Origin: Emiliania huxleyi CCMP1516 | Taxonomy: Eukaryota | Reading direction: 5' to 3' | NCBI RefSeq assembly: GCF_000372725.1 | Contig: NW_005201298.1 | Span: 74,093-119,232, forward strand | Length of the DNA: 45,140 nt | Shown here: positions 1-45,140 of the stretch, piece by piece | How the letters are laid out: each line of letters starts with the position of its first letter | Position numbering within the stretch: the first letter of the stretch is position 1 | Made by a program: the position numbers and the translations under genes | Notes under the pieces: model-generated | What the model saw: the letters and a program-made list of their open reading frames with translations, nothing else | Databases searched by the model: none | What the model was told of the DNA's origin: nothing

Positions 1-99
1 ACTCTCCCACCTCTCTATCGCCGAGCAGAGGCCCAGGCGCCGCAACGGAGCAGCTGAGCCGTTGTTCACTCCTCCGCCTCCCTCTCCGCCGCGCTGCAG

Positions 100-2728
100 G
101 GCCTCAACGCGCAGCTCTACTACCGCAACAAGGACCCGCGCGAGTGCGCCACCCTCGTCCGGACGTCGGGAAGCCAACCCGCTCCTCATTGCTCCTCATT
201 GGCTCCTGACTCATCACCGGCTTTAGGTACATCTCCCTCGTCCCGACGTCAGCACACACGGGCGAAGGGGTGGCCGACATCCTGATGAACCTCGTGGGCA
301 TGACGCAAAAGATGTTTGTGGACCGCATCATGTGGACGCCGATGGCGAAGTGCCGCGCCGACCTCCGCGACACGTCCGGGACACGTCCAGGACACGTCCC
401 GACAGGTGGACGCCGATGGTGCAGTGCACCGTACTCGAGGTCAAGGTGATCGAGGGGCTCGGCGCGACCGCCGACGTGACCCTCGCAAACGGGGCGCGGG
501 GCGGACACGCCCACGACACGTCCACGACATGTCCGAGACATGTCCTTAGGTGTGCCGCGGCTGCAGGCGGACACGTCCACGACACGTCCACGACACGTCC
601 GAGGCGTGTGCCCCCGTAGGTGATCCTCGCCAACGGCACTCTCAAGCGCGGGGACCGGATCGTCATGTGCGGCTTTGGCGGGCCGGTCGTCACGCGCGTG
701 CGCGACCTGCTCACGCCTCGCCCGCTGCGCGAGCTGCGCGTCAAGGCCGACTACCTCCACCACCAGGAGCCCGACCGCCCCTCCCGGCTGCTCCCCTCGG
801 CTCACCTCGGCTCCACCTTGGCTCCTCTCGGCCTCCCCTCGGCTCCACTTCGGCTCACCTCGGCTCACCTCGGCTCACCTCGGCTCACCTCGGCTCACCT
901 CGGCTCACCTCGGCTCACCTCGGCTCACCTCGGCTCACCTCGGCTCACCTCGGCTCACCTCGGCTCACCTCGGCTCACCTCGGCCACCAGGAGATCGACG
1001 GCGCCGCCGGCATCAAGATCTGCGCCAACCACCTCGAGAACGTCGTGGCGGGCTCCGCCTGCCTCGTCCCGTTCAAGGACGTGCCGTACGACCTCGAGGC
1101 GCTCAAGCAGGACGCGACGGGCTCGTCTTCTTTTCTTTCTTCCAGCCGTGTTTTCTTTTCTGTAGGTGCTCAAGGAGGACGCGATGGGCGAGCTTGTAGA
1201 CAAAGCCGGCCGAGGCACTGCGGCGGCACGGAGGTGCAGATCGGTACCAAGTCATTCCTAGGCGACCTCAACGAGCTGCGGCCAAGGCGGCGACACGTCC
1301 ACGGCACGTCCACGACATGTCCGAGACGTGTCGGATAGGCGACCTCAACAAGCTGGCTAAGGCGGCGTCCGAAGTGAACGGCGGGCTCGGCGTCTACGCG
1401 ATGGCGTCGACCCTCGGCTCGCTCGAGGCGCGGCTCGGGCTCCGTACCGCACCTCCAGAGTACCGAACCCAGTGTGGGTTCAGTCCCGTGGGCGGTGCGG
1501 TAGGCGCTCCTCGAGTTCCTCAAGACGTCAAAGGTCCCCCGCCCCNNNNNNNNNNNNNNNNNNNNNNNNNNNNNNNNNNNNNNNNNNNNNNNNNNNNNNN
1601 NNNNNNNNNNNNNNNNNNNNNNNNNNNNNNNNNNNNNNNNNNNNNTATCCCCGTCGCGGCCACATCTCCCCACATCTCCCCACATCTCCCCACATCTCCC
1701 CACATCTCCCCATCCCCCCCACACCTCTCCCCCGCACAGATCCCCGTCTCTACCACATCTCCCCACATCTCCCCACATCTCCCCATCCCCCCACACCTCT
1801 CCCCCGCACAGATCCCCGTCTCCGCGGTCAACATCGGGCCCATCCACAAGAAGGACGTCATCAAGGCGTCCATCATGCACGAGTTCAAGCCCGAGTACGC
1901 CACCATCCTCGCCTTCGACGTGCCGCTCACAAAGGAGGGCGAGCTGCAGGCCAAGGAGTCGCAGGTCAAGGTCTTCACCGCCGAGATCATCTACCACCTG
2001 TTCGACCAGTTCACAAAGTACATGGCGGACGTGCGGCTCGAGCAGCAGGCAAAGGCGGCGACCACCGCCGTCTACCCCGCCATCTGCAAGGTCTCGTCGC
2101 CCGACCTAGCACACTTCCTCGACACTTCCTCGACACTTCCTCGACACTTCCTCGACACTTCCTAGGTCTCGTCGCCCGACCACGTCTGGTGCCGCGGCGG
2201 GGGAGGGGACCCGATCTTGCTGGGGCTGGCGGTGCAGGAGGGGACCCTCAAGAAGGGCACGCCGCTCTGCGTCGAGCGGCGCGGGCAAAAGGACCCCGAG
2301 ACGGGGCTGCAGGCCTGCAAGACACCGGGCCACCAGAGAACACGAACGGCCCCCTACGCCTGCGCCAGCGCACTCCTCTTTTTTGGGCGGGTAGGCCTAC
2401 CTCGACATCGGGCGCGTCGTCTCGATGGAGCCCGAGAAGGGGAAGCAGGTGGACGTCCTCAAGGCGGGCAAGTCTGCCGCGGTCAAGATCGACGCCGTCA
2501 CGTCGATCCAGTACGGCCGGCAGTTCGACCACACCTACCCGCTGTACGCGCGCGTGACGCGCCGCTCCATCGACGCGATCAAGGAGCTCTTCAAGGAGGG
2601 CGGAAGAGCTGGTGTGAACGGCGTCTCTTCACACTCACTGCTGTGAACAGGAGTTCTTCAAGGAGGACCTCTCCAAGGACGACTGGGCGCTGCTTCTCAA
2701 GCTCAAGAAGCAGTACGGCGTCATCTGA
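100..2728 (+). CDS. eIF5B: Eukaryotic translation initiation factor 5B (IF2 homologue), 3' part; 5' end lies outside the window
   Basis: Manual exons 100-143, 227-331, 406-475, 620-766, 991-1098, 1166-1187, 1339-1427, 1504-1533, 1812-2090, 2166-2312, 2395-2583, 2651-2728 join in one frame. They give eIF5B hallmarks [86 protein letters not shown] and RRSIDAIK. Stop TGA at 2726-2728. Confidence 0.95.
797..984 (+). repeat. Intronic 10-bp tandem repeat (CTCGGCTCAC)n
   Basis: Visible array inside eIF5B intron 767-990; the same unit occurs on the - strand at ~11898-11935 in another intron. Confidence 0.95.
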
Positions 2729-3252
2729 GCGGCGCGGCTCGTGCCTTGTGGCACAGTGCAGAGAGCCACCGGAGTCCAGCCGGACACCGGAGCTGCGTCT
2801 CTGGAGCCGAGCGATCAGCGAACGCGTTGATCTTTTAAACAGGGTGGTGGACAGTGCTACGGCTTTAATTTTTTTCAATTTTCATTCAGCCTATGGCCGA
2901 CTGCACGCTAAAGGCTACACGCTCGCACACCACTTGCTGAGTGGCTCTCCCAGGCGCTCAGCCCACGGCGGAGGCACGCCAGGCCCCGGGGAGTCGGCCG
3001 TCACTCGCCTGAGCGCCTAAGCGGCCTAAGCGGGGGTGCTTAGGGTGCTTAGGCGCTTAGGTGGCCCTTGCGAGCGTGGCGGCGTGGTGATATCGTAACA
3101 CAAGTGACTCCGACACTCATGATGCTCCTGCTAGTGTCATCGCTCGAAGAGCAGCCTCACCACGTCCACTGTCTACCACTGGCCCTGCCCCTGGTCGGCG
3201 CAAACTGCCGCAGCATCAGCCTCGTCACACGCCTCCGCCAGCGCCGTGATCC

Positions 3253-3920
3253 TTATTCAGTCCCTGTACTCTTGTATCGCTGCCGCGACCGTGTCCGCAC
3301 CTGCATGGTCCAGCAAGTCGCCGTGAAAAACCAAGCGACAGAATGGAAGCCACTATCGTCGGGACCTGACGAGAGGCTTGATACGATCCGACCCTGCGAC
3401 CCTGACGCTGCTGCTCTAGCTATCAGACATGCACTGCTGACTGCTGCCACAATGTGCGACCTGTGCTTGCCCACTAGGCGGCCTTCCCGGTCAGTGGTGA
3501 GGCGCAGTTCAGAGCTGTCGATGGCGCGATGCCGCACTGGTCCCACATTGGTGACACGAGACCGCCAAGTTTGCCGGTCCAAGAGAGAGGCACCGGCGCT
3601 GTCCTGAGAAGGTGCGTGGTCCCTCTTGACTGCCCATGCGCGCGAGGCTGTGTAGGCATAGCCTCGAGAGTGCCAGCAGCCAATCCGAGGCAGTTTGTGA
3701 CGCGCATTGCGTCAGAAGCGTGCACGCAGCTGGAAGCGTGGAAGGACACCTTCCTACTGGCCGTACCGTGTTGAACGGCGATCATCAGCAGCGTGTCACC
3801 AGCTCTGTTGGCCGCGTTTACGTCGGCCGCGTCGCTGCTGAGCCACGCCCGCAGCACTCCCACGTTGCCGTTCGCCGCCGCCCTCACGACGTTCGGCGGC
3901 GCCTTCACGATGCGCGGCAT
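3253..3920 (-). CDS. Small ankyrin-repeat protein or fragment; exon structure uncertain
   Basis: The ATG at 3920 gives VVRAAANGNVGVLRAWLSSDAADVNAANRAGDTLLMIAVQHG, an ankyrin consensus, followed by a GT donor. The downstream exon is not securely identified. Confidence 0.45.
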
Positions 3921-4111
3921 TGCCGAGAGGGGGGGGGGGGGGGGGGCGCCCCGTGTTTCCGTTCCTCTTTGCGGGCTCTGTTTGCTGCCTCTGCTTGAAA
4001 TGACGTCCGCAAAAAAAGAAATCTTGACACCGAGTCCACCGTGGAGGCACAAAAGGCACAGTCCGAACACATCTGCCGGGGCCCGGCCAGCCACAGTCAG
4101 CAGTCTCCCCA

Positions 4112-4696
4112 ATGGCGGAGCAATTGTGGCACACCGTTTTCGAGGACAGCAAGATTGGGCAGCAGCCGCAGCGCGTGATCGGCGAGCTGCTCGCGGCGGC
4201 GTTCCAGGAGGTGCTGCCATCGATTGAGTCGGTGCCACCGATAAGGTTCAACACGACGGCTTGCGACGCCGCGGGCGGGAAGCTGCAGACCCAACAGTGG
4301 CGCTTGCTGGAGTTGTCACTCGAGAATCTGCAGCACGCAACCATCTTTGGAGGAGACGGCAGCGGCCAGTTTGGAGTGTGCCGGCCGCGCGCGCCCAGAC
4401 AAGGAATCAGAGCACAGCTGGCGTTCTTGGAGGCGCATCCCGAACGTAAGGTTTGTGTGATGCTGCCAATCACGGTGCCACTGCTTCGCAAGGTGGCAAC
4501 CATACTCGTCTTTGACTACCTGCTGTGGAACTACAATCGATTCCGCAACTACAAGGCTAAGCGGCCACCCATCTTGCATTACACCCGGAACACCTTTGTG
4601 CGGCGGAGCAGCACCGGCGCTCCTCTCTCTCTCGCCACCTTCTCGCCGGCCAGCATCGCCTCGCCTAGCGCGCCGTTCGCCTTCATTGGTGCGTAG
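4112..4696 (+). CDS. Hypothetical protein (194 aa)
   Basis: ATG-initiated ORF with protein-like composition; no recognised domain. Confidence 0.3.
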   Translation: MAEQLWHTVFEDSKIGQQPQRVIGELLAAAFQEVLPSIESVPPIRFNTTACDAAGGKLQTQQWRLLELSLENLQHATIFGGDGSGQFGVCRPRAPRQGIRAQLAFLEAHPERKVCVMLPITVPLLRKVATILVFDYLLWNYNRFRNYKAKRPPILHYTRNTFVRRSSTGAPLSLATFSPASIASPSAPFAFIGA

Positions 4697-5547
4697 ACTC
4701 TATATAATCTCGGGTTATCTCGCGTCATCTCGGGTCTCGGGTACTCTCACCCGGCACGGCCCCCGTCCCTCTCGTAGACAACGAGTTTGGGACGCACGCG
4801 AAACTTGGCGCGGTCCGAATCCTGAACGCGTCTCGCTCGGACCACCGGCACGACGTTTGCAAGGCATTTCCGAGCTACGTAGACTACGCGAGTTTCAGGA
4901 CCTACGTGAAAAGGAGCGCGGGCTATGCAATCACGGCCGACGCTGCGATTGGCTGCCCGCTTGCACCCGCCCTCGTCGCTGACTTGAATCGTTACGGCAG
5001 TGGCGCAGCCTTTGCAGACGCGGTGCTGAGCGCGAAGCGTCTCGCGCGCTCCGCCTGCGTGCAACGCCTGTGGAGGCGCACGTTCAGCTCACCGGGCTGC
5101 CCCAATCTGCGCGGCTACCTTGCAGCCCGCTACGATACGCTCGTGGTGGGCTTGCGGGCATGGGGCTGTGCGGCTGTGGTGCTCTAGATATGTGATAGAA
5201 TATGTATGTATCTAAGGAGAGGATTCACAACTTTGGAGGGGGGAGCCGCTTTGAAAAGGCTTTGTCCGTGGAGACGGCATCAGAAAAGTCGCTTGGAATT
5301 TCCGCCACTTTAGAAAAGAGGCGTGGCAACGGAGAACGGTTTACGGGGCGACTTTAAAGTTGGGCGACTAAATTTAGGTAGGCGCGACAGCGATGGTCGT
5401 CTACCGTGCCAAGCGCAAGGGTGGGCCGGGCTCGACCGGACGTCCTATCGATTTGGATTGCGCTCCGATGGCCGACAAGTTCAAAAAAGAATTTAAACAA
5501 AAGAACTCTCTCTCACAGCAGACAGGCTCGACACAGGTGCGAACTAC

Positions 5548-5599
5548 AAAAAAGAAAGAAAGAAAACGGACAACCCAAGGGAGGGATGGGAGGACGGCA
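5548..5599. repeat. Dispersed ~50 bp repeat (AAAAAGAAAGAAAGAAAACGGACAACCCAAGGGAGGGATGGGA), copy 1
   Basis: Near-identical copy at ~5951-6000, an inverted copy at ~44818-44858 and a diverged copy near 24630-24690. Confidence 0.85.
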
Positions 5600-5642
5600 C
5601 GCCGCCACCACACAGGGATTTTAAGGAGAGGGGTGTGGTGCA

Positions 5643-6678
5643 CTAGCCGTCGCCCACCCTTGGGCGTCCGCCTCTTCCTATCTCTCTTCGCAGTCTCTCT
5701 CCGATTCTCGCTGCGACCGTCGTGCCACCTCGCGGTCGCCCCCTTCTCGTCGTGCTCTCCCTTGTCGCTTCTTCCTCTGTCGCGTCGCTCTCCTCTGTCT
5801 CGTTCTGCGACGCCGCCGCCGCCTGCCGGTCCCTTGTTCTCGCGGCTTCTTTCGCCTTTCGGCGCAGCTCCGCCCTCCTCGCTGCATATCCTGGCCCCTC
5901 GAGTCTATCGAGCTCTCCTCGCGCAAGGACGAGTCTTCTGACGAGTCCAGAAAAAGAAAGAAAGAAAACGGACAACCCAAGGGAGGGATGGGAGGACGGC
6001 GTCTATTATTTCCTGCAGCTCTCCCCGCTCCGTTTCGTGGACATCGAGTGCCTTCCTCCCAACCTTGATGAGCAGTCGAAGCCAGTCTTCGACTCGCTGC
6101 CCGGCCTCGATAACATCGGTGGCGCAGTCTTTGGCATGCTGCACCATTCCTAAGATCTTGTTGGCGATCTTAAACACTTTTCCGACCACCGGAAAGTCCT
6201 CGAGGACATCAAGCGCTTCCTCAATGGTGTCTAATGTTCCTGTCGCGGCGGTGATCACGTGGCCGGCCGTGGTGTCAGCACGCTCGGCGCGTTGCAGTCT
6301 GTTTGTGTAAAATTCCAGGAATTTTTCCAGCTTGTCGAGCTGCTCAACCATGCGCTGCTTCGCCGAGATGGCTGGCGCTGCTTCGAACAACTCAGGAGCA
6401 GGCGATGCCGTAGCCTTGGCCCTCGCCTCCGCCTCCGCTTTCGCCGCAGCGGCCGCCTCCTTCTCCAGCCGCGCCGACTCGCGCTTCTCCGCAGCCTGCT
6501 TTGCCTTCACCTCCTCCGCCGTCCTCTTCGCCGCCTCAGCCTCCGTGCGTGCCTTCTCCTTCGCTTCCCTCCCCCCGGCCGGGAGGTCGGCGTCACGCCA
6601 GAGCGTTATGGGCCTAGACCGAGCGTTACGTGGTGACTGGCGTGGGTGCGCGCGACGACCTGGCGTCCGCGCTTCCAT
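5643..6678 (-). CDS. Coiled-coil protein with an MLKL-N-terminal-like helical bundle segment; possibly interrupted or pseudogenised
   Basis: ORF 5905-6678 contains TLDTIEEALDVLEDFPVVGKVFKIANKILGMVQHAKDCATDVIEAGQRVEDWLRLL, which resembles four-helix-bundle N-termini of MLKL/NLR-like proteins. The frame appears to continue in ORF 5643-5975 after the 50 bp repeat, with no clean AG in phase. Confidence 0.4.
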
Positions 6679-7003
6679 GTCGTTCTGCGCGAGAGGTCAA
6701 CCCTCGCCAGAGGTCCTCTTGTGCCAAAAGTTTGCTTTCCAAAAGCTTCATGCATGCATGCAACTTTATGTTTGCTGCTGGTGGTTCGGTTGGTGCTGTA
6801 GGTTTGTGGTCCGGGCTGTGGTGCTACTGCTGTCGTGTGCGCACGGTCTCCCTGCTGCGCCATGCGCCTGCCGGGTCCGTTATACGGCGTTTTCAGTCGC
6901 GAGTCGGGCCTTCGGCGGTTCGGGTCGTTTTGATTTAGTTTTATGTACTTTCCCGCGTTCTTGCGCTACTGAAAGCGTAATCCGTAAAATCTAAAACAAG
7001 ACT

Positions 7004-7399
7004 TTGTCCCCAGACCCCACAACCACCCCGAAACAAACCGAAGCACTGCCACTGGCGCAAGGAAACATGGCCGCCACTGTTGTCCCCCACACCCCCCCGT
7101 CTCGCACACGCCCAGGGTACGGTACACACACGCCACGACAGTTGGGCTAATCGTGCGGCAACTTCAGGACATCAGGAGTACCCGGACCCTCTCACAGACC
7201 CACTAGATCCCCTCGTCGTCGTGTCCCAGTGTTGTTGCATGTCGAGCTGGCGCCGTCGCCCGGTCACACACACACTCGAGTCCAGGCACACTAGAGGACT
7301 GCCTGAGCTCACAGGGGCATGTACTACTCACTATATTCACACCTACTATGCTGTTTTCACACCGATCATAATACGCGATCGCGCAGATCACCCCCTCAA
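7004..7399 (-). mobile_element. Possible polypurine tract and 3' LTR of the copia remnant
   Basis: On the - strand, TTGAGGGGG (7399-7391) is followed directly by TG, about 100 bp after the RNase H stop. The far LTR end is not determined and no partner LTR is seen. Confidence 0.4.
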
Positions 7400-7499
7400 C
7401 GCCTGCACGGAAGATGGCTGACGTGGTGGGGTTGCACAACGACAGCTAGCCCCTTGGTAGGGCTTGTCATGAGCGGTCGCGTTGCTGACTTGGCCACTT

Positions 7500-7735
7500 T
7501 TAGGCGATCATGAAGCTGGCCAACGGGTGGAAAATGCTTGCTGCCAGTGGCTTCGTCATGAGGTCAGCCAGCTGGCCCTGCGTCCGAATATGGTACAGGT
7601 ACACTCGCTTTGCCTCCTTGACTTGCTCGCGGAGGAAAGCAATTTTCGTTGCGACGTGCTTCATCCGTTTGGACGAGGTATTGCCGTCCGAAAGAAGGAC
7701 CGCCGCTTTATTGTCGCAGTAGACTGGTGGGCGCG
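7500..7735 (-). mobile_element. Ty1/copia retrotransposon remnant: RNase H C-terminus
   Basis: VYCDNKAAV...SKRMKHVATKIAFLREQV...HIRTQGQLADLMTKPL matches the copia RNase H motif set (CDN, KHI, ADxxTKPL). No RT or integrase is seen upstream. Confidence 0.9.
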
Positions 7736-8116
7736 GCAGTTGGCGCGCCACCCGGTGGAGCGCCACGTGCGCCACCGCTTCTGATGACCGTCGTCCATCC
7801 GCCATAGCATTGGAGTCGGTCGGGAGACGGTGCTCCTTCGCCGGCATCGATTGTAGACATCTCGGCGAATAGGAAGACGTAGGTGCTGTGCGAATATTCG
7901 CGCGTTGACGCGGGCGCTGGACTGCGGCCGCGACGCTGGTTGCGGCGAGCGCCTAGACGGTGCTCGTCGCAAACAACGAAAGATGAAACAACGAAGTAAG
8001 AAATACCTTTGGGTAACGGCAAACACAACCATAATCCACGGCCTCGGCGCCTCCGGCGCTGATCGCTACTGGCTCCCCTCTCGCTCGCCGTGCTTCACTG
8101 GCATAGGCCAGCCACC

Positions 8117-8875
8117 ATGCCGCCGCCGTTTTGGGGCGCGATCGATGCGGCGCACACCTTCTGCGAGCCGAAGTATGCAACTTCCACCGTCGTCGCCGAA
8201 TTCTTCAATGCGCTCTCGTCGTTCGTCTACATGGCAGCTGGGGCGGCCATGCTCTGCCGTGGCTGCCACTGGAAGGTCGGTGCGGGCTACGCAATGCTCA
8301 TCGTGGTTGGCGTGGGCTCGGTGCTCTTCCACGCCACCATGCGCTTCACAATGGAGCTCTGTGACGAGGTCCCGATGCTGCTGCTAATCATCGCCTTTCT
8401 CCTCGGCAAGGAGGATTGCCTCGATTGCCTCTCGGGCCCAGCCGGGCGGCGGCGATTCCGCGTGGGCTCGGCGGTGGCCGTCGCGCTCTCCACCGCCGCG
8501 TACATCCACTTCAAAGTGTACCAGATCTTTGTCATCTCATTCACGCTGATGGTGCTCTTCCTGATCGCGACGCACTTCTTCCCGTCGGCGCGCCGCCGCT
8601 GGACGCCCGCCCTCCAGACCTGCTTCGCGCGCGCCGTCGGCGGCATCGGCGCCGGCAAGCTCGTGTGGGAGGCGGAGCAGCGCCTCTGCGCCGCGCACCC
8701 CGGCGTGTGGCCGCTGCACATCGCGTGGCACGTCCTATCGTGCATCGGAGGCGTCTACGCAACCAAATACAATGAGGAGCTGCGCGCGATCGTCGCCATC
8801 GAGGGGACGAAGGAGGCTGGCCGTGAGCCGCGGCGATCGCCACGACTGGTGGGGGCGCACACGAAGCGGCACTGA
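8117..8875 (+). CDS. ACER: Alkaline ceramidase (CREST superfamily), intronless
   Basis: FWGAIDAAHTFCEPKY...AEFFNALSS, GSVLFHATM, DEVPM and HIAWH motifs, plus several hydrophobic helices; ATG at 8117 in GCCACCATG context. Confidence 0.92.
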   Translation: MPPPFWGAIDAAHTFCEPKYATSTVVAEFFNALSSFVYMAAGAAMLCRGCHWKVGAGYAMLIVVGVGSVLFHATMRFTMELCDEVPMLLLIIAFLLGKEDCLDCLSGPAGRRRFRVGSAVAVALSTAAYIHFKVYQIFVISFTLMVLFLIATHFFPSARRRWTPALQTCFARAVGGIGAGKLVWEAEQRLCAAHPGVWPLHIAWHVLSCIGGVYATKYNEELRAIVAIEGTKEAGREPRRSPRLVGAHTKRH

Positions 8876-9900
8876 AATAGATTGGTGGCCGACCCGGGCC
8901 GCGGCGGTGCGACGTGTCCACGCATGCGATGTCCACGTGTCGCATGCGATGTCCACGGGCGCGGCGATGCGACGTGTCCACACGCCGTCTACGACGGCCC
9001 CACAACGGCGTCCTCGCCGCCTGGGCATGAATGAAATGAAATGAATGAATGAATGAATGAATGCTGTGGACGCCGCAGACTGGCTCCGACTTGACGGGCG
9101 CATGGAGACGTGATGCTTCCATGCGCCCGTCGAGTCAAAATCGACATGCGAGGCGATCTTTGGCCCGCCAGAGGGATAGGCGGCGTTTTGGGCGACAAAC
9201 AGCGCTGCGACCGTGAAGTGGCGGTGGACATGCTCCCATGTCGTTGCCGACGCGGCGCCGGAGTGGCCGGCGACTGGCCGGCGCTGCTCGCCGCGACCGC
9301 CACGACGGCTCGTACTCTGATACTCCGGGCCGACCCACGGTGCGGAAATGAGAGGGGCAAAATTTCAGCCTCACTATGGCGGCCTTTTGACAGTCGTCCC
9401 GGCTCCGGCCAAGCCCCAATCGGGTCCTTTCATACCAGATCTGGGCCGAGTGAAGCGCCTGCGGAGTGAGTAGGCACACGCCACGGGTGAGCACCGGATC
9501 GTTCTCTCGGCCACTCACTTCCGCAGGTCGCCGCCTGCTGGCGCAGCGCCCGGATGGGCCATATCAAGCGGCGGGCGCAGGATACGCGGCACTGTGTATT
9601 GGGAGCGGGTTGTTTCGCCCCAAGTGCGCGGGCCGGCAAAGGCGCTCTGCGACGCCACAGCCAACTCGCGCTGCCGACCTCAGACAGCTTGGCTCGGCAG
9701 GGCGGTGACAGCGACCCGCACGCGAGCTGCACCCCACCGCCCGCCTCCTATAGCCGTAACATGCCTCGGCTTGTCTGGTGAACTCTCGAGCGAGAACACA
9801 CACAACACGTGTGTGTGGGCGTTGGGGGCACACACACGCGCTAGACTGTGCGGGTACGGACGGATTCTACTAAAGCGGCACTAGCTGGTCGCACCAGCCG

Positions 9901-10470
9901 CTAGCGCGCAGGCGGTGCCCGACAGGCTCCGCCGCCCACGGCTGCTTGAGCGTCTTCTTCGCGTGCACAACCAGCTCGTGCGCCTCTGCCGAGGAGTGGA
10001 GAAGTACTGCAGCAGCGCGAGAGCATACTCGCGCAGGGCGGCCTCCTCGACCAGGACAGCAACCCCAAACATCGGGCCGGTCCTCTCGAGCAGCTTGAAG
10101 CCGATCCGGTCGCGCATATGGTCACGACGTAGAAAAAGGATGGCGGGAGATGGCGTTGCGCATGAAAGGCCCGAACAAACCGCTCGGGGATGTTGTCGAG
10201 GGGATCCCACGTCCAACCATCGACATCGTCGCCTTCCCAGGCGATCAGAAGCTCGATCCCCCCAGCTCTCTGCCGCCACGAGATGACCTTCTCGACGTTG
10301 TAGCTCTCTGGCAGCACGGCCGTTTTCGGCCCCGCCCGGACCTGCGGCGGTTTTGGTTGGATTCCGTGAGATACCGATTTTTCTGTCACTGAATAATTGG
10401 CATAGTGCTTGCCATGAGGGTGTTGAGGGTTGGGGGGGCGGTGGTATGCGCCACATAAATCGGGAAGTAC
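9901..10470 (-). CDS. Chromodomain-containing ORF or fragment; start uncertain
   Basis: YNVEKVISWRQRAGGIELLIAWEGDDVDGWTWDPLDNIPERFVRAF (~10160-10305) fits the chromodomain consensus Y.VE.I...R.....L..W.G.....TW.P..N. Confidence 0.6.
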   Translation of the reverse strand, partial: VLPDLCGAYHRPPNPQHPHGKHYANYSVTEKSVSHGIQPKPPQVRAGPKTAVLPESYNVEKVISWRQRAGGIELLIAWEGDDVDGWTWDPLDNIPERFVRAFHAQRHLPPSFFYVVTICATGSASSCSRGPARCLGLLSWSRRPPCASMLSRCCSTSPLLGRGARAGCAREEDAQAAVGGGACRAPPAR

Positions 10471-11065
10471 CATCCTGTGCGCCGCAAAGGCCGATCGCGC
10501 CCGACGGTGGGGCGGCTCACCGCACACACACAGTTGCGAGGCCGAGCCCGCCGGGCGCGTAGAGCCGAGTGGCCGGGGGGGAGGCGGACCAGGGAAACCG
10601 CGCGCGGCAGTGCGAGGTGACACGATGTGGCGCGGGCACGGCGGGGGAGACGCAGACGGCGCTGTGCTAGGGGGGCGCGGAGCGCACATGGCACATTGTA
10701 GCGCAGAAAAGGGACTCGAAAAGGGCCTGATGAGTGTGGGAAAAGTGGAACAAGCTCCAGTCGCACCGTGCCCGTCTCCTACCCGACGGTGGCACTCTTC
10801 CACGTCTCGCTCACGCTGAGAAAAATTCTGAAACTAGAACACCCAACATACGCACGGTTCCGCCAAAAGAGTGGCAAGTGCCGCGCGCGCCCTCTCTCCG
10901 TTCGCGCTCTCTCGAGCGCACACATGGACATGCAAGATGCATGCCTGCCCCACCACACCATTATACAGTACACGGGGCTCGCGTTGAGATACACACATTT
11001 GCGGCGCGGCGGCGCTTTGCCCGCTTCGCGGCGCGCGCTCCTGCCCCCTCCGCCCGCCCGCCGCC

Positions 11066-13704
11066 TCACAGCTGCTTGACCATCGGCTGTGAGCTTCCAA
11101 ACGGGTCCCGCACCAGCGACCACTGCTCGGGCAGCAGCGCCGGCCGCGCCCCCTCGTCACCGCGCCGCCCCTTGCGACCGCGGCGAGCAAGCGGCGCGCC
11201 GGACGGCGGGGCGGCCTCGGCGTAGCCCCGCCTGCGCCAGAAGCCGACCGTGTCGTGGCCCGCGAGCACGACGACAGTGCGCACGCCGAGCTGCTCCGCG
11301 AGCCATGCCTCGGCGGCGCCCAGCAGCGCCGCGCCGATGCCGCGGCCAGCGTGGCTGCTCGCGACGGCGAGGAGCTGCACCTGTGCTCGCGGGTGCAGCT
11401 GTGAAGAGAGCGCCGTGCACAGTGGCGAGACAGCGAGGCGCCGCGCGCCTCGCAGAAGGAGGCGGCGGCGTGCGGGATGAGGGTGAGCGCCCCGACGATC
11501 GACTCCTTCCCTTCGAGGCGAGCGACAGCGGTGCGGGCGCCCTGGCCGTGCACGAGCAAGTGCAGAAAGTCGGCGCCGCGCCGCTTGCGCTGCGGGCTGA
11601 GCCCGGGGTGGGCCGGCGAGCAGGGAACGTCGGGAGGGAGGTCGACGTTGCACTCCGGCAGCCTGCGCCGGTAGAGCCGGAGCGCGTGCGCCTGCGAGAT
11701 CATCACTCGAGGTCAGGGGAGGTGAGGGGAGGTGAGGGGAGGTGAGGGGAGGTGAGGGGAGGTGAGGGGAGGTGAGGGGAGGTGAGGGGAGGTGAGGCGA
11801 GAGGAGGCGAGAGGAGGCGAGAGGAGGCGAGAGGAGGCGAGAGGAGGCGAGAGGAGGCGAGAGGAGGCGAGAGGAGGCGAGAGGAGCCGTGATGAAGCCG
11901 AGGTGAGCCGAGATGAGCCGAGGTGAGCCGAGATGCGCCTCTGCGGGCGAGAAGCTGCCAAAGGCGGCGGGCGGAGGCTGCAGCTCGAGGGTCACACCGG
12001 AGGAGGAGAGGTCGGGGCCGGCGGCGGAGGCGGCGAGGGGGACTGCCGCCGCCGTGGCGGCGGGCGGGGCGGGAGGGGCGACGGTGTACTCGACCGAGCG
12101 GCGGGTGGGGCGATGCCGCGAGCTGGCCGGAGGCGGCGGGGTGGGCTGCGGCGGCGGGGAGGAGGAAGCGGCAGCGGAAGCGGCGGCGGCGGCTGCGGCG
12201 GCGGCGGCGGAGGTGGAGGAAGTGGAGGCGGCGGCGGAGGCGGAGGCGGAGGAGGAGGAGGAGCGAGAGACGCGCGAGCTGAGCCGCGGCGCCGTGGCGG
12301 CGGCGCGAGCGCGCGTGGTCCGCTTGATCGGCGAGAGGGGCTTGGCCTGCGACGGCGGTGGCGGCTTGGGCGACGCGCCCGCGTTGCGCAGCTCAGCGAG
12401 GGCGGCGCGGCGCGAGGTCGAAAAGGAGGCGCCGAATGGGCCCTCGCCGGCGGAGGGACTGCTAGCCGCCGCCTCCTTTCGGGCGGGCGGCGGCGCGGCG
12501 CTGGCCCAAGACGGCGCGTTGCAGCCTGCCCATCCGTCGCCATCCCCGAGGCGGGCGGGTGGGGGCCCGCGTGTGGGTCGGACCTGGCTTGCCCGCCGCC
12601 CCGACCGACTCCCCCTCTGGCCGCCCGCTGCGGCGGCGCTGGCGGCAGCAGACGCGCTGGCGGCAGCAGACGCGCTGGCGGCAGCAGACGCGCTGGCGGC
12701 AGCAGACGCGCTGGCGGCAGCAGACGCGCTGGCGGCAGCAGACGCGCTGGCGGCCGCTGCCGGTGCGGCGGGGGCCGCTGCCGCGCGGCTGGCGGAAGCT
12801 GCTGCGGGCGGCTCGGTGGCCGTTTGCCGGCGAGCTGCCGCCTCGTCGCGCCGCCAAGAGGGCGGCAGGACAGAGGCGGACGAGGACGGCGGGGCGGACA
12901 AGGCGGCGGCGGTGGAGGGACGGTGGGCGAGGGCGGGCGCGTCGGCGACGGCCGGGCGGCCGGAGGTGATGGTGGCGAGGAGCCACTGCTCATCCGCCTA
13001 TGTGGGGTGTCGCGGCCGTGTCGTGGACGTGTCCCGCGCCGGTGGAGGCGAGAGACGGCCGCCTCGGCAAGGCGGGCGCGCGGCTGATTGCGGTGCACCT
13101 GCGGGAAGGCTCCGAGCGACGCTTCGGAGGAGGGCCCCGAGTCTGGCGTGGCCGGCTTGGGAGGGGGCGCGGGAGGGAGGAGAGGGGCGGAGGCCGAGGC
13201 CGAGGGAGTGGAGAAGAGAGTCGGGGAGGGAGAGAGATGGAGGGGAGGCGGGAGGGAGAGGGCATATACCTCGACGGCGCCCGCGTCGGAGATGGGGCGT
13301 CCGTACTGGACGCGCGCACCCGCCTCGCAGCAGAGGGAGCACAGGTCGGCGTGCGGCATCACCGTCGCGCCTCGCAGCGTCACGGTGAGCCCCGCAAGCG
13401 CGCGGCCGCCTCCGCTCAGCCGCGAGAGTTGCGCGCCCGGGACGTGCGGGAGCATCCCCTCCTCGAAGGGGGCGGGGTCGACGGCGACGCCGCGATTCCG
13501 CGCGCACGCGGCGACGTACTCCTCGCCGACGATCCAGTGCCCCCGCGCGAGCGCCCGCAGCAGCTTGAGCGTTCGCCGCACGGGACGGCCGCCCGCGACG
13601 GTGACGGGCTCTCCGCGGACGAGCGTGGCGCGGACGCGGTCGTGGATGTGGGCGAAGCAGCGCTGCGTTGCCTCGTCGTCGACGCCGGTGAGGGAGAAAG
13701 ACAT
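11066..13704 (-). CDS. Tandem-BRCT, Ala/Ser/Pro linker and GCN5-like GNAT acetyltransferase protein (multi-exon)
   Basis: N-terminus RRTLKLLRALARGHWIV (BRCT1) and LAGLTV...LCCEAGA...DEQWLLATI (BRCT2). C-terminus IVGALTL...FCE|VQLLAVASSHAGRGIGAALL...GFWRRRGY carries GNAT motifs A and B. Introns at roughly 13269-13099, 13060-12998, 11935-11692 and 11447-11381. Confidence 0.75.
11712..11935 (-). repeat. Compound intronic 10-bp repeats (CTCCCCTCAC, CTCCTCTCGC, CTCGGCTCAC)
   Basis: Three adjacent 10-mer arrays are directly visible. Confidence 0.95.
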
Positions 13705-14408
13705 CGGAGGGGAGAGGGAGATCGGCGAAGCGGCGCGGCTATCAAGAGCGGCAATTGAAAAAGAATCGCGCGGCCCCGTCCGATGGTCTGCTGCCCCGCG
13801 CAGCAACCGTCGGGCGACGACCCGGGGGCCAAAAACCCGGCGACGACGGCGCTCTGGATGGGGCGTGACCTCCTGCCTCCAACCTCCTTCCTTTTTGAGC
13901 AGGTGTGACGCCGCGCGAGCGACGCTCCGAGATCGCCCGAGATAGCGCGGCGCGGCCCCGAGATCGCCCGAGATAGCGCGAGATCGCCCGAGATAGCGCG
14001 GCGCGGCCCCGAGATCGCCCGAGATCGCGCGGCCCGAGATCGCGCGGCGCGGCCCGGGGCGGGGTGGATGGGTTGGGAGCGAGGGGGCGGAAGTGTTCAG
14101 TGCGGTAGATGGTAAGCTCGAGGCGCGTGAGCCGGACTTGTGAGCCGGACCACCCCCTCTTGTTATCTGCGTTGTTGAGCCAGGACTCAACATACTCGGG
14201 CTTACTCATCCCAAACTGTCACTCCCCTTTCTCCCGGCCGAGGTGGGGCGCGCGCGGGGGCGGCGGGTGTGCGCGGGTGTGAGGGATGTCTGTGAGCCCG
14301 AGAGCGATATGCCATGTCCGCCTTGCGTTTGTTTTCATAACATCGAAGGCTAAGCTCAAAAAAGAATTGTCGCTGGGGTCGCACGACACGATTCAAAAAG
14401 AAACAGAC

Positions 14409-14927
14409 ATGTTCGACGCCATCGTCAACGACCCGAAGGTGCACCCGGCGACGCGAGCGCACTTCCGCTCGACGAAGCAACTCGGGGCGGGCGCGGTGCT
14501 CGGCATCGACGTCGTCCACAAGGACGTCGAGCTGAACGACAAGGCGTGGCTCCACGAGGCGCAGGGCTACCTCAACCACCCCAAGGGCGCCATCACCCTC
14601 GCCACGCGCTGCGTCGGCGTGGGCCCTAACTCGAGGGCGTACGGGGTAGCCGTCACTTTCCTGCCTCACAAGGGCGGGGCTGTCCCGGAAAGTGAGAGAC
14701 GCCGGGCAGCGTGGCGCATTACTGAACCCTCCCATACGTGTTTGGGGTTCCTCCTTTGCTGTCCCATCCCCTCCTCTCTTTCCCGCCTGGGCGGGGCGGT
14801 GGGCGGGCGCGCGGTGCGGCGTGGCGTGTGCGTGTGTGCGACTGCAACGAAGGACCGCTCGCAGAGGACCATTGGGTTTGTACTATTAACAACGAAGGCG
14901 CTCTCAAAAGAAACACATGTGCGGTAG
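14409..14927 (+). CDS. Hypothetical protein
   Basis: MFDAIVNDPKVHPATRAHF... shows strong third-position GC bias up to ~14680; no domain recognised and the 3' end is uncertain. Confidence 0.4.
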   Translation: MFDAIVNDPKVHPATRAHFRSTKQLGAGAVLGIDVVHKDVELNDKAWLHEAQGYLNHPKGAITLATRCVGVGPNSRAYGVAVTFLPHKGGAVPESERRRAAWRITEPSHTCLGFLLCCPIPSSLSRLGGAVGGRAVRRGVCVCATATKDRSQRTIGFVLLTTKALSKETHVR

Positions 14928-14975
14928 AGTGCTGGAGTGCTGGACTGAGAATCAGCAGCGCGCCCAGCCCACCCC

Positions 14976-15513
14976 ATGCCAGCCAGGATCGAGACTCGCC
15001 TGTCGCCGGACGGCGAGTGGCGCAAGAGCGGCGTTCTCGCCGGCGGCAGCGTCGTCGTCGGCCGAGCGCAGTTTGATGGTGCGCCGGACGCAAAGAGCAT
15101 CTCGCGCGAGCACTTTGATCTCAGGCTCTCTGCCGATGGTGCGCAAGTGACCGTGACGAGCATGAGCGGGAGCCCGAGCCACATCCACGACGCTGAGGAT
15201 GACCAGCCCACGCGGCTCGCCAAGGGCCAGGCCGTCCCGCTCGCATACGGCCAGCTCGTCTCACTCTCCAGGTCGCAGCGCTGCCAGCTCCGCGTTGTGC
15301 TCGATGGAGTGGCTGCGGCTCCGGCGGCTGCAGACTCGGCGGTCGCCGCCCCCGCGGCTGCGCGCCCACCCAGTGCGAGCGGGGCGGTGGTCGTGCACGA
15401 TCTGATCTCTGACGACGACGACGACGACGAGGTGCGGGTGACGGAGGCGCGAGCACCAGTCACACTCGACCTCACCGCAGCCGGGCCATCTGGCGGCGAG
15501 CGCGCAAAGCGGC

Positions 15514-15547
<34 letters not shown>

Positions 15548-17893
15548 CGGCGGCGGCCCCGCGCCTCGGCGAGACGCTGCGTCGGCGCTGGGGGCCGAAG
15601 AGGTGATCGACTTGGAGGCGGCCAACGGGGTCGGTCTCGGTGCGAGCGGCAAGCCGCTGCTGCCGGGCGAGCTCGAGGCGAGGCAGCAGCGCAGGCCGAG
15701 TTGGGTTCGGGGCCAAGAGGCTTCGACGAGCTTTCCCGGAGCCCCTCCCTTAGCTCTCCCGTAGGCGCCGCTCGGCTGGGACACGGCCTGGCTTCGCGAG
15801 TCCAAGACAACGCGTGCATGACATGTACATGTGCATGACATGTACATGTCCCTAGGCGCCGCTCGCCTCGCACGTCCCTCGAGGCATGTCCACGACACGT
15901 CCACGACACGCCCACGACACGTCCGGGACACGTCCACAGGCGCAGCTCGTGGACGCTACGCGCGTCTCGATCGACCGAAGAGACTCCCGAGGAGCAGCAC
16001 TACCGCCTCGCGGAGAGCGCGTTTTGCCGCGGCGGAGGGGTGGCGGCGCAGATCGCAAGCATCGACTACCACTTCCACCCCGCTCTCGAGGCCGCGCTGG
16101 CAGAACACAAACCCCACTCGCGGGCAGAGGACGCGGCACAGGACGGGGCACACGCGCCAGTCCGCAGACACGGGGAGGAGCGGTAGTGACGCTCACCCCC
16201 TCCCAGAGAGCCATTCTGCGAGAGGCCGCCGTGTTCGCCCCGCTTGGCGGGGAGTCTATAAGCGACGACGGCATCAGGCGCGCTGGCACGCCAAGAAGGC
16301 GGACTACGACGCGACGTACGGCCCTGGCAACCACACCATCCTCTTAATTAACTATGAAGTGACTCTTGAGTGACTCTTCATTCACTCTTAATGAATAGGC
16401 AACCACACCATCCTCTTAATTAACTATGAAGTGACTCTTGAGTGACTCTTAATTAATTCACTCTTAATGAATAGACAACCACACCATCCTCTTAATTAAC
16501 TATGAAGTGACTCTTGAGTGACTCTTCATTCACTCTTAATGAATAGGCAACCACACCATCCTCTCAATTAACTATGAAGTGACTCTTGAGTGACTCTTCA
16601 TTCGCTCTTAATGAATAGGCAACCACACCATCCTCTTAATTAACTATGAAGTGACTCTTGAGTGACTCTTCATTCACTCTTAATGAATAGGCAACCACAC
16701 CATCCTCTTAATTAACTATGAAGTGACTCTTGAGTGACTCTTCATTCACTCTTAATGAATAGGCAACCACACCATCCTCTTCGCCTTCCACGGCACGCGG
16801 CAGGCAAACGTGCGCCCGATCCTGGCGGAAGGATTCAAGCTCTCCAAGGTCGAACTATTACTTAACCAACCATTCATTTATTATTGGTTACCTATTAATC
16901 ATCTCCAAGGTCGGCTCAACGACCGACCCGGGCTTCTACGGCGCGGGAATCTACTTTTCGGAGCAGCTGCAGATGTCGATGGGATACAACAGCGGGAGCG
17001 ACTCATCCTAGAAGCAGAGCACGGATTCTTGCATCCCAGCCAGCGCTCGAGAGGACACGTATTCAACGGTATTCAGCCGATTCCACTGTGGTTCACTGTC
17101 GCCCCTCGTATTCACGCGGCGCTCTGAAGACGCCGCACGAGACCGTCCTCCCGCCCTCATGTCGGCGTACTCACCCTGTAGGAACGACGGCATGTTCCTC
17201 TGTAAGCTCCTCGTTGGCAAGCCGTTCCTCGCGCCGCTGCAGCAAGGGCGAGGGCTTCAGGCGGGCTATACGAGCCACGTGTCGGACGCGAGCGGCAGCG
17301 AGGTGATCATGTTTGACGAGGCGCGAATTAACATCTCAATCACTCGTTAATTAGTTAGTTCATATGTTAATTAGCTCACCATGTGTGACGAGGCGGCGAT
17401 GCTGCCGCTCTACTTCGTCTTTCTGCGCCCCCAGGGCGCCCACGGCCCTCTCGGCCACCATCATGGCCATCTTGGCCACGCTGCGGCGGCAGCGCACAAG
17501 GAGCCGCTCAAGGGTCTCGGCGGCGGCGGCGGCGGCGGCGGCGGCGTGTTGGGCGGCCTGGGCGGCTTGGGCGGCGCCATCGGTGGAGCGATGCACACGC
17601 TCGGCGGCGCATTTGGCCTGGGTGGCGCCTCATCGTCGTTGCCGGCCGCCGCCGTCGGGGCTGCCGCCGCTCTCGCCGGCGGCGGTGGCTGGGGCGCGGG
17701 CAACGTGCTGGGCGGCGGCAAGAGGCCGCGGGCGGACCACGACGCCGCGGTCGTGGCGCGGCTGCTGAGCGAGAGCCGTGGCGGCAAGGGCCGCCCGCGA
17801 GGGGCGGCCGGGCGCGCGGAGGGCGCGGAGGGCGCGGAGGAGGAGATGGTGCGCGAGGCGATGCGGCGGAGCTTGCTGCCGGGAGGGCGGTAG
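14976..17893 (+). CDS. FHA domain, PARP-type ADP-ribosyltransferase and C-terminal UIM-like protein (~600 aa)
   Basis: Exons 14976-15719, 15765-15811, 15940-16090, 16278-16326, 16763-16848, 16910-16995, 17182-17320, 17393-17893 are in frame. FHA: VVVGR...SISREH. ART: FAFHGT, ILAEGF, GFYGAGIYFS, MFLCKLLVG, SEVIMFD. UIM-like: EEEMVREAMRRSL. Confidence 0.85.
16327..16762 (+). repeat. Six tandem 72-bp units forming one intron of the PARP gene
   Basis: Units start at 16327, 16399, 16475, 16547, 16619 and 16691. Each begins (G/A)CAACCACACCATCCTC, the start of the next exon, and ends AATGAATAG. Confidence 0.95.
16996..17181 (+). mobile_element. Introner-like element, copy 1 (PARP gene intron)
   Basis: Shares CCTAGAAGC, CCCA.CCAGCGCTCGAGAGG, CGTA.TCACGCGG and CCGTCCTCCCGCCCTCATG blocks with introns at 19250-19505, 22768-22982 and 40663-40840. 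Confidence 0.7.
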
Positions 17894-18451
17894 GCGGTGT
17901 TTTGCTCGATTTCAGCTTGCTGCAGCCTGCAGGGAGGGCGGTCCACACACCCTTGGCAGGAGAGGTACCGCACACTCACAGGGTACAGAACCCTAACCCC
18001 TTCCTATGTTCTTCACAGTCTCTTACAGTCCGGCCCCTCTCTTCGGTTCATCCCACATCCGGGCACCCGGGGGAACGAACAACGATCGTCGATCCACAAA
18101 ATCAAAAATTCCCTTACGGCTTTATATTGAGTTTCTCACGCCGCGCATTTTCGGTTTCTGGCGCCAGTCTTGCCGTTCTTATAGATCAGTTTGGACATGC
18201 TCGATGGAAAGAGTGTGCCGTGCGCCCCGAGAATGCCGACATGCGTCGAAAAGGGACTGCGCGGCGTATCTCATCCATCCAACGCGGGCGCACGAATCAC
18301 ACTCGATTGCCCTGCTCTTCCGGCCGATACCGCTCCCACGAGGCGCCAGCAAAGACAACCGGCCGCTGCGCCGCACATGGCGACGGGGCGTCTCGGGGGG
18401 TCTTGGGTACCTTGCCGGGCGGCGCGAACCGGCGCAAGCAAGAGGCCCCGC

Positions 18452-21400
18452 TCAGCCCCTGTAGCGCGCAGCGGCCGCCGCCGCCACGGCGGCCGCGGCC
18501 GCGGCGGCGGCGGCGAGCGCAAGAGCGCCCGCCGACGGCGCCTGACTCCACGCCGCCACCGGGCCCTTGTCGGCGGCGCGCTTGGCCTTGTCCGAGAGGA
18601 TGGCGGCGGCGGCGCTGTCACGAGACGCCTTTGCGTTGCGTCGGCCGGCGCGCGATCACATGAGTATATGAGTAGCAGTCCCAGACTAGCAATACTCCCC
18701 AGACGCCTTTGCGTTGCCCGGCCGGCGCGCGAGCTTGAGGGCGCGCGCGTCGAGATGCGCCTCCACGTCGGCGATAGTGACGCCGGCGGCGACGCAGCGC
18801 ACGAGCGCGAAGAAGAGGAGGTCGGCGGCCTACCATTAATGAACAACTCTCATTAATTAATATTAACTGATATACCCGAGATGACCCGCGACTACCCGAG
18901 GTCGTCCTCAGTTTAAGGAAGAGGGGGTGGGCGGCCTCAGAGGCGATGTGGAGGTAATCTCGGGTGATCTCGGGTAATCTCAGGTAATCTCGGGTAATCT
19001 CGGGTAGTCTCGGGTAATCTCGGGGATTTCGGGGAGGAGGTCGGCGGCCTCAGAGGCGATGTCGTCTGGCTCCTCTGCCTCTGCCAGCTCCTGCGCCTAG
19101 ATGATCCGAGATGCCCCGAGATGCCCCGAGATGCCCCGAGATGACCCTCCGCCTCTGCCAGCTCCCGCGAACCTCTTCCACAAGCTTGGAGCGGAGGAGG
19201 GTCGAGTCGTCAAAGAGCCGCTTGGTGTACGAGCCGGCCGGCGCCGAGCCTGCGGTGTGAGTGCGCCGGCATGAGGGCGGGAGGACGGTGTCGGGCAGAG
19301 TACTTGTGGCACCGCGTGAGTACGAGGGAGGCGAGTACAATGTGCACAGCGGAGTGCGGCCGAGTACGGCGGAGTCCGTGTCGTCTCGAGCGCTACCGGG
19401 AGCACAAGAACACGGCTCCGCTCCTCCCCGCTGCCCCTGCTCACGAGATATGGGGAGATACGGGGGAGATACGGGGAGAGATTCCGCTTCTAGGGGCCGC
19501 CGCGCCGCGCCGCGACTGCAGCGTCTCCTGCAGCGCGCGTAGGCCGCTCGGGAAGCCCCAGCACGTCAGCGTGCCTGCAGGGGCAGCACGAGACACTACT
19601 GACTGGCAGTGGCCCCACCGCATAGCATGACCCCCCCCCCCCCCCAGCAATGTCAGCGTGCCTCGGTGGCAAAAGGATGGCGGCGAGCCGTACTGGCGGA
19701 CAGTGAAGCGGAGTGCGTCGCCGTCGGAGTCGACGGCCACACGGCAGAGCCGCTGCCACGCGCCTACTCCCATCGACAGTCTCTTCAACCTCTGAACCTT
19801 CACTCGCGCGGCAGAGCCGCTGCCACGCGCCTACTCCCATCGACAGTCTCTTCAGCCTCTGAACCTTCACTCGCGCGGCAGAGTCGCTGCCACGCGCCTA
19901 CTCCCATCGACAGTCTCTTCAACCTCTGAACCTTCACTCGCGCGGCAGAGTCGCTGCCACGCGCCTACTCCCATCGACAGTCTCTTCAACCTCTGAACCT
20001 TCACTCGCGCGGCAGAGTCGCTGCCACGCGCCTACTCCCATCGACAGTCTCTTCAACCTCTGAACCTTCACTCGCGCGGCAGAGTCGCTGCCACGCGCCT
20101 ACTCCCATCGACAGTCTCTTCAACCTCTGAACCTTCACTCGCGCGGCTGAGCCGCTGCCACGCGCCTACTCCCATCGACAGTCTCTTCAACCTCTGAACC
20201 TTCACTCGCGCGGCAGAGTCGCTGCCACGCGCCTACTCCCATCGACAGTCTCTTCAACCTCTGAACCTTCACTCGCGCGGCAGAGTCGCTGCCACGCGCC
20301 TACTCCCATCGACAGTCTCTTCAACCTCTGAACCTTCACTCGCGCGGCAGAGTCGCTGCCACGCGCCTACTCCCATCGACAGTCTCTTCAACCTCTGAAC
20401 CTTCACTCGCGCGGCAGAGTCGCTGCCACGCGCCTACTCCCATCGACAGTCTCTTCAACCTCTGAACCTTCACTCGCGCGGCAGAGTCGCTGCCACGCGC
20501 CTACTCCCATCGACAGTCTCTTCAACCTCTGAACCTTCACTCGCGCGGCAGAGTCGCTGCCACGCGCCTACTCCCATCGACAGTCTCTTCAACCTCTGAA
20601 CCTTCACTCGCGCGGCAGAGTCGCTGCCACGCGCCTACTCCCATCGACAGTCTCTTCAACCTCTGAACCTTCACTCGCGCGGCAGAGTCGCTGCCACGCG
20701 CCTACTCCCATCGACAGTCTCTTCAACCTCTGAACCTTCACTCGCGCGGCAGAGTCGCTGCCACGCGCCTACTCCCATCGACAGTCTCTTCAACCTCTGA
20801 ACCTTCACTCGCGCGGCAGAGTCGCTGCCACGCGCCTACTCCCATCGACAGTCTCTTCAACCTCTGAACCTTCACTCGCGCGGCAGAGTCGCTGCCACGC
20901 GCCTACTCCCATCGACAGTCTCTTCAACCTCTGAACCTTCACTCGCGCGGCAGAGTCGCTGCCACGCGCCTACTCCCATCGACAGTCTCTTCAACCTCTG
21001 AACCTTCACTCGCGCGGCAGAGTCGCTGCCACGCGCCTACTCCCATCGACAGTCTCTTCAACCTCTGAACCTTCACTCGCGCGGCAGAGTCGCTGCCACG
21101 CGCCTACTCCCATCGACAGTCTCTTCAGCCTCTGAACCTTCACTCGCGCGGCAGAGTCGCTGCCACGCGCCTACTCCCATCGACAGTCTCTTCAGCCTCT
21201 GAACCTTCACTCGCGCGGCAGAGCCGCTGCCACGCGCCTACTCCCATCGACAGTCTCTTCAGCCTCTGAACCCTCACTCGCGCGGCAGAGTCGCTGCCAC
21301 GCGCCTACTCCCATCGACAGTCTCTTCAACCTCTGAACCTTCACTCGCGCGGCAGAGCCGCTGCCACGCGCCTACTCCCATCGACAGTCTCTTCAACCTC

Positions 21401-23813
21401 TGAACCTTCACTCGCGCGGCAGAGTCGCTGCCACGCGCCTACTCCCATCGACAGTCTCTTCAACCTCTGAACCTTCACTCGCGCGGCAGAGTCGCTGCCA
21501 CGCGCCTACTCCCATCGACAGTCTCTTCAACCTCTGAACCTTCACTCGCGCGGCTGAGCCGCTGCCACGCGCCTACTCCCATCGACAGTCTCTTCAACCT
21601 CTGAACCTTCACTCGCGCGGCAGAGTCGCTGCCACGCGCCTACTCCCATCGACAGTCTCTTCAACCTCTGAACCTTCACTCGCGCGGCAGAGCCGCTGCC
21701 ACGCGCCTACTCCCATCGACAGTCTCTTCAACCTCTGAACCTTCACTCGCGCGGCAGAGCCGCTGCCACGCGCCTACTCCCATCGACAGTCTCTTCAACC
21801 TCTGAACCTTCACTCGCGCGGCAGAGTCGCTGCCACGCGCCTACTCCCATCGACAGTCTCTTCAGCCTCTGAACCTTCACTCGCGCGGCAGAGTCGCTGC
21901 CACGCGCCTACTCCCATCGACAGTCTCTTCAGCCTCTGAACCTTCACTCGCGCGGCAGAGTCGCTGCCACGCGCCTACTCCCATCGACAGTCTCTTCAAC
22001 CTCTGAACCTTCACTCGCGCGGCAGAGCCGCTGCCACGCGCGCCAGACGAGTCGCCCTTCCGCCAGAGAGAGCGGCGAGAGCGGGACCAGTAGACGCCGC
22101 GGCCGGAGCGGAGCGCGGCGCAGACGGACTCCGCCGTCGAGTAGACGAGGCCTGAAGAATGAAGAATGCGGACCCCCTCTTGGTAACGAGCTCATTCATG
22201 GCTCGGGCCCCGTCGGCGAGGAGGCGAGGCCGAGGGCGACGCCGCCCTCCTCCTCCACCACCTATGGTGGTTGCACTCTTCCGCGTCGCAACCGCCTGTG
22301 ACATCCGTACCGCCGCCCTCCTCCTCCACCGTTGAGAGCAAGCCATCCGGCCGGTCGGACCGCACCGCCGCGGCCAGCGCCTGTGGACATGGCTGGGACA
22401 TGTCGTGGACATGTCACGGACATGTCGTGGACGTATCGCGGACATGTCGTGGGCGTGTCGTGGACATGTCGTGGGCGTGTCGTGGACATGCACATGTCGT
22501 GGACATGTCGCGGACGTGTCGCGGACGTGTCGTGCACATGTCGCGGGTGTGTCGTGGACCTGGCCGAGGGCATCTCGTGAGAGTGTGTGTGGTCTCCTCG
22601 TTGGAGCACCTATCCCCACACCGAACGTCTCGCGCATGCTCCCACTCCTACCCCTCGTGCCACTGCCCCTCTCCCCTTCTCGCCATTGATACGCGCCTGT
22701 CCCGCGTCGATCAGCTCTTCTCCGCCCGCAGGCGCCTCCGCAACGTCCTCCGCCCGCCGCCAGAAGCCTACGTTGTGATGTGAAAACTGCGTTGAGACGA
22801 CGCCGACGGGAGGGCGTGAAGACGGCAACTTGTGGCAGCGTACTCAGAGCACCGCGTGAGTACGGGTGGGGACGAAAGCAGCGAACACATCCGCATCCAG
22901 CGGCATACAGCCGAGTGCGTCTCCTCTCGAGTGCTGGTTGGGATGCATGAACACGTATTCCGCTTCTAGGGCCAGAGTCCGCCACTAACCGACGGCACCG
23001 GTGCGGCCGCGGGCGTCGGCGCCGCCACCCGCTCCGCCCGCCTCGGGAGGGGGCCGAGCGATGCCGGGGCCGCGAGGCCGAGGTTGAGGGCGTGGAGCTC
23101 GGCGAGCCTAACCAGTTGGGCTCGCACTGGTCGAACTTAATTAAATTCGTCCCCAAAGTCCGAGGGCGAGGGCGTGCACGCTCGGCGCGCCGGGCCAGGG
23201 AGGGGGAGAGCGACGCTCCGGAGACCACGACCAGCAGCCGGTCCGTCGCCGCGAGGCTGGCCGACACCCGCTTCAGCAGCGCCGCGTCCGCCGCCGCGTC
23301 TGGAAGGAGGAGAAGGACGCCGGCGGCGGCGCCGACGGTGTGGGGCCGCTCGCACTCGCGGCAACCGGAGCCGGTCTTGGCGGCGAGAGACTCGAGTGCG
23401 AGAAGGAGCTGCTCAGACGTCGTCTCGGCTGCAGGAGAGAGGACGACGAGCAGGCGCTCAGCGGGCAGCGCCGCGTCCTTGGCCGCCTGGCGCACTGCCG
23501 CGCACAGCTCCGCCGGAGGCGTCGCGGGGTCCGGAGTGAGCAGCGCGTACAGCGCTCCGGCATGAAGCCACTCCCGCGCCTTGGCCGCCTCGTCCAGCCG
23601 GAAGGGGCCGACCGCGCAGCCCGCGCTGCGCAAGAGCGCGACGCGGGCAGCCGACGGCGGCGAAGCGAGCTCGGCTTCGCTCAGCCAGCAGACGAGGCAG
23701 CTGCCGAGGCCGAGGCGGCGGAGCACCTCGTCGTCGCTCTCGCCGGCCGCCTCGCCCTTGATGAGAGGCGAGAGGGACTTCGTGCGGAGGTCAACCACTG
23801 GCCAGAGCACCAT
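18452..23813 (-). CDS. hisIE: Bifunctional phosphoribosyl-AMP cyclohydrolase / phosphoribosyl-ATP pyrophosphatase with a His4-like N-terminal extension (~534 aa)
   Basis: Exons 23813-23191, 23107-22983, 22767-22697, 22380-22330, 22261-22231, 22151-22044, 19763-19662, 19574-19506, 19249-19173, 19096-19049, 18829-18707, 18628-18452 are in frame. Motifs: SDRPDGLLSTVV, LGLVYS, YWSRSRRSLWRKGDSSG, DSDGDAL, FCHRGTLTCW, GSYTKRLF, KLVEEAQEL, EAADLLFF. Confidence 0.92.
19250..19505 (-). mobile_element. Introner-like element, copy 2 (hisIE intron), with an inserted 10-mer repeat
   Basis: - strand: CCTAGAAGCGGAA...AGCGCTCGAGACGACAC...CTCGTACTCACGCGGTGC...CCGTCCTCCCGCCCTCATGCCGGCGCACTCAC..CAG. Confidence 0.7.
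19764..22043 (-). repeat. 34 tandem 67-bp units forming a 2280-nt intron of hisIE
   Basis: Unit on the - strand: GCGCGTGGCAGCG(A/G)CTCTGCC-GCGCGAGTGAAGGTTCAGAGGTTGAAGAGACTGTCGATGGGAGTAG. 2280 = 34 x 67 + 2, and the units are nearly identical. Confidence 0.95.
22768..22982 (-). mobile_element. Introner-like element, copy 3 (hisIE intron)
   Basis: - strand: CCTAGAAGCGGAATACG..TGCATCCCAACCAGCACTCGAGAGG...CGTACTCACGCGGTGCTCTGA...CCGTCTTCACGCCCTC. Confidence 0.7.
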
Positions 23814-24833
23814 TCGGCGCGTGGTCCACCTCGCTATCGGCTCGGTGCTCGCGGCAGATCGGCGGGCTCCGAAGGTTTTCTTTTTGCAAAGGATGCTAGA
23901 ATTCGTTGTCCGAGCCTGGCTGTTCTTCACCTTCCTAACTGGAGCACTTGAGCACTGGATAGGGTCGATTCCGCATGGTACGGGACCCCTCGATCGTCTC
24001 GCCCTCCCTCACTGGTGTGTTCATTGGGGGGGTCATAACAAACACGGTACAGGATCGAGGTGCACGCTGCTGAAGCAGTGTCGTCCCCTCTCTCCCCAAC
24101 GGCGATGGCGGTGTGACCGATCGAGCTACAAGAGGAGCTTGTTCAGCAGGATCTGGGATAGTCTGGCGCACTACCTCACTGGGCCTGAGACCGCCGAGAC
24201 AGCATCCCATCACCCCTCCGGGCTTAGCTAACTAACTAAATAAAGCGCACTGCTTACCATGTGCGCTCGTGGATGGAGTCGCCCCGCTGCAAGGACGACA
24301 TCATCATTGACGACGACATCGAGTGCATGTACAACGCCACATGCCGCGTGGCGATGTTCAAGGCGCTATTTTGCCTGCCCCCTGCCCGCCCTTACCGATG
24401 TCTGCACCTCGGGCTCGGAGCGCTTGCCTCCCGGAGTGCAACTACCCGCCGCCCTCGCCGCCCCCGCCCTCGCCGCCAGAATTCGTGATGGCGTGAGTGG
24501 AGTGGGGAAGACAAGCAGGGGAAGTCGGAAGACAATACCCCTAGTTCAAGAAAAAGAATTAAACCACGAAACAGAAAAAGAAAGCACCTCGCTGTCGTAT
24601 TGCCGCTGTCGTAAACTCGGTGTGGACCCTGTCCTCCTCCCCTACCCCTCATTTGGGTTGGGTCTGTTTTCTTCCTCTCTTTTTTCGTAAACTCGAACGA
24701 GAAGCTGAGGCCTGTAATTACCGAACTAAAAAGTAAAACTTCCACTCCGAACGTACTGTATTTCCGTTAGCAAATGACAGCTGGATTCGTTAAACGCATT
24801 CGTATTCTGTTGGAGCCACCTACCCACGCTCTT

Positions 24834-25925
24834 TTACGGATCTTGTTTCTCCTGGCACGGACGCTCGAATGCATCAAAGTCCGACTCTGACAGGTTCAGC
24901 CCAAGCAGCCTCGCCTTGTTCATATCTACGTGTGCACGGGCGAGCCCGAGTTGTCGCAGAGCGATGCCAAACTGAAACTCCACCTTTGCGTACTTGGGAT
25001 CATTCGTCGCGGTCTCGAACACGCGGTCGTACTGAAGATGCAGATGATCCACAAGGGCATCCATGTTCGTCGGATCACCAAAGAAGCAATTGTCGTCTTC
25101 TACGCCGCCATCCCAAGCAGTCGAGCGACACGCACTGATTCCTTTCGGCACCCACGCGAGGGCTCCGAGGCATGGCCACAAGGTGTCGACGGGTTCGTGC
25201 AAAACTGTCGCGTCAGGGCGAAAGCGCATGGCCAAGGAGTAGCGTCTCCCCGACTCGCGACGCAGCACGGCGGCTCCGCGCATGCCTGCAATGTTGTTGC
25301 GAAAGCCGCGCAGCTTCGCCGCCCCCCAGTTATAGCCAGTGAAAGTGAAGGTCCGGTTCTCGTCTTCGGTGTGCACATAGCCACGGAGCATCGACGCGAT
25401 CGGCTTTGTCTGCGCCACGATGGTCTTAAAGCACGCGAGGCTGCTCTGCATGAGCTCCGGACGCCTCGCCCCCCCCCCGCCCCCCCTGCCCTTCCAGCTT
25501 GGTGTATTCGGCGCGATTTCGTCCCATGTGTGCAAGTACAGGTCGCATATCGCAAAGTTCTTGCGGCATGCCCTGAGGTGGGCAACGAGGTGCCGGTATT
25601 CGCAGACACCATGTCGCCCCACATGTCCCGAAACCTGCAGCGCGATTGACAGGTTTGACCGTAATTGCGCTGGTCGCTGTGCTTGGGCTGCGATCCTGGC
25701 CGTGCTTGGGCGATCCTGGCGATCACAACTGCAGCTGTAAAACGACTGACCAGGAGGGAAGCCGCATCGCACCTTGTGCGTGTCGCCCTCGTTGCAGCGA
25801 AACACACCGCGACATTTTGCAGTCCACAGCGCGCCGCTCTCTGCATCACAGCCAAAGCTGATGTTGCGGATGCATCTCGCCCAGGACGACTGCGTGACCA
25901 GCGAGGGAACCGTGCACGATCCCAT
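24834..25925 (-). CDS. Hypothetical protein with a Cys-rich DUF3011-like N-terminus and a putative glycosyltransferase-like domain
   Basis: Intronless 363 aa ORF. LVTQSSWARC...SFGC...LW..CRGVF resembles DUF3011. IALQVSG, DLYLHTW, YSLAMRFRPD and DDNCFFG resemble an uncharacterised GT-like family. Both calls are pattern recognition only. Confidence 0.55.
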   Translation of the reverse strand: MGSCTVPSLVTQSSWARCIRNISFGCDAESGALWTAKCRGVFRCNEGDTHKVRCGFPPGQSFYSCSCDRQDRPSTARIAAQAQRPAQLRSNLSIALQVSGHVGRHGVCEYRHLVAHLRACRKNFAICDLYLHTWDEIAPNTPSWKGRGGGGGARRPELMQSSLACFKTIVAQTKPIASMLRGYVHTEDENRTFTFTGYNWGAAKLRGFRNNIAGMRGAAVLRRESGRRYSLAMRFRPDATVLHEPVDTLWPCLGALAWVPKGISACRSTAWDGGVEDDNCFFGDPTNMDALVDHLHLQYDRVFETATNDPKYAKVEFQFGIALRQLGLARAHVDMNKARLLGLNLSESDFDAFERPCQEKQDP

Positions 25926-26159
25926 CCTTGTGGCGAGAGTTCTGACCTACAAACGAGCGCGCACACACCACCCCAACACACACGAGAGATCAAAAAGAGA
26001 ATTAAAAAAAAAGGAAATTCTTGATTGCCGAATCAGCATGTCACTCGTCGTCTCTCTGCTCCTCGCTCGGCCGGGCGGCGACTCGGGTGGTGCAGAGGCG
26101 CCGCCGCTGCGCGTGCGTGCGCACGAGGCGGCGCTGGAGCACGCCCAGCGGACGACACG

Positions 26160-27557
26160 ATGCCGGCTCTCATCGACATTGTCGACGTGGAGGACGAAGG
26201 CGACTGGCAGGTCGTGCGAGACTTCGCGGCGGCGCACGGCCAGCTCGAAGCCCTTAACGCCTTCCTCGAGTACGCGAAGGATGCGGTGCAGCACGCCGAG
26301 GACCTCGTGGGGCCCGAGAGCCTCGAAGGGATCGCGCGGGAAACGAAGAGGAAGCTGCTCCGTTTCGAAGGACGACCGGAACTTGAGGAACTCGCGATGC
26401 AACTAGCACGGCAGGTGCTACCGCACGTCGGCCTGGAGGGCAGGCCGGTCGGCGTCACAAGAGGCGACGGCAGCGTTGCGGGGGTCAGCCTGATCGTAAC
26501 CTTGCCAGGGGCGGAGCGACAGCCGTCCCACTTGGACGCGAACGTCGAAGACGTCTACTCCGTGATCGTGCCCCTCAGCCAGAGGCGGCTGCACGTCGTA
26601 TCGCGGCAAGAACCGATCGTGCTCGGGCCGGGCGACGCCCTCGTCTTCAAAGCGAACGAGCTGTGCCATGGCGGCGACGGCCTCGGACAGGGCGAAGACA
26701 TGAGGTGCGCGCTCTTCTTCTACGTGGGACACGGCGTGACGGAGGACGTCGTCGACCAAAGCTTCGAGTGCGAGTGGAGGTCGATGAAGCAGTGGGCGCA
26801 GGCCCTGCCCATGGAGGGGTTGGTGGCGGCGCTGCGGAAGCACGAGGTCGAGAAGGTGGGCGAGGTCGTCGCCGAGCTACATGGCCGCTTGCTCGCGGAG
26901 GACGCGGCGCAGCGGCCCAGGCTCGAGGCGGAGGCTGCGGCGACGGTCTTGCGCGGCCTCAGGAAGGTGGCGGGGCGAGTAACGTCGCCTTCGGTGCTAG
27001 CTGAGGTAGGGGCGGGGAGGTGGCCACCCGGGGCGCCCCTCATGCTGTACAGCGCGCGGCTAGCGGTGGCGGTCGCGGATAAGCTCGACCGCGGCACCAC
27101 GGGCGTCGAGGAGCTGATGCGCGACATCGTGCACGCGCTGGCGCAGGCGCTCCGCCCCATGACGGAAGGAGCCCTCCACGTCGTGCGCCTGGGGGACGGC
27201 AGCGAGAAGCTCAAGGTGCGGCCCGCCCGGATGATGACGTGTGACGCCATCGCCGGCCTCCTCGAGTGGGGGCGACTGCGCATGCCGGACCTGGCGAAGG
27301 ACGTTGACGGGCCGCTCGTGCACTTGGTGGGGTACTACCTGTGGACGGTGGACAGCATCCCCGCGGTCGAGGAGTACGCGCGGCATCGGGAGGCGGCCGT
27401 TCGCGGTATCTGGGACATGCAACTCGATATGATGTATCTTATTCCGGGGCCCGTGTGCGGGGAGCGAACCTTAGCGACCGCCCAGAAGCTTTCTGAGCGA
27501 CCCAATCGGGCCGGGATCATCAGCATATGTCCCCTCCACAACATCTTGGGCGTTTGA
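26160..27557 (+). CDS. 2OG-Fe(II) dioxygenase-like (DSBH) domain protein
   Basis: Long intronless ORF with QPSHLD...SVIVPL...LGPGDALVF...HGG...R, i.e. the HxD...H facial triad pattern. Confidence 0.65.
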   Translation: MPALIDIVDVEDEGDWQVVRDFAAAHGQLEALNAFLEYAKDAVQHAEDLVGPESLEGIARETKRKLLRFEGRPELEELAMQLARQVLPHVGLEGRPVGVTRGDGSVAGVSLIVTLPGAERQPSHLDANVEDVYSVIVPLSQRRLHVVSRQEPIVLGPGDALVFKANELCHGGDGLGQGEDMRCALFFYVGHGVTEDVVDQSFECEWRSMKQWAQALPMEGLVAALRKHEVEKVGEVVAELHGRLLAEDAAQRPRLEAEAAATVLRGLRKVAGRVTSPSVLAEVGAGRWPPGAPLMLYSARLAVAVADKLDRGTTGVEELMRDIVHALAQALRPMTEGALHVVRLGDGSEKLKVRPARMMTCDAIAGLLEWGRLRMPDLAKDVDGPLVHLVGYYLWTVDSIPAVEEYARHREAAVRGIWDMQLDMMYLIPGPVCGERTLATAQKLSERPNRAGIISICPLHNILGV

Positions 27558-29230
27558 GCGGTATTTGAGGACCACCGCCACTCTGAAGTTCGGCCGGGTG
27601 GTCTGCAGACCCCCCCCCCCGGAGCAGCAGAGGCTCCGTGGGGTTGAAAAGTCGACGCTGGGAGTCGCACTCGTCAAACCGTCTCGCAACACCACGCGGT
27701 CCGCACGTACCGCCCACATCCCCTCCACCACTGAGAAGGCGCAGATCGACCGCCGGGCCGCGTAGCCGTCGTTAAGGAGCGGTTTTTGGAGCCGTACGAA
27801 GAGGTCCCAGACGGGCGAAGATGCGGTTTTTCGACGACCACACGCGATGTGGTGTCTGCTTTTTGCTAAAAACGGGCCGCCTAGTGCAGCATCACTAGTA
27901 CAACACGCAACCACACTGAGAGCTCCACACTAGCCGGTATAGGCGAGCCCCGGCGGCCTCACCGTCGCCGCTCGCGGCGGAGCCGACGGCGGAGCCACGG
28001 GCCGGTGCGACCTTTTGGGGGGGCATGAGCTCGCCAGGACGTCACCGATGGCTCGGCGCGCCTCTTCCCGCCAGCGCGGGACGGCCTGCCTACAGGAGGG
28101 AGGGGGGGGAGACGGAACTGAGCCCTAGGTTCGTGATCCTATGGCCGGCAAGGGCTGGGAGAGGGGCGGCAAGCGACGGGCGGGTGAGCGACCTTTTGAG
28201 CGCCCATGCAACGGTGGCATAAAGTGAATGATACACCGTCGCACGTGTGCTGATTCTAGATCGCACGCAGTGGCATATCACTTGGGTAGGACCGCAGCGC
28301 GCGTGTGAGAGGTCGAGGTCGTCGTGTTCTCTGCGCTTTGTTTCTCTGTTCTACCGGAACATGGTCGTGGGGCATGGGCCCTACTGCGAGGAGGGAGAGG
28401 GAGGCGAGGGGGGGGGAGAGGGGGGGGGGAGGGGAGTGTGAGGGGTACGGGGGCGAGGGCATGGAGGGGGAGAGGAAGAGCAAGGGCGAGAGGGGGCAGG
28501 GGACGGGTCGATGGCATACTAGGGGGGGCAGGGTGGTGGGCGGCGATCGCCGCATACCGTCCTATGGACAAGGACGTCGACGTGCATGCCAGCTGCTGTT
28601 GTTCGAGTCGTTCGGTGGGTTCGGCGGAAGGGGGTCGGCGAGATCCGCTCTGGAGGGCGGCGAACGCGCTGCAGAACAAGCTGACGCGGGCCCAGTACCT
28701 CGATGAGGTGACTTGGACCACCAAGAGCTGGGTGGGGCTGCAGAAGCAGCGCATCTCAGTCGTAAGGTTCTTCACACGGCCATCGCAGAGCAGATTGTGG
28801 ATGAGCTTGCCTGGGCGGCGAGGGCGGTCGAGTGCACGGAGCTAAGTGCCTCGCCGTCCTCGCCGGCGGGAGTCGCTTCTAGGCGGCTCCCGTGGTGTAC
28901 CTGTGTTAGTGCCAGTGCGCGCCAGTCCCGTGCCTAGTGTCGTGCGGGGGAGTTTTTGTAAAATTCTCTTTTCGGTGGTGGGGATGTCGGGGTGGGGAGT
29001 GGGTCTGGGTGGGCGCCGGAGTGGGAGTAGTGTGACTGCTCCTGTGGTGCGGGCGACGGCTTCTGAGGAAGCCGTCGCCCGGCGCGCCTCGCCTATCGCG
29101 CGAATCGTGTCGTGCGACCGCCTTTTGTTGTAAACTAAGGTAGGTAGGTAGAAAGGTGAAGAAAACAACAGCCAGGCTCGGACTGGACACCAACGCGATT
29201 TTCTTGTAAACTAAAAGGAGGAACCCCTGT

Positions 29231-30391
29231 CAAGGAGTGTCTAGAATAGGTTACTATTCATGATTAGTGCTCTGAATAGTGAGGTTGCAAAACTATTCAG
29301 ACCTGAATAGAGGCACTCACAAGCTATTCAACTCATGACTAGAATGACCAGCTCTGACCCTCGATTCATGAATACTATTCAAGATGCATGCGCTCTCCCG
29401 GCGCCCTTCGCCCTTCGGCACTCCGCTCTCGATCACTACGGCTAGTTGCTGCCAGCCTGCACCACGTAGCCCTGATGGTGTACTTGCCCCGCGCCGCGCC
29501 CATGCTGTTCAACGTGCGCGACGCCTCGGTCAAGTAAGCAAAAATTGGAGGCCGCTCCTCCTCGTGCGTGACCTTGACCACCGCGCCGCCCGCGGCATCC
29601 GCGCCGCCCGCGGCATCCGCGCCGCCCACGGCTCCATCGCCAGAGGCATCAGCAGCGTCGCCCACGGTAGCAGCAGGGTCGACCTCATCAGGAAAGAGCT
29701 TGGTGCGCACGGCCGCTGGCAGCTCCGAGCGGTTCTCGTAGTAGTAGTACTCGAGGAAAGGGTTTGGGTAGCCGATCATGAACTCGCTGCCCGACGCGAC
29801 GCCCGGCTCGAGGCTGCCGCGGCCGTCCTCGCCCATCTCCTTGCACGAGAACCCCGCTCCCTTGACGCCGTCGCCGTAATCGTGCAGCGCCGAGAACTCA
29901 ACGACGGCACACTTGAACCGCTTCTCCTTGTCGGCCGCCGGGCAGCCATTCCAGAACTTGCCCGGCGCGGAGATGTACTTGCCGACAGCGGTGGCCGGCT
30001 TATTGAGCGTCGGGTAGAAGGCAATGGCCGACTGCTTGCTGGCCTTGCTCGAACGCTTAGGCGGCATGGGTGATGCGATGGCGCGATGGACGGACGGACA
30101 CGGACCAAAATAAGCTTAGAATTGACATTTCTGTCGCAGGTGCGGGTGCGAGCCCGTGGGTGCTATACTGCAGGGTGAATACTTACTTCCTGAAGTAACT
30201 TCATGATTCAGACAGACACCGACACGTGGCCTCACGCAAGTCTGAATAGTTCGAATGATCTGACTACTCTCCCTAATGAACTATTCAAGTCTTGAATCTT
30301 CTTGAATAGTGAGGTTGCAAAACTATTCAGACCTGAATGGGAGAGCTGCGAGCCTAATCAGATCATTCAGTTCTAATCAAGATACTCCTTG
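29231..30391 (-). mobile_element. Non-autonomous hAT-type DNA transposon, 1161 bp
   Basis: TIRs CAAGGAGTGTCTAGA (29231) and TCAAGATACTCCTTG (ending 30391), 13/15 match. Perfect 8-bp TSD ACCCCTGT at 29223-29230 and 30392-30399. A subterminal 36-bp repeat TGAATAGTGAGGTTGCAAAACTATTCAGACCTGAAT occurs near both ends. Confidence 0.88.
29375..30067 (-). CDS. ORF inside the hAT element, probably a truncated transposase N-terminus or cargo
   Basis: 230 aa ORF starting MPPKR with coding-like codon bias, wholly within the TIRs; no DDE core is present. Confidence 0.5.
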   Translation of the reverse strand: MPPKRSSKASKQSAIAFYPTLNKPATAVGKYISAPGKFWNGCPAADKEKRFKCAVVEFSALHDYGDGVKGAGFSCKEMGEDGRGSLEPGVASGSEFMIGYPNPFLEYYYYENRSELPAAVRTKLFPDEVDPAATVGDAADASGDGAVGGADAAGGADAAGGAVVKVTHEEERPPIFAYLTEASRTLNSMGAARGKYTIRATWCRLAATSRSDRERSAEGRRAPGERMHLE

Positions 30392-30783
30392 ACCCCTGTA
30401 AAATTCTGTTGAGGGCCCTCGTACGCAGTGTGGACGCGCGCCGCCCAGCGGCGAGCGAGCGTGCTCGGAGTTGGGTCGGCGCGCGCGCGGGCGGACGGCG
30501 CCTGTAAACAGACAGCCTGCCCGCCCACTCGTTCAAAATGTCAAAATCCGTTCACACACACACATTCTTAGTGGCAACTCCGTGCACTGACGGTCGGCCG
30601 CCAGAAAACACGCCTCCGTGGCTCGGGTTACACCAATTCTCGCTACCCAACGCGGCCAAAGGATATCCACCTCGAGAACCTCGAGAACACACTCTGATGA
30701 GCAAATTCTCTATTTTGCTTGCTCGGCACTGCCTCCCAGCAGCGCCCAGCCTGCCCCACGCTACCTCCCGCGGGGTGCGCCGA

Positions 30784-31081
30784 ATGGTTTTCTCTCCGGA
30801 GCACGAGAGCTGGCGGCGACACCCGTGCGCGCGCTCCCCGCCATCGCCTCACGCCGACGACGCCTCCCGCCGCTGCTGTGAGTCGAGCCGCGCCCCGCCG
30901 CAGGTACTTTTCGCGCCCGTTTGCGCACTTCCTGCCGCCCTTTCGCAACGCAGTCGTCATCTTCAGCGCGTACCTGATCTTTGACACCTTGTACTCGTCC
31001 CGCTACCCCAAGACGGTCCCCGCCAAATCCATCGACGTCGAGTTCCCGAAGAGCGGCGGCGCCTTCAACAAGACGGAGTGA
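30784..31081 (+). CDS. NDUFB3: NADH:ubiquinone oxidoreductase B12 subunit (72 aa)
   Basis: Exons 30784-30824 and 30904-31081 (GT-AG) give MVFSPEHESWRRHPYFSRPFAHFLPPFRNAVVIFSAYLIFD...: a WRxHP motif plus a single TM helix. Confidence 0.75.
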
Positions 31082-31616
31082 GGTGGGGTGAGCGGGTTGC
31101 AGTCGGCGCCACCTGGCGCGAGGGAACCACGCGCGCGGGGAGCACTCCCGCGCGAGGTGACGAGCCGCGGGTCGAGCGTGCGTGCCTCTGCGTGGGCGGC
31201 TGCCTCCCCTCGACCCCCTCGATTTTGGTATATTACGCGAGAGATTCTCCGCGGCAGCCACGCCGGCGCGCTGGCAGGCACTAACGAAGCGACGCACGCT
31301 AGTCGGCGGCACACCGCGGGACGCGCGCATGATAAGACGGCGGTGGTGCCTGTGCGTGCGCGTGCCGCACCTTCTGAGTCGTCTGTGCGCGGTGTGCGGG
31401 GCGCGGCTCCAGTATTTACGCCATGCACCGCAAAGACCGACACGCGGCGACGCACGCACACCACATCGCCACAGCATTCCGCGGCAGTGCCACAGTGGGC
31501 AGCAGCGGAGCGACGCGGCAAAATGGCTCCAGGCCTCGCGTGCCGTGTGCGAATAAGATGATCGACTCAGCGCACATCACTGGGCGCGAGGCGAGGGTGG
31601 AGAAAGAGCGAGGTCA

Positions 31617-31850
31617 TTACACGGGCGTCCCCATCGGCACAGCCTGGCCCTGGACCGGCTTGACAATGCCGGTGCTCTCCGCAATGACGTAGTGCGTCTC
31701 CGCGGCCGGGTAGTCGCCGGGGGGCGTGAGCCCGTCTATCCTCGCACCCACGGAGTTGTAGCGGAGCGGCTGCTTCCGGAAGCAGCAGCAGCAGCAGCAG
31801 CAGCAGCTCAGCAGGAACAGGACGAGCAGAGCCACCAGCAAGGGCGGCAT
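31617..31850 (-). CDS. Small membrane protein with a poly-Cys tract (77 aa)
   Basis: MPPLLVALLVLFLLSCCCCCCCFRK...VQGQAVPMGTPV: a hydrophobic helix, then Cys7 and basic residues. Confidence 0.45.
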   Translation of the reverse strand: MPPLLVALLVLFLLSCCCCCCCCFRKQPLRYNSVGARIDGLTPPGDYPAAETHYVIAESTGIVKPVQGQAVPMGTPV

Positions 31851-32548
31851 GTAGTGGAGATTGGGGCCGTGCGTGTACAGCTCGCGCGAGCGGAAAGCCT
31901 TCGCGAAAGGAAAAAGAATTATCCGTGAATCACCTAGTGGGCCATAGTGGGCCACTGCCACCATTCTTTTTCTGCTCATAACAAATTGCCCTGCCCAACA
32001 TATTTTAGTTACTGGGTCCTAATGGCTATGTGGGAGAAGTTTGGTCTTTGTTTCATGGGGGGATCTGGATATATTCACGGCTAAAGTTGGTGCCGGCACG
32101 GCTCCCCTAGCCGGTCTCTCGGGGCAGGCCGGGAAGAGCCTCCAGGCCTTCTGTGGAGCTTAGGTAGGGTCCCCAGCCAGCCTCAGCTGCAAGGCAGTCT
32201 CCAGGGGCCATGTAGCATGCCTGACATGACAGTGCAACCCACCCGGACACGGGTAGCGCACCAGAGAGGGCCTGTCCTCGTCGTCGAAGCCGGCGGCGGC
32301 GCGTGGCGCGAAGCGGAAGTCATCGGCACCGCCGAATCCGGAGCCTAAGAAGGGGAGGAAGAAGTGAGCGAGGAGTGCAGTCTGTGTTTTGCAAGAATGG
32401 TGACACGCGTAGACACAAGTACTAGTACGACCTGAGTACGCTCCAGGCTCCAGCCACACAGCCAGGCCAGTGCTTTGCAATGCCGCACACGCCAAAAGTG
32501 AAAACGAGCAGTGCTACGTGCGGAGTGTGGGATTACTCACGACTGGGC

Positions 32549-33000
32549 GTGTCGCGACCGCCGCCGCGAGGCTCGTGGCGATGGAGGCGCCGGCGCCAGC
32601 ATGCGCCGCCTCCCTCAACGCCCGAAACTCGGTCACAGCCGGGGGAGCGACAGCGGCAGAGATGCGGGCCGCTGGCGACCTCACACGGCGCCAAGCGCCG
32701 TAGAGGTAGCCCCGAGAGACGCAGCTGGGTGTGTCGCGACCGCCGCCGCGAGGCTCGTGGCGATGGAGGCGCCGGCGCCAGCATGCGTCGCCTCCCTCAA
32801 CGCCCGAAACTCGGTCACAGCCAGCGGAGCGACGGCGGCAGAGATGCGGGCCGCCGGCGACCTCACACGGCGTCGCACGCCGTAGAAATGACCCCGAGAG
32901 ACGCCGCAAGGTGCGTCGCGACCGCCGCCGCGAGGCTCGTGGCGATGGAGGCGCCAGCGGCAGCATGCGCCGCCTCCCTCAACGCGCGACACTCGGTCGA
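32549..33000. repeat. ~182-bp tandem repeat, about 2.5 units
   Basis: GTCGCGACCGCCGCCGCGAGGCTCGTGGCGATGGAGGCGCC recurs at ~32551, ~32733 and ~32915. Confidence 0.9.
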
Positions 33001-33847
33001 GGCTGGCTCGAACTGCTCGAGGCCAGCTGCCTGACTTGTATTGACAGCGAGTGTGTCGCCACTCGCTCCTGATCACACGTTGAGGGGGGCGTGGACATGT
33101 TAGCCCTCGGCAGCTGCGATGCGCACACACCTGTCGCACGGATCCAGCGGTGGTGGCGATATGCTGCTCGGCGAGCCAAAGAGAGCGTGCCACCGAGAGC
33201 GTGCCACCGAGAGCGTGCCACCTAGAGCGGAGTGCGCCGCCCTCCGCAGCGGGAGTCGGTTGCGGGTGGTGCAGCGGCGCCGTGATAGAACAACAGGCGC
33301 CGGCTCGGCACGCTGAGTGCACACGCGACGCGTCGCGCGTGCACGCACTGCTCGTGCAGCGCCAAACAGCGTCCGCCAGCGCAGAGAAAGGAGCCCGTGC
33401 CGACTCGTGCACGCCTGCGACAGCTCGAGCGGCTCAGCGCGAGTGCTGGCTCACATCCGGTCGGCTCACAGTGCTTGGGCAGCCAGGCTCACCGTCGGCG
33501 AGAGCAGCTGCGAGCGACACCACGTCGAGCCAAGGCGACGCTTTCTTCCGTGGCCGCCGCGGCTCGTTTCCGCCACGCGGTGGGGTGCGGCGGAGGCCGA
33601 GGCGTGCGCCAGCCGCGCTCGAGACCAGCAGGCGGCCTGGGAGGGCGCTCACACGCCGCGACGACCTCGGCGAAGCGAGGCGTCGCGCCAGGTCATTCAC
33701 GGTTATGCATAGACTAGTGTGGGACCTGCGGCGGTACCCGTCTCTGTTGTTCGGGCAGTGAGAGACGCAGGATCTGCACGCCAAAGTGGGCCACTCATTT
33801 GCATTTTGGTTTTGGGTTGTCGGAGATCATCCATCAGCACTCATGTC

Positions 33848-34040
33848 TCATCAGTCAGTCACGTCAGTCAAAGCAGTTCGTGGCACTCATCAGTCAGTCA
33901 CGTCAGTCAAAGCAGTTCGTGGCACTCATCAGTCAGTCACGTCAGTCAAAGCAGTTCGTGGCACTCATCAGTCAGTCACGTCAGTCAAAGCAGCCGTGGC
34001 ACTCATCAGTCAGTCACGTCAGTCAAAGCAGTCGTGGCAC
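33848..34040. repeat. 39-bp tandem repeat, about 5 units
   Basis: CTCATCAGTCAGTCACGTCAGTCAAAGCAGTTCGTGGCA is repeated. Confidence 0.92.
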
Positions 34041-35282
34041 GTGGAGCAGTCGCTGCATGCAACGGCGCCGCCACACGCTCCGGACGACCCCGACAACCGA
34101 CACACCACGCACAATGGGAGGCTATCGCGCACGATCGGGCATCGCGCCGCAAACAACTCGCCGCACAGATGGGGGGGGAGGCAGAATCCCACACACACCG
34201 GAGCAGCACAGACACCTTACACGTCAGCGCTCGCTCGATGTGGCCGGCGCTCTCCCCTCGGTCCTATCTCGCCTTTTCAACGGCGGCGTGCGGCCACGCG
34301 CCGCGCCGAGCCGGTCTCGGCGGGAGACCTCGGAGCCGCACGCGATGCGGGCATGCGCGATGGCTCCGTTGGCTCCGTGCCTAAGGCAGATCGATTAGGG
34401 TGTGAGCTGCGGCAGCCACCGTTTCTGTACCCGCTCGATCACGTGCAGGCCGTCGGAGGCCGCGCTGGATGGCCCAGGGCCGGCGGCGGTGAAGGCGTCC
34501 GTCGATGAAGGGATGTCGTCGAGGGAGCCATCGTCCTACGCGGACGGTGCACCGGTCCAGTTGTCGGAGTCCGAGATCGCAGTCGCCCGTTGAAGAACTC
34601 ACGGAATGTGAGCGACTTGGTGCACGCTGGGTCGAGCATCATGACTCGCACCTCATCCTGGGCGAGGAACTCGCCCAGGGACCAGCTGTTGGCGTCGCCG
34701 TTTTGATCGAGCTGCATCCACTGCATGGTTTCGTAGTCAAGCGTAAACGCCCAGGAGTTGGTGCCTGGGTGACTTGCTGATGAGAGCGCCTTCCAGGCGG
34801 GTAGTCGTGCCCCTCACCTACGGTCATACGGCGGCGTCAGAGGGGGGGAAGGGGCGCGAAGCGTGAACATGGAGGCAAGCAGGTTGGATTCTGCACCTGG
34901 CCAAAGCCGGCGACCTCGAAGTTGTCGTAGCTTGTGCGGATATCGCTGAGCGTGAGAGGGACCGGATCGGCAGCAGCATGGGCGGCCGCGTCAGCGGCCG
35001 GAGAGGCCGGAGAGCCATCCGACGGAGGCCGGTCGTGCATCGGCGCGTCAGCCGCAGGGGCCGGGGGGGCGGCGGCATCCATCGCTGCGGGTCGCTGCGG
35101 GCCGACGATTGTGGACTGATCGATCGTGGCGGGCGGATTTCGGCTGGGACGTTCTACGGTTAAACCAAGAGCGTCGGCGCCGACACGAGAGACTTATAAG
35201 GGTAGAAACGCGGCGGTATTCTTCTTTACCTCACTCCTGGAATCCTATCACGCGTTCCGAGAGCGGGGGCATCTGTGGGTAA

Positions 35283-35819
35283 ATGTTGCACTTACTGACC
35301 GCGGCCTCTTCGGCCTGGCTTCGGCCCGCCCTAGCCTCGGCCCGATGCGAGGGAGCGCTGTCGACGCACTGTCCACGGGCGGCACGCATGTCGTTGGCTA
35401 ACGGTTCTCCCTCCACCGACCCGAGCCTCGTGGCCCGAGCTGAGGCAGCAGCGGCAGCACAGATGGAGGCGGCTAGAGCTGCAGCTACCGACAGGCTGGT
35501 GTCTCTCAAACGCGAGGGTGCAGCCGCAAAGGCTGTCCGCGAGGAGGGGCGGGCGTTTCTCGCGGAGGCTCGGGCGGAGGTTGGAGTGATGGCTGAGGTG
35601 GAGGCTGAGGCGGCGGCGGCGGCGGCGGCAGAGGCAGAGGAGGTGGCGGCGGCGGCGGAGGCGGCGGCGGCGGCGGCGGAGGTGGAGGAGGTGGTGGTTG
35701 CGGCGGAGGCGGAGGCGGAGACGGAGGCGGAGGCGGAGGCGGCGGCGGCGGTGGCGGAGGAGGAGGCGGAGGAGGTGGTGGTGGCGGCGGCGGCGGAGGC
35801 GGAGGCGGAGGCGGCGGCC

Positions 35820-35856
<37 letters not shown>

Positions 35857-36828
35857 AGAAGGAGGAGGTGGTGGTTGCGGCGGAGACGGAGGCGGAGACG
35901 GAGGCGGAGGCGGAGGCGGCGGCGGCGGCGGCAGAGGAGGAGGCGGAGGAGGTGGTGGTGGTGGCGGCGGCGGAGGCGGAGGCGGCGGAGGAGGAGGCGG
36001 CGGACGCGGAGGAGGCTCGGGAGAAGGCGGCGGCGGCGGCTAGGGCGGCGGCGGCAGTGGCGGCGGCGGAGAAGGCGGTGGAGAATGCCTTGGTCGCGCA
36101 AGCGGTGGCGGCGGCGATGGTGGCGGAGGAGGGGCTTCAGCCTGAGGAGCCGCCTCAGGGCGCCGCCGCCTCTTTGACCGCCGCCTCGGTCGTAGCGCCC
36201 GCCGCACAGTCCCCCCTCGCGCCCCTCCTGCGAGAACAGCTCGCGCAGGCTCGCCCCGCTCCCCTGCGGAACCCCGATGGCCGAAGCGGCTCCTCCTCCC
36301 CACACGCCGGAGATCGCCCCCGCGCCAGCAGGCTGGGCTGCTAGACCCCTCTACCCTCTCCGACGCCGAGCGCCAGGAGGTCCTCGCCGCAGCGGCAGCC
36401 GGCACCCTGCTGCTGCTGCTGCTGCCAGTCTTTGATGCCGGCCTGGCGGGTGCCTGGGGCGCGGGCCCGCCGTCTGCCGCGTGGGGGTTGGGGCCGCTCA
36501 GGGGCTGCGCACGCCGCATAGGTGACCTCTCGCTCTCGGCGCTCTTCGGGGGCGGCGCCGCCTCCGTGGCCGCATTGCGCGAGGGGCCGGCCGGGCAGCG
36601 CTTGCGCGACGCTGCTCGCGGTGCACACCACATCTGCTGTTCGAGTAGGAGTGCTGGGGTGCTCGTCTCGCAGTTGGCGGCTCAGTTGCTCTCTCCGCCT
36701 CCGTTGCAGGCGCCGTCGACAAGGCGGTCGAGGTGGAGAAGCAGTATGAGCTCGGGAGCCAGGCGACGGCGAAGTACAAGGAGTGGGTTGCAAAGGCGAC
36801 CAAGGCCGTGGGTGAGCTGGTTCGGTGA
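35283..36828 (+). CDS. Ala/Glu-rich protein with an N-terminal targeting peptide and C-terminal TM segments (possibly plastid)
   Basis: N-terminus MLHLLTAASSAWLRP, then a long A/E tract. Later spliced exons encode AAAGTLLLLLLPVFD, LSALFGGGAAS and AVDKAVEVEKQYELG..., with stop TGA at 36826-36828. Junctions are approximate. Confidence 0.55.
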
Positions 36829-37935
36829 GGTGTTCGTCGGAACCAACGCCGGCTCCTTGAATCTCACTCTCATCTCCCCCGTCGACCCTCGTCCCCGAGG
36901 CACCTGATAGATACGCTGTCGCAGGAGCCTCTCGTCGGTGCCCGCTCACGTGCCGGCACCACGCCAGAGGTACCTTCTCGCATGACGCCCCGAGCCCAAT
37001 AGGAGGGCCAACTCTATCGGTGGCACCCCCTTTCATGTTAGCACTTTGTGGGGGAGTATTGGGCTCGGTTGGGCGCGTGTCGTGGATGTGTCCCACGACC
37101 CTTTTTTTTGGGCGTCTTTAAAATCCGTGTGTGAAGCTCACTGTGTGGTGGAGAGGAACACATCGAGTGGGGCTGAGGAAGCTCTTCGCTGGGTGGAAGG
37201 AGGCCCGGCCAGCCTTGAGGGAGTCGCGGAGGAGGAGGGATAACGCAGAAAAGCCGAAGCCCAAGGTCCGCGCTCCACAAACCCCCGAAACCCAAGGTCC
37301 GCTCCGCTCCGCGCTCTGCTGCGCCACTCACGGGGGTTAAATTTATTTGCGCCTGACGTCCGACGGCGCACTACTTGACGTCGGCCAATCTACTGAAGGC
37401 GCGCATCTTCCTCGCGCTGTTGCACATGACGAGCACTGAGTGACAGATAGACGCAGGTTGTGACGCGCTGTTTACGGTTTCCAGTATACATGGTTAAAGC
37501 GTCCATGCCATCCACTTTTACACACTTAAACCGACCAACCCCCCCAAAAGCCGTATGATATATAGAGAGAGCGGAAACGCCGCCCCTGTCTGATGCCGGG
37601 ACGACGAGCTGCTACACCCAGGAGAGCCGCCCTGCTCCTCCCTGGTTCTGCGGTCACACCACACACGCGCGCAAAAGTCGGGTGTCACTACTCAACTAGG
37701 CTTTAGCACGATAGCTCCTCTAAGCAACAATGGTCAAAACAATGGACATTGAATTCACAAAAACACACACCTGCCGAGGGCCCTCCACCTCCAGCCTCCC
37801 CAGCGCAGGAAACAAACGCAGCGAAATCAATAACTAGACAGTGGACATGCGAGAAACAGCTTCTTGATGGCATTAGACAGACAGAGAGCAAGAGTGAACC
37901 ACGGTAGAACTACCGCCGTCCAGAGCGGTGCCCGG

Positions 37936-38800
37936 CTAGAAGTTGGCGCGCTTGAGGATGATGTCAATGGCTTCCAAGGCGTTTGGCGTCTTCAATGCGT
38001 TGGCGACGTGTGTTGCATCGCAAGGGTAGTCTGGGGTGCAGTCGAACCAGATGGAGCCCGCGGCAGTTTTGCACTGCTTCAGAATCTTGACCGGGTCGAC
38101 ACTCTCTTCCGGGATGCCAGCTCCTGCAGCCACTATGGTCTGGATGACGTCAGTGCATGGATTAATGTGACGCATGTTGCAATTCGAGTAAGCGTCGCCG
38201 ACCGAGCGAAGGTTGGTCCAGCCCACGCCGACCGAGCGAAGGTTGGTCCAGCCCATGCTTGCCATGCTCCGGAACTTCTTCTCGCAGGTCTCATTGTCGA
38301 CTGCGTAAAGGAGGCTCTTGACATCCTTGAAGGCGCTGATGAAGCCCTGCTGCGAGAAGATCTGGTCGCAATCCTCATCGGTAGCGTACTCCGTGTCAAG
38401 GGCGACCGCATTGGTCATCTTGATCTTTGCCGACCAGTCGGATCGGGCGTTCCAGTACGGGGCGTTCCAATCCTTAACTGAATTTGACACTGCGAGCACG
38501 ACGACGGCCCAGCATGCTGGAGCGCCGTGATGTCCGACGTGGAAACCCCGATGTCAACAATCACGCCCTTGAGGCCCGTAGCCTTGATGGCAGCCCACGT
38601 CGCCTGGAGGTCATTCGGTTTCCCGCCCAGCCAGACGAGGCCAGAAGGAAGAAGGGAGTCCGAAGGGCTTGGCGGCGTTGGCGTGGCCGTGGCAGTAGCC
38701 GTTGTCCTGGCAGTACGTGCCCGAGCACTCGTCAGCGACTGGTGCGGCGAAGGCGAGGACAGCAAAAGATCCGGCGAGAACGAGCTTGGCGAGCATCATG
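37936..38800 (-). pseudogene. Secreted Cys-containing protein, apparently frameshifted
   Basis: Signal peptide MMLAKLVLAGSFAVLAFAA. Coding-like sequence passes through three overlapping frames (38611-38898, 38415-38765, 37936-38499) without evident introns. Confidence 0.4.
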
Positions 38801-39454
38801 GTTTCTGCGCCAAAGCGCAGTCGTGAGCTTGTTGGTGAATCACAGAAGTTATTAGTGCGAGCAAGGATGCAAATCCCTGGTGTGGCCGTTTTTTTCATCA
38901 GATTGACGTGCTATCTGGGGCGATCCAGATCCATCCAGCTATCTCGTTCTATCTCGTGCGATCTCGCGGCGATCTCGCATACGACGCATCTCGCATAAGA
39001 CTATTCCGCCGTATATCATGCACTCTCTTCAACCGCGGCCCGAGACAATCCCGTCGCAATCACTGTACTCCGAGTAGTCTTTGTATCGCGTTCAGACGCG
39101 TTCCACTTTAGCCGATCAACCGGCGCGCGCTCCTCGGCGCGGACGACTCGGACGGAGGCGCCCCCCGCCGCAGCAGGGGGGGGGGGGGGGGAGGGGGGCT
39201 ATCTGGCGCTATCTGGGTTCTGGCGCTATCTGGCTATCTCATTCTATCTCATTCTATCTCGTTCTATTTCGTGTCGATCTGACAAAGAAACCGGCCAGAC
39301 TAGGGCTATGCACGGCAAGGCTGGGTGAGCGGCTTGGTGACCGAGGTGCATCAAGACGAGCTACTCGAGCTAAAGATCCACATACTCGATCGAGTACACG
39401 TCACGGAACGGAAGGAGGGTTTGCGCACGTCGCGGTCGCAGCGTGTCTCACGAG

Positions 39455-41128
39455 TCACACGCTACACGTGCGGTGGGAGGGGGACCCAGTGTGGTCCAGA
39501 GTCCGCCGCGCGGTGCGTGCTGCGCGATAGGTCGTCGACGGTGAAGTCGACTCTCGCGCCAAGCACTCCGACTCTCGGGCCCCCCACTCCAACTCCGCTT
39601 CCAGCCGGTCGACGAGATCTCCAAAGTGCTGTCGCGGGAAGATGAGCCCGCGGCGCTCTGCAATCAGCTCGATGAGCTGCGGGCCGGCGAGCGGCGGCGA
39701 GGCCTGCTGCGGTACGTGCTGCGGCCCCTTTCCGCGCGAGAGGTGTCTGCCCGCGGCGACGCTCGGGTCGAGCGCGGCGATGACGGCGAGGCCATACAGG
39801 CCGAGCACGACGTCGACGAGGAGGGCCTTGTCCGCCTCGTGCGTAAAGTGGCCGTTGAACACGTTGACCGACTCCTCGATCCACCGCCGGCGGGACGAGA
39901 GCTGGGAGAGGGAGGAGTCAAAGACGTACATCTGCGCCGACCCGTTGATGGCCATGAACGCCCACTGCTCGAGTCGGCACCACCCGCGCTGCAAGTACGT
40001 GTCCGCGTCGACCTTGCAGGGCGGGCGCGAGTCCTGGTGGAGCGCCTCGGGAGCGCAGGCGAGGAAGTAGTGCGAGCAGGCGGCGTAGAGGGCGATCGAG
40101 CCGATCGCGAGCCGCTTGGTCGTCGTGTTCTCCTGTGGTACTGCGGCGGGGCGGCGAGGGCGAGAGGCGGNNNNNNNNNNNNNNNNNNNNNNNNNNNNNN
40201 NNNNNNNNNNNNNNNNNNNNNNNNNNNNNNNNNNNNNNNNNNNNNNNNNNNNNNNNNNNNNNNNNNNNNNNNNNNNNNNNNNNNNNNNNNNNNNNNNNNN
40301 NNNNNNNNNNNNNNNNNNNNNNNNNNNNNNNNNNNNNNNNNNNNNNNNNNNNNNNNNNNNNNNNNNNNNNNNNNNNNNNNNNNNNNNNNNNNNNNNNNNN
40401 NNNNNNNNNNNNNNNGGGGGGAGGGGGGCGGTAGCGCACTCGAGTGGTAGTCGAGCCAGATATGGAGCGACTCGGGGTCGAGGCCTTGCCTCGCGCAAAG
40501 CGCCTCGGCCGCCTCGAGGATGGCTGGGTAGTGCTGCGCCTTGGGGTCCGGGTGGTGGCGAGAGAGCCACTGGTGCGAGACAAACATGACGGGGAGGCCG
40601 GCTGCGAAAGCCACCGCCGACTCGACGGTGTCGCAGAAGCGGAGGGCACCAGCGTCGCGCGCCTTCGTCATGCACACGCCAGCATCAGGGTGGGAATGCG
40701 GTTTCGTGCGCGCATTCAAGCATCGTGTGATACAAATACAGCCGAATGCAGCCGAATACGGCCGAATGCAGCGGAGTGTGCGCCCTCTCGAGCGCTGGTT
40801 GGGAGACAAGAAGACGTGTTCCGCTTCTAGGACCGCGCGCCTCCTCGTACGAGACAAGGCGGCCCTGCTCGCGTAGCTTCGAGAGCGGCATCACCGCGAG
40901 CGGAAACTCGAGCGTCGTGACGCCCGTCACCGCCTGGCGGATGCGTCTGTCCTTCTCGGCGCTCTCTCGCTCAACCTAAGGTAAGGCAAGGCCAGGTCAA
41001 CTTCTCCGCACACACGAGGTGGTGGGGCAAGGGCCAAGCAGTCCCTCGCGGCCCCACGTCTAGAAGACAGGAGCCCCGGCATCAAAGTGCAAGGCCCGGT
41101 GCGCGTGGGTGAGCGGTGTGTGTGTGTG

Positions 41129-41186
<58 letters not shown>

Positions 41187-41274
41187 TGTGTGTGTGTGTG
41201 TGTGTGAGTGTGTGTGTGAGTGTGTGTGTGAGTGTGTGCGTGAGTGTGTGTGTGTGTGTGTGTGAGTGTGTGAG

Positions 41275-41338
<64 letters not shown>

Positions 41339-42270
41339 TGAGTGAGTGAGGGGGGGGGGTCGCGCTCGACCTCCGCGAGGCGCAGCAACCGACGGAGATA
41401 CACGCACCGCACGAAGGTCAGCAGGACGACAATGACACCGAGGGCGCAGACACTCGTGCCCGCGATCGCTGGCCACTGCTGCGGCACGCACCTGGGGAGA
41501 TGTGTCAGGAGATGTGGGGAGATATATCAGGAGATATGGGGAGATGTATCAGGAGATATGGGGAGATATGGGGAGATGTGGCCACTGCTGCGGCACGCAC
41601 CTCCCGTTGCCCGCGCTCGGCTTGTGGTACGCGAAACGGCAAGGCTGGCACTCGGCAGCCGGCAAGCGCCTGTCATGGGTAGGCGGGCCATCCTAGATAA
41701 CTCGATCACTGTTGACTTTGTGAGGGCGGCCGGCACGGCCGCACCACCCCTCTCACTGTACAAGGTGCGAGAGTGAGAGCGCCACGCAGAGAGGGTATCT
41801 CCGGACCTCACATAAGGCCTCCTCGAGCTGGCTAGAGGAGGTCGGTGGGAGGGAGAGGTGGAGAAAGAGGGACTTGGAGGTGTCCGTGTGTGTTTGCTTG
41901 CACGCGCCTCAGCGCTTCAAAGTCGACCTCGAAGCCGGACGCATCGTCCGCCCGGAAGGTCGGCTCGAGGTGCGCGCCGCAGCCGCACCCGCGACTTGGC
42001 AGCGGCACGAGCGGCGCCGGACACCGCGCGATGATCGTGCGCGTGTCAACGAGCGCGCCGTCGAGCAGCAGCAGGAGCGCGTGCGCGCCGACGAGCGGCG
42101 CGAGCACGGTTGCCTTGTACCGGCCGTCCGAGGCATAGACGACCGCCATGTCGTCGTGTGCACCGGAGGCGCTGTCGCGGACGAGGACGGTGAACGCCTG
42201 TGTTGCGTGTCCGACGGTCACTGTGCTATCGTGCGGCTTCGGGCCCGGGGCTGTGCTTTTGTGTGAACGC
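39455..42270 (-). CDS. Single-pass receptor-like protein: filamin/Ig-like segment, Cys repeat, TM helix and HET-like cytoplasmic domain (partial, gapped)
   Basis: In order: DGRYKATVLAPLVGAHALLLLLDG (filamin-like); ECQPCRFAYHKPSAGNGR|CVP (ephrin-receptor-like Cys repeat); VCALGVIVVLLTFV-RCVYLRR (TM plus stop-transfer); FVSHQW..HPDP..IWLDYHS..PQ..YLQRGWCRLEQW (HET-like). Confidence 0.7.
40663..40840 (-). mobile_element. Introner-like element, copy 4 (receptor-like gene intron); repeated at ~42371-42486
   Basis: - strand: CCTAGAAGCGGAACACG..TCCCAACCAGCGCTCGAGAGGG..CACTCCGCTGCATTCGGCCG; the 3' half is more diverged. Confidence 0.65.
41116..41348. repeat. (GT)n/(CA)n microsatellite in intron 40976-41370; second copy at 42761-42880
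   Basis: Directly visible. Confidence 0.97.
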
Positions 42271-42370
42271 NNNNNNNNNNNNNNNNNNNNNNNNNNNNNN
42301 NNNNNNNNNNNNNNNNNNNNNNNNNNNNNNNNNNNNNNNNNNNNNNNNNNNNNNNNNNNNNNNNNNNNNN

Positions 42371-43399
<1,029 letters not shown>

Positions 43400-45140
43400 N
43401 NNNNNNNNNNNNNNNNNNNNNNNNNNNNNNNNNNNNNNNNNNNNNNNNNNNNNNNNNNNNNNNNNNNNNNNNNNNNNNNNNNNNNNNNNNNNNNNNNNNN
43501 NNNNNNNNNNNNNNNNNNNNNNNNNNNNNNNNNNNNNNNNNNNNNNNNNNNNNNNNNNNNNNNNNNNNNNNNNNNNNNNNNNNNNNNNNNNNNNNNNNNN
43601 NNNNNNNNNNNNNNNNNNNNNNNNNNNNNNNNNNNNNNNNNNNNNNNNNNNNNNNNNNNNNNNNNNNNNNNNNNNNNNNNNNNNNNNNNNNNNNNNNNNN
43701 NNNNNNNNNNNNNNNNNNNNNNNNNNNNNNNNNNNNNNNNNNNNNNNNNNNNNNNNNNNNNNNNNNNNNNNNNNNNNNNNNNNNNNNNNNNNNNNNNNNN
43801 NNNNNNNNNNNNNNNNNNNNNNNNNNNNNNNNNNNNNNNNNNNNNNNNNNNNNNNNNNNNNNNNNNNNNNNNNNNNNNNNNNNNNNNNNNNNNNNNNNNN
43901 NNNNNNNNNNNNNNNNNNNNNNNNNNNNNNNNNNNNNNNNGGTTCCTCCCGTCGCCTCTTCTTTGTTCGAATGTTTTTCAATCCATCCTTCACGAAGCCC
44001 TCCCATGTAGCTAGCGTTCTTGGCGAATGTCTCGAAATGGCCAGCAGGCGCTGTCTGCTCGCGGTCTGTGCGGGCCGCTCGTCCTCCTCGCCCTTCTTTC
44101 GTCCTCCCGTCCCTCCCCTCCACCATGGCCTTCTCGGCACTTCTTTCTCCATCCGCCTCGCCCTGCCTTTTCGCATCGTGCCGTTCGCCCTCCATTCGGT
44201 GACCTCCATGGCTGTCCGCCCCTTTTTGGGTGGCGCTCTCGATACGGTTGCGTCAACCTCGACGTCGCTGTCGCCCTCCCCGTCCCCGCCGGCGTCCGTG
44301 CCTCGGTTCGCGTCATCGGTAGCGTCTCCGTTGTTCCCTCGTGCCCCGCCGTCGCCCTCTCTGCTCGGGCCGTTAGCGATTTCGCTCCTCCTGCGTGTCG
44401 CCCCTCCGTCCCCTCCCCTTTCTTCGTCGTCATCGTCGCTGTCGCGAAAGCCCTCCGGTCCCTCGATTCCCTCGCCTATCCCCTCCGCTAATCCTGAGCA
44501 ACAATAAGCGACTGTACCACGGAGCACAGAGCGCAGCAGACAGGACGGCGGCGACGGCGGACATGGCAGAGACGAGTGTGAAACAAAGGGCGGCGGGCGT
44601 GGAGGGCGGTAGCGACGGGGATGGAGACGGTGACGGTGGCGAGGGAGAGGAAGGGGGTCCATTAACACCAGACAGCGAGAGGGGCAGGGAGGAAAGGGGG
44701 AGAGAGGAAGCCAACGCGACGTGCGCAGAGGATGAGGATATAAACTGGGACGACGCAGCGGAGGGGATTGAAGAATTTGATGGGCCTATCGGTGTTCTCG
44801 AGGTTCGTTATACCATCCCATCCCTCCCTTGGGTTGTCTGTTTTCTTTCTTTCTTTCTAGGTTCGTTATACCAAAAAGAGGGCTCGAGGTTCTCGAGGTG
44901 GATATCCTTTGGCCCTATCGGTGTGTATGAGTGTGTGTCTTGTCTTGTGGTTCTGTGTGTGTCGCTCCTGTGTGACCGTCATCGCCCGTTCTGCGTCCAC
45001 CCATACCGCGTTGGTGTCCCATCGCGCCGATCACATCAGCGGACCGACGGTGCGTCTGGACGCGCACTTTGCACTCCGGGTCCCAGACAGAGGCATCTCT
45101 CAAAGTGTCGCCGCATGGCCTCATCGGCCAGTCGTTCACC

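What the first reader, a model, noticed from the sequence alone, without database searches (positions are those of the whole stretch)
144..2650. Introns begin with a copy of the next exon's first bases (duplication-born introns)
Seen: in eIF5B the intron 5' end repeats the start of the downstream exon. Examples (intron vs exon): 332/406 GTGGACGCCGATGG (14 nt exact); 2091/2166 GTCTCGTCGCCCGACC (16 exact); 144/227 GTGCGCCACCCTCGTCCGGACGTC vs GTACATCTCCCTCGTCCCGACGTC; 476/620 GTGACCCTCGCAAACGG vs GTGATCCTCGCCAACGG; 1099/1166 GCGCTCAAGCAGGACGCGACGGGC vs GTGCTCAAGGAGGACGCGATGGGC; 2584/2651. Ten of 11 introns show this clearly, at varying divergence. Established: tandem duplication of proto-splice sites and staggered-break repair are proposed intron-gain routes, usually seen only in rare young introns. 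Inference: here it is the dominant and continuing route (duplicated exon end + filler + new AG), or boundary homology is being actively maintained.
Basis: partly seen in the sequence, partly recalled or inferred. Interest (0 to 1): 0.9.

Follow-up and report, generated by a model that had tools for sequence, protein, structure and literature searches.

The report
Introns born with long target duplications
In three genes of this marine alga, most RNA-supported introns carry a 15-37-base copy of the neighbouring exon at their edge, likely the decaying scar left when short repeated DNA pieces were inserted and became introns, which would also explain why these introns start with GC or GA as often as with the usual GT.

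Summary
RNA contigs support 11 eIF5B introns and 7 more in two other genes. Excluding the splice dinucleotide, intron start matches next-exon start at 110/154 positions in eIF5B (shuffled 51±4) and 48/98 elsewhere (28±3). Correction: 8 of 11 are clear at the intron start, 2 hold the good copy inside the intron, 1 is weak. Layout: exon copy (15-37 nt, variable) + filler from genome-wide repeat families + AG. This reads as a target-site duplication (TSD) around an insertion, not simple tandem duplication. In 15 of 18 introns the donor equals the next exon's first two bases (GT/GC/GA). Copies decay: 21 of 23 differences would change the protein, 14 are AT→GC, so they are not maintained. Second copies sit inside introns, and whole intron units are tandemly amplified (72 bp ×6, 67 bp ×34). 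Introners that take their donor from a TSD are known, and E. huxleyi (likely this species, inferred) is in introner tables, mostly with TSD unresolved; long variable duplications across nearly all introns were not found in my searches. Not shown: enzyme, ongoing gain, novelty of positions. This scan noted one similar intron in a euglenid.

The parts
144..226 (+). eIF5B intron, GT donor; 24-nt copy of next exon (19/24) + GCTCCTCATT-type filler + AG
332..405 (+). eIF5B intron, GT; 22-nt copy (20/22) + 11-mer GACACGTCC repeats
476..619 (+). eIF5B intron, GT; 17-nt copy (15/17); two GACACGTCC blocks with an internal TAG-G at 548-550
767..990 (+). eIF5B intron, GA donor; duplication spans the junction (7 nt upstream exact + 13/18 downstream); 10-mer CTCACCTCGG array
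1099..1165 (+). eIF5B intron, GC donor where the exon has GT; 24-nt copy (21/24); pyrimidine filler
1188..1338 (+). eIF5B nested intron, GC: decayed copy + filler 1 + TAG, then a fresher copy at 1262 (16/17) + a different filler + TAG; RNA uses the distal AG
1428..1503 (+). eIF5B intron, GC; 16-nt copy (12/16); dispersed filler with a 9-nt inverted repeat (1445-1453 / 1494-1502)
1534..1811 (+). eIF5B intron, GT where the exon has AT; N gap 1546-1645; internal copies at 1647 and 1740 (72-nt unit doubled, also in independent contig L001)
2091..2165 (+). eIF5B intron, GT; AG + 16-nt exact copy; 11-mer ACACTTCCTCG filler ending CCTAG
2313..2394 (+). eIF5B intron, GC; weak, gapped copy of about 18 nt
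2584..2650 (+). eIF5B intron, GA; 16-nt copy (15/16); filler 2613-2650 is a dispersed family whose other copies diverge exactly after the AG-G
   Evidence: (tables 2, 7)
16327..16762 (+). predicted intron of a PARP-like gene = six tandem units of [19-nt exon-start copy + filler + TAG]; no RNA laid
16996..17181 (+). RNA-supported intron, GA; weak 11-12-nt copy, then a ~175-nt CCTAGAAGC-family element
17321..17392 (+). RNA-supported intron, GC; its 3' end copies the upstream exon end (span about -20..+6)
18629..18706 (-). RNA-supported intron in a PRA-PH (histidine biosynthesis) gene, GC; ~37-nt duplication spanning AG|GC (34 identities)
18830..19048 (-). RNA-supported nested intron, GC; 15/15 copy + filler A + internal copy of exon-1 end and exon-2 start + filler B + AG
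19097..19172 (-). RNA-supported intron, GT; 22/25 copy shifted by two extra bases
19250..19505 (-). RNA-supported intron, GC; weak copy, CCTAGAAGC-family element with a tandem filler inside it
19575..19661 (-). RNA-supported intron, GC; 10 nt exact, about 20 nt with one gap
15689..15939 (+). predicted triple-nested intron (start approximate): three different fillers, each ending AG; the two inner copies share one difference from the exon; no RNA laid
41493..41600 (-). predicted intron: AG + 21-nt exact copy + ACATCTCCCC-type filler; no RNA laid
44803..44860 (+). predicted intron: AG + 13-nt exact copy + filler also found at 5549-5598 and 5951-6000; no RNA laid

Best explanation
Most of these introns carry a variable 15-37-base copy of the adjacent exon next to a filler that ends in AG, and they likely arose when short repeated elements were inserted at widely staggered cuts in exons, most likely by target-primed reverse transcription (enzyme not found), so that the duplicated target supplies the GT/GC/GA donor. 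Steps: (1) shown: copy, filler, AG, and splicing that leaves one copy in the mRNA. (2) Shown for two families and indicated by depth for others: fillers recur at many loci and end at the same AG. (3) Inferred: the copy is a TSD made at insertion; only insertions whose TSD starts with G-T/C/A, or holds AG|G, survive in exons. (4) Shown: the intron copy differs from the exon mostly by AT-to-GC, amino-acid-changing bases; inferred: free decay, which also turns GT donors into GC (1099). (5) Inferred: YAG|G ends are re-targeted, giving nested introns, and unequal exchange between the two copies multiplies the whole unit in tandem; the same exchange would delete an intron precisely. The TSD-insertion part I put at about 0.7; reverse transcription as the chemistry at about 0.4.
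For: RNA junctions for 18 introns in 3 genes. Excess identity 158/252 vs 75.8±6.3, none of 50,000 shuffles reaching it; 48/98 vs 28.0±3.4 for the 7 introns outside eIF5B. Donor equals the next exon's first two bases in 15 of 18. The register varies as for a TSD: downstream only, spanning AG|G (767, 18629) or mainly upstream (17321); upstream excess 89/252 vs 65.6±6.5, p 0.0002. Fillers are dispersed: summed contig depth over them is 100-fold or more above single-copy flanks in X7 and X5 (not a copy number), and 26 contigs in each run leave the window exactly at 2651. The CCTAGAAGC family lies at 4 distinct loci with shared start and AG end, 62% mean column identity. Decay: 21 of 23 differences non-synonymous, where all 13 exon SNPs checked are synonymous; 15 of 62 A/T sites vs 8 of 117 G/C sites differ, p 0.002; other samples have their own changes in the intron copy at 159 and 2596/2598. 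Nested copies behind different fillers (1188, 18830, 15689) and arrays whose unit is one intron.
Against: No empty allele: X7, X5 and L001 keep the eIF5B introns they cover (only 15 of 75 joints were shown, and contigs drop rare variants). No orthologue was compared, so gain at new positions is not shown. No poly(A) tail; the CCTAGAAGC family keeps its 5' end in 5 of 5 matches, unlike 5'-truncated retro-copies, and one filler has a 9-nt inverted repeat like a DNA element. No reverse transcriptase, endonuclease or transposase family among 15 of 131 long ORFs scanned. AG ends and sense orientation are also what selection for splicing would leave under any mechanism. 3 of 18 introns show only a weak copy. 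An annotation-free scan did not separate signal from control (38 vs 33 of 58 pairs).
Confidence: 0.68

Rival explanations
1. Intron positions are old; the same insertion process keeps landing on existing YAG|G junctions, adds copy + filler + AG, and older upstream parts are later lost. The pattern then records renewal of introns, not gain.
For: Nested cases show second events at existing junctions (1188, 18830, 476, 15689). 12 of 18 upstream exons end in AG. All sampled alleles carry the introns.
Against: 13 of 18 introns begin or end directly in the copy with no older remnant at the donor; renewal needs an extra precise deletion each time. 11 introns in about 1.3 kb of coding sequence is dense.
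Confidence: 0.15
2. No mobile element: host repair of staggered double-strand breaks, or plain tandem duplication of an AG|GY segment, makes the copy; the filler is captured repeat DNA or grows by slippage.
For: Variable length; fillers often join the copy through 1-3 shared bases (sequence); 18629 and 767 contain AG|G inside the duplication as in the tandem-duplication model; short repeats at new Daphnia introns were read as break repair (PMC3488318, passage).
Against: Families with fixed ends at several loci; a 16-24-nt duplication alone is shorter than any intron here (67 nt or more) and would shift the frame; in Drosophila direct repeats at gained introns were no commoner than at conserved ones (19/77 vs 26/100, PMC3296678).
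Confidence: 0.13
3. The homology is actively maintained by gene conversion or needed for splicing.
For: Several copies are exact (2091 16/16, 18830 15/15); in 18830 the donor copy matches the exon while the inner copy has 2 of 18 differences.
Against: Wide range of decay, 21 of 23 non-synonymous differences, AT-to-GC bias and allele-specific changes; introns with almost no copy are spliced (2313, 16996, 19250).
Confidence: 0.04

Closest known systems
Introner elements with TSD-derived splice sites (Gozashti 2022, PMC9860276; Symbiodinium and Polarella ILEs, bioRxiv 10.1101/2020.10.14.339549)
   Same: Element carries the 3' AG and the donor comes from the TSD; GA/GC donors; several registers relative to the TSD; later shift of donors towards GC.
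   Different: Described TSDs are 3-9 bp and fixed per family, often with TIRs; here about 10-37 nt and variable, with tandem-repeat fillers, across nearly all introns examined and many unrelated fillers.
E. huxleyi introner families in the survey supplements (PMC9860276 Tables 5-6; PMC12130899 file 8)
   Different: 653 elements in 5 families (2022; TSD '?' for 4, 'N' for 1) or 3 families of 5-45 members (2025; automated TSD 2, 4 or none). No general long exon copy, nesting or unit amplification in the rows I saw; I did not match their sequences to these fillers.
Daphnia pulex intron gains with short repeats (Li 2009, seen only as cited in PMC3488318) and tandem genomic duplication (as listed in PMC3296678)
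   Same: Direct repeats at intron edges; parallel gains at one site resemble the nesting here.
   Different: Those are rare polymorphic gains without repeated families; here the mark is on most introns and all sampled alleles carry them.
Replitron-1 and Helitrons of Chlamydomonas (PMC10288648, section 9)
   Same: Orientation-specific insertion next to RG with variable-length TSD; short terminal direct repeats (the 2613-2650 filler starts and ends with TGTGAAC).
   Different: Elements of 0.9-3.6 kb, not shown to make introns; no Rep gene seen in this window.
GC-AG-rich introns of E. huxleyi (PMC4028052)
   Same: About 60% GC donors there; 10 GC, 5+1 GT... here 9 GC, 6 GT, 3 GA of 18.
   Different: That paper attributes GC donors to genome GC content; here the donor is traced to the copied exon bases.

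Membership tests
Introner (intron-generating mobile element) | Similar intron sequence at several unrelated loci | tested here: met
   CCTAGAAGC family at 4 loci; 26 contigs per DNA run diverge at 2651
Introner (intron-generating mobile element) | Spliced out, mRNA restored | tested here: met
Introner (intron-generating mobile element) | Locus-specific TSD supplying a splice site | tested here: met
Introner (intron-generating mobile element) | Empty site in an allele, paralogue or relative | tested here: inconclusive
   none in X7, X5, L001 for eIF5B; no relative available
MITE / DDE cut-and-paste introner | Fixed TSD of 3-9 bp | tested here: not met
   spans of about 10-37 nt, variable
MITE / DDE cut-and-paste introner | Terminal inverted repeats | tested here: inconclusive
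   9-nt inverted repeat in the 1428 filler; none seen by eye at the ends of the CCTAGAAGC family
Non-LTR (LINE/SINE/Penelope-type) insertion | Long, variable TSD | tested here: met
   that this is typical of non-LTR elements is recalled
Non-LTR (LINE/SINE/Penelope-type) insertion | Poly(A) or repeat tail at a fixed 3' end, ragged 5' end | tested here: inconclusive
   no poly(A); 10-11-mer repeats abut the AG; 3' end sharp at 2651, 5' starts at 2611-2614; CCTAGAAGC family has a fixed 5' end
Non-LTR (LINE/SINE/Penelope-type) insertion | Autonomous partner with RT and endonuclease sharing the 3' end | not testable with these tools
   no genome held; none among 15 ORFs scanned
Tandem genomic duplication of AG|GY | Intron is wholly a duplicate of flanking exon, both splice sites inside it | tested here: not met
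   copy is a minority of each intron and the rest is filler; 6 of 18 upstream exons lack AG
Replitron / Helitron (HUH) | Rep-encoding partner; terminal hairpin and target dinucleotide | not tested
   only resemblance: TGTGAAC direct repeats, frequent CTAG ends

The most novel reading that the evidence does not exclude
Almost the whole intron complement of this lineage is written and rewritten by one process: intron-derived RNAs are reverse-transcribed into staggered cuts, primed at YAG|G, leaving long exon copies that supply GC/GA/GT donors, re-target existing splice junctions and act as handles for tandem amplification or precise loss. Each intron would then carry its own clock, making intron birth, renewal and loss datable genome-wide.
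Probability: 0.25. Interest if true: 0.92.

Novelty: new variant of a known kind. Interest (0 to 1): 0.74.

Why it matters
How introns are gained is a long-standing question because the marks of birth usually vanish. Here most introns checked keep a long, locus-specific copy whose decay can be counted, so the age of each event, donor shifts (GT to GC) and repeat use of a site could be measured for a whole genome. It offers a mechanistic reason for the GC/GA donors and intron retention reported for E. huxleyi, points to an unidentified insertion chemistry with long variable TSDs, and warns that aligners can slide junctions by 10-17 bases ('both' column) and so misannotate such genes.

Tried and rejected
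No whole genome is held, so no genome-wide count. Annotation-free repeat scan of the window: 58 of 622 pairs kept after masking; AG/CT test 38 vs 33 in the mirrored control, uninformative. Filler motifs in public collections: 0 in viral contigs, 0 in GTDB genomes, 1 in metagenome contigs, which was the same eIF5B locus, so no set of independent insertion sites was obtained. No comparison with full-length eIF5B homologues or orthologous loci was completed; intron-position age stays open. Species not established by a tool: the intronless ceramidase is in NCBI/UniRef/EukProt with names withheld, and Atlas taxa were uninformative; Emiliania/Gephyrocapsa huxleyi is inferred from GC content, marine runs, GC donors and recalled 10-11-bp intron repeats. 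Assembly artefact rejected for the doubled unit at 1715-1822, which is also in L001; the 72- and 67-bp arrays were not confirmed outside this assembly. Splice-consensus artefact rejected by dropping positions 1-2 and shuffling pairs. One tandem unit of the 2613 filler has depth 4091 in RNA run X10 against 139 for eIF5B: a possible source transcript, but contig depth cannot rank expression. Read 2013, Li 2009 and Huff 2016 are not held.

Full report
Gene model. Window 1-2728 is the 3' part of an eIF5B/IF-2 gene. Eleven introns (144-226, 332-405, 476-619, 767-990, 1099-1165, 1188-1338, 1428-1503, 1534-1811, 2091-2165, 2313-2394, 2584-2650) leave an open frame to the stop. One exon passes Pfam IF-2; two others hit EF-Tu domains below cut-off. 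In one search, RNA contig X10 record 2 has 1269 nt, equal to exons 406-475 through 2651-2838, and every piece coordinate fits the model; X12, from another study, agrees at six of those junctions and supports 332 by a loose end. RNA cannot fix the cut where both copies match; I used the AG-ending register, which was unique for each of the 7 joints tested.

The signal. Positions 3-16 of intron and next exon match at 110 of 154, against 50.6±4.4 in 73,273 derangements. Eight introns are clear (16-24 nt, 72-100%), two have their best copy inside the intron, one is weak. One search gave 7 more intron joints, 2 in a PARP-like gene (one run, depth 3.8) and 5 in a PRA-PH gene (two or three runs; for names; an eighth row was a go-back joint and was left out): 48 of 98 against 28.0±3.4. 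Over all 18: 13 clear at the junction, 2 nested, 3 weak; donors 9 GC, 6 GT, 3 GA; the donor equals the next exon's first two bases in 15. In 767, 17321 and 18629 the duplication reaches upstream of the junction (up to about 37 nt), so its register is not tied to the exon start.

The filler. After the copy comes either an array of 10-11-mers or a short dispersed element. In DNA runs X7 and X5 summed depth over fillers is 100-fold or more above single-copy flanks (the tool warns that this is no copy number), and 26 contigs in each run part from the window exactly at 2651, after AG-G. A ~170-nt family starting CCTAGAAGC lies at 5 places (0.39 expected; two are one assembly repeat), ends in AG at one alignment column in the 4 aligned, and starts 11 bases after the donor in both RNA-supported cases. 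Locus-specific direct repeats around shared fillers are the definition of a TSD used in PMC9860276 (passage).

Fate of the copy. Across ten eIF5B copies (179 sites), 21 of 23 differences would change the protein, whereas 13 of 13 exon SNPs are synonymous. A/T sites differ in 15 of 62, G/C sites in 8 of 117 (p 0.002); 14 changes are AT to GC in the intron copy. At 1099 such a change gives GC where the exon has GT. Other samples have private changes in the copies (159; 2596, 2598). This is decay, not upkeep. No exon SNP fell inside a duplicated span, so conversion was not tested directly.

Second events. 1188-1338 holds an old copy, a filler ending TAG, a fresher copy and a different filler; RNA uses the last AG. 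18830-19048 holds an inner copy of both exon ends. At 15689-15939 (no RNA) two inner copies share a difference from the exon, which suggests an insertion at a TAG-G inside an intron, where splicing did not require it; this is the best hint that YAG|G is targeted. The 72-bp ×6.3 and 67-bp ×34.3 arrays have as unit one exon-start copy + filler + TAG; go-back joints 2651/2652 to 2611-2614 show such units for the 2613 family elsewhere; the doubled unit at 1715-1822 is also in L001. Unequal exchange between the copies is the inferred cause.

Mechanism. Best: insertion of short non-autonomous repeats at widely staggered cuts, donor from the TSD, AG from the element or the TSD (0.68). Fixed short TSDs of DDE transposases are not met. 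Long variable TSDs suggest target-primed reverse transcription (recalled; about 0.4), but host break repair and HUH elements (PMC10288648) remain; no enzyme was found among 15 of 131 long ORFs. Against my reading: no empty allele in X7, X5 or L001, no orthologue test, a fixed 5' end in one family, and an uninformative annotation-free scan. Renewal at old positions is the main rival.

Literature seen. PMC9860276 and PMC12130899: passages and supplement rows for Emiliania (files 13-14 of the latter not searched; the former's file was cut when stored). They list E. huxleyi introners, TSD mostly '?', one family noted with '10bp terminal direct repeats'. bioRxiv 10.1101/2020.10.14.339549, PMC4028052, PMC11282704, PMC3296678, PMC3488318, PMC10290126, PMC2784329: passages. 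PMC10288648: passages and section 9. Read 2013, Li 2009, Huff 2016: not seen. Ten full-text searches, read as listings, showed no paper describing long exon copies at haptophyte intron edges; subscription papers and unseen supplements could. The species is inferred, not shown.

Verdict. Real, general within the window, a new variant of TSD-borne introners; interest 0.74.

Noticed in passing
window 5484, 13758, 14359, 24551, 31911 (+), 31963 (-): AAAAAGAAT occurs 6 times, 0.02 expected, several times near apparent gene starts; possible promoter or leader motif.
   Followed up: partly
window 40.7-41.8 kb and 42.4-43.4 kb: Near-identical 1-kb blocks on either side of N gaps; probably two haplotypes or an assembly repeat.
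   Followed up: no
window 8117-8875: Intronless ceramidase (Pfam E 1e-31); the top Atlas feature hit is a mostly Nucleocytoviricota cluster, next hits eukaryotic; no inference drawn.
   Followed up: partly
window 7200-7950 (-): Reads like a Copia RNase H fragment (recalled motif); no Pfam hit.
   Followed up: partly
window 5549-5598 and 5951-6000: Identical 50-nt direct repeat 402 bp apart, sharing its core with the intron filler at 44816-44860; could be ends of a mobile element.
   Followed up: partly
window 2611-2652: A contig of this filler plus 29 foreign bases in tandem has depth 4091 in RNA run X10 and 2217 in DNA run X7: candidate source array.
   Followed up: no
window 9904-10833 (-): Weak chromodomain hit, below cut-off.
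   Followed up: no
window 32543-32998, 33847-34040: 182-bp ×2.5 and 39-bp ×5 arrays; not checked for the intron-unit layout.
   Followed up: no
L001 vs window 2105-2166: In L001 the filler of intron 2091 is bounded by CCTAGG at both ends; CTAG recurs at many filler ends.
   Followed up: partly

What the first reader, a model, noticed from the sequence alone, without database searches (positions are those of the whole stretch)
767..17181. GA-AG introns and a majority of GC donors
Seen: keeping the conserved frames requires GA donors at 767 (CAG|GAGCCC), 2584 (AAG|GAGCTC) and 16996 (GG|GAGCGAC); nearby GC/GT alternatives shift the frame. Across my 29 modelled introns in eIF5B, PARP and hisIE the donors are 18 GC, 8 GT and 3 GA. 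In most cases the donor dinucleotide simply matches the start of the next exon. Inference: a relaxed 5' splice-site requirement lets duplicated exon sequence act as a donor, which links this observation to the duplication mechanism.
Basis: partly seen in the sequence, partly recalled or inferred. Interest (0 to 1): 0.7.

Follow-up and report, generated by a model that had tools for sequence, protein, structure and literature searches.

The report
Algal intron starts copied from exons
In the bloom-forming alga Emiliania huxleyi most introns here start with GC and some with GA instead of the usual GT, which was already known; new here is that the start of most introns is a copy of the next exon's first letters, which likely means that these introns arose as insertions that duplicated their landing site.

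Summary
The window is Emiliania (Gephyrocapsa) huxleyi or a very near relative. Spliced contigs of 4 runs (3 studies) fix GA-AG introns at 767-990 and 2584-2650; 16996-17181 rests on protein homology only. This mix is published for the species (56/40/4%, one GA junction Sanger-checked; PMC4028052), so the headline is known. The link to duplication is real here: the donor equals the next exon's first two letters in 22 of 25 (10.5 by permutation), and the copy runs well beyond in 14 of 25, against 9 and 2 of 21 in relatives. The introns are not plain exon duplicates: several are dispersed repeats, and the 16996 GA intron belongs to a ~180-nt family with four copies. Best reading: insertions with long target-site duplications, whose first copy serves as a G-not-G donor while the insert brings the AG. 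The same logic is described for dinoflagellate introners, with short fixed duplications. Long, variable duplications without inverted repeats as the rule in this alga were not found in print. Moderate interest.

The parts
100..2728 (+). eIF5B, 3' part (435 codons in 12 exons, 11 introns; includes a 22-nt micro-exon 1166-1187)
   Evidence: 432 of 435 identical to P0002
767..990 (+). GA-AG intron, phase 0; 10-mer array inside; its 3' end repeats the upstream exon's end; same position and GA donor in L031
2584..2650 (+). GA-AG intron, phase 0; first 16 nt copy the next exon (15 of 16)
   Evidence: same letters in DNA contig L010
144..226 (+). GT-AG intron, diverged 24-nt copy of next exon start
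332..405 (+). GT-AG intron, 14-nt exact copy, 11-mer repeat filler
476..619 (+). GT-AG intron, 17-nt diverged copy, 11-mer repeat filler
1099..1165 (+). GC-AG intron; 24-nt copy of a micro-exon that itself starts GT (donor differs from exon start)
   Evidence: contig length fits
1188..1338 (+). GC-AG intron with a second AG + exon-start copy inside at 1262
1428..1503 (+). GC-AG intron
1534..1811 (+). GT-AG intron spanning an assembly gap; next exon starts AT
2091..2165 (+). GT-AG intron, 16-nt exact copy, 11-mer filler
2313..2394 (+). GC-AG intron
15600..17430 (+). PARP-catalytic-domain gene (PF00644 homologues), modelled part: introns 15695-15939 GC, 16091-16277 GC, 16327-16762 GC, 16849-16909 GT, 16996-17181 GA, 17321-17392 GC
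   Evidence: homology only
16996..17181 (+). GA-AG intron, phase 2; member of the ~180-nt dispersed family; first 7 nt match the next exon at 6 of 7
16327..16762 (+). intron made of six ~72-nt units, each a complete exon-start-copy...AG unit (one internal unit starts A, not G)
18560..22380 (-). hisIE (PF01502/PF01503), modelled part, 8 introns (6 GC, 2 GT)
   Evidence: homology only
19250..19505 (-). GC-AG intron, second copy of the ~180-nt family, with a 10-mer expansion inside
19764..22043 (-). GC-AG intron of 34 tandem 67-nt units, each starting with the exon-start copy and ending TAG
22768..22979 (-). third copy of the ~180-nt family; likely intron; donor either GA at 22979 or an in-frame GC three letters upstream (unresolved; not counted)
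40663..40840 (-). fourth copy of the ~180-nt family, GC...AG with a 7-nt exact duplication (partial segmental duplicate near 42476)

Best explanation
These are spliced-out introns of Emiliania huxleyi whose first letters copy the next exon, likely because they arose as insertions that duplicated about 7-25 letters of their target site, so that the upstream copy would serve as the splice donor and the insert would supply the AG. Shown: the junctions, the copies, the dispersed repeat families inside introns, and that 10 of 11 eIF5B positions are absent from the relatives examined. Inferred: a staggered DNA cut is filled in around a short insert. An insertion in an exon survives only if the duplicate begins with G followed by T, C or A (usually after an exonic AG or G) and the insert ends in AG; removal then restores the mRNA exactly. 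The donor mix therefore follows exon composition (GC commonest), filtered by a preference GT > GC > GA and a ban on GG. Weak donors then tend to drift towards a G-N-G-C-G-Y context (all GA donors read GAGC). Recombination between the two copies likely multiplies whole introns into arrays. The tolerance for GC and GA donors likely predates the gains. The inserting enzyme is unknown. Variable duplication length, no inverted repeats and pyrimidine-rich or tandem-repeat ends point more to retrotransposon-type insertion or break repair with filler DNA than to a cut-and-paste transposase.
For: Junctions. Donor = exon start 22 of 25 vs 9 of 21 in relatives (Fisher p 0.002). Extended copy above the 99th percentile of non-cognate pairs 14 of 25 vs 2 of 21 (p 0.002). 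Summed score 205.5 vs permutation mean 28, 0 of 20,000. Observed donors 14/8/3 vs phase-matched availability GC 13.1, GT 4.7, GA 7.2. 0 of 24 G-starting exons begin GG (p 4e-4) vs 4 of 19 in relatives. Exon ends: G at -1 in 22 of 25 (9.1 expected), A at -2 in 17 (6.1 expected). The ~180-nt family has four separate copies at 68-77% identity, each ending at or just before an AG, with 7-8-nt matches to the downstream flank and no terminal inverted match over 5 nt. An 11-mer filler is shared by 4 of the 25 introns and found at two more intron-like places. A pyrimidine-rich element outside the modelled genes has 11- and 15-nt direct repeats; the copy at 24609 neither starts with G nor ends in AG, as expected where no splicing filter acts. 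Whole-intron arrays and stacked units: 6 of 10 introns examined hold an internal AG + exon-start copy. Precedent in dinoflagellates.
Against: Only 25 introns in 3 genes of one window; no genome was held. No empty-site allele of E. huxleyi was seen, so insertion is inferred, not observed. 11 of 25 introns have no copy above background, among them 767 and 16996. 3 of 25 donors differ from the exon start. The 767 position and its GA donor are shared with L031, so that intron may be old (or gained twice). 4 of 25 introns also copy the upstream exon's end (0 of 21 in relatives), which fits plain tandem duplication better than an insert bringing its own AG. The GT and GA departures from availability are not significant (p 0.12). 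Drift towards G-N-G-C-G-Y is 9 toward, 3 away, 3 neutral, in 19 of 25 introns, with a consensus taken from the relatives' 21 introns. PARP and hisIE introns rest on homology alone. Two other copies of the pyrimidine-rich element show only 7-8-nt flanking repeats.
Confidence: 0.58

Rival explanations
1. Plain tandem duplication of an exon segment that holds AG|G (Rogers model): the first copy gives the donor, the second copy's AG the acceptor; repeats and elements fill the intron later. This is closest to the first reader's view.
For: 4 of 25 introns copy the upstream exon's end as well (767, 16849, 17321, 18706; summed score 48 vs 12.5 by permutation). A proven mechanism elsewhere (PMC3443670, passages).
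Against: In 21 of 25 the intron's 3' end is not exon-like beyond AG. 8 of 25 upstream exons do not end in AG, so their acceptor cannot be a copy. Family members end at or near the acceptor.
Confidence: 0.2
2. Old GT introns whose donors mutated to GC or GA under the genome's high GC content (the explanation offered in PMC4028052); resemblance to the exon is the ordinary AG|G protosplice context.
For: Donors do change: 2 of 25 are GC/GT swaps against their exon copy. The 767 GA intron has a counterpart in L031.
Against: Cannot give 14-24-nt copies of the next exon. 10 of 11 eIF5B positions are unshared. Three relatives of 63-66% GC (L012, L030, L037) have GT in 7 of 9 donors. GC content does act, but through the exon letters that get copied.
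Confidence: 0.08
3. The GA donors are a placement artefact: the true cut lies two letters on, at GC, with a 3' end reading ...AG-GA; or reverse transcriptase jumped between the direct repeats.
For: All 4 GA donors read GAGC (13 of 42 other donors have GC at +3/+4; p 0.015), and the shifted placement gives the same mRNA.
Against: It needs a 3' end other than AG, which none of the other 22 introns requires. The same letters are explained by a GA donor needing the usual +3G +4C context. Removal is required for a conserved essential protein and is seen in 4 runs of 3 studies, which argues against template switching.
Confidence: 0.07
4. Existing introns have their ends rewritten from spliced-mRNA (cDNA) templates: repair reads across the exon junction and leaves a piece of the next exon at the intron's start (or of the previous exon at its end), with no intron gain.
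For: Would explain copies on either side, stacked copies of different age (1188, 15695, 19048), and a copy-like end at an old position (767).
Against: Most positions are not shared with relatives. Internal copies are preceded by AG, as expected from duplication of whole introns. Direct repeats also flank elements outside the modelled genes.
Confidence: 0.07

Closest known systems
E. huxleyi non-canonical junctions (Feldmesser et al. 2014, PMC4028052; passages and supplement search)
   Same: Same species; hand-curated donors GC 135, GT 95, GA 11 of 241, all AG acceptors; one GA junction checked by RT-PCR and Sanger.
   Different: Explains GC by genome GC content; the passages on duplication, repeats and donors that I read do not mention donors copying the next exon.
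Dinoflagellate introner-like elements, Symbiodinium and Polarella (bioRxiv 10.1101/2020.10.14.339549; passages and section 7)
   Same: GT/GC/GA donors recruited from the 5' end of a target-site duplication, AG carried by the element, GH at the start of the downstream exon, weak extended donor, GA treated as suboptimal.
   Different: There: DNA-transposon hallmarks, inverted repeats and fixed 3-8-nt duplications. Here: duplications of variable length up to about 25 nt, no inverted repeats, mixed tandem-repeat fillers, whole-intron arrays; an unrelated lineage.
Introner families already listed for E. huxleyi CCMP1516 (PMC9860276 supplement: 5 families, 653 elements, GA 0; PMC12130899 supplement: 3 families, one 'co-opt 5' carry 3'' with 10-bp terminal direct repeats; rows read)
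   Same: Introners, including donor co-option, are on record for this genome.
   Different: Listed families are small or short (average 37-70 nt in 2022; 5-45 members in 2025), mostly GT, none GA, and drawn from an annotation known to misplace junctions. I could not compare sequences, so the ~180-nt family may or may not be among them.
Intron gain by tandem genomic duplication and by double-strand-break repair (Daphnia) (review PMC3443670; passages)
   Same: Direct repeats at intron ends; precise gain without change to the protein.
   Different: Described as scattered cases at AGGT sites or with short repeats; here 14 of 25 introns, and any G-H site serves.
GA-AG introns of Eurytemora affinis and Oikopleura dioica (PMC7072748; passages)
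   Same: GA donors after an exonic AG.
   Different: There GA is followed by A/T-rich consensus letters and a U1 variant is proposed; here GAGC, and U1 was not examined.

Membership tests
U2-type spliceosomal intron with GA donor | Removed from the transcript at the stated ends | tested here: met
   767 and 2584: 4 of 4 contig sets; 16996 by homology only
U2-type spliceosomal intron with GA donor | AG acceptor | tested here: met
   TAG 13, CAG 9, AAG 2, GAG 1 of 25; AG was used to choose among equivalent placements, so it is not independent for the exact cut
U2-type spliceosomal intron with GA donor | 5' cleavage exactly before GA (lariat end) by the major spliceosome | not testable with these tools
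   direct repeats make GA..AG and GC..GA placements equal in mRNA
Introner (intron-generating mobile element): ~180-nt family | Several sequence-related introns at unrelated sites | tested here: met
   four copies, 68-77% identity, E 1e-9 to 1e-20; two anchored as introns by homology, two only intron-like
Introner (intron-generating mobile element): ~180-nt family | Target-site duplication at the element's edges | tested here: inconclusive
   7 of 7 at 40840, 6 of 7 at 16996, 7 of 8 at 19505, 6 of 8 at 22979; too short and worn to prove singly
Introner (intron-generating mobile element): ~180-nt family | Presence/absence among alleles or close species | not testable with these tools
   no genome held; no empty-site allele fetched
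MITE-type introner (Aureococcus, Symbiodinium) | Terminal inverted repeats | tested here: not met
   longest exact inverted match between ends 4-5 nt in 4 of 4 copies; copies are old, so worn repeats cannot be excluded
MITE-type introner (Aureococcus, Symbiodinium) | Fixed short duplication length | tested here: not met
   over all 25 introns the copies run from 2 to about 27 nt; within the ~180-nt family 7-8 nt, which is compatible
SINE / non-LTR retro-element | Structured-RNA-derived head (tRNA, 5S, 7SL) | tested here: not met
   no Rfam match at E up to 0.1 over 16900-19600, which holds two copies
SINE / non-LTR retro-element | 3' end shared with an autonomous LINE partner | not testable with these tools
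   needs the genome's repeat library
Tandem genomic duplication intron (Rogers) | Intron is a copy of exon sequence at both ends, acceptor AG from the copy | tested here: inconclusive
   3' copy above background in 4 of 25, 5' copy in 14 of 25, both in none

The most novel reading that the evidence does not exclude
Most introns of E. huxleyi are recent, lineage-specific gains made by a non-transposase insertion process with long, variable target-site duplications. The species' GC/GT/GA donor spectrum is then the exon's G-H dinucleotide spectrum passed through a permissive, exon-defined donor. Because each intron is bracketed by direct repeats it can multiply into arrays of complete introns (6 x 72 nt, 34 x 67 nt) that may be removed unit by unit at AG|GC points, and could also be lost exactly. 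A similar process with telomere-like filler appears in another lineage (L037).
Probability: 0.35. Interest if true: 0.72.

Novelty: new variant of a known kind. Interest (0 to 1): 0.42.

Why it matters
The headline adds nothing: GC-majority and GA donors are known for this alga, and they explain why its gene models are often wrong. If the duplication link holds genome-wide, it replaces a vague GC-content explanation with a testable one and gives a second, independent lineage besides dinoflagellates in which a relaxed donor goes with mass intron gain. It would do so by a route that introner screens, which look for similar introns in annotated GT-biased models, would largely miss. A species with many sequenced strains would let intron birth be caught as polymorphism. 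It also gives a practical annotation rule: allow any G-H donor and look for the exon-start copy.

Tried and rejected
No genome was held, so no U1, U6, U1C or Prp8 and no genome-wide count. No snRNA or other Rfam family in 22100-40150 or 16900-19600; the rest of the window was not scanned. No listed run is on record as RNA; the contigs are taken as transcripts because one contig per run skips ten introns in frame. No transcript was laid on PARP or hisIE, so those 14 introns, the 16996 GA among them, lack direct RNA support. In one search, 15 joints were shown and 19 not; the five shown outside eIF5B's ten were not used. The joint reported as 1115-1334 I re-read as two introns around a 22-nt micro-exon: the contig length fits both, and proteins P0002 and P0123-P0125 read the micro-exon. 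GT/GC-only models of eIF5B score 62-79 lower and misplace conserved residues: rejected. A first metagenome scan with P0002 found nothing; the second gave 45 loci, of which 10 were splice-aligned. L010 (same species), L001 (no intron), L034 and L045 (distant, AT-rich) were left out of the 21-intron comparison. An exact-repeat scan for further introns was swamped by chance matches and was not counted. hisIE introns upstream of 22381 and the PARP gene upstream of 15600 were not anchored by homologues and were not counted. Read et al. 2013 (genome paper) is not held; that it describes short tandem repeats in introns is my recall only. PMC12480563, PMC10290126 and PMC5100056 (passages) gave nothing on this mechanism. 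No tree was built, so shared descent versus parallel gain at 767/L031 is open.
Full report
Organism. The window is about 64% GC with intron-rich genes. The best match of a hisIE exon is EMIHUDRAFT_451668 of Emiliania huxleyi CCMP1516, 98% over 41 residues. eIF5B relatives include a cluster holding Chrysochromulina tobinii. I treat the window as E. huxleyi or a very near relative. No whole genome was held.

Are the GA donors real? Four contig sets from three studies were laid on 1-13800. Their RNA nature is the tool's guess, but in each run one contig skips ten eIF5B introns. At 759/984 the pieces abut with no letter between. Of 11 equivalent placements, two end in AG, and only 767-990 starts with G (the other is CC..AG). 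At 2581/2649, of 6 placements two end in AG, and only 2584-2650 starts with G (the other is CT..AG). The spliced model equals the transcript-derived protein P0002 at 432 of 435 residues with no gap. DNA contig L010 (1045 of 1054 identical) carries the same GA at 2584. For 16996 there is no transcript evidence. Five of five PARP homologues place 16996-17181, and the best GA-free model needs a 7-nt micro-exon. So two GA introns are shown and one is probable. Each could formally be written GC..GA two letters on; cDNA cannot separate these.

The donor mix. This is the published state of the species: GC 135, GT 95, GA 11 of 241 curated junctions, with one GA verified by Sanger sequencing (PMC4028052, passages). 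That paper ascribes it to GC content.

Is the donor a copy of the next exon? Yes in 22 of 25 (permutation mean 10.5; 0 of 20,000). Identity stays above expectation to about +14, and 14 of 25 exceed the 99th percentile of non-cognate pairs. As a control, 21 introns in eIF5B of six related loci (74-82% protein identity) give 9 of 21 (9.3 expected) and 2 of 21, both in L037. The relatives keep a donor consensus (G at +5 in 15 of 21, against 10 of 25 here; p 0.04). Here the information lies on the exon side: G at -1 in 22 and A at -2 in 17 of 25 (9.1 and 6.1 expected). The GC count equals what exons offer (14 vs 13.1), GT is above (8 vs 4.7), GA below (3 vs 7.2); neither departure is significant. 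No downstream exon starts GG (0 of 24, p 4e-4; relatives 4 of 19). All four GA donors, L031's included, read GAGC although their exons do not (13 of 42 other donors have GC there; p 0.015). The donor is thus relaxed at +2 but not free.

What fills the introns? Not exon sequence, mostly. Only 4 of 25 copy the upstream exon's end. The GA intron at 16996 is 70-77% identical to an intron of hisIE (19505-19250) and to copies at 22979-22768 and 40840-40663, with a partial duplicate near 42476. The copies share a start motif 9-12 nt inside, end at or just before an AG, show 7-8-nt matches to their downstream flank, have no terminal inverted repeat and no Rfam match. Four of the 25 introns and two more intron-like places share an 11-mer repeat; other 10-mer families recur between genes. 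A pyrimidine-rich element outside the modelled genes is flanked by 11- and 15-nt direct repeats, and its copy at 24609 has neither a G start nor an AG end. Two introns are arrays of complete exon-copy...AG units (6 x 72 nt, 34 x 67 nt), and four more of the ten examined hold internal units.

Age. Of 11 eIF5B intron positions, 10 are absent from the six intron-bearing relatives (L008 and L022 span all of them, the others part). Each relative has its own set. The exception is 767: L031, with four-fold sites only 31% identical, has an intron at the same codon, also GA-AG. GA tolerance is therefore wider and probably older than this lineage's gains. But 767 is then a poor example of a duplication-born donor: its 5' copy is not above background.

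Mechanism. Most likely (0.58): insertion at a staggered cut duplicates the target; in exons only those inserts persist whose duplicate starts G-T/C/A and whose end is AG; later changes strengthen the donor, and recombination between the repeats multiplies introns. The copies, families and arrays are shown; the order of events and the enzyme are inferred. Rivals: plain tandem duplication (0.2), mutation of old GT donors (0.08), shifted GC..GA cut or template switching (0.07), mRNA-templated rewriting of intron ends (0.07).

Compared with what is known. Dinoflagellate introners recruit GT/GC/GA donors from short fixed target duplications and leave GH at exon starts (bioRxiv 10.1101/2020.10.14.339549, passages and section 7). 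This window works like them but lacks inverted repeats and fixed lengths. Introners are listed for E. huxleyi in the supplements of PMC9860276 and PMC12130899 (rows read; files 13-14 of the latter not searched): few, mostly GT, none GA, one with donor co-option and 10-bp direct repeats. Direct-repeat-flanked gains are reviewed in PMC3443670 (passages). Nine searches showed no paper stating that E. huxleyi donors are generally copies of the next exon. The 2013 genome paper was not available, so absence from print is not established. Earlier scan notes held nothing on this genome.

Verdict. Observation confirmed; headline already known; the mechanistic link is real in this window and is a variant of target-duplication intron gain. 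Interest 0.42; 0.72 if it proves to be the genome-wide rule (probability 0.35).

Noticed in passing
window 19764-22043 (-) and 16327-16762 (+): Introns built of 34 x 67-nt and 6 x 72-nt tandem units, each a complete GC...AG intron-like unit; candidates for unit-by-unit (recursive) removal. The public hisIE model P0158 begins just after the 67-nt array.
   Followed up: partly
window 16996-17181 (+), 19250-19505 (-), 22768-22979 (-), 40663-40840 (-), about 42400-42477 (-): A ~180-nt dispersed introner-like family, four independent copies in 45 kb, all in intron orientation.
   Followed up: yes
L031:1825-2074: GA-AG intron at the same eIF5B codon as window 767 in a distant relative of 53% GC whose other introns show no duplication.
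   Followed up: partly
L037:290-1097: Four introns ending in telomere-like 6-7-nt repeats, two with 13- and 19-nt copies of the next exon start: the same pattern in another lineage.
   Followed up: partly
window 5551-5591, 5953-5993, 24609-24695, 44801-44873: Short pyrimidine-rich dispersed element, two copies with 11- and 15-nt direct repeats; contigs end loosely at the 5545 copy.
   Followed up: partly
window 41492-41600 and 43028-43136 (-): GT...AG intron-like unit with a 22-nt exact copy of the following sequence and 10-mer filler, in a gene duplicated between about 40700-41900 and 42370-43400 (allele or assembly duplication).
   Followed up: no
window 1-99: The acceptor at 99 marks an eIF5B intron position shared with L008, L022, L031 and the distant L045; letters 11-28 copy the upstream exon's end but are followed by no usable donor.
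   Followed up: partly
window 11030-13705 (-): Gene that by eye has a BRCT-like start and an acetyltransferase-like end (labels recalled, not searched), with 10-mer-filled introns; barely covered by the contigs.
   Followed up: no
window 8116-8875 (+): Intron-less ORF that resembles an alkaline ceramidase by eye (not searched), covered by contigs.
   Followed up: no
P0124, P0125, P0003: Database proteins that run into the internal unit at 1262 or into a longer 2091 intron: signs of alternative acceptor use, intron retention and repeat-number alleles.
   Followed up: partly

What the first reader, a model, noticed from the sequence alone, without database searches (positions are those of the whole stretch)
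16327..16762. Second whole-intron array: 6 x 72-bp AT-rich units in the PARP gene
Seen: the design matches the hisIE array but the sequence is unrelated. Each unit is a 17-nt exon copy (GCAACCACACCATCCTC) plus AT-rich filler ending AATAG. Unit 3 has lost its GC donor (ACAACC) and unit 2 has a 4-nt insertion. The array lies just upstream of the catalytic HGT codons. Two independent cases within 4 kb suggest a general process.
Basis: partly seen in the sequence, partly recalled or inferred. Interest (0 to 1): 0.75.

Follow-up and report, generated by a model that had tools for sequence, protein, structure and literature searches.

The report
Whole intron copied six times
In a marine alga's PARP gene, one small intron sits as six head-to-tail copies, and an RNA assembly joins the exons straight across it; the intron likely arose with a 20-base duplication of its insertion site and likely multiplied by DNA slippage between those repeats, and most neighbouring introns carry similar boundary repeats.

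Summary
The array is real: six units (72, 76, 72, 72, 72, 72 nt) at 16327-16762, forming a GC-AG intron of a PARP gene with His-Tyr-Glu motifs. An RNA contig joins the flanking exons with exactly 436 nt skipped. Three other runs and one metagenome contig hold at least two units, so it is not an assembly artefact; the count of six is unverified. An orthologous gene lacks the intron.

The 'exon copy' is not special to arrays. It is a 20-nt boundary direct repeat, and 20 of 24 modelled introns in three genes of the window have one. The two arrays have the two longest exact repeats (22 and 20 nt). Best reading: a repair-born intron amplified by slippage or unequal crossover. Unit 3 has no donor, so strict unit-by-unit splicing would stall.

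Closest known: amphioxus 'mirage' minisatellites and human dual-splice-site repeats; here the unit is the whole intron. Unchecked scan notes report similar stacks in two other genomes. The more interesting lead: donor dinucleotides equal the next exon's first two bases in 22 of 24 introns, which could explain GC/GA donors. No genome was held, so no genome-wide test.

The parts
16327..16762 (+). Intron 3 of the PARP gene: six head-to-tail whole-intron units, GC donor at 16327, AG acceptor at 16762
   Evidence: only 1 of 21 registers gives G[TC]..AG; RNA joint skips 436
16326..16345 (+). First copy of the 20-nt boundary direct repeat (last exon G plus 19-nt copy of the next exon's start); supplies the GC donor
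   Evidence: one search reports 20 letters fitting either side of the joint
16346..16397 (+). 52-nt AT-rich filler of unit 1, a patchwork of short direct and inverted copies of itself and of the repeat's end
   Evidence: 6-mer self-coverage of repeat plus filler 0.51 vs 0.09 in shuffles (p=0.002), 0.74 vs 0.18 with inverted copies (p=0.0005)
16399..16474 (+). Unit 2, 76 nt, with a templated 4-nt expansion
16475..16546 (+). Unit 3, donor G>A (junction AG|AC); cannot be removed on its own
16547..16618 (+). Unit 4, two substitutions (16565, 16604)
16619..16762 (+). Units 5 and 6, identical to unit 1
16762..16781 (+). Last copy of the 20-nt repeat: G of the acceptor AG plus the true start of exon 4
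16278..16326 (+). Exon 3 (49 nt), upstream of the array
   Evidence: joint skipping 187 in X5; orthologue alignment
16763..16848 (+). Exon 4 with the HGT motif (16789-16797)
   Evidence: Pfam PARP E=0.0033 for this piece, below the curated cut-off
14976..17893 (+). PARP gene model, 576 aa, weak N-terminal FHA-like hit; six introns: 15695-15939, 16091-16277, 16327-16762, 16849-16909, 16996-17181 (GA-AG), 17321-17392
   Evidence: open frame; four introns joined in run contigs; orthologue L002 Pfam PARP E=4e-12; FHA E=0.074 only
19764..22043 (-). Sister case: 34 x 67-nt whole-intron array in hisIE, with a 22-nt boundary repeat
   Evidence: the flanking exons match PRA-CH profile positions 2-36 and 39-66

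Best explanation
This is a spliced GC-AG intron made of six tandem copies of one 72-nt intron that likely arose by a DNA-repair-type insertion with a 20-nt target duplication and likely multiplied by slippage or unequal crossover between those repeats. Step 1 (inferred): a staggered break in the exon is repaired, duplicating 20 nt and adding 52 nt of locally templated AT-rich filler. The duplicated exon start supplies the GC donor; the filler's last A plus the repeat's first G supply the AG. Step 2 (inferred): misalignment of the two repeats gives two units. After that, whole-unit register shifts change the copy number and homogenise the units, as in any minisatellite. Step 3 (shown at contig level for an allele of unknown unit number): the exons are joined with nothing left between them, so the protein is unchanged. 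For this six-unit allele, splicing is predicted to run in one step or in multi-unit steps, because unit 3 lacks a donor. Any retained unit would stop translation after residue 321, before the catalytic His. The array is most likely a tolerated by-product, not a regulatory device.
For: Splicing: an X11 (poly-A metatranscriptome) contig skips 436, 61 and 186 nt. Only one register gives GC..AG. The spliced model is an open 576-aa frame that aligns without a gap at the site to orthologue L002; 20 of 22 homologous proteins read straight through the site. Real and multi-copy elsewhere: X1 and X2 show contigs ending at 16355, a 92-nt contig and contigs starting at 16752. X5 shows 16345 / 92 nt / 16762. 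A k=31 simulation gives these breakpoints only with at least two units (X5 pattern: intron-free form plus a form with two or more units), never with zero or one. L001 begins inside a second unit. Gain: genomic L002 lacks all six window introns and has its own GT-AG intron with a background repeat score (15 vs cross mean 14.8). General anatomy: 20 of 24 introns score above the 95th percentile of cross pairs; mean 5' match 10.2/18 vs 5.2, permutation p=5e-5. The two arrays rank first and second of 24 for exact repeat length (1 in 276 if random). Homogenisation hint: X2's single unit contig carries two substitutions and X5's carries one, at the full depth of that contig. The filler is self-templated and shows no high-copy depth, unlike the 186-nt intron beside it.
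Against: The RNA joint comes from an environmental run whose allele's unit number is unknown, so splicing of the six-unit allele itself is not shown. X5's library type is not on record, so its intron-free form could be a DNA allele. Copy-number variation rests only on depth ratios (X2 102 vs 43/37; X1 17 vs 9.5/5.7), which the tool says are no copy number. Eighteen of the 24 intron boundaries (eIF5B, hisIE) were placed by eye, several from a repeat scan, which inflates the repeat statistic; they are checked only by open frames and exon order on profiles. Among the six independently fixed PARP introns, 4 pass and 2 score at background. The rank of the arrays is confounded by recency and by gene conversion keeping the copy perfect. 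Junctions falling on splice sites fit an RNA route equally well. The repair enzyme is not identified, and the loss of all six introns in the L002 lineage is not formally excluded.
Confidence: 0.7

Rival explanations
1. RNA route: the excised intron (lariat or circle) reverse-splices at its own AG|GC junction, or is reverse-transcribed in rolling-circle fashion, and the multimer recombines back into the gene.
For: The units are exactly one intron long and each internal junction regenerates AG|G. The 34 near-identical hisIE units resemble a rolling-circle product.
Against: The 20-nt repeat already forces the junctions onto splice sites under DNA slippage. The arrays are the two introns with the longest exact repeats, which the RNA route does not predict. 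L001 shows a ~92-nt internal duplication in the neighbouring intron that ignores splice sites. No reverse transcriptase link was found or sought.
Confidence: 0.1
2. The first unit was a short non-autonomous transposon (Introner-like) with a long target-site duplication, later amplified in tandem.
For: The donor is co-opted from the duplicated target, as in some Introner families (PMC9860276, passages). A dispersed ~180-nt intron family does exist in this genome. The motif TTAATTA occurs in four different introns and nowhere else in the window (18 matches vs 0.24 expected).
Against: Filler depth is at most about 3x the flanks, against 70-200x for pieces of the 186-nt intron. There are no terminal inverted repeats, and the fold z-score is -0.72. 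The repeat is 20 nt against the 3-9 bp described. No exact match for an 18-nt filler word in viral contigs.
Confidence: 0.1
3. The array is a selected regulatory device: unit number and the dead donor of unit 3 tune the share of stop-containing transcripts and so the PARP dose.
For: Any retained unit stops translation before the HGT motif. A toy model with uniform random donor-acceptor pairing ends correctly in only 81% of paths. At least two units are present in 4 of 4 other intron-bearing sources examined (X1, X2, X5, L001).
Against: The same design occurs in a housekeeping hisIE gene with unrelated sequence. Intron retention is reported as pervasive in E. huxleyi (89% of 535 introns; PMC4028052, passages). 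The unit-3 change was seen in none of the four other sources, though such contigs drop rare variants.
Confidence: 0.06
4. Assembly or cloning artefact, or a dead gene whose transcript ends in the array.
For: The window has gaps and locally duplicated stretches, and two extra bases near 16257 against all four runs. The exact number six and the unit-3 change are seen only here.
Against: At least two units in three runs and in L001. Unit-specific variants. A spliced RNA contig. An intact frame with H, Y and E motifs.
Confidence: 0.04

Closest known systems
Amphioxus 'mirage' minisatellites (Adh3, globins BflGb6 and BflGb9; PMC3087553, passages read)
   Same: Tandem units of 10-160 bp span an exon-intron boundary and carry splice signals. 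They show concerted evolution, do not block normal splicing, and are attributed to unequal crossover.
   Different: Mirages duplicate one boundary of a larger intron. Here the unit is the complete intron with its own donor and acceptor, and no unique intron sequence remains. Copy-number polymorphism is shown for mirages but only hinted here.
Dual-specific splice sites in tandem repeats: human UBC, and VCX3A with an extra copy of intron 3 as an insertion polymorphism (PMC10809524, abstract and Discussion read)
   Same: Each unit junction can act as both acceptor and donor, so expansions can be spliced out.
   Different: There the repeats are coding and in frame, with AGGT sites. Here the unit is mostly stop-containing filler with AG|GC sites.
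Intron gain by double-strand-break repair with filler DNA and flanking direct repeats (Daphnia as cited, Drosophila cases; PMC2809761 and PMC3296678, passages read)
   Same: A new intron of sequence with no known source elsewhere, flanked by a direct repeat that overlaps the splice sites.
   Different: In Drosophila the repeats are 8-18 bp, rare, and not enriched (19 of 77 gained vs 26 of 100 conserved introns). Here 20 of 24 introns have them, up to 22 nt exact, and two have been amplified.
Identical repeated intron boundaries (IRIB) of dinoflagellates (PMC5032977, passages read)
   Same: A boundary sequence is present twice in DNA and once in mRNA, which makes the splice position ambiguous.
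   Different: IRIBs are 2-11 bp and mostly exon-end copies. Here they are longer, mostly exon-start copies, in a different lineage.
Introner elements (PMC9860276 and PMC7789003, passages read)
   Same: A splice site is co-opted from a duplicated target site.
   Different: Introners are dispersed families with 3-9 bp duplications, often with terminal inverted repeats. This unit looks single-locus, is tandem, and has a 20-nt duplication.

Membership tests
Spliceosomal intron (GC-AG) | G[TC] donor and AG acceptor | tested here: met
   1 of 21 registers is GC..AG
Spliceosomal intron (GC-AG) | Absent from RNA; removal restores the frame and homology | tested here: met
   X11 joint skips 436 (allele's unit number unknown)
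Spliceosomal intron (GC-AG) | Branch point and lariat | not testable with these tools
   Only assembled contigs were available
Mirage minisatellite | Tandem unit spans an exon-intron boundary and carries splice signals | tested here: met
Mirage minisatellite | Copy number varies between alleles | tested here: inconclusive
   At least 2 units in X1, X2, X5 and L001; depth ratios of about 2-3 against 6 here, but depth is no copy number
Mirage minisatellite | Duplicates one boundary of a larger intron | tested here: not met
   The unit is the whole intron, with no unique remainder
Recursive splicing through zero-length exons | Internal AG|G[TC] junctions | tested here: met
   4 of 5 internal junctions are AG|GC and one is AG|AC
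Recursive splicing through zero-length exons | Can be completed one unit at a time | tested here: not met
   Single-unit and 5'-ratchet paths all stall at unit 3 in this allele, if that base is real
Recursive splicing through zero-length exons | Splicing intermediates in RNA | not testable with these tools
   No raw or long reads were offered
Introner element | Dispersed copies at other loci | tested here: not met
   Filler depth about 3x flanks or less in DNA-like runs X1 and X2 at 90% likeness (106 loose-end rows not shown); no genome-wide search was possible
Introner element | 3-9 bp target duplication and/or terminal inverted repeats | tested here: not met
   20-nt repeat; the only inverted matches are an 8-nt palindrome and internal 6-mers
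Intron gain by tandem duplication of an AG|G[TC] site (Rogers model; as cited) | Both splice sites come from the duplicated segment | tested here: not met
   The upstream exon ends TG (CG in X1 and X5), and the acceptor's A comes from the filler. The neighbouring 61-nt intron does fit.
Break-repair (filler DNA) intron gain | Flanking direct repeat; intron absent in an orthologue | tested here: met
Break-repair (filler DNA) intron gain | Presence/absence polymorphism or a traced filler source | tested here: inconclusive
   X5's intron-free form may be RNA or DNA; the filler is self-templated; no viral match
PARP catalytic domain (PF00644) | Domain match and H-Y-E motifs | tested here: met
   Orthologue 46.4 bits vs cut-off 26.7; motifs HGT, GIYFS and SEV are aligned in the window model. 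Assigning them to the triad rests on recalled knowledge.

The most novel reading that the evidence does not exclude
This alga makes most of its introns by one ongoing mutational process that duplicates 10-22 nt of exon and inserts filler, so the splice donor is simply whatever the next exon begins with. Donor equals exon start in 22 of 24 introns, including all three GA donors. That would explain the GC/GA donor excess published for E. huxleyi without invoking GC pressure on old donors. The same repeats then drive whole-intron minisatellites (6x, 34x), stacks of unlike introns at one site with zero-length exons, and precise intron loss: a complete birth, amplification and loss cycle visible within populations.
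Probability: 0.45. Interest if true: 0.75.

Novelty: new variant of a known kind. Interest (0 to 1): 0.52.

Why it matters
How new spliceosomal introns arise is a long-standing question with few caught cases. Here one gene has six introns absent from an orthologue, most nearby introns keep a long duplication signature, and two have become minisatellites of whole introns. If this holds genome-wide, it gives thousands of datable intron births, a mutational explanation for non-canonical GC/GA donors, and a natural test of one-step against recursive splicing, using the donor-less unit 3. The array alone is a modest oddity with close precedents.

Tried and rejected
RNA coverage of the gene's first exon and first intron was not obtained; reads were laid only on 16060-17470. 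Four of the 19 runs listed were laid; the other shares are not used as evidence.

A homologue search with exon 1 found nothing (weak evidence). Three eIF5B look-ups (and one protein) and two hisIE pieces were in the wrong reading frame and are void; searches repeated the family scans in the right frame. In one search, 4 of 8 eIF5B exons hit the aIF-2 profiles, in order; the other 4 did not. The intron set leaves out the eIF5B intron that spans an N gap and the minus-strand gene at about 11000-13700, whose boundaries I could not check.

A viral origin of the filler was not supported: no exact 18-nt match. Organelle DNA could not be searched. Special RNA structure was rejected: z = -0.72 for one unit, -1.88 for two, -1.23 for the array. 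Successive independent insertions were rejected for this array (95% unit identity), though they fit the unlike stacks. The hisIE unit shows no self-templating (p=1.0), so the filler mechanism is not uniform. The 39-nt x5 repeat at 33847 does not show an AG|G unit design by eye.

Scan look-ups by place, by sequence and by the organism's name returned nothing. Ten paper searches showed no description of boundary repeats or whole-intron arrays in E. huxleyi. The species' 2013 genome paper is not held, and no supplements were read; they, or the Introner survey's SI tables, may bear on this.

Full report
OBSERVATION. The array is as described. Six units start at 16327, 16399, 16475, 16547, 16619 and 16691, 436 nt in all and 37% GC, followed by a seventh copy of the opening motif at 16763 that is the real exon. 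TRF gives period 72, 95% matches. Unit 2 is 76 nt, unit 3 has G>A at its first base, unit 4 has two substitutions, and units 1, 5 and 6 are identical. The exon copy is 19 nt from the donor, 20 with the preceding G.

ORGANISM. No call names it; run organisms are coded. About 65% GC, GC and GA donors, 10-11-nt intronic micro-repeats and marine holders resemble the haptophyte Emiliania (Gephyrocapsa) huxleyi. The micro-repeat resemblance is recalled. GC donors at 56-65% and verified GA donors are reported in PMC4028052 (passages). The name is an inference.

THE GENE. Removing six introns gives an open 576-aa frame. It aligns over residues 225-453 to an orthologous gene on metagenome contig L002, whose piece scores PF00644 PARP at E=4e-12. 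L002 is genomic: it has one GT-AG intron of its own, and it is uninterrupted at all six window intron positions. Of 22 homologous proteins, 20 read straight through the array site, one is frameshifted there and one is distant; whether their contigs are DNA or RNA is unknown. The HGT codons lie 26 nt after the array. Retaining any unit ends the protein at 321 aa, before HGT.

SPLICING. A contig of poly-A metatranscriptome run X11 joins 16325 to 16762 (436 skipped, 20 letters ambiguous), then skips 61 and 186 nt. It retains the 187-nt intron, which X5 shows skipped. Only 1 of the 21 possible registers is G[TC]..AG, namely 16327-16762. The unit number of the allele behind X11 is unknown.

NOT AN ARTEFACT. 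In X1 and X2 the contigs end at 16355, include a 92-nt piece and restart at 16752; in X5 the breaks are 16345, 92 nt and 16762. Simulated k=31 graphs give the first pattern only with two or more units, and the second only with an intron-free form plus a form with two or more units; zero or one unit gives no break or a 112-nt piece. L001 begins within a second unit identical to the consensus. The 92-nt piece has about 2-3 times the flank depth in X1 and X2, a weak hint of fewer than six units. It carries run-specific substitutions at full depth in X2 (two) and X5 (one), a weak hint of homogenisation.

CONTEXT. A scan for introns that open with the next exon's start found many in the window. I modelled 24 introns in three genes: 10 in eIF5B, 6 in PARP and 8 in hisIE. 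The frames tested are open (the two 5'-most hisIE introns were not in the frame test), and exon order agrees with profiles for hisIE and for 4 of 8 eIF5B exons. Intron starts match the next exon at 10.2 of 18 positions against 5.2 for cross pairs (permutation p=5e-5). With gaps allowed, 20 of 24 exceed the 95th percentile of cross pairs, while L002's own intron is at background. All 24 downstream exons begin with G, and the donor dinucleotide equals the exon's first two bases in 22 of 24 (14 GC, 5 GT, 3 GA; p=1e-5). Eighteen boundaries were set by eye and partly from the repeat scan. In the six PARP introns fixed by run joints or the orthologue, 4 pass the repeat test and 6 match the dinucleotide. 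The hisIE array has 34 units of 67 nt, and the two arrays have the longest exact repeats of all 24 (22 and 20 nt). Three other introns look like stacks of unlike intron-sized segments, each opened by a copy of the same exon start (a fourth internal hit there has uneven segments and was not counted).

MECHANISM. Shown: the direct repeat, the tandem structure, the exon-exon joint, the absence in an orthologue. Inferred: birth by repair with target duplication. The filler is a patchwork of its own short direct and inverted copies (p between 0.0005 and 0.002 for 6- and 7-mers, 0.02-0.04 for 5-mers), as locally templated end-joining produces (recalled). It is not a high-copy element, unlike parts of the 186-nt intron (70-200x flank depth). 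Inferred: amplification by misalignment of the 20-nt repeats, whose reciprocal product would be precise intron loss. Four of five internal junctions are AG|GC and could serve as both acceptor and donor, but unit 3 cannot be removed alone: single-unit and 5'-ratchet paths never finish, and random pairing finishes in 81% (toy model). This depends on one base seen only in this assembly.

COMPARISON. It works like amphioxus mirage minisatellites (PMC3087553, passages) and human dual-specific-site repeats, including an extra whole copy of VCX3A intron 3 (PMC10809524, abstract and Discussion). It differs from mirages in that the unit is the entire intron. Its birth signature matches break-repair intron gain (PMC2809761 and PMC3296678, passages) and resembles dinoflagellate IRIBs (PMC5032977, passages), with longer repeats. 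It fails the Introner tests (PMC9860276 and PMC7789003, passages). PMC4028052 attributes the GC donors to genomic GC content; copying from exon starts is an alternative. A recent G. huxleyi genome preprint mentions introns once, in a legend (10.1101/2024.05.26.595999, passages). Ten searches showed no account of this anatomy in E. huxleyi, but the original genome paper is not held and no supplements were read. Unchecked scan notes describe whole-intron stacks in two other genomes and splice-site minisatellites in sharks.

VERDICT. Real, spliced, and a new variant of a known kind. The array alone is modest. The window-wide boundary-duplication pattern it exposes is the more valuable lead and needs a genome-wide test. 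Interest 0.52.

Noticed in passing
window 15695-15939 (+), 1188-1338 (+), 19048-18830 (-): Stacks of unlike intron-sized segments (70+91+84, 74+77, 113+106 nt) separated by AG|GC, each opened by a copy of the same exon start: candidate successive intron gains at one site with zero-length exons.
   Followed up: partly
window 16996-17181 (+), 19505-19250 (-), ~22975-22790 (-), ~40830-40690 (-), ~42477-42400 (-): A dispersed ~180-nt sequence family, at least twice a whole intron (one GA-AG, joined in RNA). Parts reach 70-200x flank depth in DNA-like runs: a candidate Introner-like family.
   Followed up: partly
L001, intron matching window 16996-17181: This allele has a ~92-nt diverged internal tandem duplication inside the intron.
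   Followed up: no
window 16344-16715, 17347-17373, 18853-18860, 23137-23144: TTAATTA occurs only inside four small AT-rich introns (18 matches, 0.24 expected): possibly a shared signature of filler synthesis or a splicing signal.
   Followed up: partly
window 767-990, 2584-2650, 16996-17181: Three GA-AG introns, each followed by an exon that starts GA.
   Followed up: partly
window 22043-19764 (-): hisIE array of 34 units. The first unit has 2 extra bases at the donor. The first and last units share the real exon's variant, while 26 of 34 units carry another.
   Followed up: partly
window ~16257: Two extra bases relative to all four runs laid, inside intron 2: a private allele or an assembly error.
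   Followed up: no
window 33847-34040 and 32543-32998: Other minisatellites (39 nt x5, 182 nt x2.5) without an evident whole-intron design.
   Followed up: no
window 40700-41780 and 42370-43400; 1660-1811: Near-duplicate stretches beside N gaps, probably haplotypes or assembly duplications.
   Followed up: no

What the first reader, a model, noticed from the sequence alone, without database searches (positions are those of the whole stretch)
16996..40840. Introner-like family: one homologous element forms introns at four unrelated sites
Seen: introns 16996-17181 (+), 19505-19250 (-), 22982-22768 (-) and 40840-40663 (-) share ordered blocks CCTAGAAGC(GGAA) and (CCCA.CC)AGC.CTCGAGA. The first three also share CGTA.TCACGCGG and CCGTC.TC.CGCCCTC. 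All are in sense orientation to the host gene. CCTAGAAGC starts 9-12 nt after the donor, and those first nucleotides resemble the next exon start, like a target-site duplication that supplies the donor. Established: introners are intron-generating transposable elements known from algae such as Micromonas and Aureococcus. Inference: this is an older, diverged introner family; four copies in 45 kb would imply a very large genomic copy number.
Basis: partly seen in the sequence, partly recalled or inferred. Interest (0 to 1): 0.85.

Follow-up and report, generated by a model that had tools for sequence, protein, structure and literature searches.

The report
High-copy intron-making transposon in an alga
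A 180-base repeat, found at five places here and at more than 90 other sites in ocean DNA, sits inside protein-coding genes between short copies of the gene's own sequence and is spliced out where tested; it is likely an old jumping gene that made new introns, probably thousands of them, in what is likely a coccolithophore alga.

Summary
The finding holds. A profile built only from 62 independent metagenome copies finds the four sites plus a fifth, gap-cut duplicate (E ≤1e-26). Transcript-type contigs of three studies skip e1 (GA-AG) and e2 (GC-AG) exactly. Genomic read-through proteins of paralogues lack the e4 insert. e3 has no RNA test. A metagenome scan hit its 120-locus limit (93 distinct sites). 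The ~180-nt element has imperfect inverted ends (CCTA…TAGG) and a fixed-offset target duplication: 32 of 73 sites match ≥6/8 against 2.1 by chance. The duplication supplies the donor and the element the acceptor. Most copies are sense (43 of 49); one antisense copy favours an 8-bp duplication. Copies are ~82% like their consensus while alleles are ~99% alike, so the burst is old. It is a MITE-type introner like the 8-nt classes of Polarella and Aureococcus. Host likely Emiliania/Gephyrocapsa huxleyi (recalled traits), whose published introner families are 37–70 nt, not ~189. No transposase was found and no genome was held. The scan earlier noted a different haptophyte family (e1-2577349), not this one.

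The parts
16996..17181 (+). Intron e1 (186 nt, GA..AG, phase 2) in a gene with a PARP-like catalytic motif (motif recalled; Pfam gave no hit on the two short exons)
   Evidence: Joint 16994->17181 (3 letters ambiguous) in X1, X5, X12, not in X15; open frame after removal, stops if retained in frame
16996..17006 (+). Donor G plus 5' copy of the target duplication, 2 nt longer than the family norm; 6 of the first 7 nt match the next exon start (17182-17188)
   Evidence: Sequence; family offset of 9
17007..17182 (+). Element copy e1, CCTAG..TAGG; its last G is the first base of the next exon; branch-point-like CTCAT at 17156-17160 (branch role inferred)
   Evidence: HMM 1-179, E 4.7e-42; consensus column conservation
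19250..19505 (-). Intron e2 (256 nt, GC..AG, phase 1); element from 19494, with a duplicated 5' end and 10-bp tandem repeats between the two starts (about 19481-19425)
   Evidence: Joint 19247->19504 in X1, X5, X12, not X15; HMM E 5.8e-35; allele L102 254 of 256 alike
22768..22982 (-). Predicted intron e3 (GC donor 22982 or GA donor 22979; acceptor 22768); element 22970-22787 plus a 19-nt tail with a second AG
   Evidence: HMM E 8.1e-40; duplication 6 of 8 at offset 9; only the 22768 acceptor keeps the upstream frame; allele L068 213 of 215 alike; no RNA test
22039..22146 (-). Exon of the likely host gene of e2 and e3: phosphoribosyl-AMP cyclohydrolase (histidine synthesis)
   Evidence: Pfam PRA-CH, E 2.4e-10, profile 3-37 of 74; that e3 belongs to the same gene is inferred
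40663..40840 (-). Intron e4 (178 nt, GC..AG, phase 0); element 40831-40662; duplication 6 of 8
   Evidence: HMM E 5e-37; paralogues P0007, P0008, P0009, P0010 read YEEARD without a break
42371..42486 (-). Fifth copy e5, cut by an assembly gap; tandem duplicate of the e4 locus
   Evidence: HMM 1-102, E 1.1e-26; 259 of 260 nt alike with the e4 region

Best explanation
These four introns are copies of one ~180-base high-copy element flanked by a fixed-length duplication of coding sequence, and the element is likely an old non-autonomous cut-and-paste DNA transposon (MITE-type introner) whose insertions became introns. Shown: family, copy abundance, fixed offset of the duplication, imperfect inverted ends, splicing of e1 and e2, empty sites in e4 paralogues. 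Inferred mechanism: a transposase made elsewhere binds the inverted ends (CCTA..TAGG, with nine GTATTC-type and three GAATAC-type subterminal units) and cuts the target 8 bp apart. If the base before the target is G and the target starts with C, T or A, that G plus the first duplicate is a GC/GT/GA donor. The element's own end supplies TAG as acceptor, and its last G replaces the lost G, so the mRNA and protein stay unchanged. Both ends read TAG|G, so either orientation can splice; a branch-point-like motif about 22 nt before the sense end would explain why most survivors are sense. The burst is likely old and finished: copies have drifted about 18% from consensus, toward GC.
For: Duplication: mean 5.1 of 8 against 2.7±0.15 in 2000 re-pairings; ≥6/8 in 32 of 73 against 2.1 (max 8); site-specific excess only at positions -8..-1; offset 9 in 37 of 47 clear cases. 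Donors of those 32: GC 22, GT 6, GA 4. Ends: 13 of 17 complementary with the terminal G, 4 of 17 without; 9.4 against 5.0 per copy in 66 copies. Coding context: 43 of 49 sense, both flanks in the same phase in 41 of 49, control 13 of 14; same Pfam family continuing across the insert in L007, L024, L088; 16 of 16 neighbouring copies co-oriented. Antisense copy L013 in a sulfatase gene (PDB 1fsu, E 0.00037) has donor G|GT, acceptor TAG|G and an open frame. Star-like tree (87% of length terminal, 3 of 64 nodes supported), alleles ~99% alike.
Against: No transposase or long autonomous copy was found, and none could be sought genome-wide. The inverted match is partly made by the internal repeat units: an internal window scores 11 of 17. 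41 of 73 sites match the duplication at ≤5 of 8, and e1 and e2 have an offset of 11. The 8-bp against 9-bp call rests on end symmetry and one antisense copy without RNA test. 15 of 59 sites could not be called for strand and 5 were called antisense, 4 of them weakly. Empty sites are protein-level, from paralogues at 74-85% identity, not alleles; DNA-type run X15 showed no empty site at e1 or e2. The scan pattern fixes the 5' end, so 5'-truncated copies were not sampled.
Confidence: 0.85

Rival explanations
1. Same introner, but mobilised by a Mutator-like enzyme with a 9-bp duplication (G plus 8 nt); the element then ends at the AG and is one base asymmetric.
For: All 32 clean sense sites have G at -9 and 31 have G after the AG, so in sense copies 9 bp fits as well as 8 bp plus G. 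9-bp duplications are typical of Mutator-like elements (recalled).
Against: The ends pair only with the G included (13 against 4 of 17). In antisense copy L013 the -9 base is C while the base after the AG is G, so that G is not duplicated host sequence unless it mutated.
Confidence: 0.1
2. Introns made by repair of staggered breaks or by retroposition (SINE-like), with an existing intron captured as filler; no transposase.
For: Such footprints exist next door: 5 of 8 RNA-supported junctions in 16790-19730 have exact repeats of 10-17 nt with other fillers; 21 of 125 matches carry a duplicated 5' end with tandem repeats.
Against: Fixed offset (37 of 47), constant 3' end (TAG|G 52, CAG|G 22, AAG|G 4 of 89), inverted ends, no tail in the consensus, no Rfam match, no stable RNA fold (z -0.7).
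Confidence: 0.04
3. An ordinary MITE that inserted into pre-existing introns, or reverse splicing of an excised intron.
For: The element starts 9 nt inside the intron, not at the donor; alleles from other samples all carry it.
Against: The second duplicate is exon sequence, the element reaches the acceptor, and genomic read-through paralogues have no intron at the e4 site. Reverse splicing leaves no duplication and no antisense copy.
Confidence: 0.01

Closest known systems
Polarella glacialis introner-like elements, classes 6, 8 and 10, and Aureococcus anophagefferens introners (bioRxiv 10.1101/2020.10.14.339549, passages; Huff et al. 2016 not held, recalled)
   Same: 8-nt target duplication, one splice site carried by the element and the donor recruited at the duplication, introns in either orientation with a bias to one, GC/GT/GA donors.
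   Different: There the 8-nt duplication itself starts with the donor G (GHN6); here the offset is 9, so the donor G likely lies just outside an 8-nt duplication and the element's last G replaces it. Far older: terminal branches about 15% against medians of 0.9-3.8% quoted for two P. glacialis classes. No sequence comparison was possible.
Published Emiliania huxleyi CCMP1516 introner families (PMC9860276 supplement tables 5 and 6; PMC12130899 dataset sd07)
   Same: Likely the same species (identification recalled); fam24 is also listed as 'co-opt 5', carry 3''.
   Different: Listed families average 70, 70, 37, 37 and 37 nt (19-308 copies; 653 in all) in 2022, and 5-45 copies in three families in 2025, mostly GT donors, mechanism unknown or LTR. 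This family makes ~189-nt introns with GC donors in 22 of 32. Its motifs are absent from the supplement text, but those tables hold few or no family sequences.
Micromonas pusilla introner elements (review PMC11282704, passages)
   Same: MITE-like, inverted ends plus duplication, perfect splicing, thousands of copies.
   Different: 3-nt duplication; the element carries the donor and co-opts the acceptor, the reverse of this family.
hAT and other 8-bp-duplication DDE superfamilies (recalled)
   Same: 8-bp duplication, short imperfect inverted ends, repeated subterminal motifs in both orientations.
   Different: Ends are CC..GG, not the usual (C/T)AG.. start of hAT; no transposase to classify.

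Membership tests
Introner (Gozashti et al. criteria) | At least four introns in non-paralogous genes with similarity reaching near both intron ends | tested here: met
   93 distinct sites; similarity from intron position 10 to the acceptor; unrelated Pfam families in the flanks
Introner (Gozashti et al. criteria) | Copies are spliced out | tested here: met
   e1 and e2 joints in three studies; 2 of 4 window sites tested with RNA-type data, e4 by protein homology only, e3 untested
Introner (Gozashti et al. criteria) | Intron gain: site empty in homologues | tested here: met
   One site only: genomic read-through ORFs P0007, P0008/P0009, P0010 run through the e4 position; no empty allele at e1 or e2 in X15
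Introner (Gozashti et al. criteria) | Genome-wide enrichment in genes | tested here: inconclusive
   No genome; in metagenome loci 39 of 59 called sense-coding, 5 antisense, 15 uncalled
MITE / TIR DNA transposon | Target-site duplication of fixed length | tested here: met
MITE / TIR DNA transposon | Terminal inverted repeats | tested here: met
   13 of 17, best of all windows, but an internal window reaches 11 of 17
MITE / TIR DNA transposon | Short and non-coding | tested here: met
   Mode 170-186 nt; removal restores the host frame, e2-e4 lengths are not multiples of 3 and e1 has in-frame stops
MITE / TIR DNA transposon | Autonomous partner with the same ends | not testable with these tools
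   No genome held; none seen in the window or the 120 loci
hAT superfamily | 8-bp duplication | tested here: inconclusive
   8 favoured over 9 by end symmetry and L013
hAT superfamily | Ends starting (C/T)A(G/A)NG (recalled) and a hAT transposase | tested here: not met
   Ends are CCTA..TAGG; no transposase seen; not filed as hAT
Published E. huxleyi introner families | Length 37-70 nt, mainly GT donors | tested here: not met
   Introns ~189 nt, GC 22 of 32; family sequences themselves not seen

The most novel reading that the evidence does not exclude
This one aged family made on the order of ten thousand introns (one copy per 8-11 kb in the two samples at hand), and with a second intron-ending family and the tandem-repeat-filled duplication introns it makes most introns of this coccolithophore insertion-born: a burst larger and older than any listed for haptophytes, missed by surveys of 8,716 genomes, and datable intron by intron from the decay of each duplication.
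Probability: 0.35. Interest if true: 0.72.

Novelty: new member of a known kind. Interest (0 to 1): 0.52.

Why it matters
Surveys argue that transposons are the main source of new introns, but they see mostly young families. Here a family about 18% diverged still shows its duplication, ends and orientation rule, in a species that those surveys likely screened and credited with only small, short families. If it has thousands of copies, the share of introns owed to transposons is undercounted, and each copy gives a clock for how a new GC/GA donor, acceptor and branch point settle in. It would also explain part of the unusual non-GT donors of this alga (recalled trait) and help to correct its gene models.

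Tried and rejected
No whole genome was held, so no genome-wide count. The family pattern found 0 matches in viral contigs. The look-up of sequencing runs listed no holder on record as RNA; the runs were judged transcript-type only because they show joints that X15 lacks. Depth over e1 in X15 (4611 and 1873 against 22-46 in single-copy bins) fits a repeat but is no copy number. e3 splicing has no RNA test; proteins P0006, P0012, P0013, P0015 are unspliced read-throughs and do not help. Target-site palindrome test: best mirror r 0.88 fits donor selection and codon phase as well, so not used. RNA fold of the consensus no better than shuffles (z -0.7); no Rfam match. Helitron reading (CTAG end) rejected: a duplication is present. 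CCTAGAAGC at 28883 is not a copy (no HMM hit). My first de-duplication merged unrelated copies through tandem-repeat flanks and was redone. The ORF in the inverted-repeat element at 29229-30393 gave no Pfam or Atlas hit, so no transposase lead. L013 exons: no Pfam or NCBIfam hit, only noise for one exon in PDB; the sulfatase call rests. Host naming: the only named eukaryotic relative was Chrysochromulina parva at about 40% identity. Not found in print in nine searches; Huff et al. 2016 not held; Repbase, the authors' GitHub family sequences and bioRxiv supplements were not visible and could list this element.
Full report
Setting. The window is 64.2% GC with four assembly gaps, a eukaryotic gene layout and GC-AG introns. 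A single-exon ceramidase is held in NCBI, UniRef and EukProt under a withheld name, and its only named eukaryotic relative was Chrysochromulina parva. GC content matches the 64.5% listed for Emiliania huxleyi CCMP1516 (PMC9860276 supplement). That the host is E. (Gephyrocapsa) huxleyi rests on this and on recalled traits (10-bp repeats in introns, GC donors); no tool named it. No genome was held.

The observation. A profile from 62 metagenome copies that are not alleles of window sites finds e1-e4 (116-139 bits) and a fifth copy cut by a gap (89 bits); five shuffles gave at most 7.2 bits. The fifth copy is a tandem duplicate of the e4 locus (259 of 260). e2 and e3 likely share one histidine-synthesis gene (PRA-CH exon between them).

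They are introns. Contigs of runs X1, X5 and X12 (three studies; RNA by the tool's guess) skip 186 nt at e1 and 256 nt at e2; run X15 shows neither joint. The only canonical-type cuts are GA..AG (16996-17181) and GC..AG (19505-19250). Removal restores open frames at all four sites. For e4, four homologous proteins at 74-85% identity read YEEARD across the site. They run on into other introns, so they are genomic read-throughs, and the site is empty in three distinct paralogues. e3 has no RNA test.

The family. With the four window copies, 110 of 129 had a 3' block and flank, 106 of these ended in AG, and 93 sites were distinct; lengths peak at 170-186 nt. Among 66 full-length copies, pairwise identity averages 74% and identity to the consensus 82%. 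Alleles of e2 and e3 from other samples are 254 of 256 and 213 of 215 alike. The tree is star-like (87% of length in tips, 3 of 64 nodes at ≥0.95), and changes run from A/T to G/C (consensus 53% GC, copies 59%). This reads as one old burst that predates the sampled strains (inference).

The footprint. For the 73 sites without a repeat-disturbed 5' end, bases before the element match the next exon on one diagonal only: 0.64 at offset 9 against 0.21-0.35 at twelve other offsets. The mean is 5.1 of 8 against 2.7±0.15 for re-paired sites, and 32 of 73 reach 6 of 8 against 2.1. The site-specific excess covers positions -8 to -1 and nothing outside. Of 47 sites with a clear start match, 37 have offset 9. 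All 32 clean sites have G at -9: GC 22, GT 6, GA 4. e3 and e4 match at 6 of 8; e1 and e2 have gained 2 nt. The ends are complementary at 13 of 17 when the first exon G is counted to the element, 4 of 17 when not; an internal window reaches 11 of 17 because of nine GTATTC-type units, so the repeat is real but modest.

Position and orientation. A codon model trained on 1,349 window codons (control 13 of 14) called 43 of 49 sites sense, with both flanks in one phase in 41 of 49; phases 0/1/2 were 19/11/13 (these 49 are the sites with ≥5 of 8 duplication and enough flank). A wider set gave 39 sense, 5 antisense and 15 uncalled of 59. Of 31 sense-called loci sent to Pfam, 15 had a hit on at least one side (one very weak), and L007, L024 and L088 hit the same family on both sides in order. 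Neighbouring copies in one locus share the strand in 16 of 16 pairs (17 printed; one is a split copy; three allelic loci left out). L013 is the exception: the gene is a sulfatase on the other strand (PDB 1fsu, E 0.00037), with a G|GT donor, the element's other end as TAG|G acceptor and an open frame. There the -9 base is C while the terminal base stays G, which favours an 8-bp duplication with CC..GG ends over 9 bp. This copy has no RNA test.

Mechanism. Shown: family, fixed duplication, inverted ends, splicing, one empty site. Inferred: a non-autonomous DDE transposon, cut 8 bp apart; survivors are those after a G and before C, T or A, which makes a donor; the element brings TAG, and its last G restores the exon. 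A conserved A 22 nt before the sense acceptor (88%) is branch-point-like and would explain the sense bias. The transposase is unknown.

Scale. Four independent copies in 44.2 kb and 16 extra copies in 131.6 kb of flank give one per 8-11 kb. Both samples are biased toward element-bearing genes. Carried to a 168-Mb assembly this is about 10^4 copies: an extrapolation, not a count.

Prior knowledge. Introners with 8-nt duplications, either orientation and GC/GT/GA donors are described for Polarella classes 6, 8, 10 and Aureococcus (bioRxiv 10.1101/2020.10.14.339549, passages; supplements closed). E. huxleyi is already an introner species: five families of 37-70 nt in PMC9860276 (passages; supplement rows; file cut when stored) and three of 5-45 copies in PMC12130899 (first of seven parts, passages and 14 supplement files searched). 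None fits a ~189-nt, GC-donor family, but I saw statistics, not their sequences. PMC11282704 (passages) gave the Micromonas model; PMC12166617 had none of my terms; 10.1101/2024.10.30.620910 (two passages) added nothing; Huff et al. 2016 is recalled. Nine searches found no description of this family. The scan's index held no look-alike, only a different haptophyte family.

Verdict. A real MITE-type introner family, likely unlisted, notable for age and probable size; a new member of a known kind. Interest 0.52.

Noticed in passing
window 40996-41370 (-) and 42622-42890 (-); L003, L009, L028, L037, L063, L066, L071: A second repeat family: about 140 nt after a (CA)n run, ending at an AG acceptor in most loci that show the end, with the intron start resembling the next exon start (window, L063). 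It hit 7 of 120 loci, so it is likely a second high-copy introner.
   Followed up: partly
window 16840-19652: 5 of 8 RNA-supported junctions carry exact repeats of 10-17 nt across the splice sites, with tandem-repeat or AT-rich filler; similar introns at about 2090-2165 and 41600-41490. A separate route of intron gain by duplication plus filler.
   Followed up: partly
window 19481-19425 (-); L004, L044, L063, L102, L014, L065: 21 of 125 matches have a doubled 5' end with 10-bp repeats between. The same filler tail recurs at unrelated loci, so repeat-bearing subfamilies likely moved, or were converted, as units.
   Followed up: partly
window 19742-22040: An array of about 35 copies of a 67-bp unit (98-99% alike) splits the PRA-CH coding region; the unit includes exon-like sequence at the junction.
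   Followed up: no
window 29229-30393: A 1.16-kb element with 21-bp inverted ends (86%), TGAATAG-type subterminal repeats, a likely 4-bp duplication and a 230-aa ORF without Pfam or Atlas hit; likely a deleted DNA transposon of another family.
   Followed up: partly
window 40416-41900 and 42371-43400: The e4 gene is present as two near-identical tandem pieces between assembly gaps; may be uncollapsed haplotypes.
   Followed up: no
window 8117-8875 (+): Intron-less ceramidase (Pfam E 1e-31); its nearest relatives at 56-60% are marine metagenome proteins, one labelled Rhodopirellula MAG, while Chrysochromulina is at about 40%.
   Followed up: no
window 7470-7760 (-): Fragment that reads like the RNase H end of a copia-type retroelement (recalled motif, not tested), amid repeat pieces at 5560-6000 that recur at 24550-24690 and 44780-44900.
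   Followed up: no
window 1-2728 (+): Translation initiation factor eIF5B/IF-2 gene (Pfam IF-2) with many tandem-repeat introns flanked by exon duplications; none holds this family.
   Followed up: no

What the first reader, a model, noticed from the sequence alone, without database searches (positions are those of the whole stretch)
18629..23190. The same junction-duplication rule holds in hisIE, PARP and the receptor gene on both strands
Seen in hisIE (- strand): introns 23190-23108, 22329-22262, 22230-22152, 19661-19575, 19172-19097, 19048-18830 and 18706-18629 carry ~15-30 nt copies of the flanking exon. In the last one the copy spans the junction (CGCGCGCCGGCCG..GCAACGCAAAG|GCGTCT). Also seen in PARP introns 16091, 16849 (CTCCAAG|GTCG at both ends) and 17321 (CATGT.TGACGAG|GCG), in receptor intron 41600-41492 (22-nt exact copy), and at 44803/44861 (13-nt exact). 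This replicates the pattern in unrelated genes, so it is not a one-gene quirk.
Basis: seen in the sequence. Interest (0 to 1): 0.8.

Follow-up and report, generated by a model that had tools for sequence, protein, structure and literature searches.

The report
Introns flanked by copied exon edges
In this marine alga (likely the coccolithophore Emiliania huxleyi), about two thirds of the introns confirmed by transcripts begin or end with a 12-33-base copy of the neighbouring exon, which likely marks them as new introns made when a short piece of exon was duplicated around inserted filler DNA, and would explain why the alga's introns so often start with GC or GA instead of GT.

Summary
All seven named hisIE introns carry the exon copies, and RNA contigs splice them out while DNA contigs keep them. 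Of 24 introns defined by transcripts alone, 16 match their own exon edge better than any of 552 shuffled pairings; 0 of 14 introns of eIF5B relatives do. It is a majority pattern, not a rule: 6 of 9 further predicted introns lack a copy. The usual layout is exon | copy of the next exon's start (gives the donor) + unrelated filler (median 57 nt) ending in YAG | exon. The donor dinucleotide equals the next exon's first two bases in 25 of 29 introns. Positions are mostly unshared with relatives. Best reading: recent intron gain by staggered duplication plus filler capture, with longer and more variable repeats than Daphnia neointrons or published introners. No empty allele was seen, so gain is inferred. 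The scan's notes hold no earlier report of this.

The parts
23108..23190 (-). hisIE intron 1, GC-AG, starts with a 23-33-nt copy of the next exon
   Evidence: skipped in X11, X12, X15
22768..22979 (-). hisIE intron 2, GA-AG, about 10-nt copy (8 of 10) plus CCTAGAAG element (22787-22970)
   Evidence: skipped in X11, X15, retained in X12
22381..22696 (-). hisIE intron 3, GC-AG, 8-nt spanning copy, ends in 11-bp GACACGTCCAC-type array
22262..22329 (-). hisIE intron 4, GT-AG, 19-20-nt copy of the 31-nt exon that follows
22152..22230 (-). hisIE intron 5, GC-AG, decayed 27-nt copy
19764..22043 (-). hisIE intron 6: 34 tandem 67-bp units, each a 22-nt exon copy plus 45-nt filler ending TAG; removed whole from the mRNA
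   Evidence: units 98.8% alike; a 1777-nt X11 contig runs from 19740 straight to 22018; loose ends in X11, X12, X15
19575..19661 (-). hisIE intron 7, GC-AG, 17-20-nt copy
   Evidence: (X11)
19250..19505 (-). hisIE intron 8, GC-AG, 9-nt copy (8 of 9) plus CCTAGAAG element
   Evidence: (X11)
19097..19172 (-). hisIE intron 9, GT-AG, 25-27-nt copy, 10-bp repeat filler
18830..19048 (-). hisIE intron 10, GC-AG, two stacked units: 15-nt exact copy, then an internal 29-nt junction-spanning copy at 18921-18949
18629..18706 (-). hisIE intron 11, GC-AG with AAG acceptor, 32-nt copy that spans the junction
18452..23813 (-). hisIE host gene, 12 exons, 535 codons when spliced at these sites
   Evidence: open frame, one terminal stop; Pfam PF01502 and PF01503
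15689..15939 (+). PARP-like intron of three stacked units (76, 91, 84 nt), predicted from the reading frame
   Evidence: internal-copy test not significant (5 of 28)
16091..16277 (+). PARP-like intron, 12-nt copy with one gap, predicted
16327..16762 (+). PARP-like intron: six 72-bp units, each a 19-nt exact exon copy plus AT-rich filler ending TAG, predicted
16849..16909 (+). PARP-like intron, 12-nt spanning copy, AT-rich filler
   Evidence: indirect RNA support
16996..17181 (+). PARP-like intron, GA-AG, 8-nt copy plus CCTAGAAG element
   Evidence: bridged in X11 and X13
17321..17392 (+). PARP-like intron, 16-nt spanning copy, GAG acceptor
   Evidence: bridged in X11
144..2650 (+). eleven eIF5B introns (144-226, 332-405, 476-619, 767-990, 1099-1165, 1188-1338, 1428-1503, 1534-1811, 2091-2165, 2313-2394, 2584-2650); 7 of 11 above the null maximum; two GA donors
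   Evidence: spliced alignment of transcript-derived P0008
41492..41600 (-). predicted intron with 22-nt exact copy and 10-12-bp repeat filler, in a gene of unknown family
   Evidence: no RNA test
40663..40840 (-). predicted intron, fourth CCTAGAAG element with 9-nt exact copy
   Evidence: no RNA test
44803..44860 (+). predicted intron with 13-nt exact copy
   Evidence: no RNA test, host gene not identified

Best explanation
Most introns in these genes are flanked by a 12-33-nt copy of their own exon edge and are spliced out precisely; they likely arose recently, when a staggered break in an exon was repaired so that the bases between the two cuts were duplicated around 40-60 nt of imported filler. 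Shown: the layout exon | copy + filler + YAG | exon (about 20 of 29) or a copy spanning the junction (3-5 of 29); precise removal; donor dinucleotide set by the exon; fillers of several kinds, some shared between genes; repeated events and amplification at one junction. Inferred: the insertion survives when the copy starts with GC, GT or GA (the spliceosome accepts all three) and the unit reaches about 60-90 nt; the donor is then tuned by point changes towards G(T/C)GCG; unequal exchange between the two copies amplifies the unit into arrays. Not shown: the enzyme and the source of the filler. Because most fillers end in an ordinary acceptor exactly at the copy's edge, I think the filler is most often the 3' part of another intron, copied in through RNA or DNA. 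A second, smaller class (four CCTAGAAG elements with 8-10-nt copies) behaves like an ordinary introner family.
For: Copies: 16 of 24 transcript-defined introns above the maximum of 552 permuted pairings, 21 of 24 above the 95th percentile, p 4e-16; 0 of 14 and 1 of 14 in relatives' introns. Sharp edge between copy and unrelated filler. Donor dinucleotide equals the next exon's first two bases in 25 of 29 (41% expected, p 6e-7; relatives 6 of 14); donors GC 16, GT 9, GA 4. Three introns have a copy running through the junction and an exon-derived AAG/GAG acceptor, which needs a once-contiguous exon. New positions: L051 (49.9-kb contig) and L003 have no intron over eIF5B residues 58-690; L008 shares 0 of 8, L046 1 of 9 positions in range; PMC3174169 reports no detectable intron conservation between E. 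huxleyi and other eukaryotes (passages). Donor changes at +3 to +5 go towards the relatives' consensus 14 times, away 5, neither 4 (one-sided p 0.03). Fillers are not copied from the 80 nt on either side; GACACGTCCAC-type fillers of eIF5B and PARP align in register at the AG (top pairs of 21 of 378 above the null's 99th percentile). Unit length median 76 nt, 61-113, n 28.
Against: No empty site: the three DNA runs laid show no listed joint at these introns (27 joints not shown) and L001 has the same two introns, so gain is inferred from distant, unnamed relatives only. The one position shared with L046 (residue 378, GA donor in both) also carries a significant copy here (score 15), and at 1534-1811 the internal copies start with AT, which cannot be a donor: copies can be added to introns that already exist. 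Blind breaks filtered by selection should leave many copy-plus-filler pairs outside genes, yet 11 of the 14 best direct-repeat pairs sit at known or predicted splice junctions, although about 25.8 of 45.1 kb lie outside the genes I delimited. 6 of 9 further predicted introns show no significant copy. The mismatch rate at +3 to +5 (6 of 39) is not above that further in (22 of 172, p 0.61). One window, three genes with transcript support.
Confidence: 0.62

Rival explanations
1. The introns are older, and the exon copies are written into their ends afterwards by repair that uses spliced mRNA or cDNA as template for 10-30 nt and then rejoins the old intron (an aborted intron loss).
For: Copies start exactly at the splice junction; fillers look like ordinary intron bodies, and 10-bp repeats of the same kind occur in L008 introns that have no copy; the shared position 378 and the AT-starting copies at 1534-1811; few pairs outside genes; at 19048 the 5' copy (15 of 15) fits the exon better than the inner, nearer copy (13 of 15).
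Against: Junction-spanning copies would need two separate events each; stacked units bring a complete new filler and acceptor (1188-1338, 18830-19048); 8 of 9 positions are not shared even with the closest genomic relative L046.
Confidence: 0.15
2. All are decayed insertions of many small DNA-transposon (MITE-type) introner families that carry the acceptor and take the donor from the target-site duplication.
For: Same splice logic as Aureococcus, Symbiodinium and Polarella introners. Three small introner families (6, 5 and 45 copies) are listed for E. huxleyi in PMC12130899 file 8, one about 68 nt, 'co-opt 5' carry 3'', noted '10bp terminal direct repeats'. The CCTAGAAG family fits (four copies, 71-80% alike, 8-10-nt copies). 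Non-repetitive fillers fold back more than their shuffles (mean z -1.07, n 20, p 0.003) and some have 9-bp inverted ends.
Against: Copy length runs from 12 to 33 nt, whereas the duplications in those papers' passages are 3-8 nt and fixed per class; most fillers have no relative among 28 units and sit at single-copy depth in DNA runs; CCTAGAAG elements have no terminal inverted repeat (best 6-8 of 12); fold-back is not significantly above exon pieces (p 0.11).
Confidence: 0.13
3. Plain tandem duplication of an exon segment of one intron length (the AGGT model), after which the inner part was replaced by repeat expansion and mutation, leaving only the copy near the splice site.
For: Fits the spanning cases in part; unit length is narrow; tandem duplication is a shown route of intron gain (PMC3443670, passages).
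Against: Exact 16-22-nt copies abut fillers with no trace of the exon; filler families are shared between unrelated genes.
Confidence: 0.06
4. Chance, proto-splice-site consensus or an assembly artefact.
For: Draft assembly with gaps and one 98% duplicated locus; GC-rich, low-complexity exons.
Against: Permutation keeps consensus and composition and is exceeded by 16 of 24; independent DNA contigs of three studies hold the introns and RNA contigs of four studies lack them.
Confidence: 0.02

Closest known systems
Daphnia pulex neointrons from staggered double-strand-break repair (PMC4202315; passages read)
   Same: [quoted passage not shown]
   Different: There 33 such repeats of 4-12 bp among 90 polymorphic introns; here 12-33 nt, in about two thirds of all transcript-defined introns, not seen polymorphic, supplying GC/GA donors, with shared filler families and amplified units.
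Introners / introner-like elements of Aureococcus, Symbiodinium, Polarella and others (10.1101/2022.06.06.494994, passages; 10.1101/2020.10.14.339549, parts 1-2 of 4; PMC12130899, section 6 and supplement files)
   Same: Donor taken from the duplicated target, acceptor carried; GC and GA donors follow from exon sequence; three small families are already listed for E. huxleyi, one with '10bp terminal direct repeats'.
   Different: Introners are multi-copy families with a fixed short duplication (3-8 nt in the passages read), often with terminal inverted repeats. Only the CCTAGAAG class resembles that; the rest have long, variable copies and mostly unique fillers that a family-based search would miss.
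Intron gain by tandem genomic duplication (AGGT model; PMC3443670, passages)
   Same: Exon duplication provides splice sites and the mRNA is unchanged.
   Different: There the whole intron is a copy of the exon; here only 12-33 nt are, and the acceptor usually comes from the filler.
'Identically repeated intron boundary' sequences of dinoflagellates (seen only as a citation in PMC7789003) and general direct repeats near splice sites (PMC11782384, abstract only)
   Same: Repeats at both ends of introns, read as insertion scars.
   Different: The general survey reports 4-30 bp (mean 11.4) within a window around the borders across all intron kinds; here the copies are in exact register with the splice sites and absent from relatives' introns. 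The dinoflagellate paper itself was not read.
Majority GC-AG splicing of Emiliania huxleyi (PMC4028052; passages read)
   Same: 56% GC, 40% GT, 4% GA donors in curated genes; here 16, 9 and 4 of 29; frequent intron retention.
   Different: That paper ascribes GC donors to genome GC content; the passages read do not mention exon copies at intron ends.

Membership tests
Introner (long-copy introns) | Many sequence-similar copies of the intron body at unrelated loci | tested here: not met
   Only 21 of 378 unit pairs are alike at the 3' end, the top ones all GACACGTCCAC-type repeats; the unique fillers lie at about single-copy depth in DNA runs at 88-90% likeness.
Introner (long-copy introns) | Target-site duplication of fixed short length | tested here: not met
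   12-33 nt, varying also among GACACGTCCAC-type fillers (17, 22, 29 nt).
Introner (long-copy introns) | Precise splicing with a splice site taken from the duplication | tested here: met
Introner (CCTAGAAG element) | Multi-copy, sequence-similar family forming whole introns in unrelated genes | tested here: met
   Four copies in three genes, 71-80% alike; three spliced in RNA; summed depth far above flanks in X1 and X9 (not a copy number).
Introner (CCTAGAAG element) | Fixed-length target-site duplication | tested here: inconclusive
   8-10 nt with 0-2 mismatches in 4 of 4; two are significant or near it, two are not on their own.
TIR DNA transposon / MITE (CCTAGAAG element) | Terminal inverted repeats | tested here: not met
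   Best 6-8 of 12 bases.
Introner or Daphnia-type neointron | Presence/absence polymorphism or empty site in close relatives | tested here: inconclusive
   No empty site in X1, X2, X9 or L001; no sister-species genome was reachable.
Daphnia-type staggered-break neointron | Direct repeat of the adjacent exon at the opposite intron end, around a foreign insert | tested here: met
   longer than the 4-12 bp of PMC4202315.
Tandem genomic duplication intron | Whole intron is a copy of neighbouring exon | tested here: not met
   Filler of 43-175 nt unrelated to the flanks.
Target-primed reverse transcription product (features recalled, from no call) | Variable-length duplication, fixed 3' end, variable 5' end of the insert | tested here: inconclusive
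   Variable duplication yes; common 3' register only within the GACACGTCCAC type; no poly(A) tail in any unit.
Target-primed reverse transcription product (features recalled, from no call) | An active LINE-type reverse transcriptase and a matching source RNA | not testable with these tools
   No genome is held for this window.

The most novel reading that the evidence does not exclude
This lineage makes most of its introns by a route not yet described: the 3' tail of an excised intron RNA (which ends exactly in YAG) is reverse-transcribed into a staggered nick at an AG|G site of a transcribed gene, giving exon copy + intron tail + exon copy. That would explain the exact AG at the copy's edge, the variable 12-33-nt copies, the spread of 10-11-bp repeats from intron to intron, the stacking at existing junctions, the scarcity of such pairs outside genes, and the GC/GA donors.
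Probability: 0.25. Interest if true: 0.9.

Novelty: new variant of a known kind. Interest (0 to 1): 0.72.

Why it matters
Where new spliceosomal introns come from is an open question: most recognised gains are either introner families or have no visible source. If this window is typical, one bloom-forming alga holds very many introns that each keep the scar of their own origin, with a built-in clock (copy against exon, about 13% mismatch on average), so that break register, filler source, donor tuning and phase bias can be measured genome-wide. It offers a mechanistic reason for the published majority of GC donors and for the lack of intron conservation in this species, and it shows a class of gains that family-based introner searches miss. 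Practically, the copies blur junction placement in read mapping and gene models.

Tried and rejected
The hisIE protein search returned only read-throughs of unspliced DNA. Searches used a wrong frame and found nothing; they cost one metagenome scan and one protein search. GTDB gave three irrelevant weak hits. Three motif scans of viral contigs found 0 loci. Rfam: 0 matches in the window at gathering thresholds. Local templating of fillers from the flanks: no excess, direct or inverted (the two array units are inflated because the flank holds the next unit). Internal-copy test not significant for 9 of 14 introns over 100 nt, among them 476-619 and 15689-15939. A fifth intron call in L053 (GA, at the end of the alignment) was dropped as a misalignment; L002 and L004-L007 were not counted as genomic because they may be transcripts. 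Neither array was laid on reads, so array length in other samples is unknown. No tool returned a species name. Literature: ten searches listed no paper on long exon copies at E. huxleyi introns; the 2013 genome paper is not held, and its supplement, plus files 13-14 of PMC12130899 (not searched), may bear on novelty. The scan's notes gave nothing relevant.

Full report
Setting. The window is GC-rich eukaryotic draft sequence with gaps, held by marine metagenomes and metatranscriptomes. No tool named the organism. I infer Emiliania (Gephyrocapsa) huxleyi or a sister species from GC content, habitat of the runs, and a donor mix (GC 16, GT 9, GA 4 of 29) close to the published 56/40/4% (PMC4028052, passages). 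That the 2013 genome paper reports 10-11-bp repeats enriched in introns is recalled; the paper is not held.

Gene models independent of the copies. For hisIE, RNA contigs give all 11 introns: X11 and X13 skip 18629-18706, 18830-19048 and 19097-19172; X11 skips 19250-19505 and 19575-19661 (27 joints not shown); X11, X12 and X15 skip 23108-23190, 22381-22696 and the pair around a 31-nt exon; X11 and X15 skip 22768-22979, which X12 retains. A 1777-nt X11 contig passes from 19740 to 22018, so the 2.3-kb array is removed. These sites give an open 535-codon frame with PRA-CH and PRA-PH domains. For eIF5B, a transcript-derived protein (P0008) aligns with three mismatches and 11 introns when GA donors are allowed, against 13 mismatches and 3 gaps without. 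Two PARP-like introns are bridged by RNA; four more, and the 41.5-kb intron, rest on reading frame only. DNA contigs of X1, X9 and X2 carry the introns that they cover.

The copies are real. I scored gapped extension from the junction, intron start against next exon and previous exon against intron end, and permuted donors and acceptors among introns. 19 of 29 exceed the maximum of 812 pairings and 23 of 29 the 95th percentile; among the 24 defined by transcripts, 16 and 21 (552 pairings, p 4e-16). In 14 introns of three eIF5B relatives the counts are 0 and 1 (one further call in L053 dropped as misaligned). Against a universal rule: of 9 more introns predicted without RNA, 1 is strong, 2 moderate (p 0.011, 0.021), 6 not significant, and several of those have ordinary GTGCG- or GTAT- donors.

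Anatomy. Most introns read exon | copy of next exon start + filler + YAG | exon, with no match upstream beyond AG or G. Three clear cases (16849, 17321, 18706) and two weaker ones (767, 22696) span the junction; the three clear ones use exon-derived AAG or GAG acceptors. The donor dinucleotide equals the next exon's first two bases in 25 of 29 (41% expected; relatives 6 of 14), and 28 of 29 next exons begin with G. Differences at +3 to +5 lean towards the relatives' consensus GTGCG (14 towards, 5 away, 4 neither; p 0.03), though the mismatch rate there is no higher than further in (6 of 39 against 22 of 172). Units measure 61-113 nt, median 76 (n 28); fillers 43-175, median 57 (n 26). Fillers show an 11-nt period (0.40 against about 0.27 at other lags), are not copied from the flanks, and the 20 that I classed by eye as non-repetitive fold back more than shuffles (mean z -1.07, p 0.003) and than relatives' intron ends (p 0.007) but not than exon pieces (p 0.11). 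GACACGTCCAC-type fillers of eIF5B and PARP align in register at the AG.

(a) Arrays: 19764-22043 is 34 units of 22-nt exon copy + filler + TAG, 98.8% alike; 16327-16762 is six 72-bp units. (b) Stacks: 5 of 14 introns over 100 nt hold an internal AG followed by a copy of their own exon that no foreign exon matches (0 of 28 each); three are amplified units, two (1188-1338, 18830-19048) have different fillers. P0052 and P0053 read from the exon straight into the second unit of 1188-1338, so the inner acceptor is used in some transcripts, or an allele lacks the first unit. At 1534-1811 the inner copies begin with AT, so they were made at an existing acceptor, or the donor was rescued by A to G. 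(c) A 169-245-nt element starting CCTAGAAG forms four introns in three genes, 71-80% alike, with 8-10-nt copies, no terminal inverted repeat and no Rfam match.

Are the introns new? L051 (49.9-kb contig, 77% identity) and L003 have none over eIF5B residues 58-690; L008 has four at other positions (0 of 8 shared); L046 has six, sharing 1 of 9 (residue 378, GA donor in both); L053 shares none. These loci are unnamed and distant. PMC3174169 found no detectable intron conservation between E. huxleyi and other eukaryotes (passages). No empty allele was seen. Gain is therefore inferred, not shown.

Mechanism. Duplication at a staggered break with capture of filler explains all three layouts, the sharp copy/filler edge and the exon-dictated donors (0.62). 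Two facts strain a blind version: donor-side copies with a filler that ends exactly in YAG outnumber spanning ones about four to one, and 11 of the 14 best direct-repeat pairs in the window lie at splice junctions although 25.8 kb lie outside delimited genes. Both point to fillers that are intron 3' ends and to a link with transcription or splicing; reverse transcription of excised intron tails is the boldest form (0.25, counted within the best explanation). Rivals: mRNA-templated overwriting of old introns (0.15), many decayed MITE introner families (0.13; likely true for the CCTAGAAG class), plain tandem duplication (0.06), artefact (0.02).

Prior work. Closest are Daphnia neointrons with 4-12-bp exon repeats and introners with fixed 3-8-nt duplications. 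PMC12130899 lists three small E. huxleyi families (6, 5, 45 copies), one about 68 nt that takes the donor from the target and is noted '10bp terminal direct repeats': a partial antecedent. Ten searches listed nothing on long, locus-specific exon copies at most introns of this species; subscription papers and the genome paper's supplement were out of reach. What I saw of each paper: passages (PMC4028052, PMC3443670, PMC4202315, PMC7789003, PMC3174169, PMC11347168, PMC13518057, 10.1101/2022.06.06.494994, 10.1101/2021.10.25.465678, 10.1101/2024.05.26.595999), abstract and outline (PMC11782384), half the text (10.1101/2020.10.14.339549), passages, section 6 and supplement rows (PMC12130899).

Verdict. 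Real, statistically strong and spliced as predicted; a new variant of intron gain with exon duplication, unusual in length, prevalence and recurrence. Interest 0.72.

Noticed in passing
window 767-990, 2584-2650, 16996-17181, 22768-22979: Four GA-AG introns supported by transcript evidence; the one retained in an RNA contig (X12) is among them.
   Followed up: partly
window 40720-41870 and 42370-43400: The membrane-protein gene region is present twice, 98% alike, between gaps: segmental duplicate or uncollapsed allele.
   Followed up: partly
window 8117-8875: Single-exon alkaline ceramidase gene; the first atlas cluster by features is mostly from large DNA viruses, the next ones eukaryotic (the tool warns that this shows no transfer).
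   Followed up: no
window 8900-8982: 22-nt direct repeat 60 nt apart just behind the ceramidase stop, with GACGTGTCCAC-type filler and no splice sites in register: a copy-plus-filler pair outside an intron.
   Followed up: partly
window 29220-30380: A 230-codon ORF (29375-30067, minus) flanked on both sides by AT-rich stretches with repeated GAATAG/CTATTC motifs, resembling a DNA transposon.
   Followed up: no
window 7480-7800: Fragment that looks like the end of a Copia-type retrotransposon pol gene (by eye, label recalled).
   Followed up: no
window 11040-13706: Minus-strand gene with BRCT-like start and acetyltransferase-like end (labels by eye); its three predicted introns have weak or no exon copies.
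   Followed up: partly
window 32543-32998 and 33847-34040: Tandem arrays of 182 bp x 2.5 and 39 bp x 5 outside recognised genes.
   Followed up: no
L008 448-542 and 1467-1535: A relative's eIF5B introns hold the same kind of 10-bp repeats (GATCTCGG-like) but no exon copies, so the repeats are older or wider spread than the copies.
   Followed up: partly
P0012, P0038, P0039, P0040: Read-through proteins of other relatives break off at still other eIF5B positions, hinting at high intron turnover across the group.
   Followed up: no

What the first reader, a model, noticed from the sequence alone, without database searches (positions are those of the whole stretch)
19764..22043. An intron made of 34 complete mini-introns (67-bp GC..AG units)
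Seen: each unit is about 22 nt identical to the next exon start (GCGCGTGGCAGCG.CTCTGCCG) plus filler ending GGGAGTAG. Every internal junction therefore reads AG|GC, an acceptor followed at once by a donor. The array sits in the HisI catalytic region of a core biosynthetic gene. Inference: the boundary duplication seeded unequal crossover that amplified the whole intron. The 33 internal decoy acceptors imply either recursive (zero-length exon) splicing or strict selection of the last AG. Since 67 is not a multiple of 3, leftover units would shift the frame.
Basis: partly seen in the sequence, partly recalled or inferred. Interest (0 to 1): 0.85.

Follow-up and report, generated by a model that had tools for sequence, protein, structure and literature searches.

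The report
Expanding array of whole tiny introns
An intron in a histidine-synthesis gene of what is likely a marine alga consists of 34 head-to-tail copies of one small intron. Its copy number appears to range from about one to over a hundred between samples, mature transcripts lack it entirely, and the cell likely cuts it out piece by piece.

Summary
Intron 6 of a HisI-HisE gene (minus strand, 22043-19764) is 2 nt plus 34 units of 67 nt, each GC..AG. Each unit begins with a 22-nt copy of the next exon's start.

RNA contigs from two studies join exon 6 directly to exon 7, and a third stops at the same junction. An independent metagenome and unit-unit junctions in DNA runs show the array is real.

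New here: rough depth ratios suggest about 1, 14-19, 34-60, 55-58 and over 120 units in five DNA runs. This makes it a variable-number repeat whose unit is a whole intron. The seed is not a one-off: 7 of 11 introns of this gene start with a copy of their own next exon (permutation p about 1e-5). A second GC..AG array (6 x about 72 nt) sits 3 kb away.

Stepwise removal is likely (0.55) but untested. Only contigs were available, and the RNA alleles' copy numbers are unknown. Ten literature searches found no such array. The scan noted a five-unit mini-intron array in another genome before.

The parts
18452..23813 (-). Host gene: bifunctional HisI (PRA-CH) + HisE (PRA-PH) protein with an N-terminal extension; model of 12 exons, 549 aa
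   Evidence: Open frame in the model. 10 of 11 introns are supported by RNA contigs; intron 2 is inferred from the frame only. Pfam PRA-CH on exons 6 and 7. Full-length homologue P0058 is 50% identical and has both domains.
22044..22151 (-). Exon 6 (first half of the HisI domain)
   Evidence: PRA-CH E=1e-9, profile positions 2-36; PDB 1zps and 7bgm PRA cyclohydrolases
19764..22043 (-). Intron 6, 2280 nt, GC..AG; removed whole in RNA contigs
   Evidence: X11 loose end at 19764 continues into exon 6 (table 7). X14 has 2 nt left out near 22037 and a loose end into exon 7 (tables 4 and 7).
22042..22043 (-). 2-nt leader (GC) holding the true donor; not part of the repeat
   Evidence: also present in the independent contig L002
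19764..22041 (-). Array of 34 x 67-nt units, each GC..AG; 33 internal AG|GC junctions
   Evidence: unit-unit junction in DNA runs X7 and X2 (table 7) and in L004
22020..22041 (-). 22-nt intronic copy of the exon 7 start in unit 1 (seed repeat)
   Evidence: 22 of 22 identical to 19763-19742
19742..19763 (-). Start of exon 7, the other copy of the seed repeat
19662..19763 (-). Exon 7 (second half of the HisI domain)
   Evidence: PRA-CH profile positions 39-66, E=3e-4; covered by RNA contigs X11 and X12
16327..16762 (+). Second intron-unit array: 6 units (5 x 72 nt, 1 x 76 nt), each ending AG; 5 of 6 start GC, unit 3 starts AC; in a predicted PARP-domain gene
   Evidence: Removing 436 nt leaves an open frame. 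The next exon has a weak PF00644 hit, E=0.003. No RNA was laid here.
18830..19048 (-). Intron 10 of the host gene: 113 + 106 nt halves with an internal AG|GC at 18936/18935 that copies the exon 10/intron 10 boundary
   Evidence: the whole 219 nt is skipped in RNA contigs

Best explanation
This is a tandem repeat of apparently variable copy number whose unit is one complete small GC-AG intron, likely amplified by slippage or unequal exchange between two 22-nt copies and likely removed from the pre-mRNA in several splicing steps. A single-unit intron (69 nt) flanked by the 22-nt direct repeat is already 1.3 repeat units, so misalignment adds or removes whole introns. Loss of the last unit would leave the 2-nt leader and shift the frame, which would set a floor of one copy. 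Each unit would carry a working branch point and acceptor, because a one-unit allele has nothing else. Each internal junction carries a donor (AG|GCGCGT) identical to the one used by intron 3 of the same gene. Under short-intron definition any unit could be cut by its own donor, or by the donor regenerated on exon 6, and nearly every order would end in the correct mRNA. Shown: array anatomy, exact removal in RNA contigs, unit-unit junctions in other samples. Estimated: copy-number spread. Inferred: amplification mechanism and stepwise removal.
For: Anatomy. Precise joining: X11 (study P5) and X14 (P7); the X12 contig (P6) leaves the stretch at the same base, 19764, with 46 further letters not shown. 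The joined spacing between the WxKG and DxD motifs is 11 residues, as in 120 of 121 homologues matching the pattern (of 155 proteins held). Real array: L002 and L004 from an independent metagenome break inside it, and L004 holds a unit-unit junction; junction loose ends occur in X7 and X2. Unit-to-flank depth ratios: X9 1.0-1.1, X2 14-19, X1 34-62, X7 55-58, X6 122-261. Donor competence: intron 3 starts CAG|GCGCGT and is skipped in X14. Functional introns of 68-87 nt occur in the same gene.
Against: No intermediate was observed; all runs were contigs. The copy number of the alleles behind the RNA contigs is unknown, so correct splicing of a long allele is not directly shown. The tool warns that summed contig depth is no copy number. 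X1 may be the window's own sample. X9's unit contig is cut at both ends like a repeat, so some multi-unit molecules are possible. In the second array unit 3 starts AC, so strict unit-by-unit 5'-to-3' recursion cannot work there if that base is right. The internal donors lie in a predicted 10-bp hairpin, though its folding is not beyond shuffles. In animals the exon junction complex represses regenerated donors (PMC6224609, passages).
Confidence: 0.55

Rival explanations
1. Same variable repeat, but removed in one step: the first donor pairs with the last acceptor because only exons 6 and 7 are defined as exons, and the internal AG|GC sites are silent decoys.
For: The predicted hairpin covers positions 2-26 of each unit. 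The dead donor in unit 3 of the second array requires skipping at least one acceptor. The true donor differs from the internal ones by its 2-nt offset.
Against: Each internal acceptor is nearly identical to the real one and is followed by the same 22 nt, so up to hundreds of near-perfect sites would have to be ignored. Hairpin z-scores of 0.18, -0.53 and -0.99 are unremarkable. The internal donor sequence works in intron 3.
Confidence: 0.22
2. Long alleles splice poorly. Many transcripts keep some units as 67-nt pseudo-exons and are destroyed by nonsense-mediated decay, and the clean mRNA comes from a minority of molecules or from short alleles.
For: Every tested leftover of two or more units gives an early stop, so failures would be hidden in mature RNA. 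The RNA alleles are of unknown length. The HisI motif has Ser where 121 of 121 homologues have Cys, so selection on this domain may be relaxed.
Against: X6 shows one haplotype in its flank contig and still a unit ratio above 120. The exons are intact and nearly invariant between the window and L004. Wild-sample run X2 averages 14-19 units.
Confidence: 0.18
3. Assembly artefact: a single intron was multiplied by the assembler.
For: The exact number 34 is unverified, and one run (X9) has about one unit.
Against: Six unit variants occur in a non-random order. Unit-unit junctions appear in L004, X7 and X2, and unit depth is far above the flanks in 4 of 5 DNA runs.
Confidence: 0.03

Closest known systems
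Recursive splicing at ratchet points / zero-length exons (Drosophila; S. pombe SPNCRNA.445)
   Same: An acceptor is immediately followed by a donor inside an intron, allowing piecewise removal (PMC2773006, passages; 10.1101/226894, passages).
   Different: Those are single or scattered sites in unique sequence, mostly AG|GT. Here there are 33 or more identical AG|GC sites at 67-nt spacing, made by repeat expansion and apparently varying in number between samples. Recursion is not shown here.
Intron gain by tandem genomic duplication, or by staggered-break repair with direct repeats
   Same: The intron is flanked by a direct repeat that supplies the splice site (PMC3443670, passages).
   Different: Here the copy is one-sided (the intron start copies the next exon, with unrelated filler ending AG), up to about 30 nt long, and present in most introns of one gene. 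It has then driven amplification of the whole intron.
Introners that take their 5' splice site from a target-site duplication
   Same: The insert carries the AG and the duplication supplies the GY donor (PMC9860276, passages).
   Different: Their duplications are 3-9 bp and the elements are dispersed. Here the duplication is 22 nt. The filler has no other copy in the window and none in viral contigs; a genome-wide search was not possible.
Intronic minisatellites (VNTRs); human examples overlapping a splice site are recalled, not read
   Same: 10-100 bp unit, variant units interspersed, copy number apparently differing between samples.
   Different: The unit is a whole intron with donor and acceptor, and the array is the entire intron.
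Fungal stwintrons / complex intervening sequences
   Same: Intervening sequences built of several U2 intron units removed by consecutive reactions (PMC7138796, passages).
   Different: Those have two nested, non-identical units. Here there are dozens of identical head-to-tail units.

Membership tests
Minisatellite / VNTR | Head-to-tail units of 10-100 bp | tested here: met
   67 bp x 34.3, 98% matches
Minisatellite / VNTR | Copy number varies between individuals or strains | tested here: met
   Depth ratios from about 1 to over 120 in 5 DNA runs. Rough contig-depth estimates, not counted alleles.
GC-AG spliceosomal intron | GC..AG ends and precise absence from mRNA | tested here: met
   Joined form in X11 and X14
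GC-AG spliceosomal intron | Branch point and lariat | not testable with these tools
   Only a weak YTGA candidate about 25 nt before the AG
Recursive splicing (ratchet points) | Internal acceptor directly followed by a donor | tested here: met
   33 AG|GC junctions; the same donor hexamer is used by intron 3
Recursive splicing (ratchet points) | Part-spliced intermediates or internal lariats | not testable with these tools
   Only assembled contigs were offered; they cannot tell n units from fewer
Introner (intron-generating transposon) | Similar copies dispersed at unrelated sites | tested here: inconclusive
   No other filler copy in the 45-kb window; 0 in viral contigs. The metagenome scan used the exon-derived 22-mer and returned only this locus plus 2 unrelated matches among 4 stretches. 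No whole genome is held.
Introner (intron-generating transposon) | Short (3-9 bp) target-site duplication | tested here: not met
   The duplication is 22 nt
Intron born by tandem genomic duplication | Intron start copies the next exon and intron end copies the previous exon | tested here: inconclusive
   The 5' copy is present; no 3' copy for intron 6. Over 11 introns the 3' copy is best-matching in 1 of 11, p=0.06. Decay or replacement cannot be excluded.
HisI (PRA-CH) domain | Pfam PF01502 match across the junction | tested here: met
HisI (PRA-CH) domain | Cys in the D-C-D motif (recalled as a zinc ligand) | tested here: not met
   Ser here; Cys in 121 of 121 homologues matching the pattern

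The most novel reading that the evidence does not exclude
In this alga most introns are born with a copy of the next exon's start, which makes whole introns behave as repeat units that can multiply into arrays of hundreds or vanish precisely. The spliceosome clears such arrays one 67-nt intron at a time. Natural alleles with 1 to over 100 identical ratchet points would then be a ready-made dose series for recursive splicing.
Probability: 0.45. Interest if true: 0.9.

Novelty: new variant of a known kind. Interest (0 to 1): 0.74.

Why it matters
Natural alleles that differ only in the number of identical, complete introns make a long-standing question directly testable: how does a spliceosome choose among perfect competing sites, and how far can recursion go? 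Whichever way it resolves is informative, either hundreds of sequential cuts or hundreds of perfect acceptors ignored.

The wider pattern, introns starting with a copy of the next exon, points to a local-duplication route of intron birth acting on most introns of a gene. It also gives a simple DNA-level route to intron amplification and precise loss. It may also contribute to wrong intron boundaries in algal gene models.

Tried and rejected
No whole genome is held, so paralogues of the gene and other copies of the filler could not be searched genome-wide.

The RNA contigs show no depth on the unit (X11 and X12; X14). This is uninformative: other introns are also uncovered, and a hole in contig cover proves nothing.

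Hairpin masking of donors is seen in the predicted fold but is not beyond shuffles (z 0.18, -0.53, -0.99), so it is not counted as support for the best reading.

The filler had 0 matches in viral contigs. L001 and L003 are chance 22-mer matches with no alignment to the window.

The exon-1 protein search returned only unspliced read-through gene calls of this same gene. The PDB search with exon 7 alone found nothing relevant.

The window-wide test of the intron-start copy outside the masked host gene and repeats had small numbers. At 10 nt there were 5 hits, versus 0 for the mirrored pattern and 0-4 for each of 12 control dinucleotides; at 8 nt there was no excess (7 vs 6); one locus is counted on both strands. 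It is suggestive only.

Other tandem arrays in the window (39-, 182- and 30-bp periods) were read and do not show a GY..AG unit phase.

Ten literature searches found no paper on a whole-intron repeat array or on exon-start copies in haptophyte introns. The library lacks most subscription papers, two wanted papers were not held, and no supplements were read. The genome paper's supplement may describe these intron features.
Full report
Observation. The window holds a 67-bp tandem array at 19742-22041 (34.3 copies, 98% matches). On the minus strand, in donor-to-acceptor phase, there are 34 units from 22041 to 19764. All begin GC and end AG, in six variants ordered ABBCAACDCCAEFBCCCCCCCCCCCCCCDCCCBA. 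The edge units (type A) carry the base found in exon 7.

Host gene. A 12-exon model from 23813 to 18452 gives an open frame of 549 aa. Exons 6 and 7 match Pfam PRA-CH at positions 2-36 and 39-66, and a later exon weakly matches PRA-PH. A full-length relative, 50% identical, has both domains. A close named homologue is from the haptophyte Prymnesium polylepis. The runs that hold the stretch are marine, synthetic or cultured.

Splicing outcome. Eight of the 16 runs that hold the stretch were laid, all as contigs. In transcriptome X11 one contig (depth 411) skips introns 7-11 and continues from 19764 straight into exon 6. X12 shows the same five joints and leaves the stretch at 19764 with letters not displayed. 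X14 runs from exon 6 into exon 7 and lacks the 2-nt leader, fixing the donor at 22043. The joined spacing between two conserved motifs is 11 residues, as in 120 of 121 homologues that match the pattern. The copy number of the alleles behind these transcripts is unknown.

Reality and variation of the array. A metagenome scan for the 22-mer returned 4 stretches: two unrelated, and two from one independent sample that run into the array from each side and break there. One of these holds a unit-unit junction. Junction loose ends also appear in X7 and X2. Unit depth over flank depth is 1.0-1.1 in X9, 14-19 in X2, 34-62 in X1, 55-58 in X7 and 122-261 in X6. The tool warns that summed contig depth is not a copy number, X1 may be the window's own sample, and X2 is a population mean. 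Even so, a spread of two orders of magnitude against single-copy flanks is best read as a variable-number repeat, from an ordinary 69-nt intron to possibly more than 8 kb.

Origin. The unit is exactly the distance between the intron's 22-nt copy of the exon 7 start and the exon itself, so misalignment between the two copies adds or deletes whole introns (inferred). Deleting the last unit would leave the 2-nt leader, a frameshift, which would explain a floor of one.

The seed is typical of this gene. In 7 of 11 introns the first 35 nt match their own next exon better than any other; 0 of 100,000 permutations reach the score, and 6 of 10 still do so without intron 6. The three control pairings give p = 0.06, 0.49 and 0.22. 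Outside the gene the same pattern is seen at several sites, but the count is small. A second array at 16327-16762 (+) has six units of about 72 nt ending AG, five starting GC, each beginning with a copy of the next exon. Removing it leaves an open, weakly PARP-like frame. So this looks like a class of structure, not a single accident.

Mechanism of removal. A one-unit allele must splice with the branch point and AG inside the unit, so every unit would have a working 3' end (inference from X9). The internal donor AG|GCGCGT is the donor of intron 3, which is spliced in X14. Introns of 68-87 nt are normal in this gene. Under short-intron definition each unit is therefore a complete substrate, and removal by its own donor or by the donor regenerated on exon 6 converges on the right mRNA in almost any order. 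I give this 0.55.

Against it: no intermediate could be looked for. Unit 3 of the second array has no donor, so at least one acceptor must be skipped there if the base is right. The donors sit in a predicted hairpin, though not beyond shuffles. In animals regenerated donors are repressed by the exon junction complex (PMC6224609, passages). One-step removal gets 0.22, poor splicing hidden by decay 0.18, and artefact 0.03.

Comparison. It works like ratchet-point recursion (PMC2773006 and 10.1101/226894, passages), but membership needs intermediates, which were not testable. Its seed resembles tandem-duplication or break-repair intron gain (PMC3443670, passages) and donor recruitment from target-site duplications by introners (PMC9860276, passages), but the duplication is longer and no dispersal was found. 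Fungal complex introns have two nested units (PMC7138796, passages). Passages of five further papers gave nothing on this structure; one notes that older gene models of E. huxleyi are often wrong at intron boundaries (PMC10290126). Ten searches of the held library found no report of a whole-intron repeat array. The scan's own notes include a five-unit array of 29-31-nt introns in another genome and a duplication-born intron in a euglenid; I checked neither.

Verdict. The feature is real, correctly described and richer than reported: a repeat of whole introns that appears highly variable in number, grown from a seed common in this gene. The splicing route is open and cheaply testable. New variant of a known kind; interest 0.74.

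Noticed in passing
window 16327-16762 (+): Second array of whole GC..AG intron units (6 x about 72 nt) in a predicted FHA/PARP-domain gene. Unit 3 starts AC. There is no offset, so contraction to zero would be a precise intron loss.
   Followed up: partly
window 18629-23190 (-), introns 1-11: 7 of 11 introns begin with an exact or decayed copy (about 10-30 nt) of their own next exon start; 8 of 11 have GC donors; every donor follows a G.
   Followed up: yes
window 18830-19048 (-): Intron 10 has an internal copy of the exon 10/intron boundary, giving two diverged GC..AG halves (113 and 106 nt); another possible zero-length-exon site.
   Followed up: partly
window exon 7, about 19725-19735 (-): The HisI D-C-D motif reads D-S-D; Cys in 121 of 121 homologues. 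The enzyme's cyclohydrolase activity may be altered.
   Followed up: partly
window 22043-21975 (-): A one-unit intron (69 nt) is a multiple of three and reads without a stop in the exon 6 frame, so retention would insert 23 residues. Protein P0006 reads into a diverged relative of this intron.
   Followed up: no
proteins P0007, P0009, P0010: These homologues leave the family sequence 3-4 codons after this intron's position, hinting at an intron about 11 nt downstream in other lineages (possible sliding or independent gain). Their DNA was not seen.
   Followed up: no
window 22829-22998 (-): RNA contig X14 keeps the 3' part of predicted intron 2 while introns 3-6 are removed.
   Followed up: no
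window 2091-2165 (+), 41492-41600 (-), 44803-44860 (+), 15765-15855 (+): Further predicted introns whose start copies the next exon start; the first lies in an IF-2-like gene.
   Followed up: partly
window about 40735-41750 and 42381-43250: A duplicated segment next to N gaps (same repeats and the same 109-nt predicted intron twice); possibly an allele or assembly duplication.
   Followed up: no
window about 17007-17182, 19250-19500, 22830-22970, 40750, 42400: A dispersed element of about 100-180 nt recurs, in several cases inside introns, with very high depth in DNA runs; a possible intron-filling mobile repeat.
   Followed up: no
window 37834-38553: A lower-GC, apparently intronless open frame on the minus strand with a 30-bp in-frame duplication at 38196-38255.
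   Followed up: no

What the first reader, a model, noticed from the sequence alone, without database searches (positions are those of the whole stretch)
39455..42270. Toll-like architecture with a HET-like effector: ectodomain, TM helix and HET-like domain
Seen: filamin/Ig-like and Cys-repeat segments, one TM helix followed by basic residues, then SHQW..PDP..WLDY.S.PQ..Y..RGWC..E. Established: fungal HET domains are TIR-related cell-death effectors, usually found on cytosolic NLRs. Inference: a membrane receptor coupling extracellular sensing to a TIR/HET-like enzyme, a candidate algal immune or allorecognition receptor.
Basis: inference. Interest (0 to 1): 0.7.

Follow-up and report, generated by a model that had tools for sequence, protein, structure and literature searches.

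The report
Algal surface receptor with HET-type enzyme
This spliced, expressed gene of a bloom-forming alga encodes a protein predicted to cross the membrane once, with an antibody-like outer part and an inner part resembling fungal cell-death (HET/TIR) domains; relatives carry the same inner part under many different outer sensors, so it is likely a receptor that cuts NAD+ to pass a signal inward.

The parts
42198..42270 (-). Intron end (AG acceptor at 42199-42198); the upstream exons for aa 1-232 (signal-like N-terminus, first Ig-like domain) are not in the window
   Evidence: X1 contig leaves the window at 42200 with 255 or more foreign letters, absent from the window; tblastn of aa 1-232 finds nothing better than E 0.39
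41908..42197 (-). Exon A: most of the second predicted Ig-like domain and first half of the Cys module
   Evidence: 99% identical to P0179; beta-strands in the paralogue model map here
41670..41907 (-). 238-nt GC-AG intron, often retained; read-through meets a stop before the TM helix
   Evidence: joint 41665|41904 in 3 reads of X12 and an X1 contig (depth 143.5) beside an unspliced X1 contig (282); only unspliced listed for X3; stop shown
41601..41669 (-). Exon C: second half of the Cys module (ephrin-receptor-like, below cut-off)
   Evidence: Pfam PF07699 E 0.006; read through by P0179, P0235, P0236, P0237, P0244
41492..41600 (-). 109-nt GT-AG intron with a 24-nt direct repeat across its two ends
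   Evidence: no joint row listed; removal shown by the transcript-type proteins
41371..41491 (-). Exon D: single predicted TM helix (41469-41395) and basic stop-transfer residues
   Evidence: hydropathy; helix 496-551 in the paralogue model
40976..41370 (-). 395-nt GT-AG intron holding a CA microsatellite; its removal joins the TM exon to the cytoplasmic exons
   Evidence: X1 and X3 contigs run from exon D into exon E from both sides
40841..40975 (-). Exon E: end of the juxtamembrane helix and start of the cytoplasmic domain
   Evidence: profile A1 E 1e-12
40440..40662 (-). Exon F: SHQW, PDP and WLDY blocks (first two strands of the TIR-like core)
   Evidence: joint 40655|40834 in 11 reads of X12 and X1, X3 contigs; conservation
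39455..40140 (-). Exon G: PQ block, third strand, RGWCRLE with the candidate catalytic Glu (39970-39968), helical extension, tail and stop
   Evidence: joint 40140|40440 in 12 reads of X12 and X1, X3 contigs; Glu in 84 of 84 aligned rows with a residue there
42371..43399 (-). Second copy of 40725-41860 (exons C, D, E) between N gaps; likely an allelic haplotig, not a second gene
   Evidence: 4 differences in exon D, 0 in exon E; DNA-type run X10 shows no branch at 40725, flat depth, and a contig running 868 nt past 42270

Best explanation
The gene is spliced into one mRNA for a 739-aa protein that is predicted to be a single-pass surface receptor and that likely signals as an enzyme: clustering of its Ig-like outer part would bring the inner HET-type TIR domains together, and these would cut NAD+ with Glu569 to make an ADP-ribose-type messenger. 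Shown: one transcript, domain order, family-wide TM spacing, invariant residues, sensor swapping. Predicted: Ig-like folds, a continuous TM-to-juxtamembrane helix of about 55 residues, TIR-like core. Inferred: ligand-driven clustering, NAD+ as substrate, messenger rather than killing. The family looks like a counterpart of receptor kinases and receptor cyclases: one output module under many sensors. This member keeps only the Ig2-Cys stalk that closer relatives carry beneath a beta-helix, so it may act as an adhesion-type sensor or as a short co-receptor.
Confidence: 0.5

Rival explanations
1. Immune or allorecognition receptor that kills the cell: virus or non-self contact triggers NAD+ depletion and death, as fungal HET domains trigger death.
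For: HET kinship. In PMC12489294 Table S2, cogent1224_i1, best hit the closest paralogue, is up log2 2.5 (padj 5e-5) only at 0.5 h after virus addition; the full-length protein of this gene would also have that paralogue as best hit among 6 annotated proteins tried (690 against 573 bits).
Against: The row cannot be assigned to this gene; a second row with the same best hit falls at day 3; the gene's own annotation ids and two other family members are absent from that file; 548 genes share the early cluster. No LRR or NLR domain in 94 relatives scanned. No ectodomain hypervariability. The gene is transcribed in all three RNA-type runs laid.
Confidence: 0.22
2. Receptor enzyme with the same glutamate chemistry but another substrate (a nucleoside, nucleotide or nucleic acid), like nucleoside deoxyribosyltransferases.
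Against: Sequence identity in the structural matches is higher to TIRs (12-17%) than to transferases (5-9%); the motif blocks resemble the alga's canonical TIRs (SHSW/WLD/SRLWC..E).
Confidence: 0.15
3. Non-catalytic scaffold: the domain recruits cytosolic HET/TIR adaptors as classical Toll-like receptors do.
Against: Invariant polar residues around the glutamate across 86 sequences of about 30-40% identity.
Confidence: 0.1
4. Artefact: unrelated exons joined by eye across assembly gaps.
For: Three N gaps and a duplicated block lie in or beside the gene; the public model holds only the last 277 aa.
Against: Joints in RNA runs, full-length proteins from two sources, colinear paralogues.
Confidence: 0.02

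Closest known systems
Membrane TIR proteins of Gephyrocapsa huxleyi, e.g. cogent1101_i1 (PMC12489294)
   Same: Same alga; extracellular region, one TM helix, intracellular TIR with conserved Glu; solute-binding and EGF-type ectodomains of the kind this family also uses; early induction after virus addition.
   Different: Defined by six TIR Pfam models, not HET; domains of 76-128 aa with SHAW/SHSW motifs. No SHQW or RGWC string in the supplementary file. This clade has a roughly 300-aa extended domain and no TIR Pfam match.
Fungal HET domain (Pfam PF06985; HET-E, TOL, BH)
   Same: Three motif blocks ending in a W..E helix; remote TIR kinship; relatives here reach the Pfam cut-off. Haptophyte homologues were noted in PMC4986451.
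   Different: Here C-terminal to a TM helix in a type I receptor, not N-terminal on a cytosolic NLR; this protein is below Pfam detection; no death activity tested.
Toll-like and interleukin-1 receptors
   Same: Ectodomain, one TM helix, cytoplasmic TIR-fold domain; Ig-like ectodomain recalls IL-1 receptors (family definition recalled).
   Different: No LRR; best Ig-like matches are ciliary central-pair (Hydin/ASH-type, name recalled) and pilus-chaperone folds; long juxtamembrane helix; no sequence match to any PDB chain.
Receptor guanylyl/adenylyl cyclases and receptor kinases (recalled)
   Same: One catalytic module under exchangeable ANF/Venus-flytrap, solute-binding, Cache/CHASE and MHYT sensors, linked by a helical stalk.
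   Different: Output domain is TIR/HET-like, not a cyclase or kinase; an analogy of design, not homology.

Membership tests
HET domain (PF06985) | Pfam gathering score on this protein | tested here: not met
   No family at E<=5 for P0235, P0237, P0236, P0179, P0231 or single exons
HET domain (PF06985) | Detectable homology of the family to the HET profile | tested here: met
   P0010 23.5 bits against cut-off 22.5; 3 of 7 (best E 8.9e-6) and 25 of 76 (E<=1, best 1.9e-5); HET is the commonest family matched
HET domain (PF06985) | Cytosolic NLR context (NACHT/NB-ARC plus repeats) | tested here: not met
   None in this protein or 94 relatives scanned
HET domain (PF06985) | Cell death on expression | not testable with these tools
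   Bench test
TIR superfamily | Flavodoxin-like parallel beta/alpha core matching solved TIRs | tested here: inconclusive
TIR superfamily | Conserved Glu on the helix after the third strand | tested here: met
   E569 lies in helix 704-717 of the paralogue model after strand 676-680; 84 of 84 rows; residue-level overlap with a solved TIR not seen
TIR superfamily | Match to a TIR Pfam model | tested here: not met
   None; none among the 25 of 57 families shown for 76 members; the HH-suite test used in PMC12489294 could not be run
TIR superfamily | NAD+ cleavage on self-association | not testable with these tools
   Bench test
Toll-like receptors | Type I single-pass topology | tested here: met
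   One strong hydrophobic helix at 366-384 with basic residues after it, family-wide; a second hydrophobic stretch (617-635) is a helix of the cytoplasmic domain in the models
Toll-like receptors | Leucine-rich-repeat ectodomain | tested here: not met
   Beta-sandwich ectodomain; no LRR Pfam
Toll-like receptors | Signalling through MyD88-type adaptors | not tested
Filamin repeat | Pfam or fold match to filamin | tested here: inconclusive
   No Pfam match; Ig-like folds match at E down to 6e-8 but no filamin among the rows shown

The most novel reading that the evidence does not exclude
Haptophytes, diatoms and dinoflagellates share an undescribed class of single-pass receptor enzymes, 'receptor NADases', in which a HET-type TIR domain is the output for hundreds of exchangeable nutrient, metabolite, gas, redox and adhesion sensors: TIR chemistry used for everyday environmental sensing, beside receptor kinases and cyclases, and not only for immunity.
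Probability: 0.4. Interest if true: 0.85.

Novelty: new variant of a known kind. Interest (0 to 1): 0.62.

Why it matters
How HET domains work is an open question: no activity or structure is on record in the reviews read. This family offers natural ligand-gated versions (members with phosphonate-, betaine- or sugar-type binding domains), so activity could be switched on with a small molecule. It also widens TIR-type signalling in bloom-forming algae beyond the 15 canonical TIR genes studied in virus infection, with a clade that Pfam TIR screens miss and gene models truncate (the public model lacks ectodomain and TM and is named a transcription factor).

Tried and rejected
A guessed 25-nt mini-exon (41831-41807) was dropped after reads showed one 238-nt intron. 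Filamin and Cys-repeat labels: not supported. Tandem gene duplication at 42371-43399: rejected in favour of an allele, though the strain of X10 is not known. PDB sequence searches with A1 and A3: 0 and 2 junk hits. PADLOC: 7 scattered single-member hits among 76, none TIR. Prokaryote and viral contigs: 27 and 21 pattern matches, 0 confirmed (pattern-based, so distant relatives can be missed). Viral structure library: no E<=0.001; viral TIR proteins at ranks 2 and 4. ESM Atlas: best scores 0.81 and 0.77, chance level, one automatic HET name. P0001 (dynein fused to this domain; one contig) treated as a chimeric contig. The wide VIA search, a VIA look at the ectodomain and the complex prediction (dimer with NAD) were not available, so nothing is said on dimerisation from models. 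No listed holder run was on record as RNA; the expression claim rests on spliced joints. X12 first mates lie on the minus strand, which in most stranded libraries would mean plus-strand RNA; library orientation is unknown, and splice signals and frame fix the minus strand. No whole genome was held, so paralogues were not counted; at least five others are annotated or clustered in this species.

Full report
Observation. All three motif blocks are present in the window and in none of 100 shuffles. Reads and contigs of public runs fix the exons: joint 40140|40440 (12 raw reads of X12, contigs of X1 and X3), joint 40655|40834 (11 reads, X1, X3), TM exon to cytoplasmic exon (X1 and X3 contigs cross from both sides), joint 41665|41904 (3 reads, X1). 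DNA-type run X10 is unspliced where it could be checked. The C-D joint is not listed, but five database proteins read across it. Six exons give one 507-aa frame, GC3 0.87. Two 739-aa proteins from single 2.4- and 2.5-kb contigs (JGI, Logan) carry the whole: P0237 differs from the window model at 4 of 507 positions, P0235 at 13. So ectodomain and cytoplasmic exons share a transcript. The last 277 aa equal an annotated Emiliania huxleyi protein. The first 232 aa are not in the window. The copy at 42371-43399 is best read as an allele: 4 differences in exon D, none in exon E, three of them seen in runs X3, X10, X12, no branch at 40725 in X10 and flat depth.

Anatomy (739-aa numbering). A weakly hydrophobic N-terminus (11-mer 2.05), two predicted beta-sandwich domains, one 6-Cys module, TM helix 366-384, RRLLR, a long helix, the cytoplasmic domain (about 413-700) and a loose tail. 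The model of paralogue P0002 (52 of 95 identical in the ectodomain part held, 173 of 233 in the domain) gives Ig-like matches at E down to 6e-8, led by ciliary central-pair proteins, then Ig and pilus chaperones, and a continuous helix from the TM to the domain (496-551, pLDDT 94-97). Closer relatives in Isochrysis and Emiliania carry a beta-helix in front of the same stalk; this gene lacks it.

The family. A profile of seven domains finds 3382, 1881 and 487 representatives at E 1e-3, 1e-10, 1e-30. Of 157 sequences examined (156 held plus the model), 55 were dropped for lacking 60 upstream residues or the start of the profile; 93 of the other 102 have a hydrophobic helix 25-50 aa before the domain, against 23 of 532 control windows. 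These are the top hits only. Pfam scans of 94 distinct proteins show Venus-flytrap/ANF, solute-binding (sugar, phosphonate, betaine types), FG-GAP, Cache/CHASE, MHYT, DOMON-peroxidase, laminin G and beta-helix ectodomains, and no LRR or NLR domain; many have no match. Among 50 that I classed (some below cut-off or by kinship), 34 are small-molecule sensor types; the domain tree needs 19 sensor changes, against a minimum of 8 and 33 for shuffled labels, so sensors are partly inherited and repeatedly swapped. Named members come from Emiliania, Isochrysis, Prymnesium, Thalassiosira, Stephanopyxis, Alexandrium and Prorocentrum; no prokaryote or viral locus was confirmed.

Mechanism. I commit to a receptor enzyme: outside binding clusters the receptor, the stalk helix passes this on, the HET-type TIR domains assemble and cut NAD+ to a messenger (0.5). 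Transcript, topology pattern, conservation and sensor swapping are shown; folds are predicted; clustering, substrate and output are inferred from TIR biology. Rivals: killing immune or allorecognition receptor (0.22), another substrate (0.15), scaffold (0.1), artefact (0.02). For immunity: transcript cogent1224_i1, best hit EMIHUDRAFT_449788, rises log2 2.5 at 0.5 h after virus addition only, and this gene's full product would have the same best hit. Against: the row is unassigned, another with the same hit falls at day 3, the gene's own ids are absent, and HET-labelled rows there include canonical-type TIRs (cogent4121_i1). Variation between two full-length forms is 14/357 outside, 0/55 in TM and stalk, 3/220 in the domain core, 4/107 in the tail: no sign of allorecognition-type diversity, on two sequences.

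What is known. PMC4986451 (passages and section 16 read) links HET to TIR and notes haptophyte homologues, without this architecture in what I read. PMC12489294 (passages, sections 17, 20, 24, rows of supplement 1) describes ectodomain-TM-TIR proteins in this alga, selected by six TIR Pfams; no SHQW or RGWC string is in that file. PMC10197012, PMC12881547, PMC10890737, PMC9153377 (passages) state that HET activity is not established. Preprints 10.64898/2026.04.20.719644 and 10.64898/2026.10.11.758280 (passages) do not discuss HET; their supplements could not be seen, and the former's list of tested protist TIRs might include this clade. Ten full-text searches showed no paper on a TM-HET receptor family in algae; subscription papers are not covered. 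UniRef names one member 'Heterokaryon incompatibility domain-containing protein'. This scan's earlier notes include a lectin-TM-TIR/HET-like algal gene, a dinoflagellate ubiquitin-HET-LRR gene and a fungal membrane HET protein (unchecked), with no sequence look-alike.

Verdict. Real, expressed, not a Toll-like receptor by membership but built like one; HET-related at family level. New variant of a known kind, interest 0.62. The bold reading, a broad class of receptor NADases for environmental sensing, has probability 0.4 and interest 0.85.

Noticed in passing
window 41492-41600, 40663-40840, 41670-41907, 40976-41370: Four of five introns have direct repeats across their ends (24, 9, 6 and 4 nt) and two have GC donors; parts of the introns are high-copy dispersed repeats. 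Could reflect intron gain by insertion with target duplication; one literature search seen as a listing only.
   Followed up: partly
window 41670-41907: The intron is often retained and read-through stops before the TM helix, which would give a soluble ectodomain; P0179 instead retains the E-F intron and would be membrane-anchored without the enzyme domain. May be only incomplete splicing.
   Followed up: partly
window 39455-40590: The public model (EMIHUDRAFT_440473/421896, 277 aa) covers only the cytoplasmic end and carries the UniRef name 'Transcription factor domain-containing protein'.
   Followed up: yes
relatives P0012, P0100, P0114, P0109, P0123: The same domain follows a response regulator (P0012), MHYT repeats (P0123), peroxidase plus DOMON domains (P0109, Prymnesium), and what looks by eye like a TM-HAMP linker (P0100, P0114; no Pfam confirmation).
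   Followed up: partly
window 37936-38800, minus strand: Directly downstream, a signal-peptide-like start and Cys/Trp-rich coding spread over three frames at lower GC; no Pfam match.
   Followed up: partly
window 19742-22041: Tandem array of a 67-bp unit, about 99% identical.
   Followed up: no
window 3477-4247, 8063-8872, 9904-10833, 33762-34505: Ankyrin, ceramidase, weak chromo and weak Argonaute-linker Pfam matches among 20 frames scanned; no defence cluster evident.
   Followed up: no
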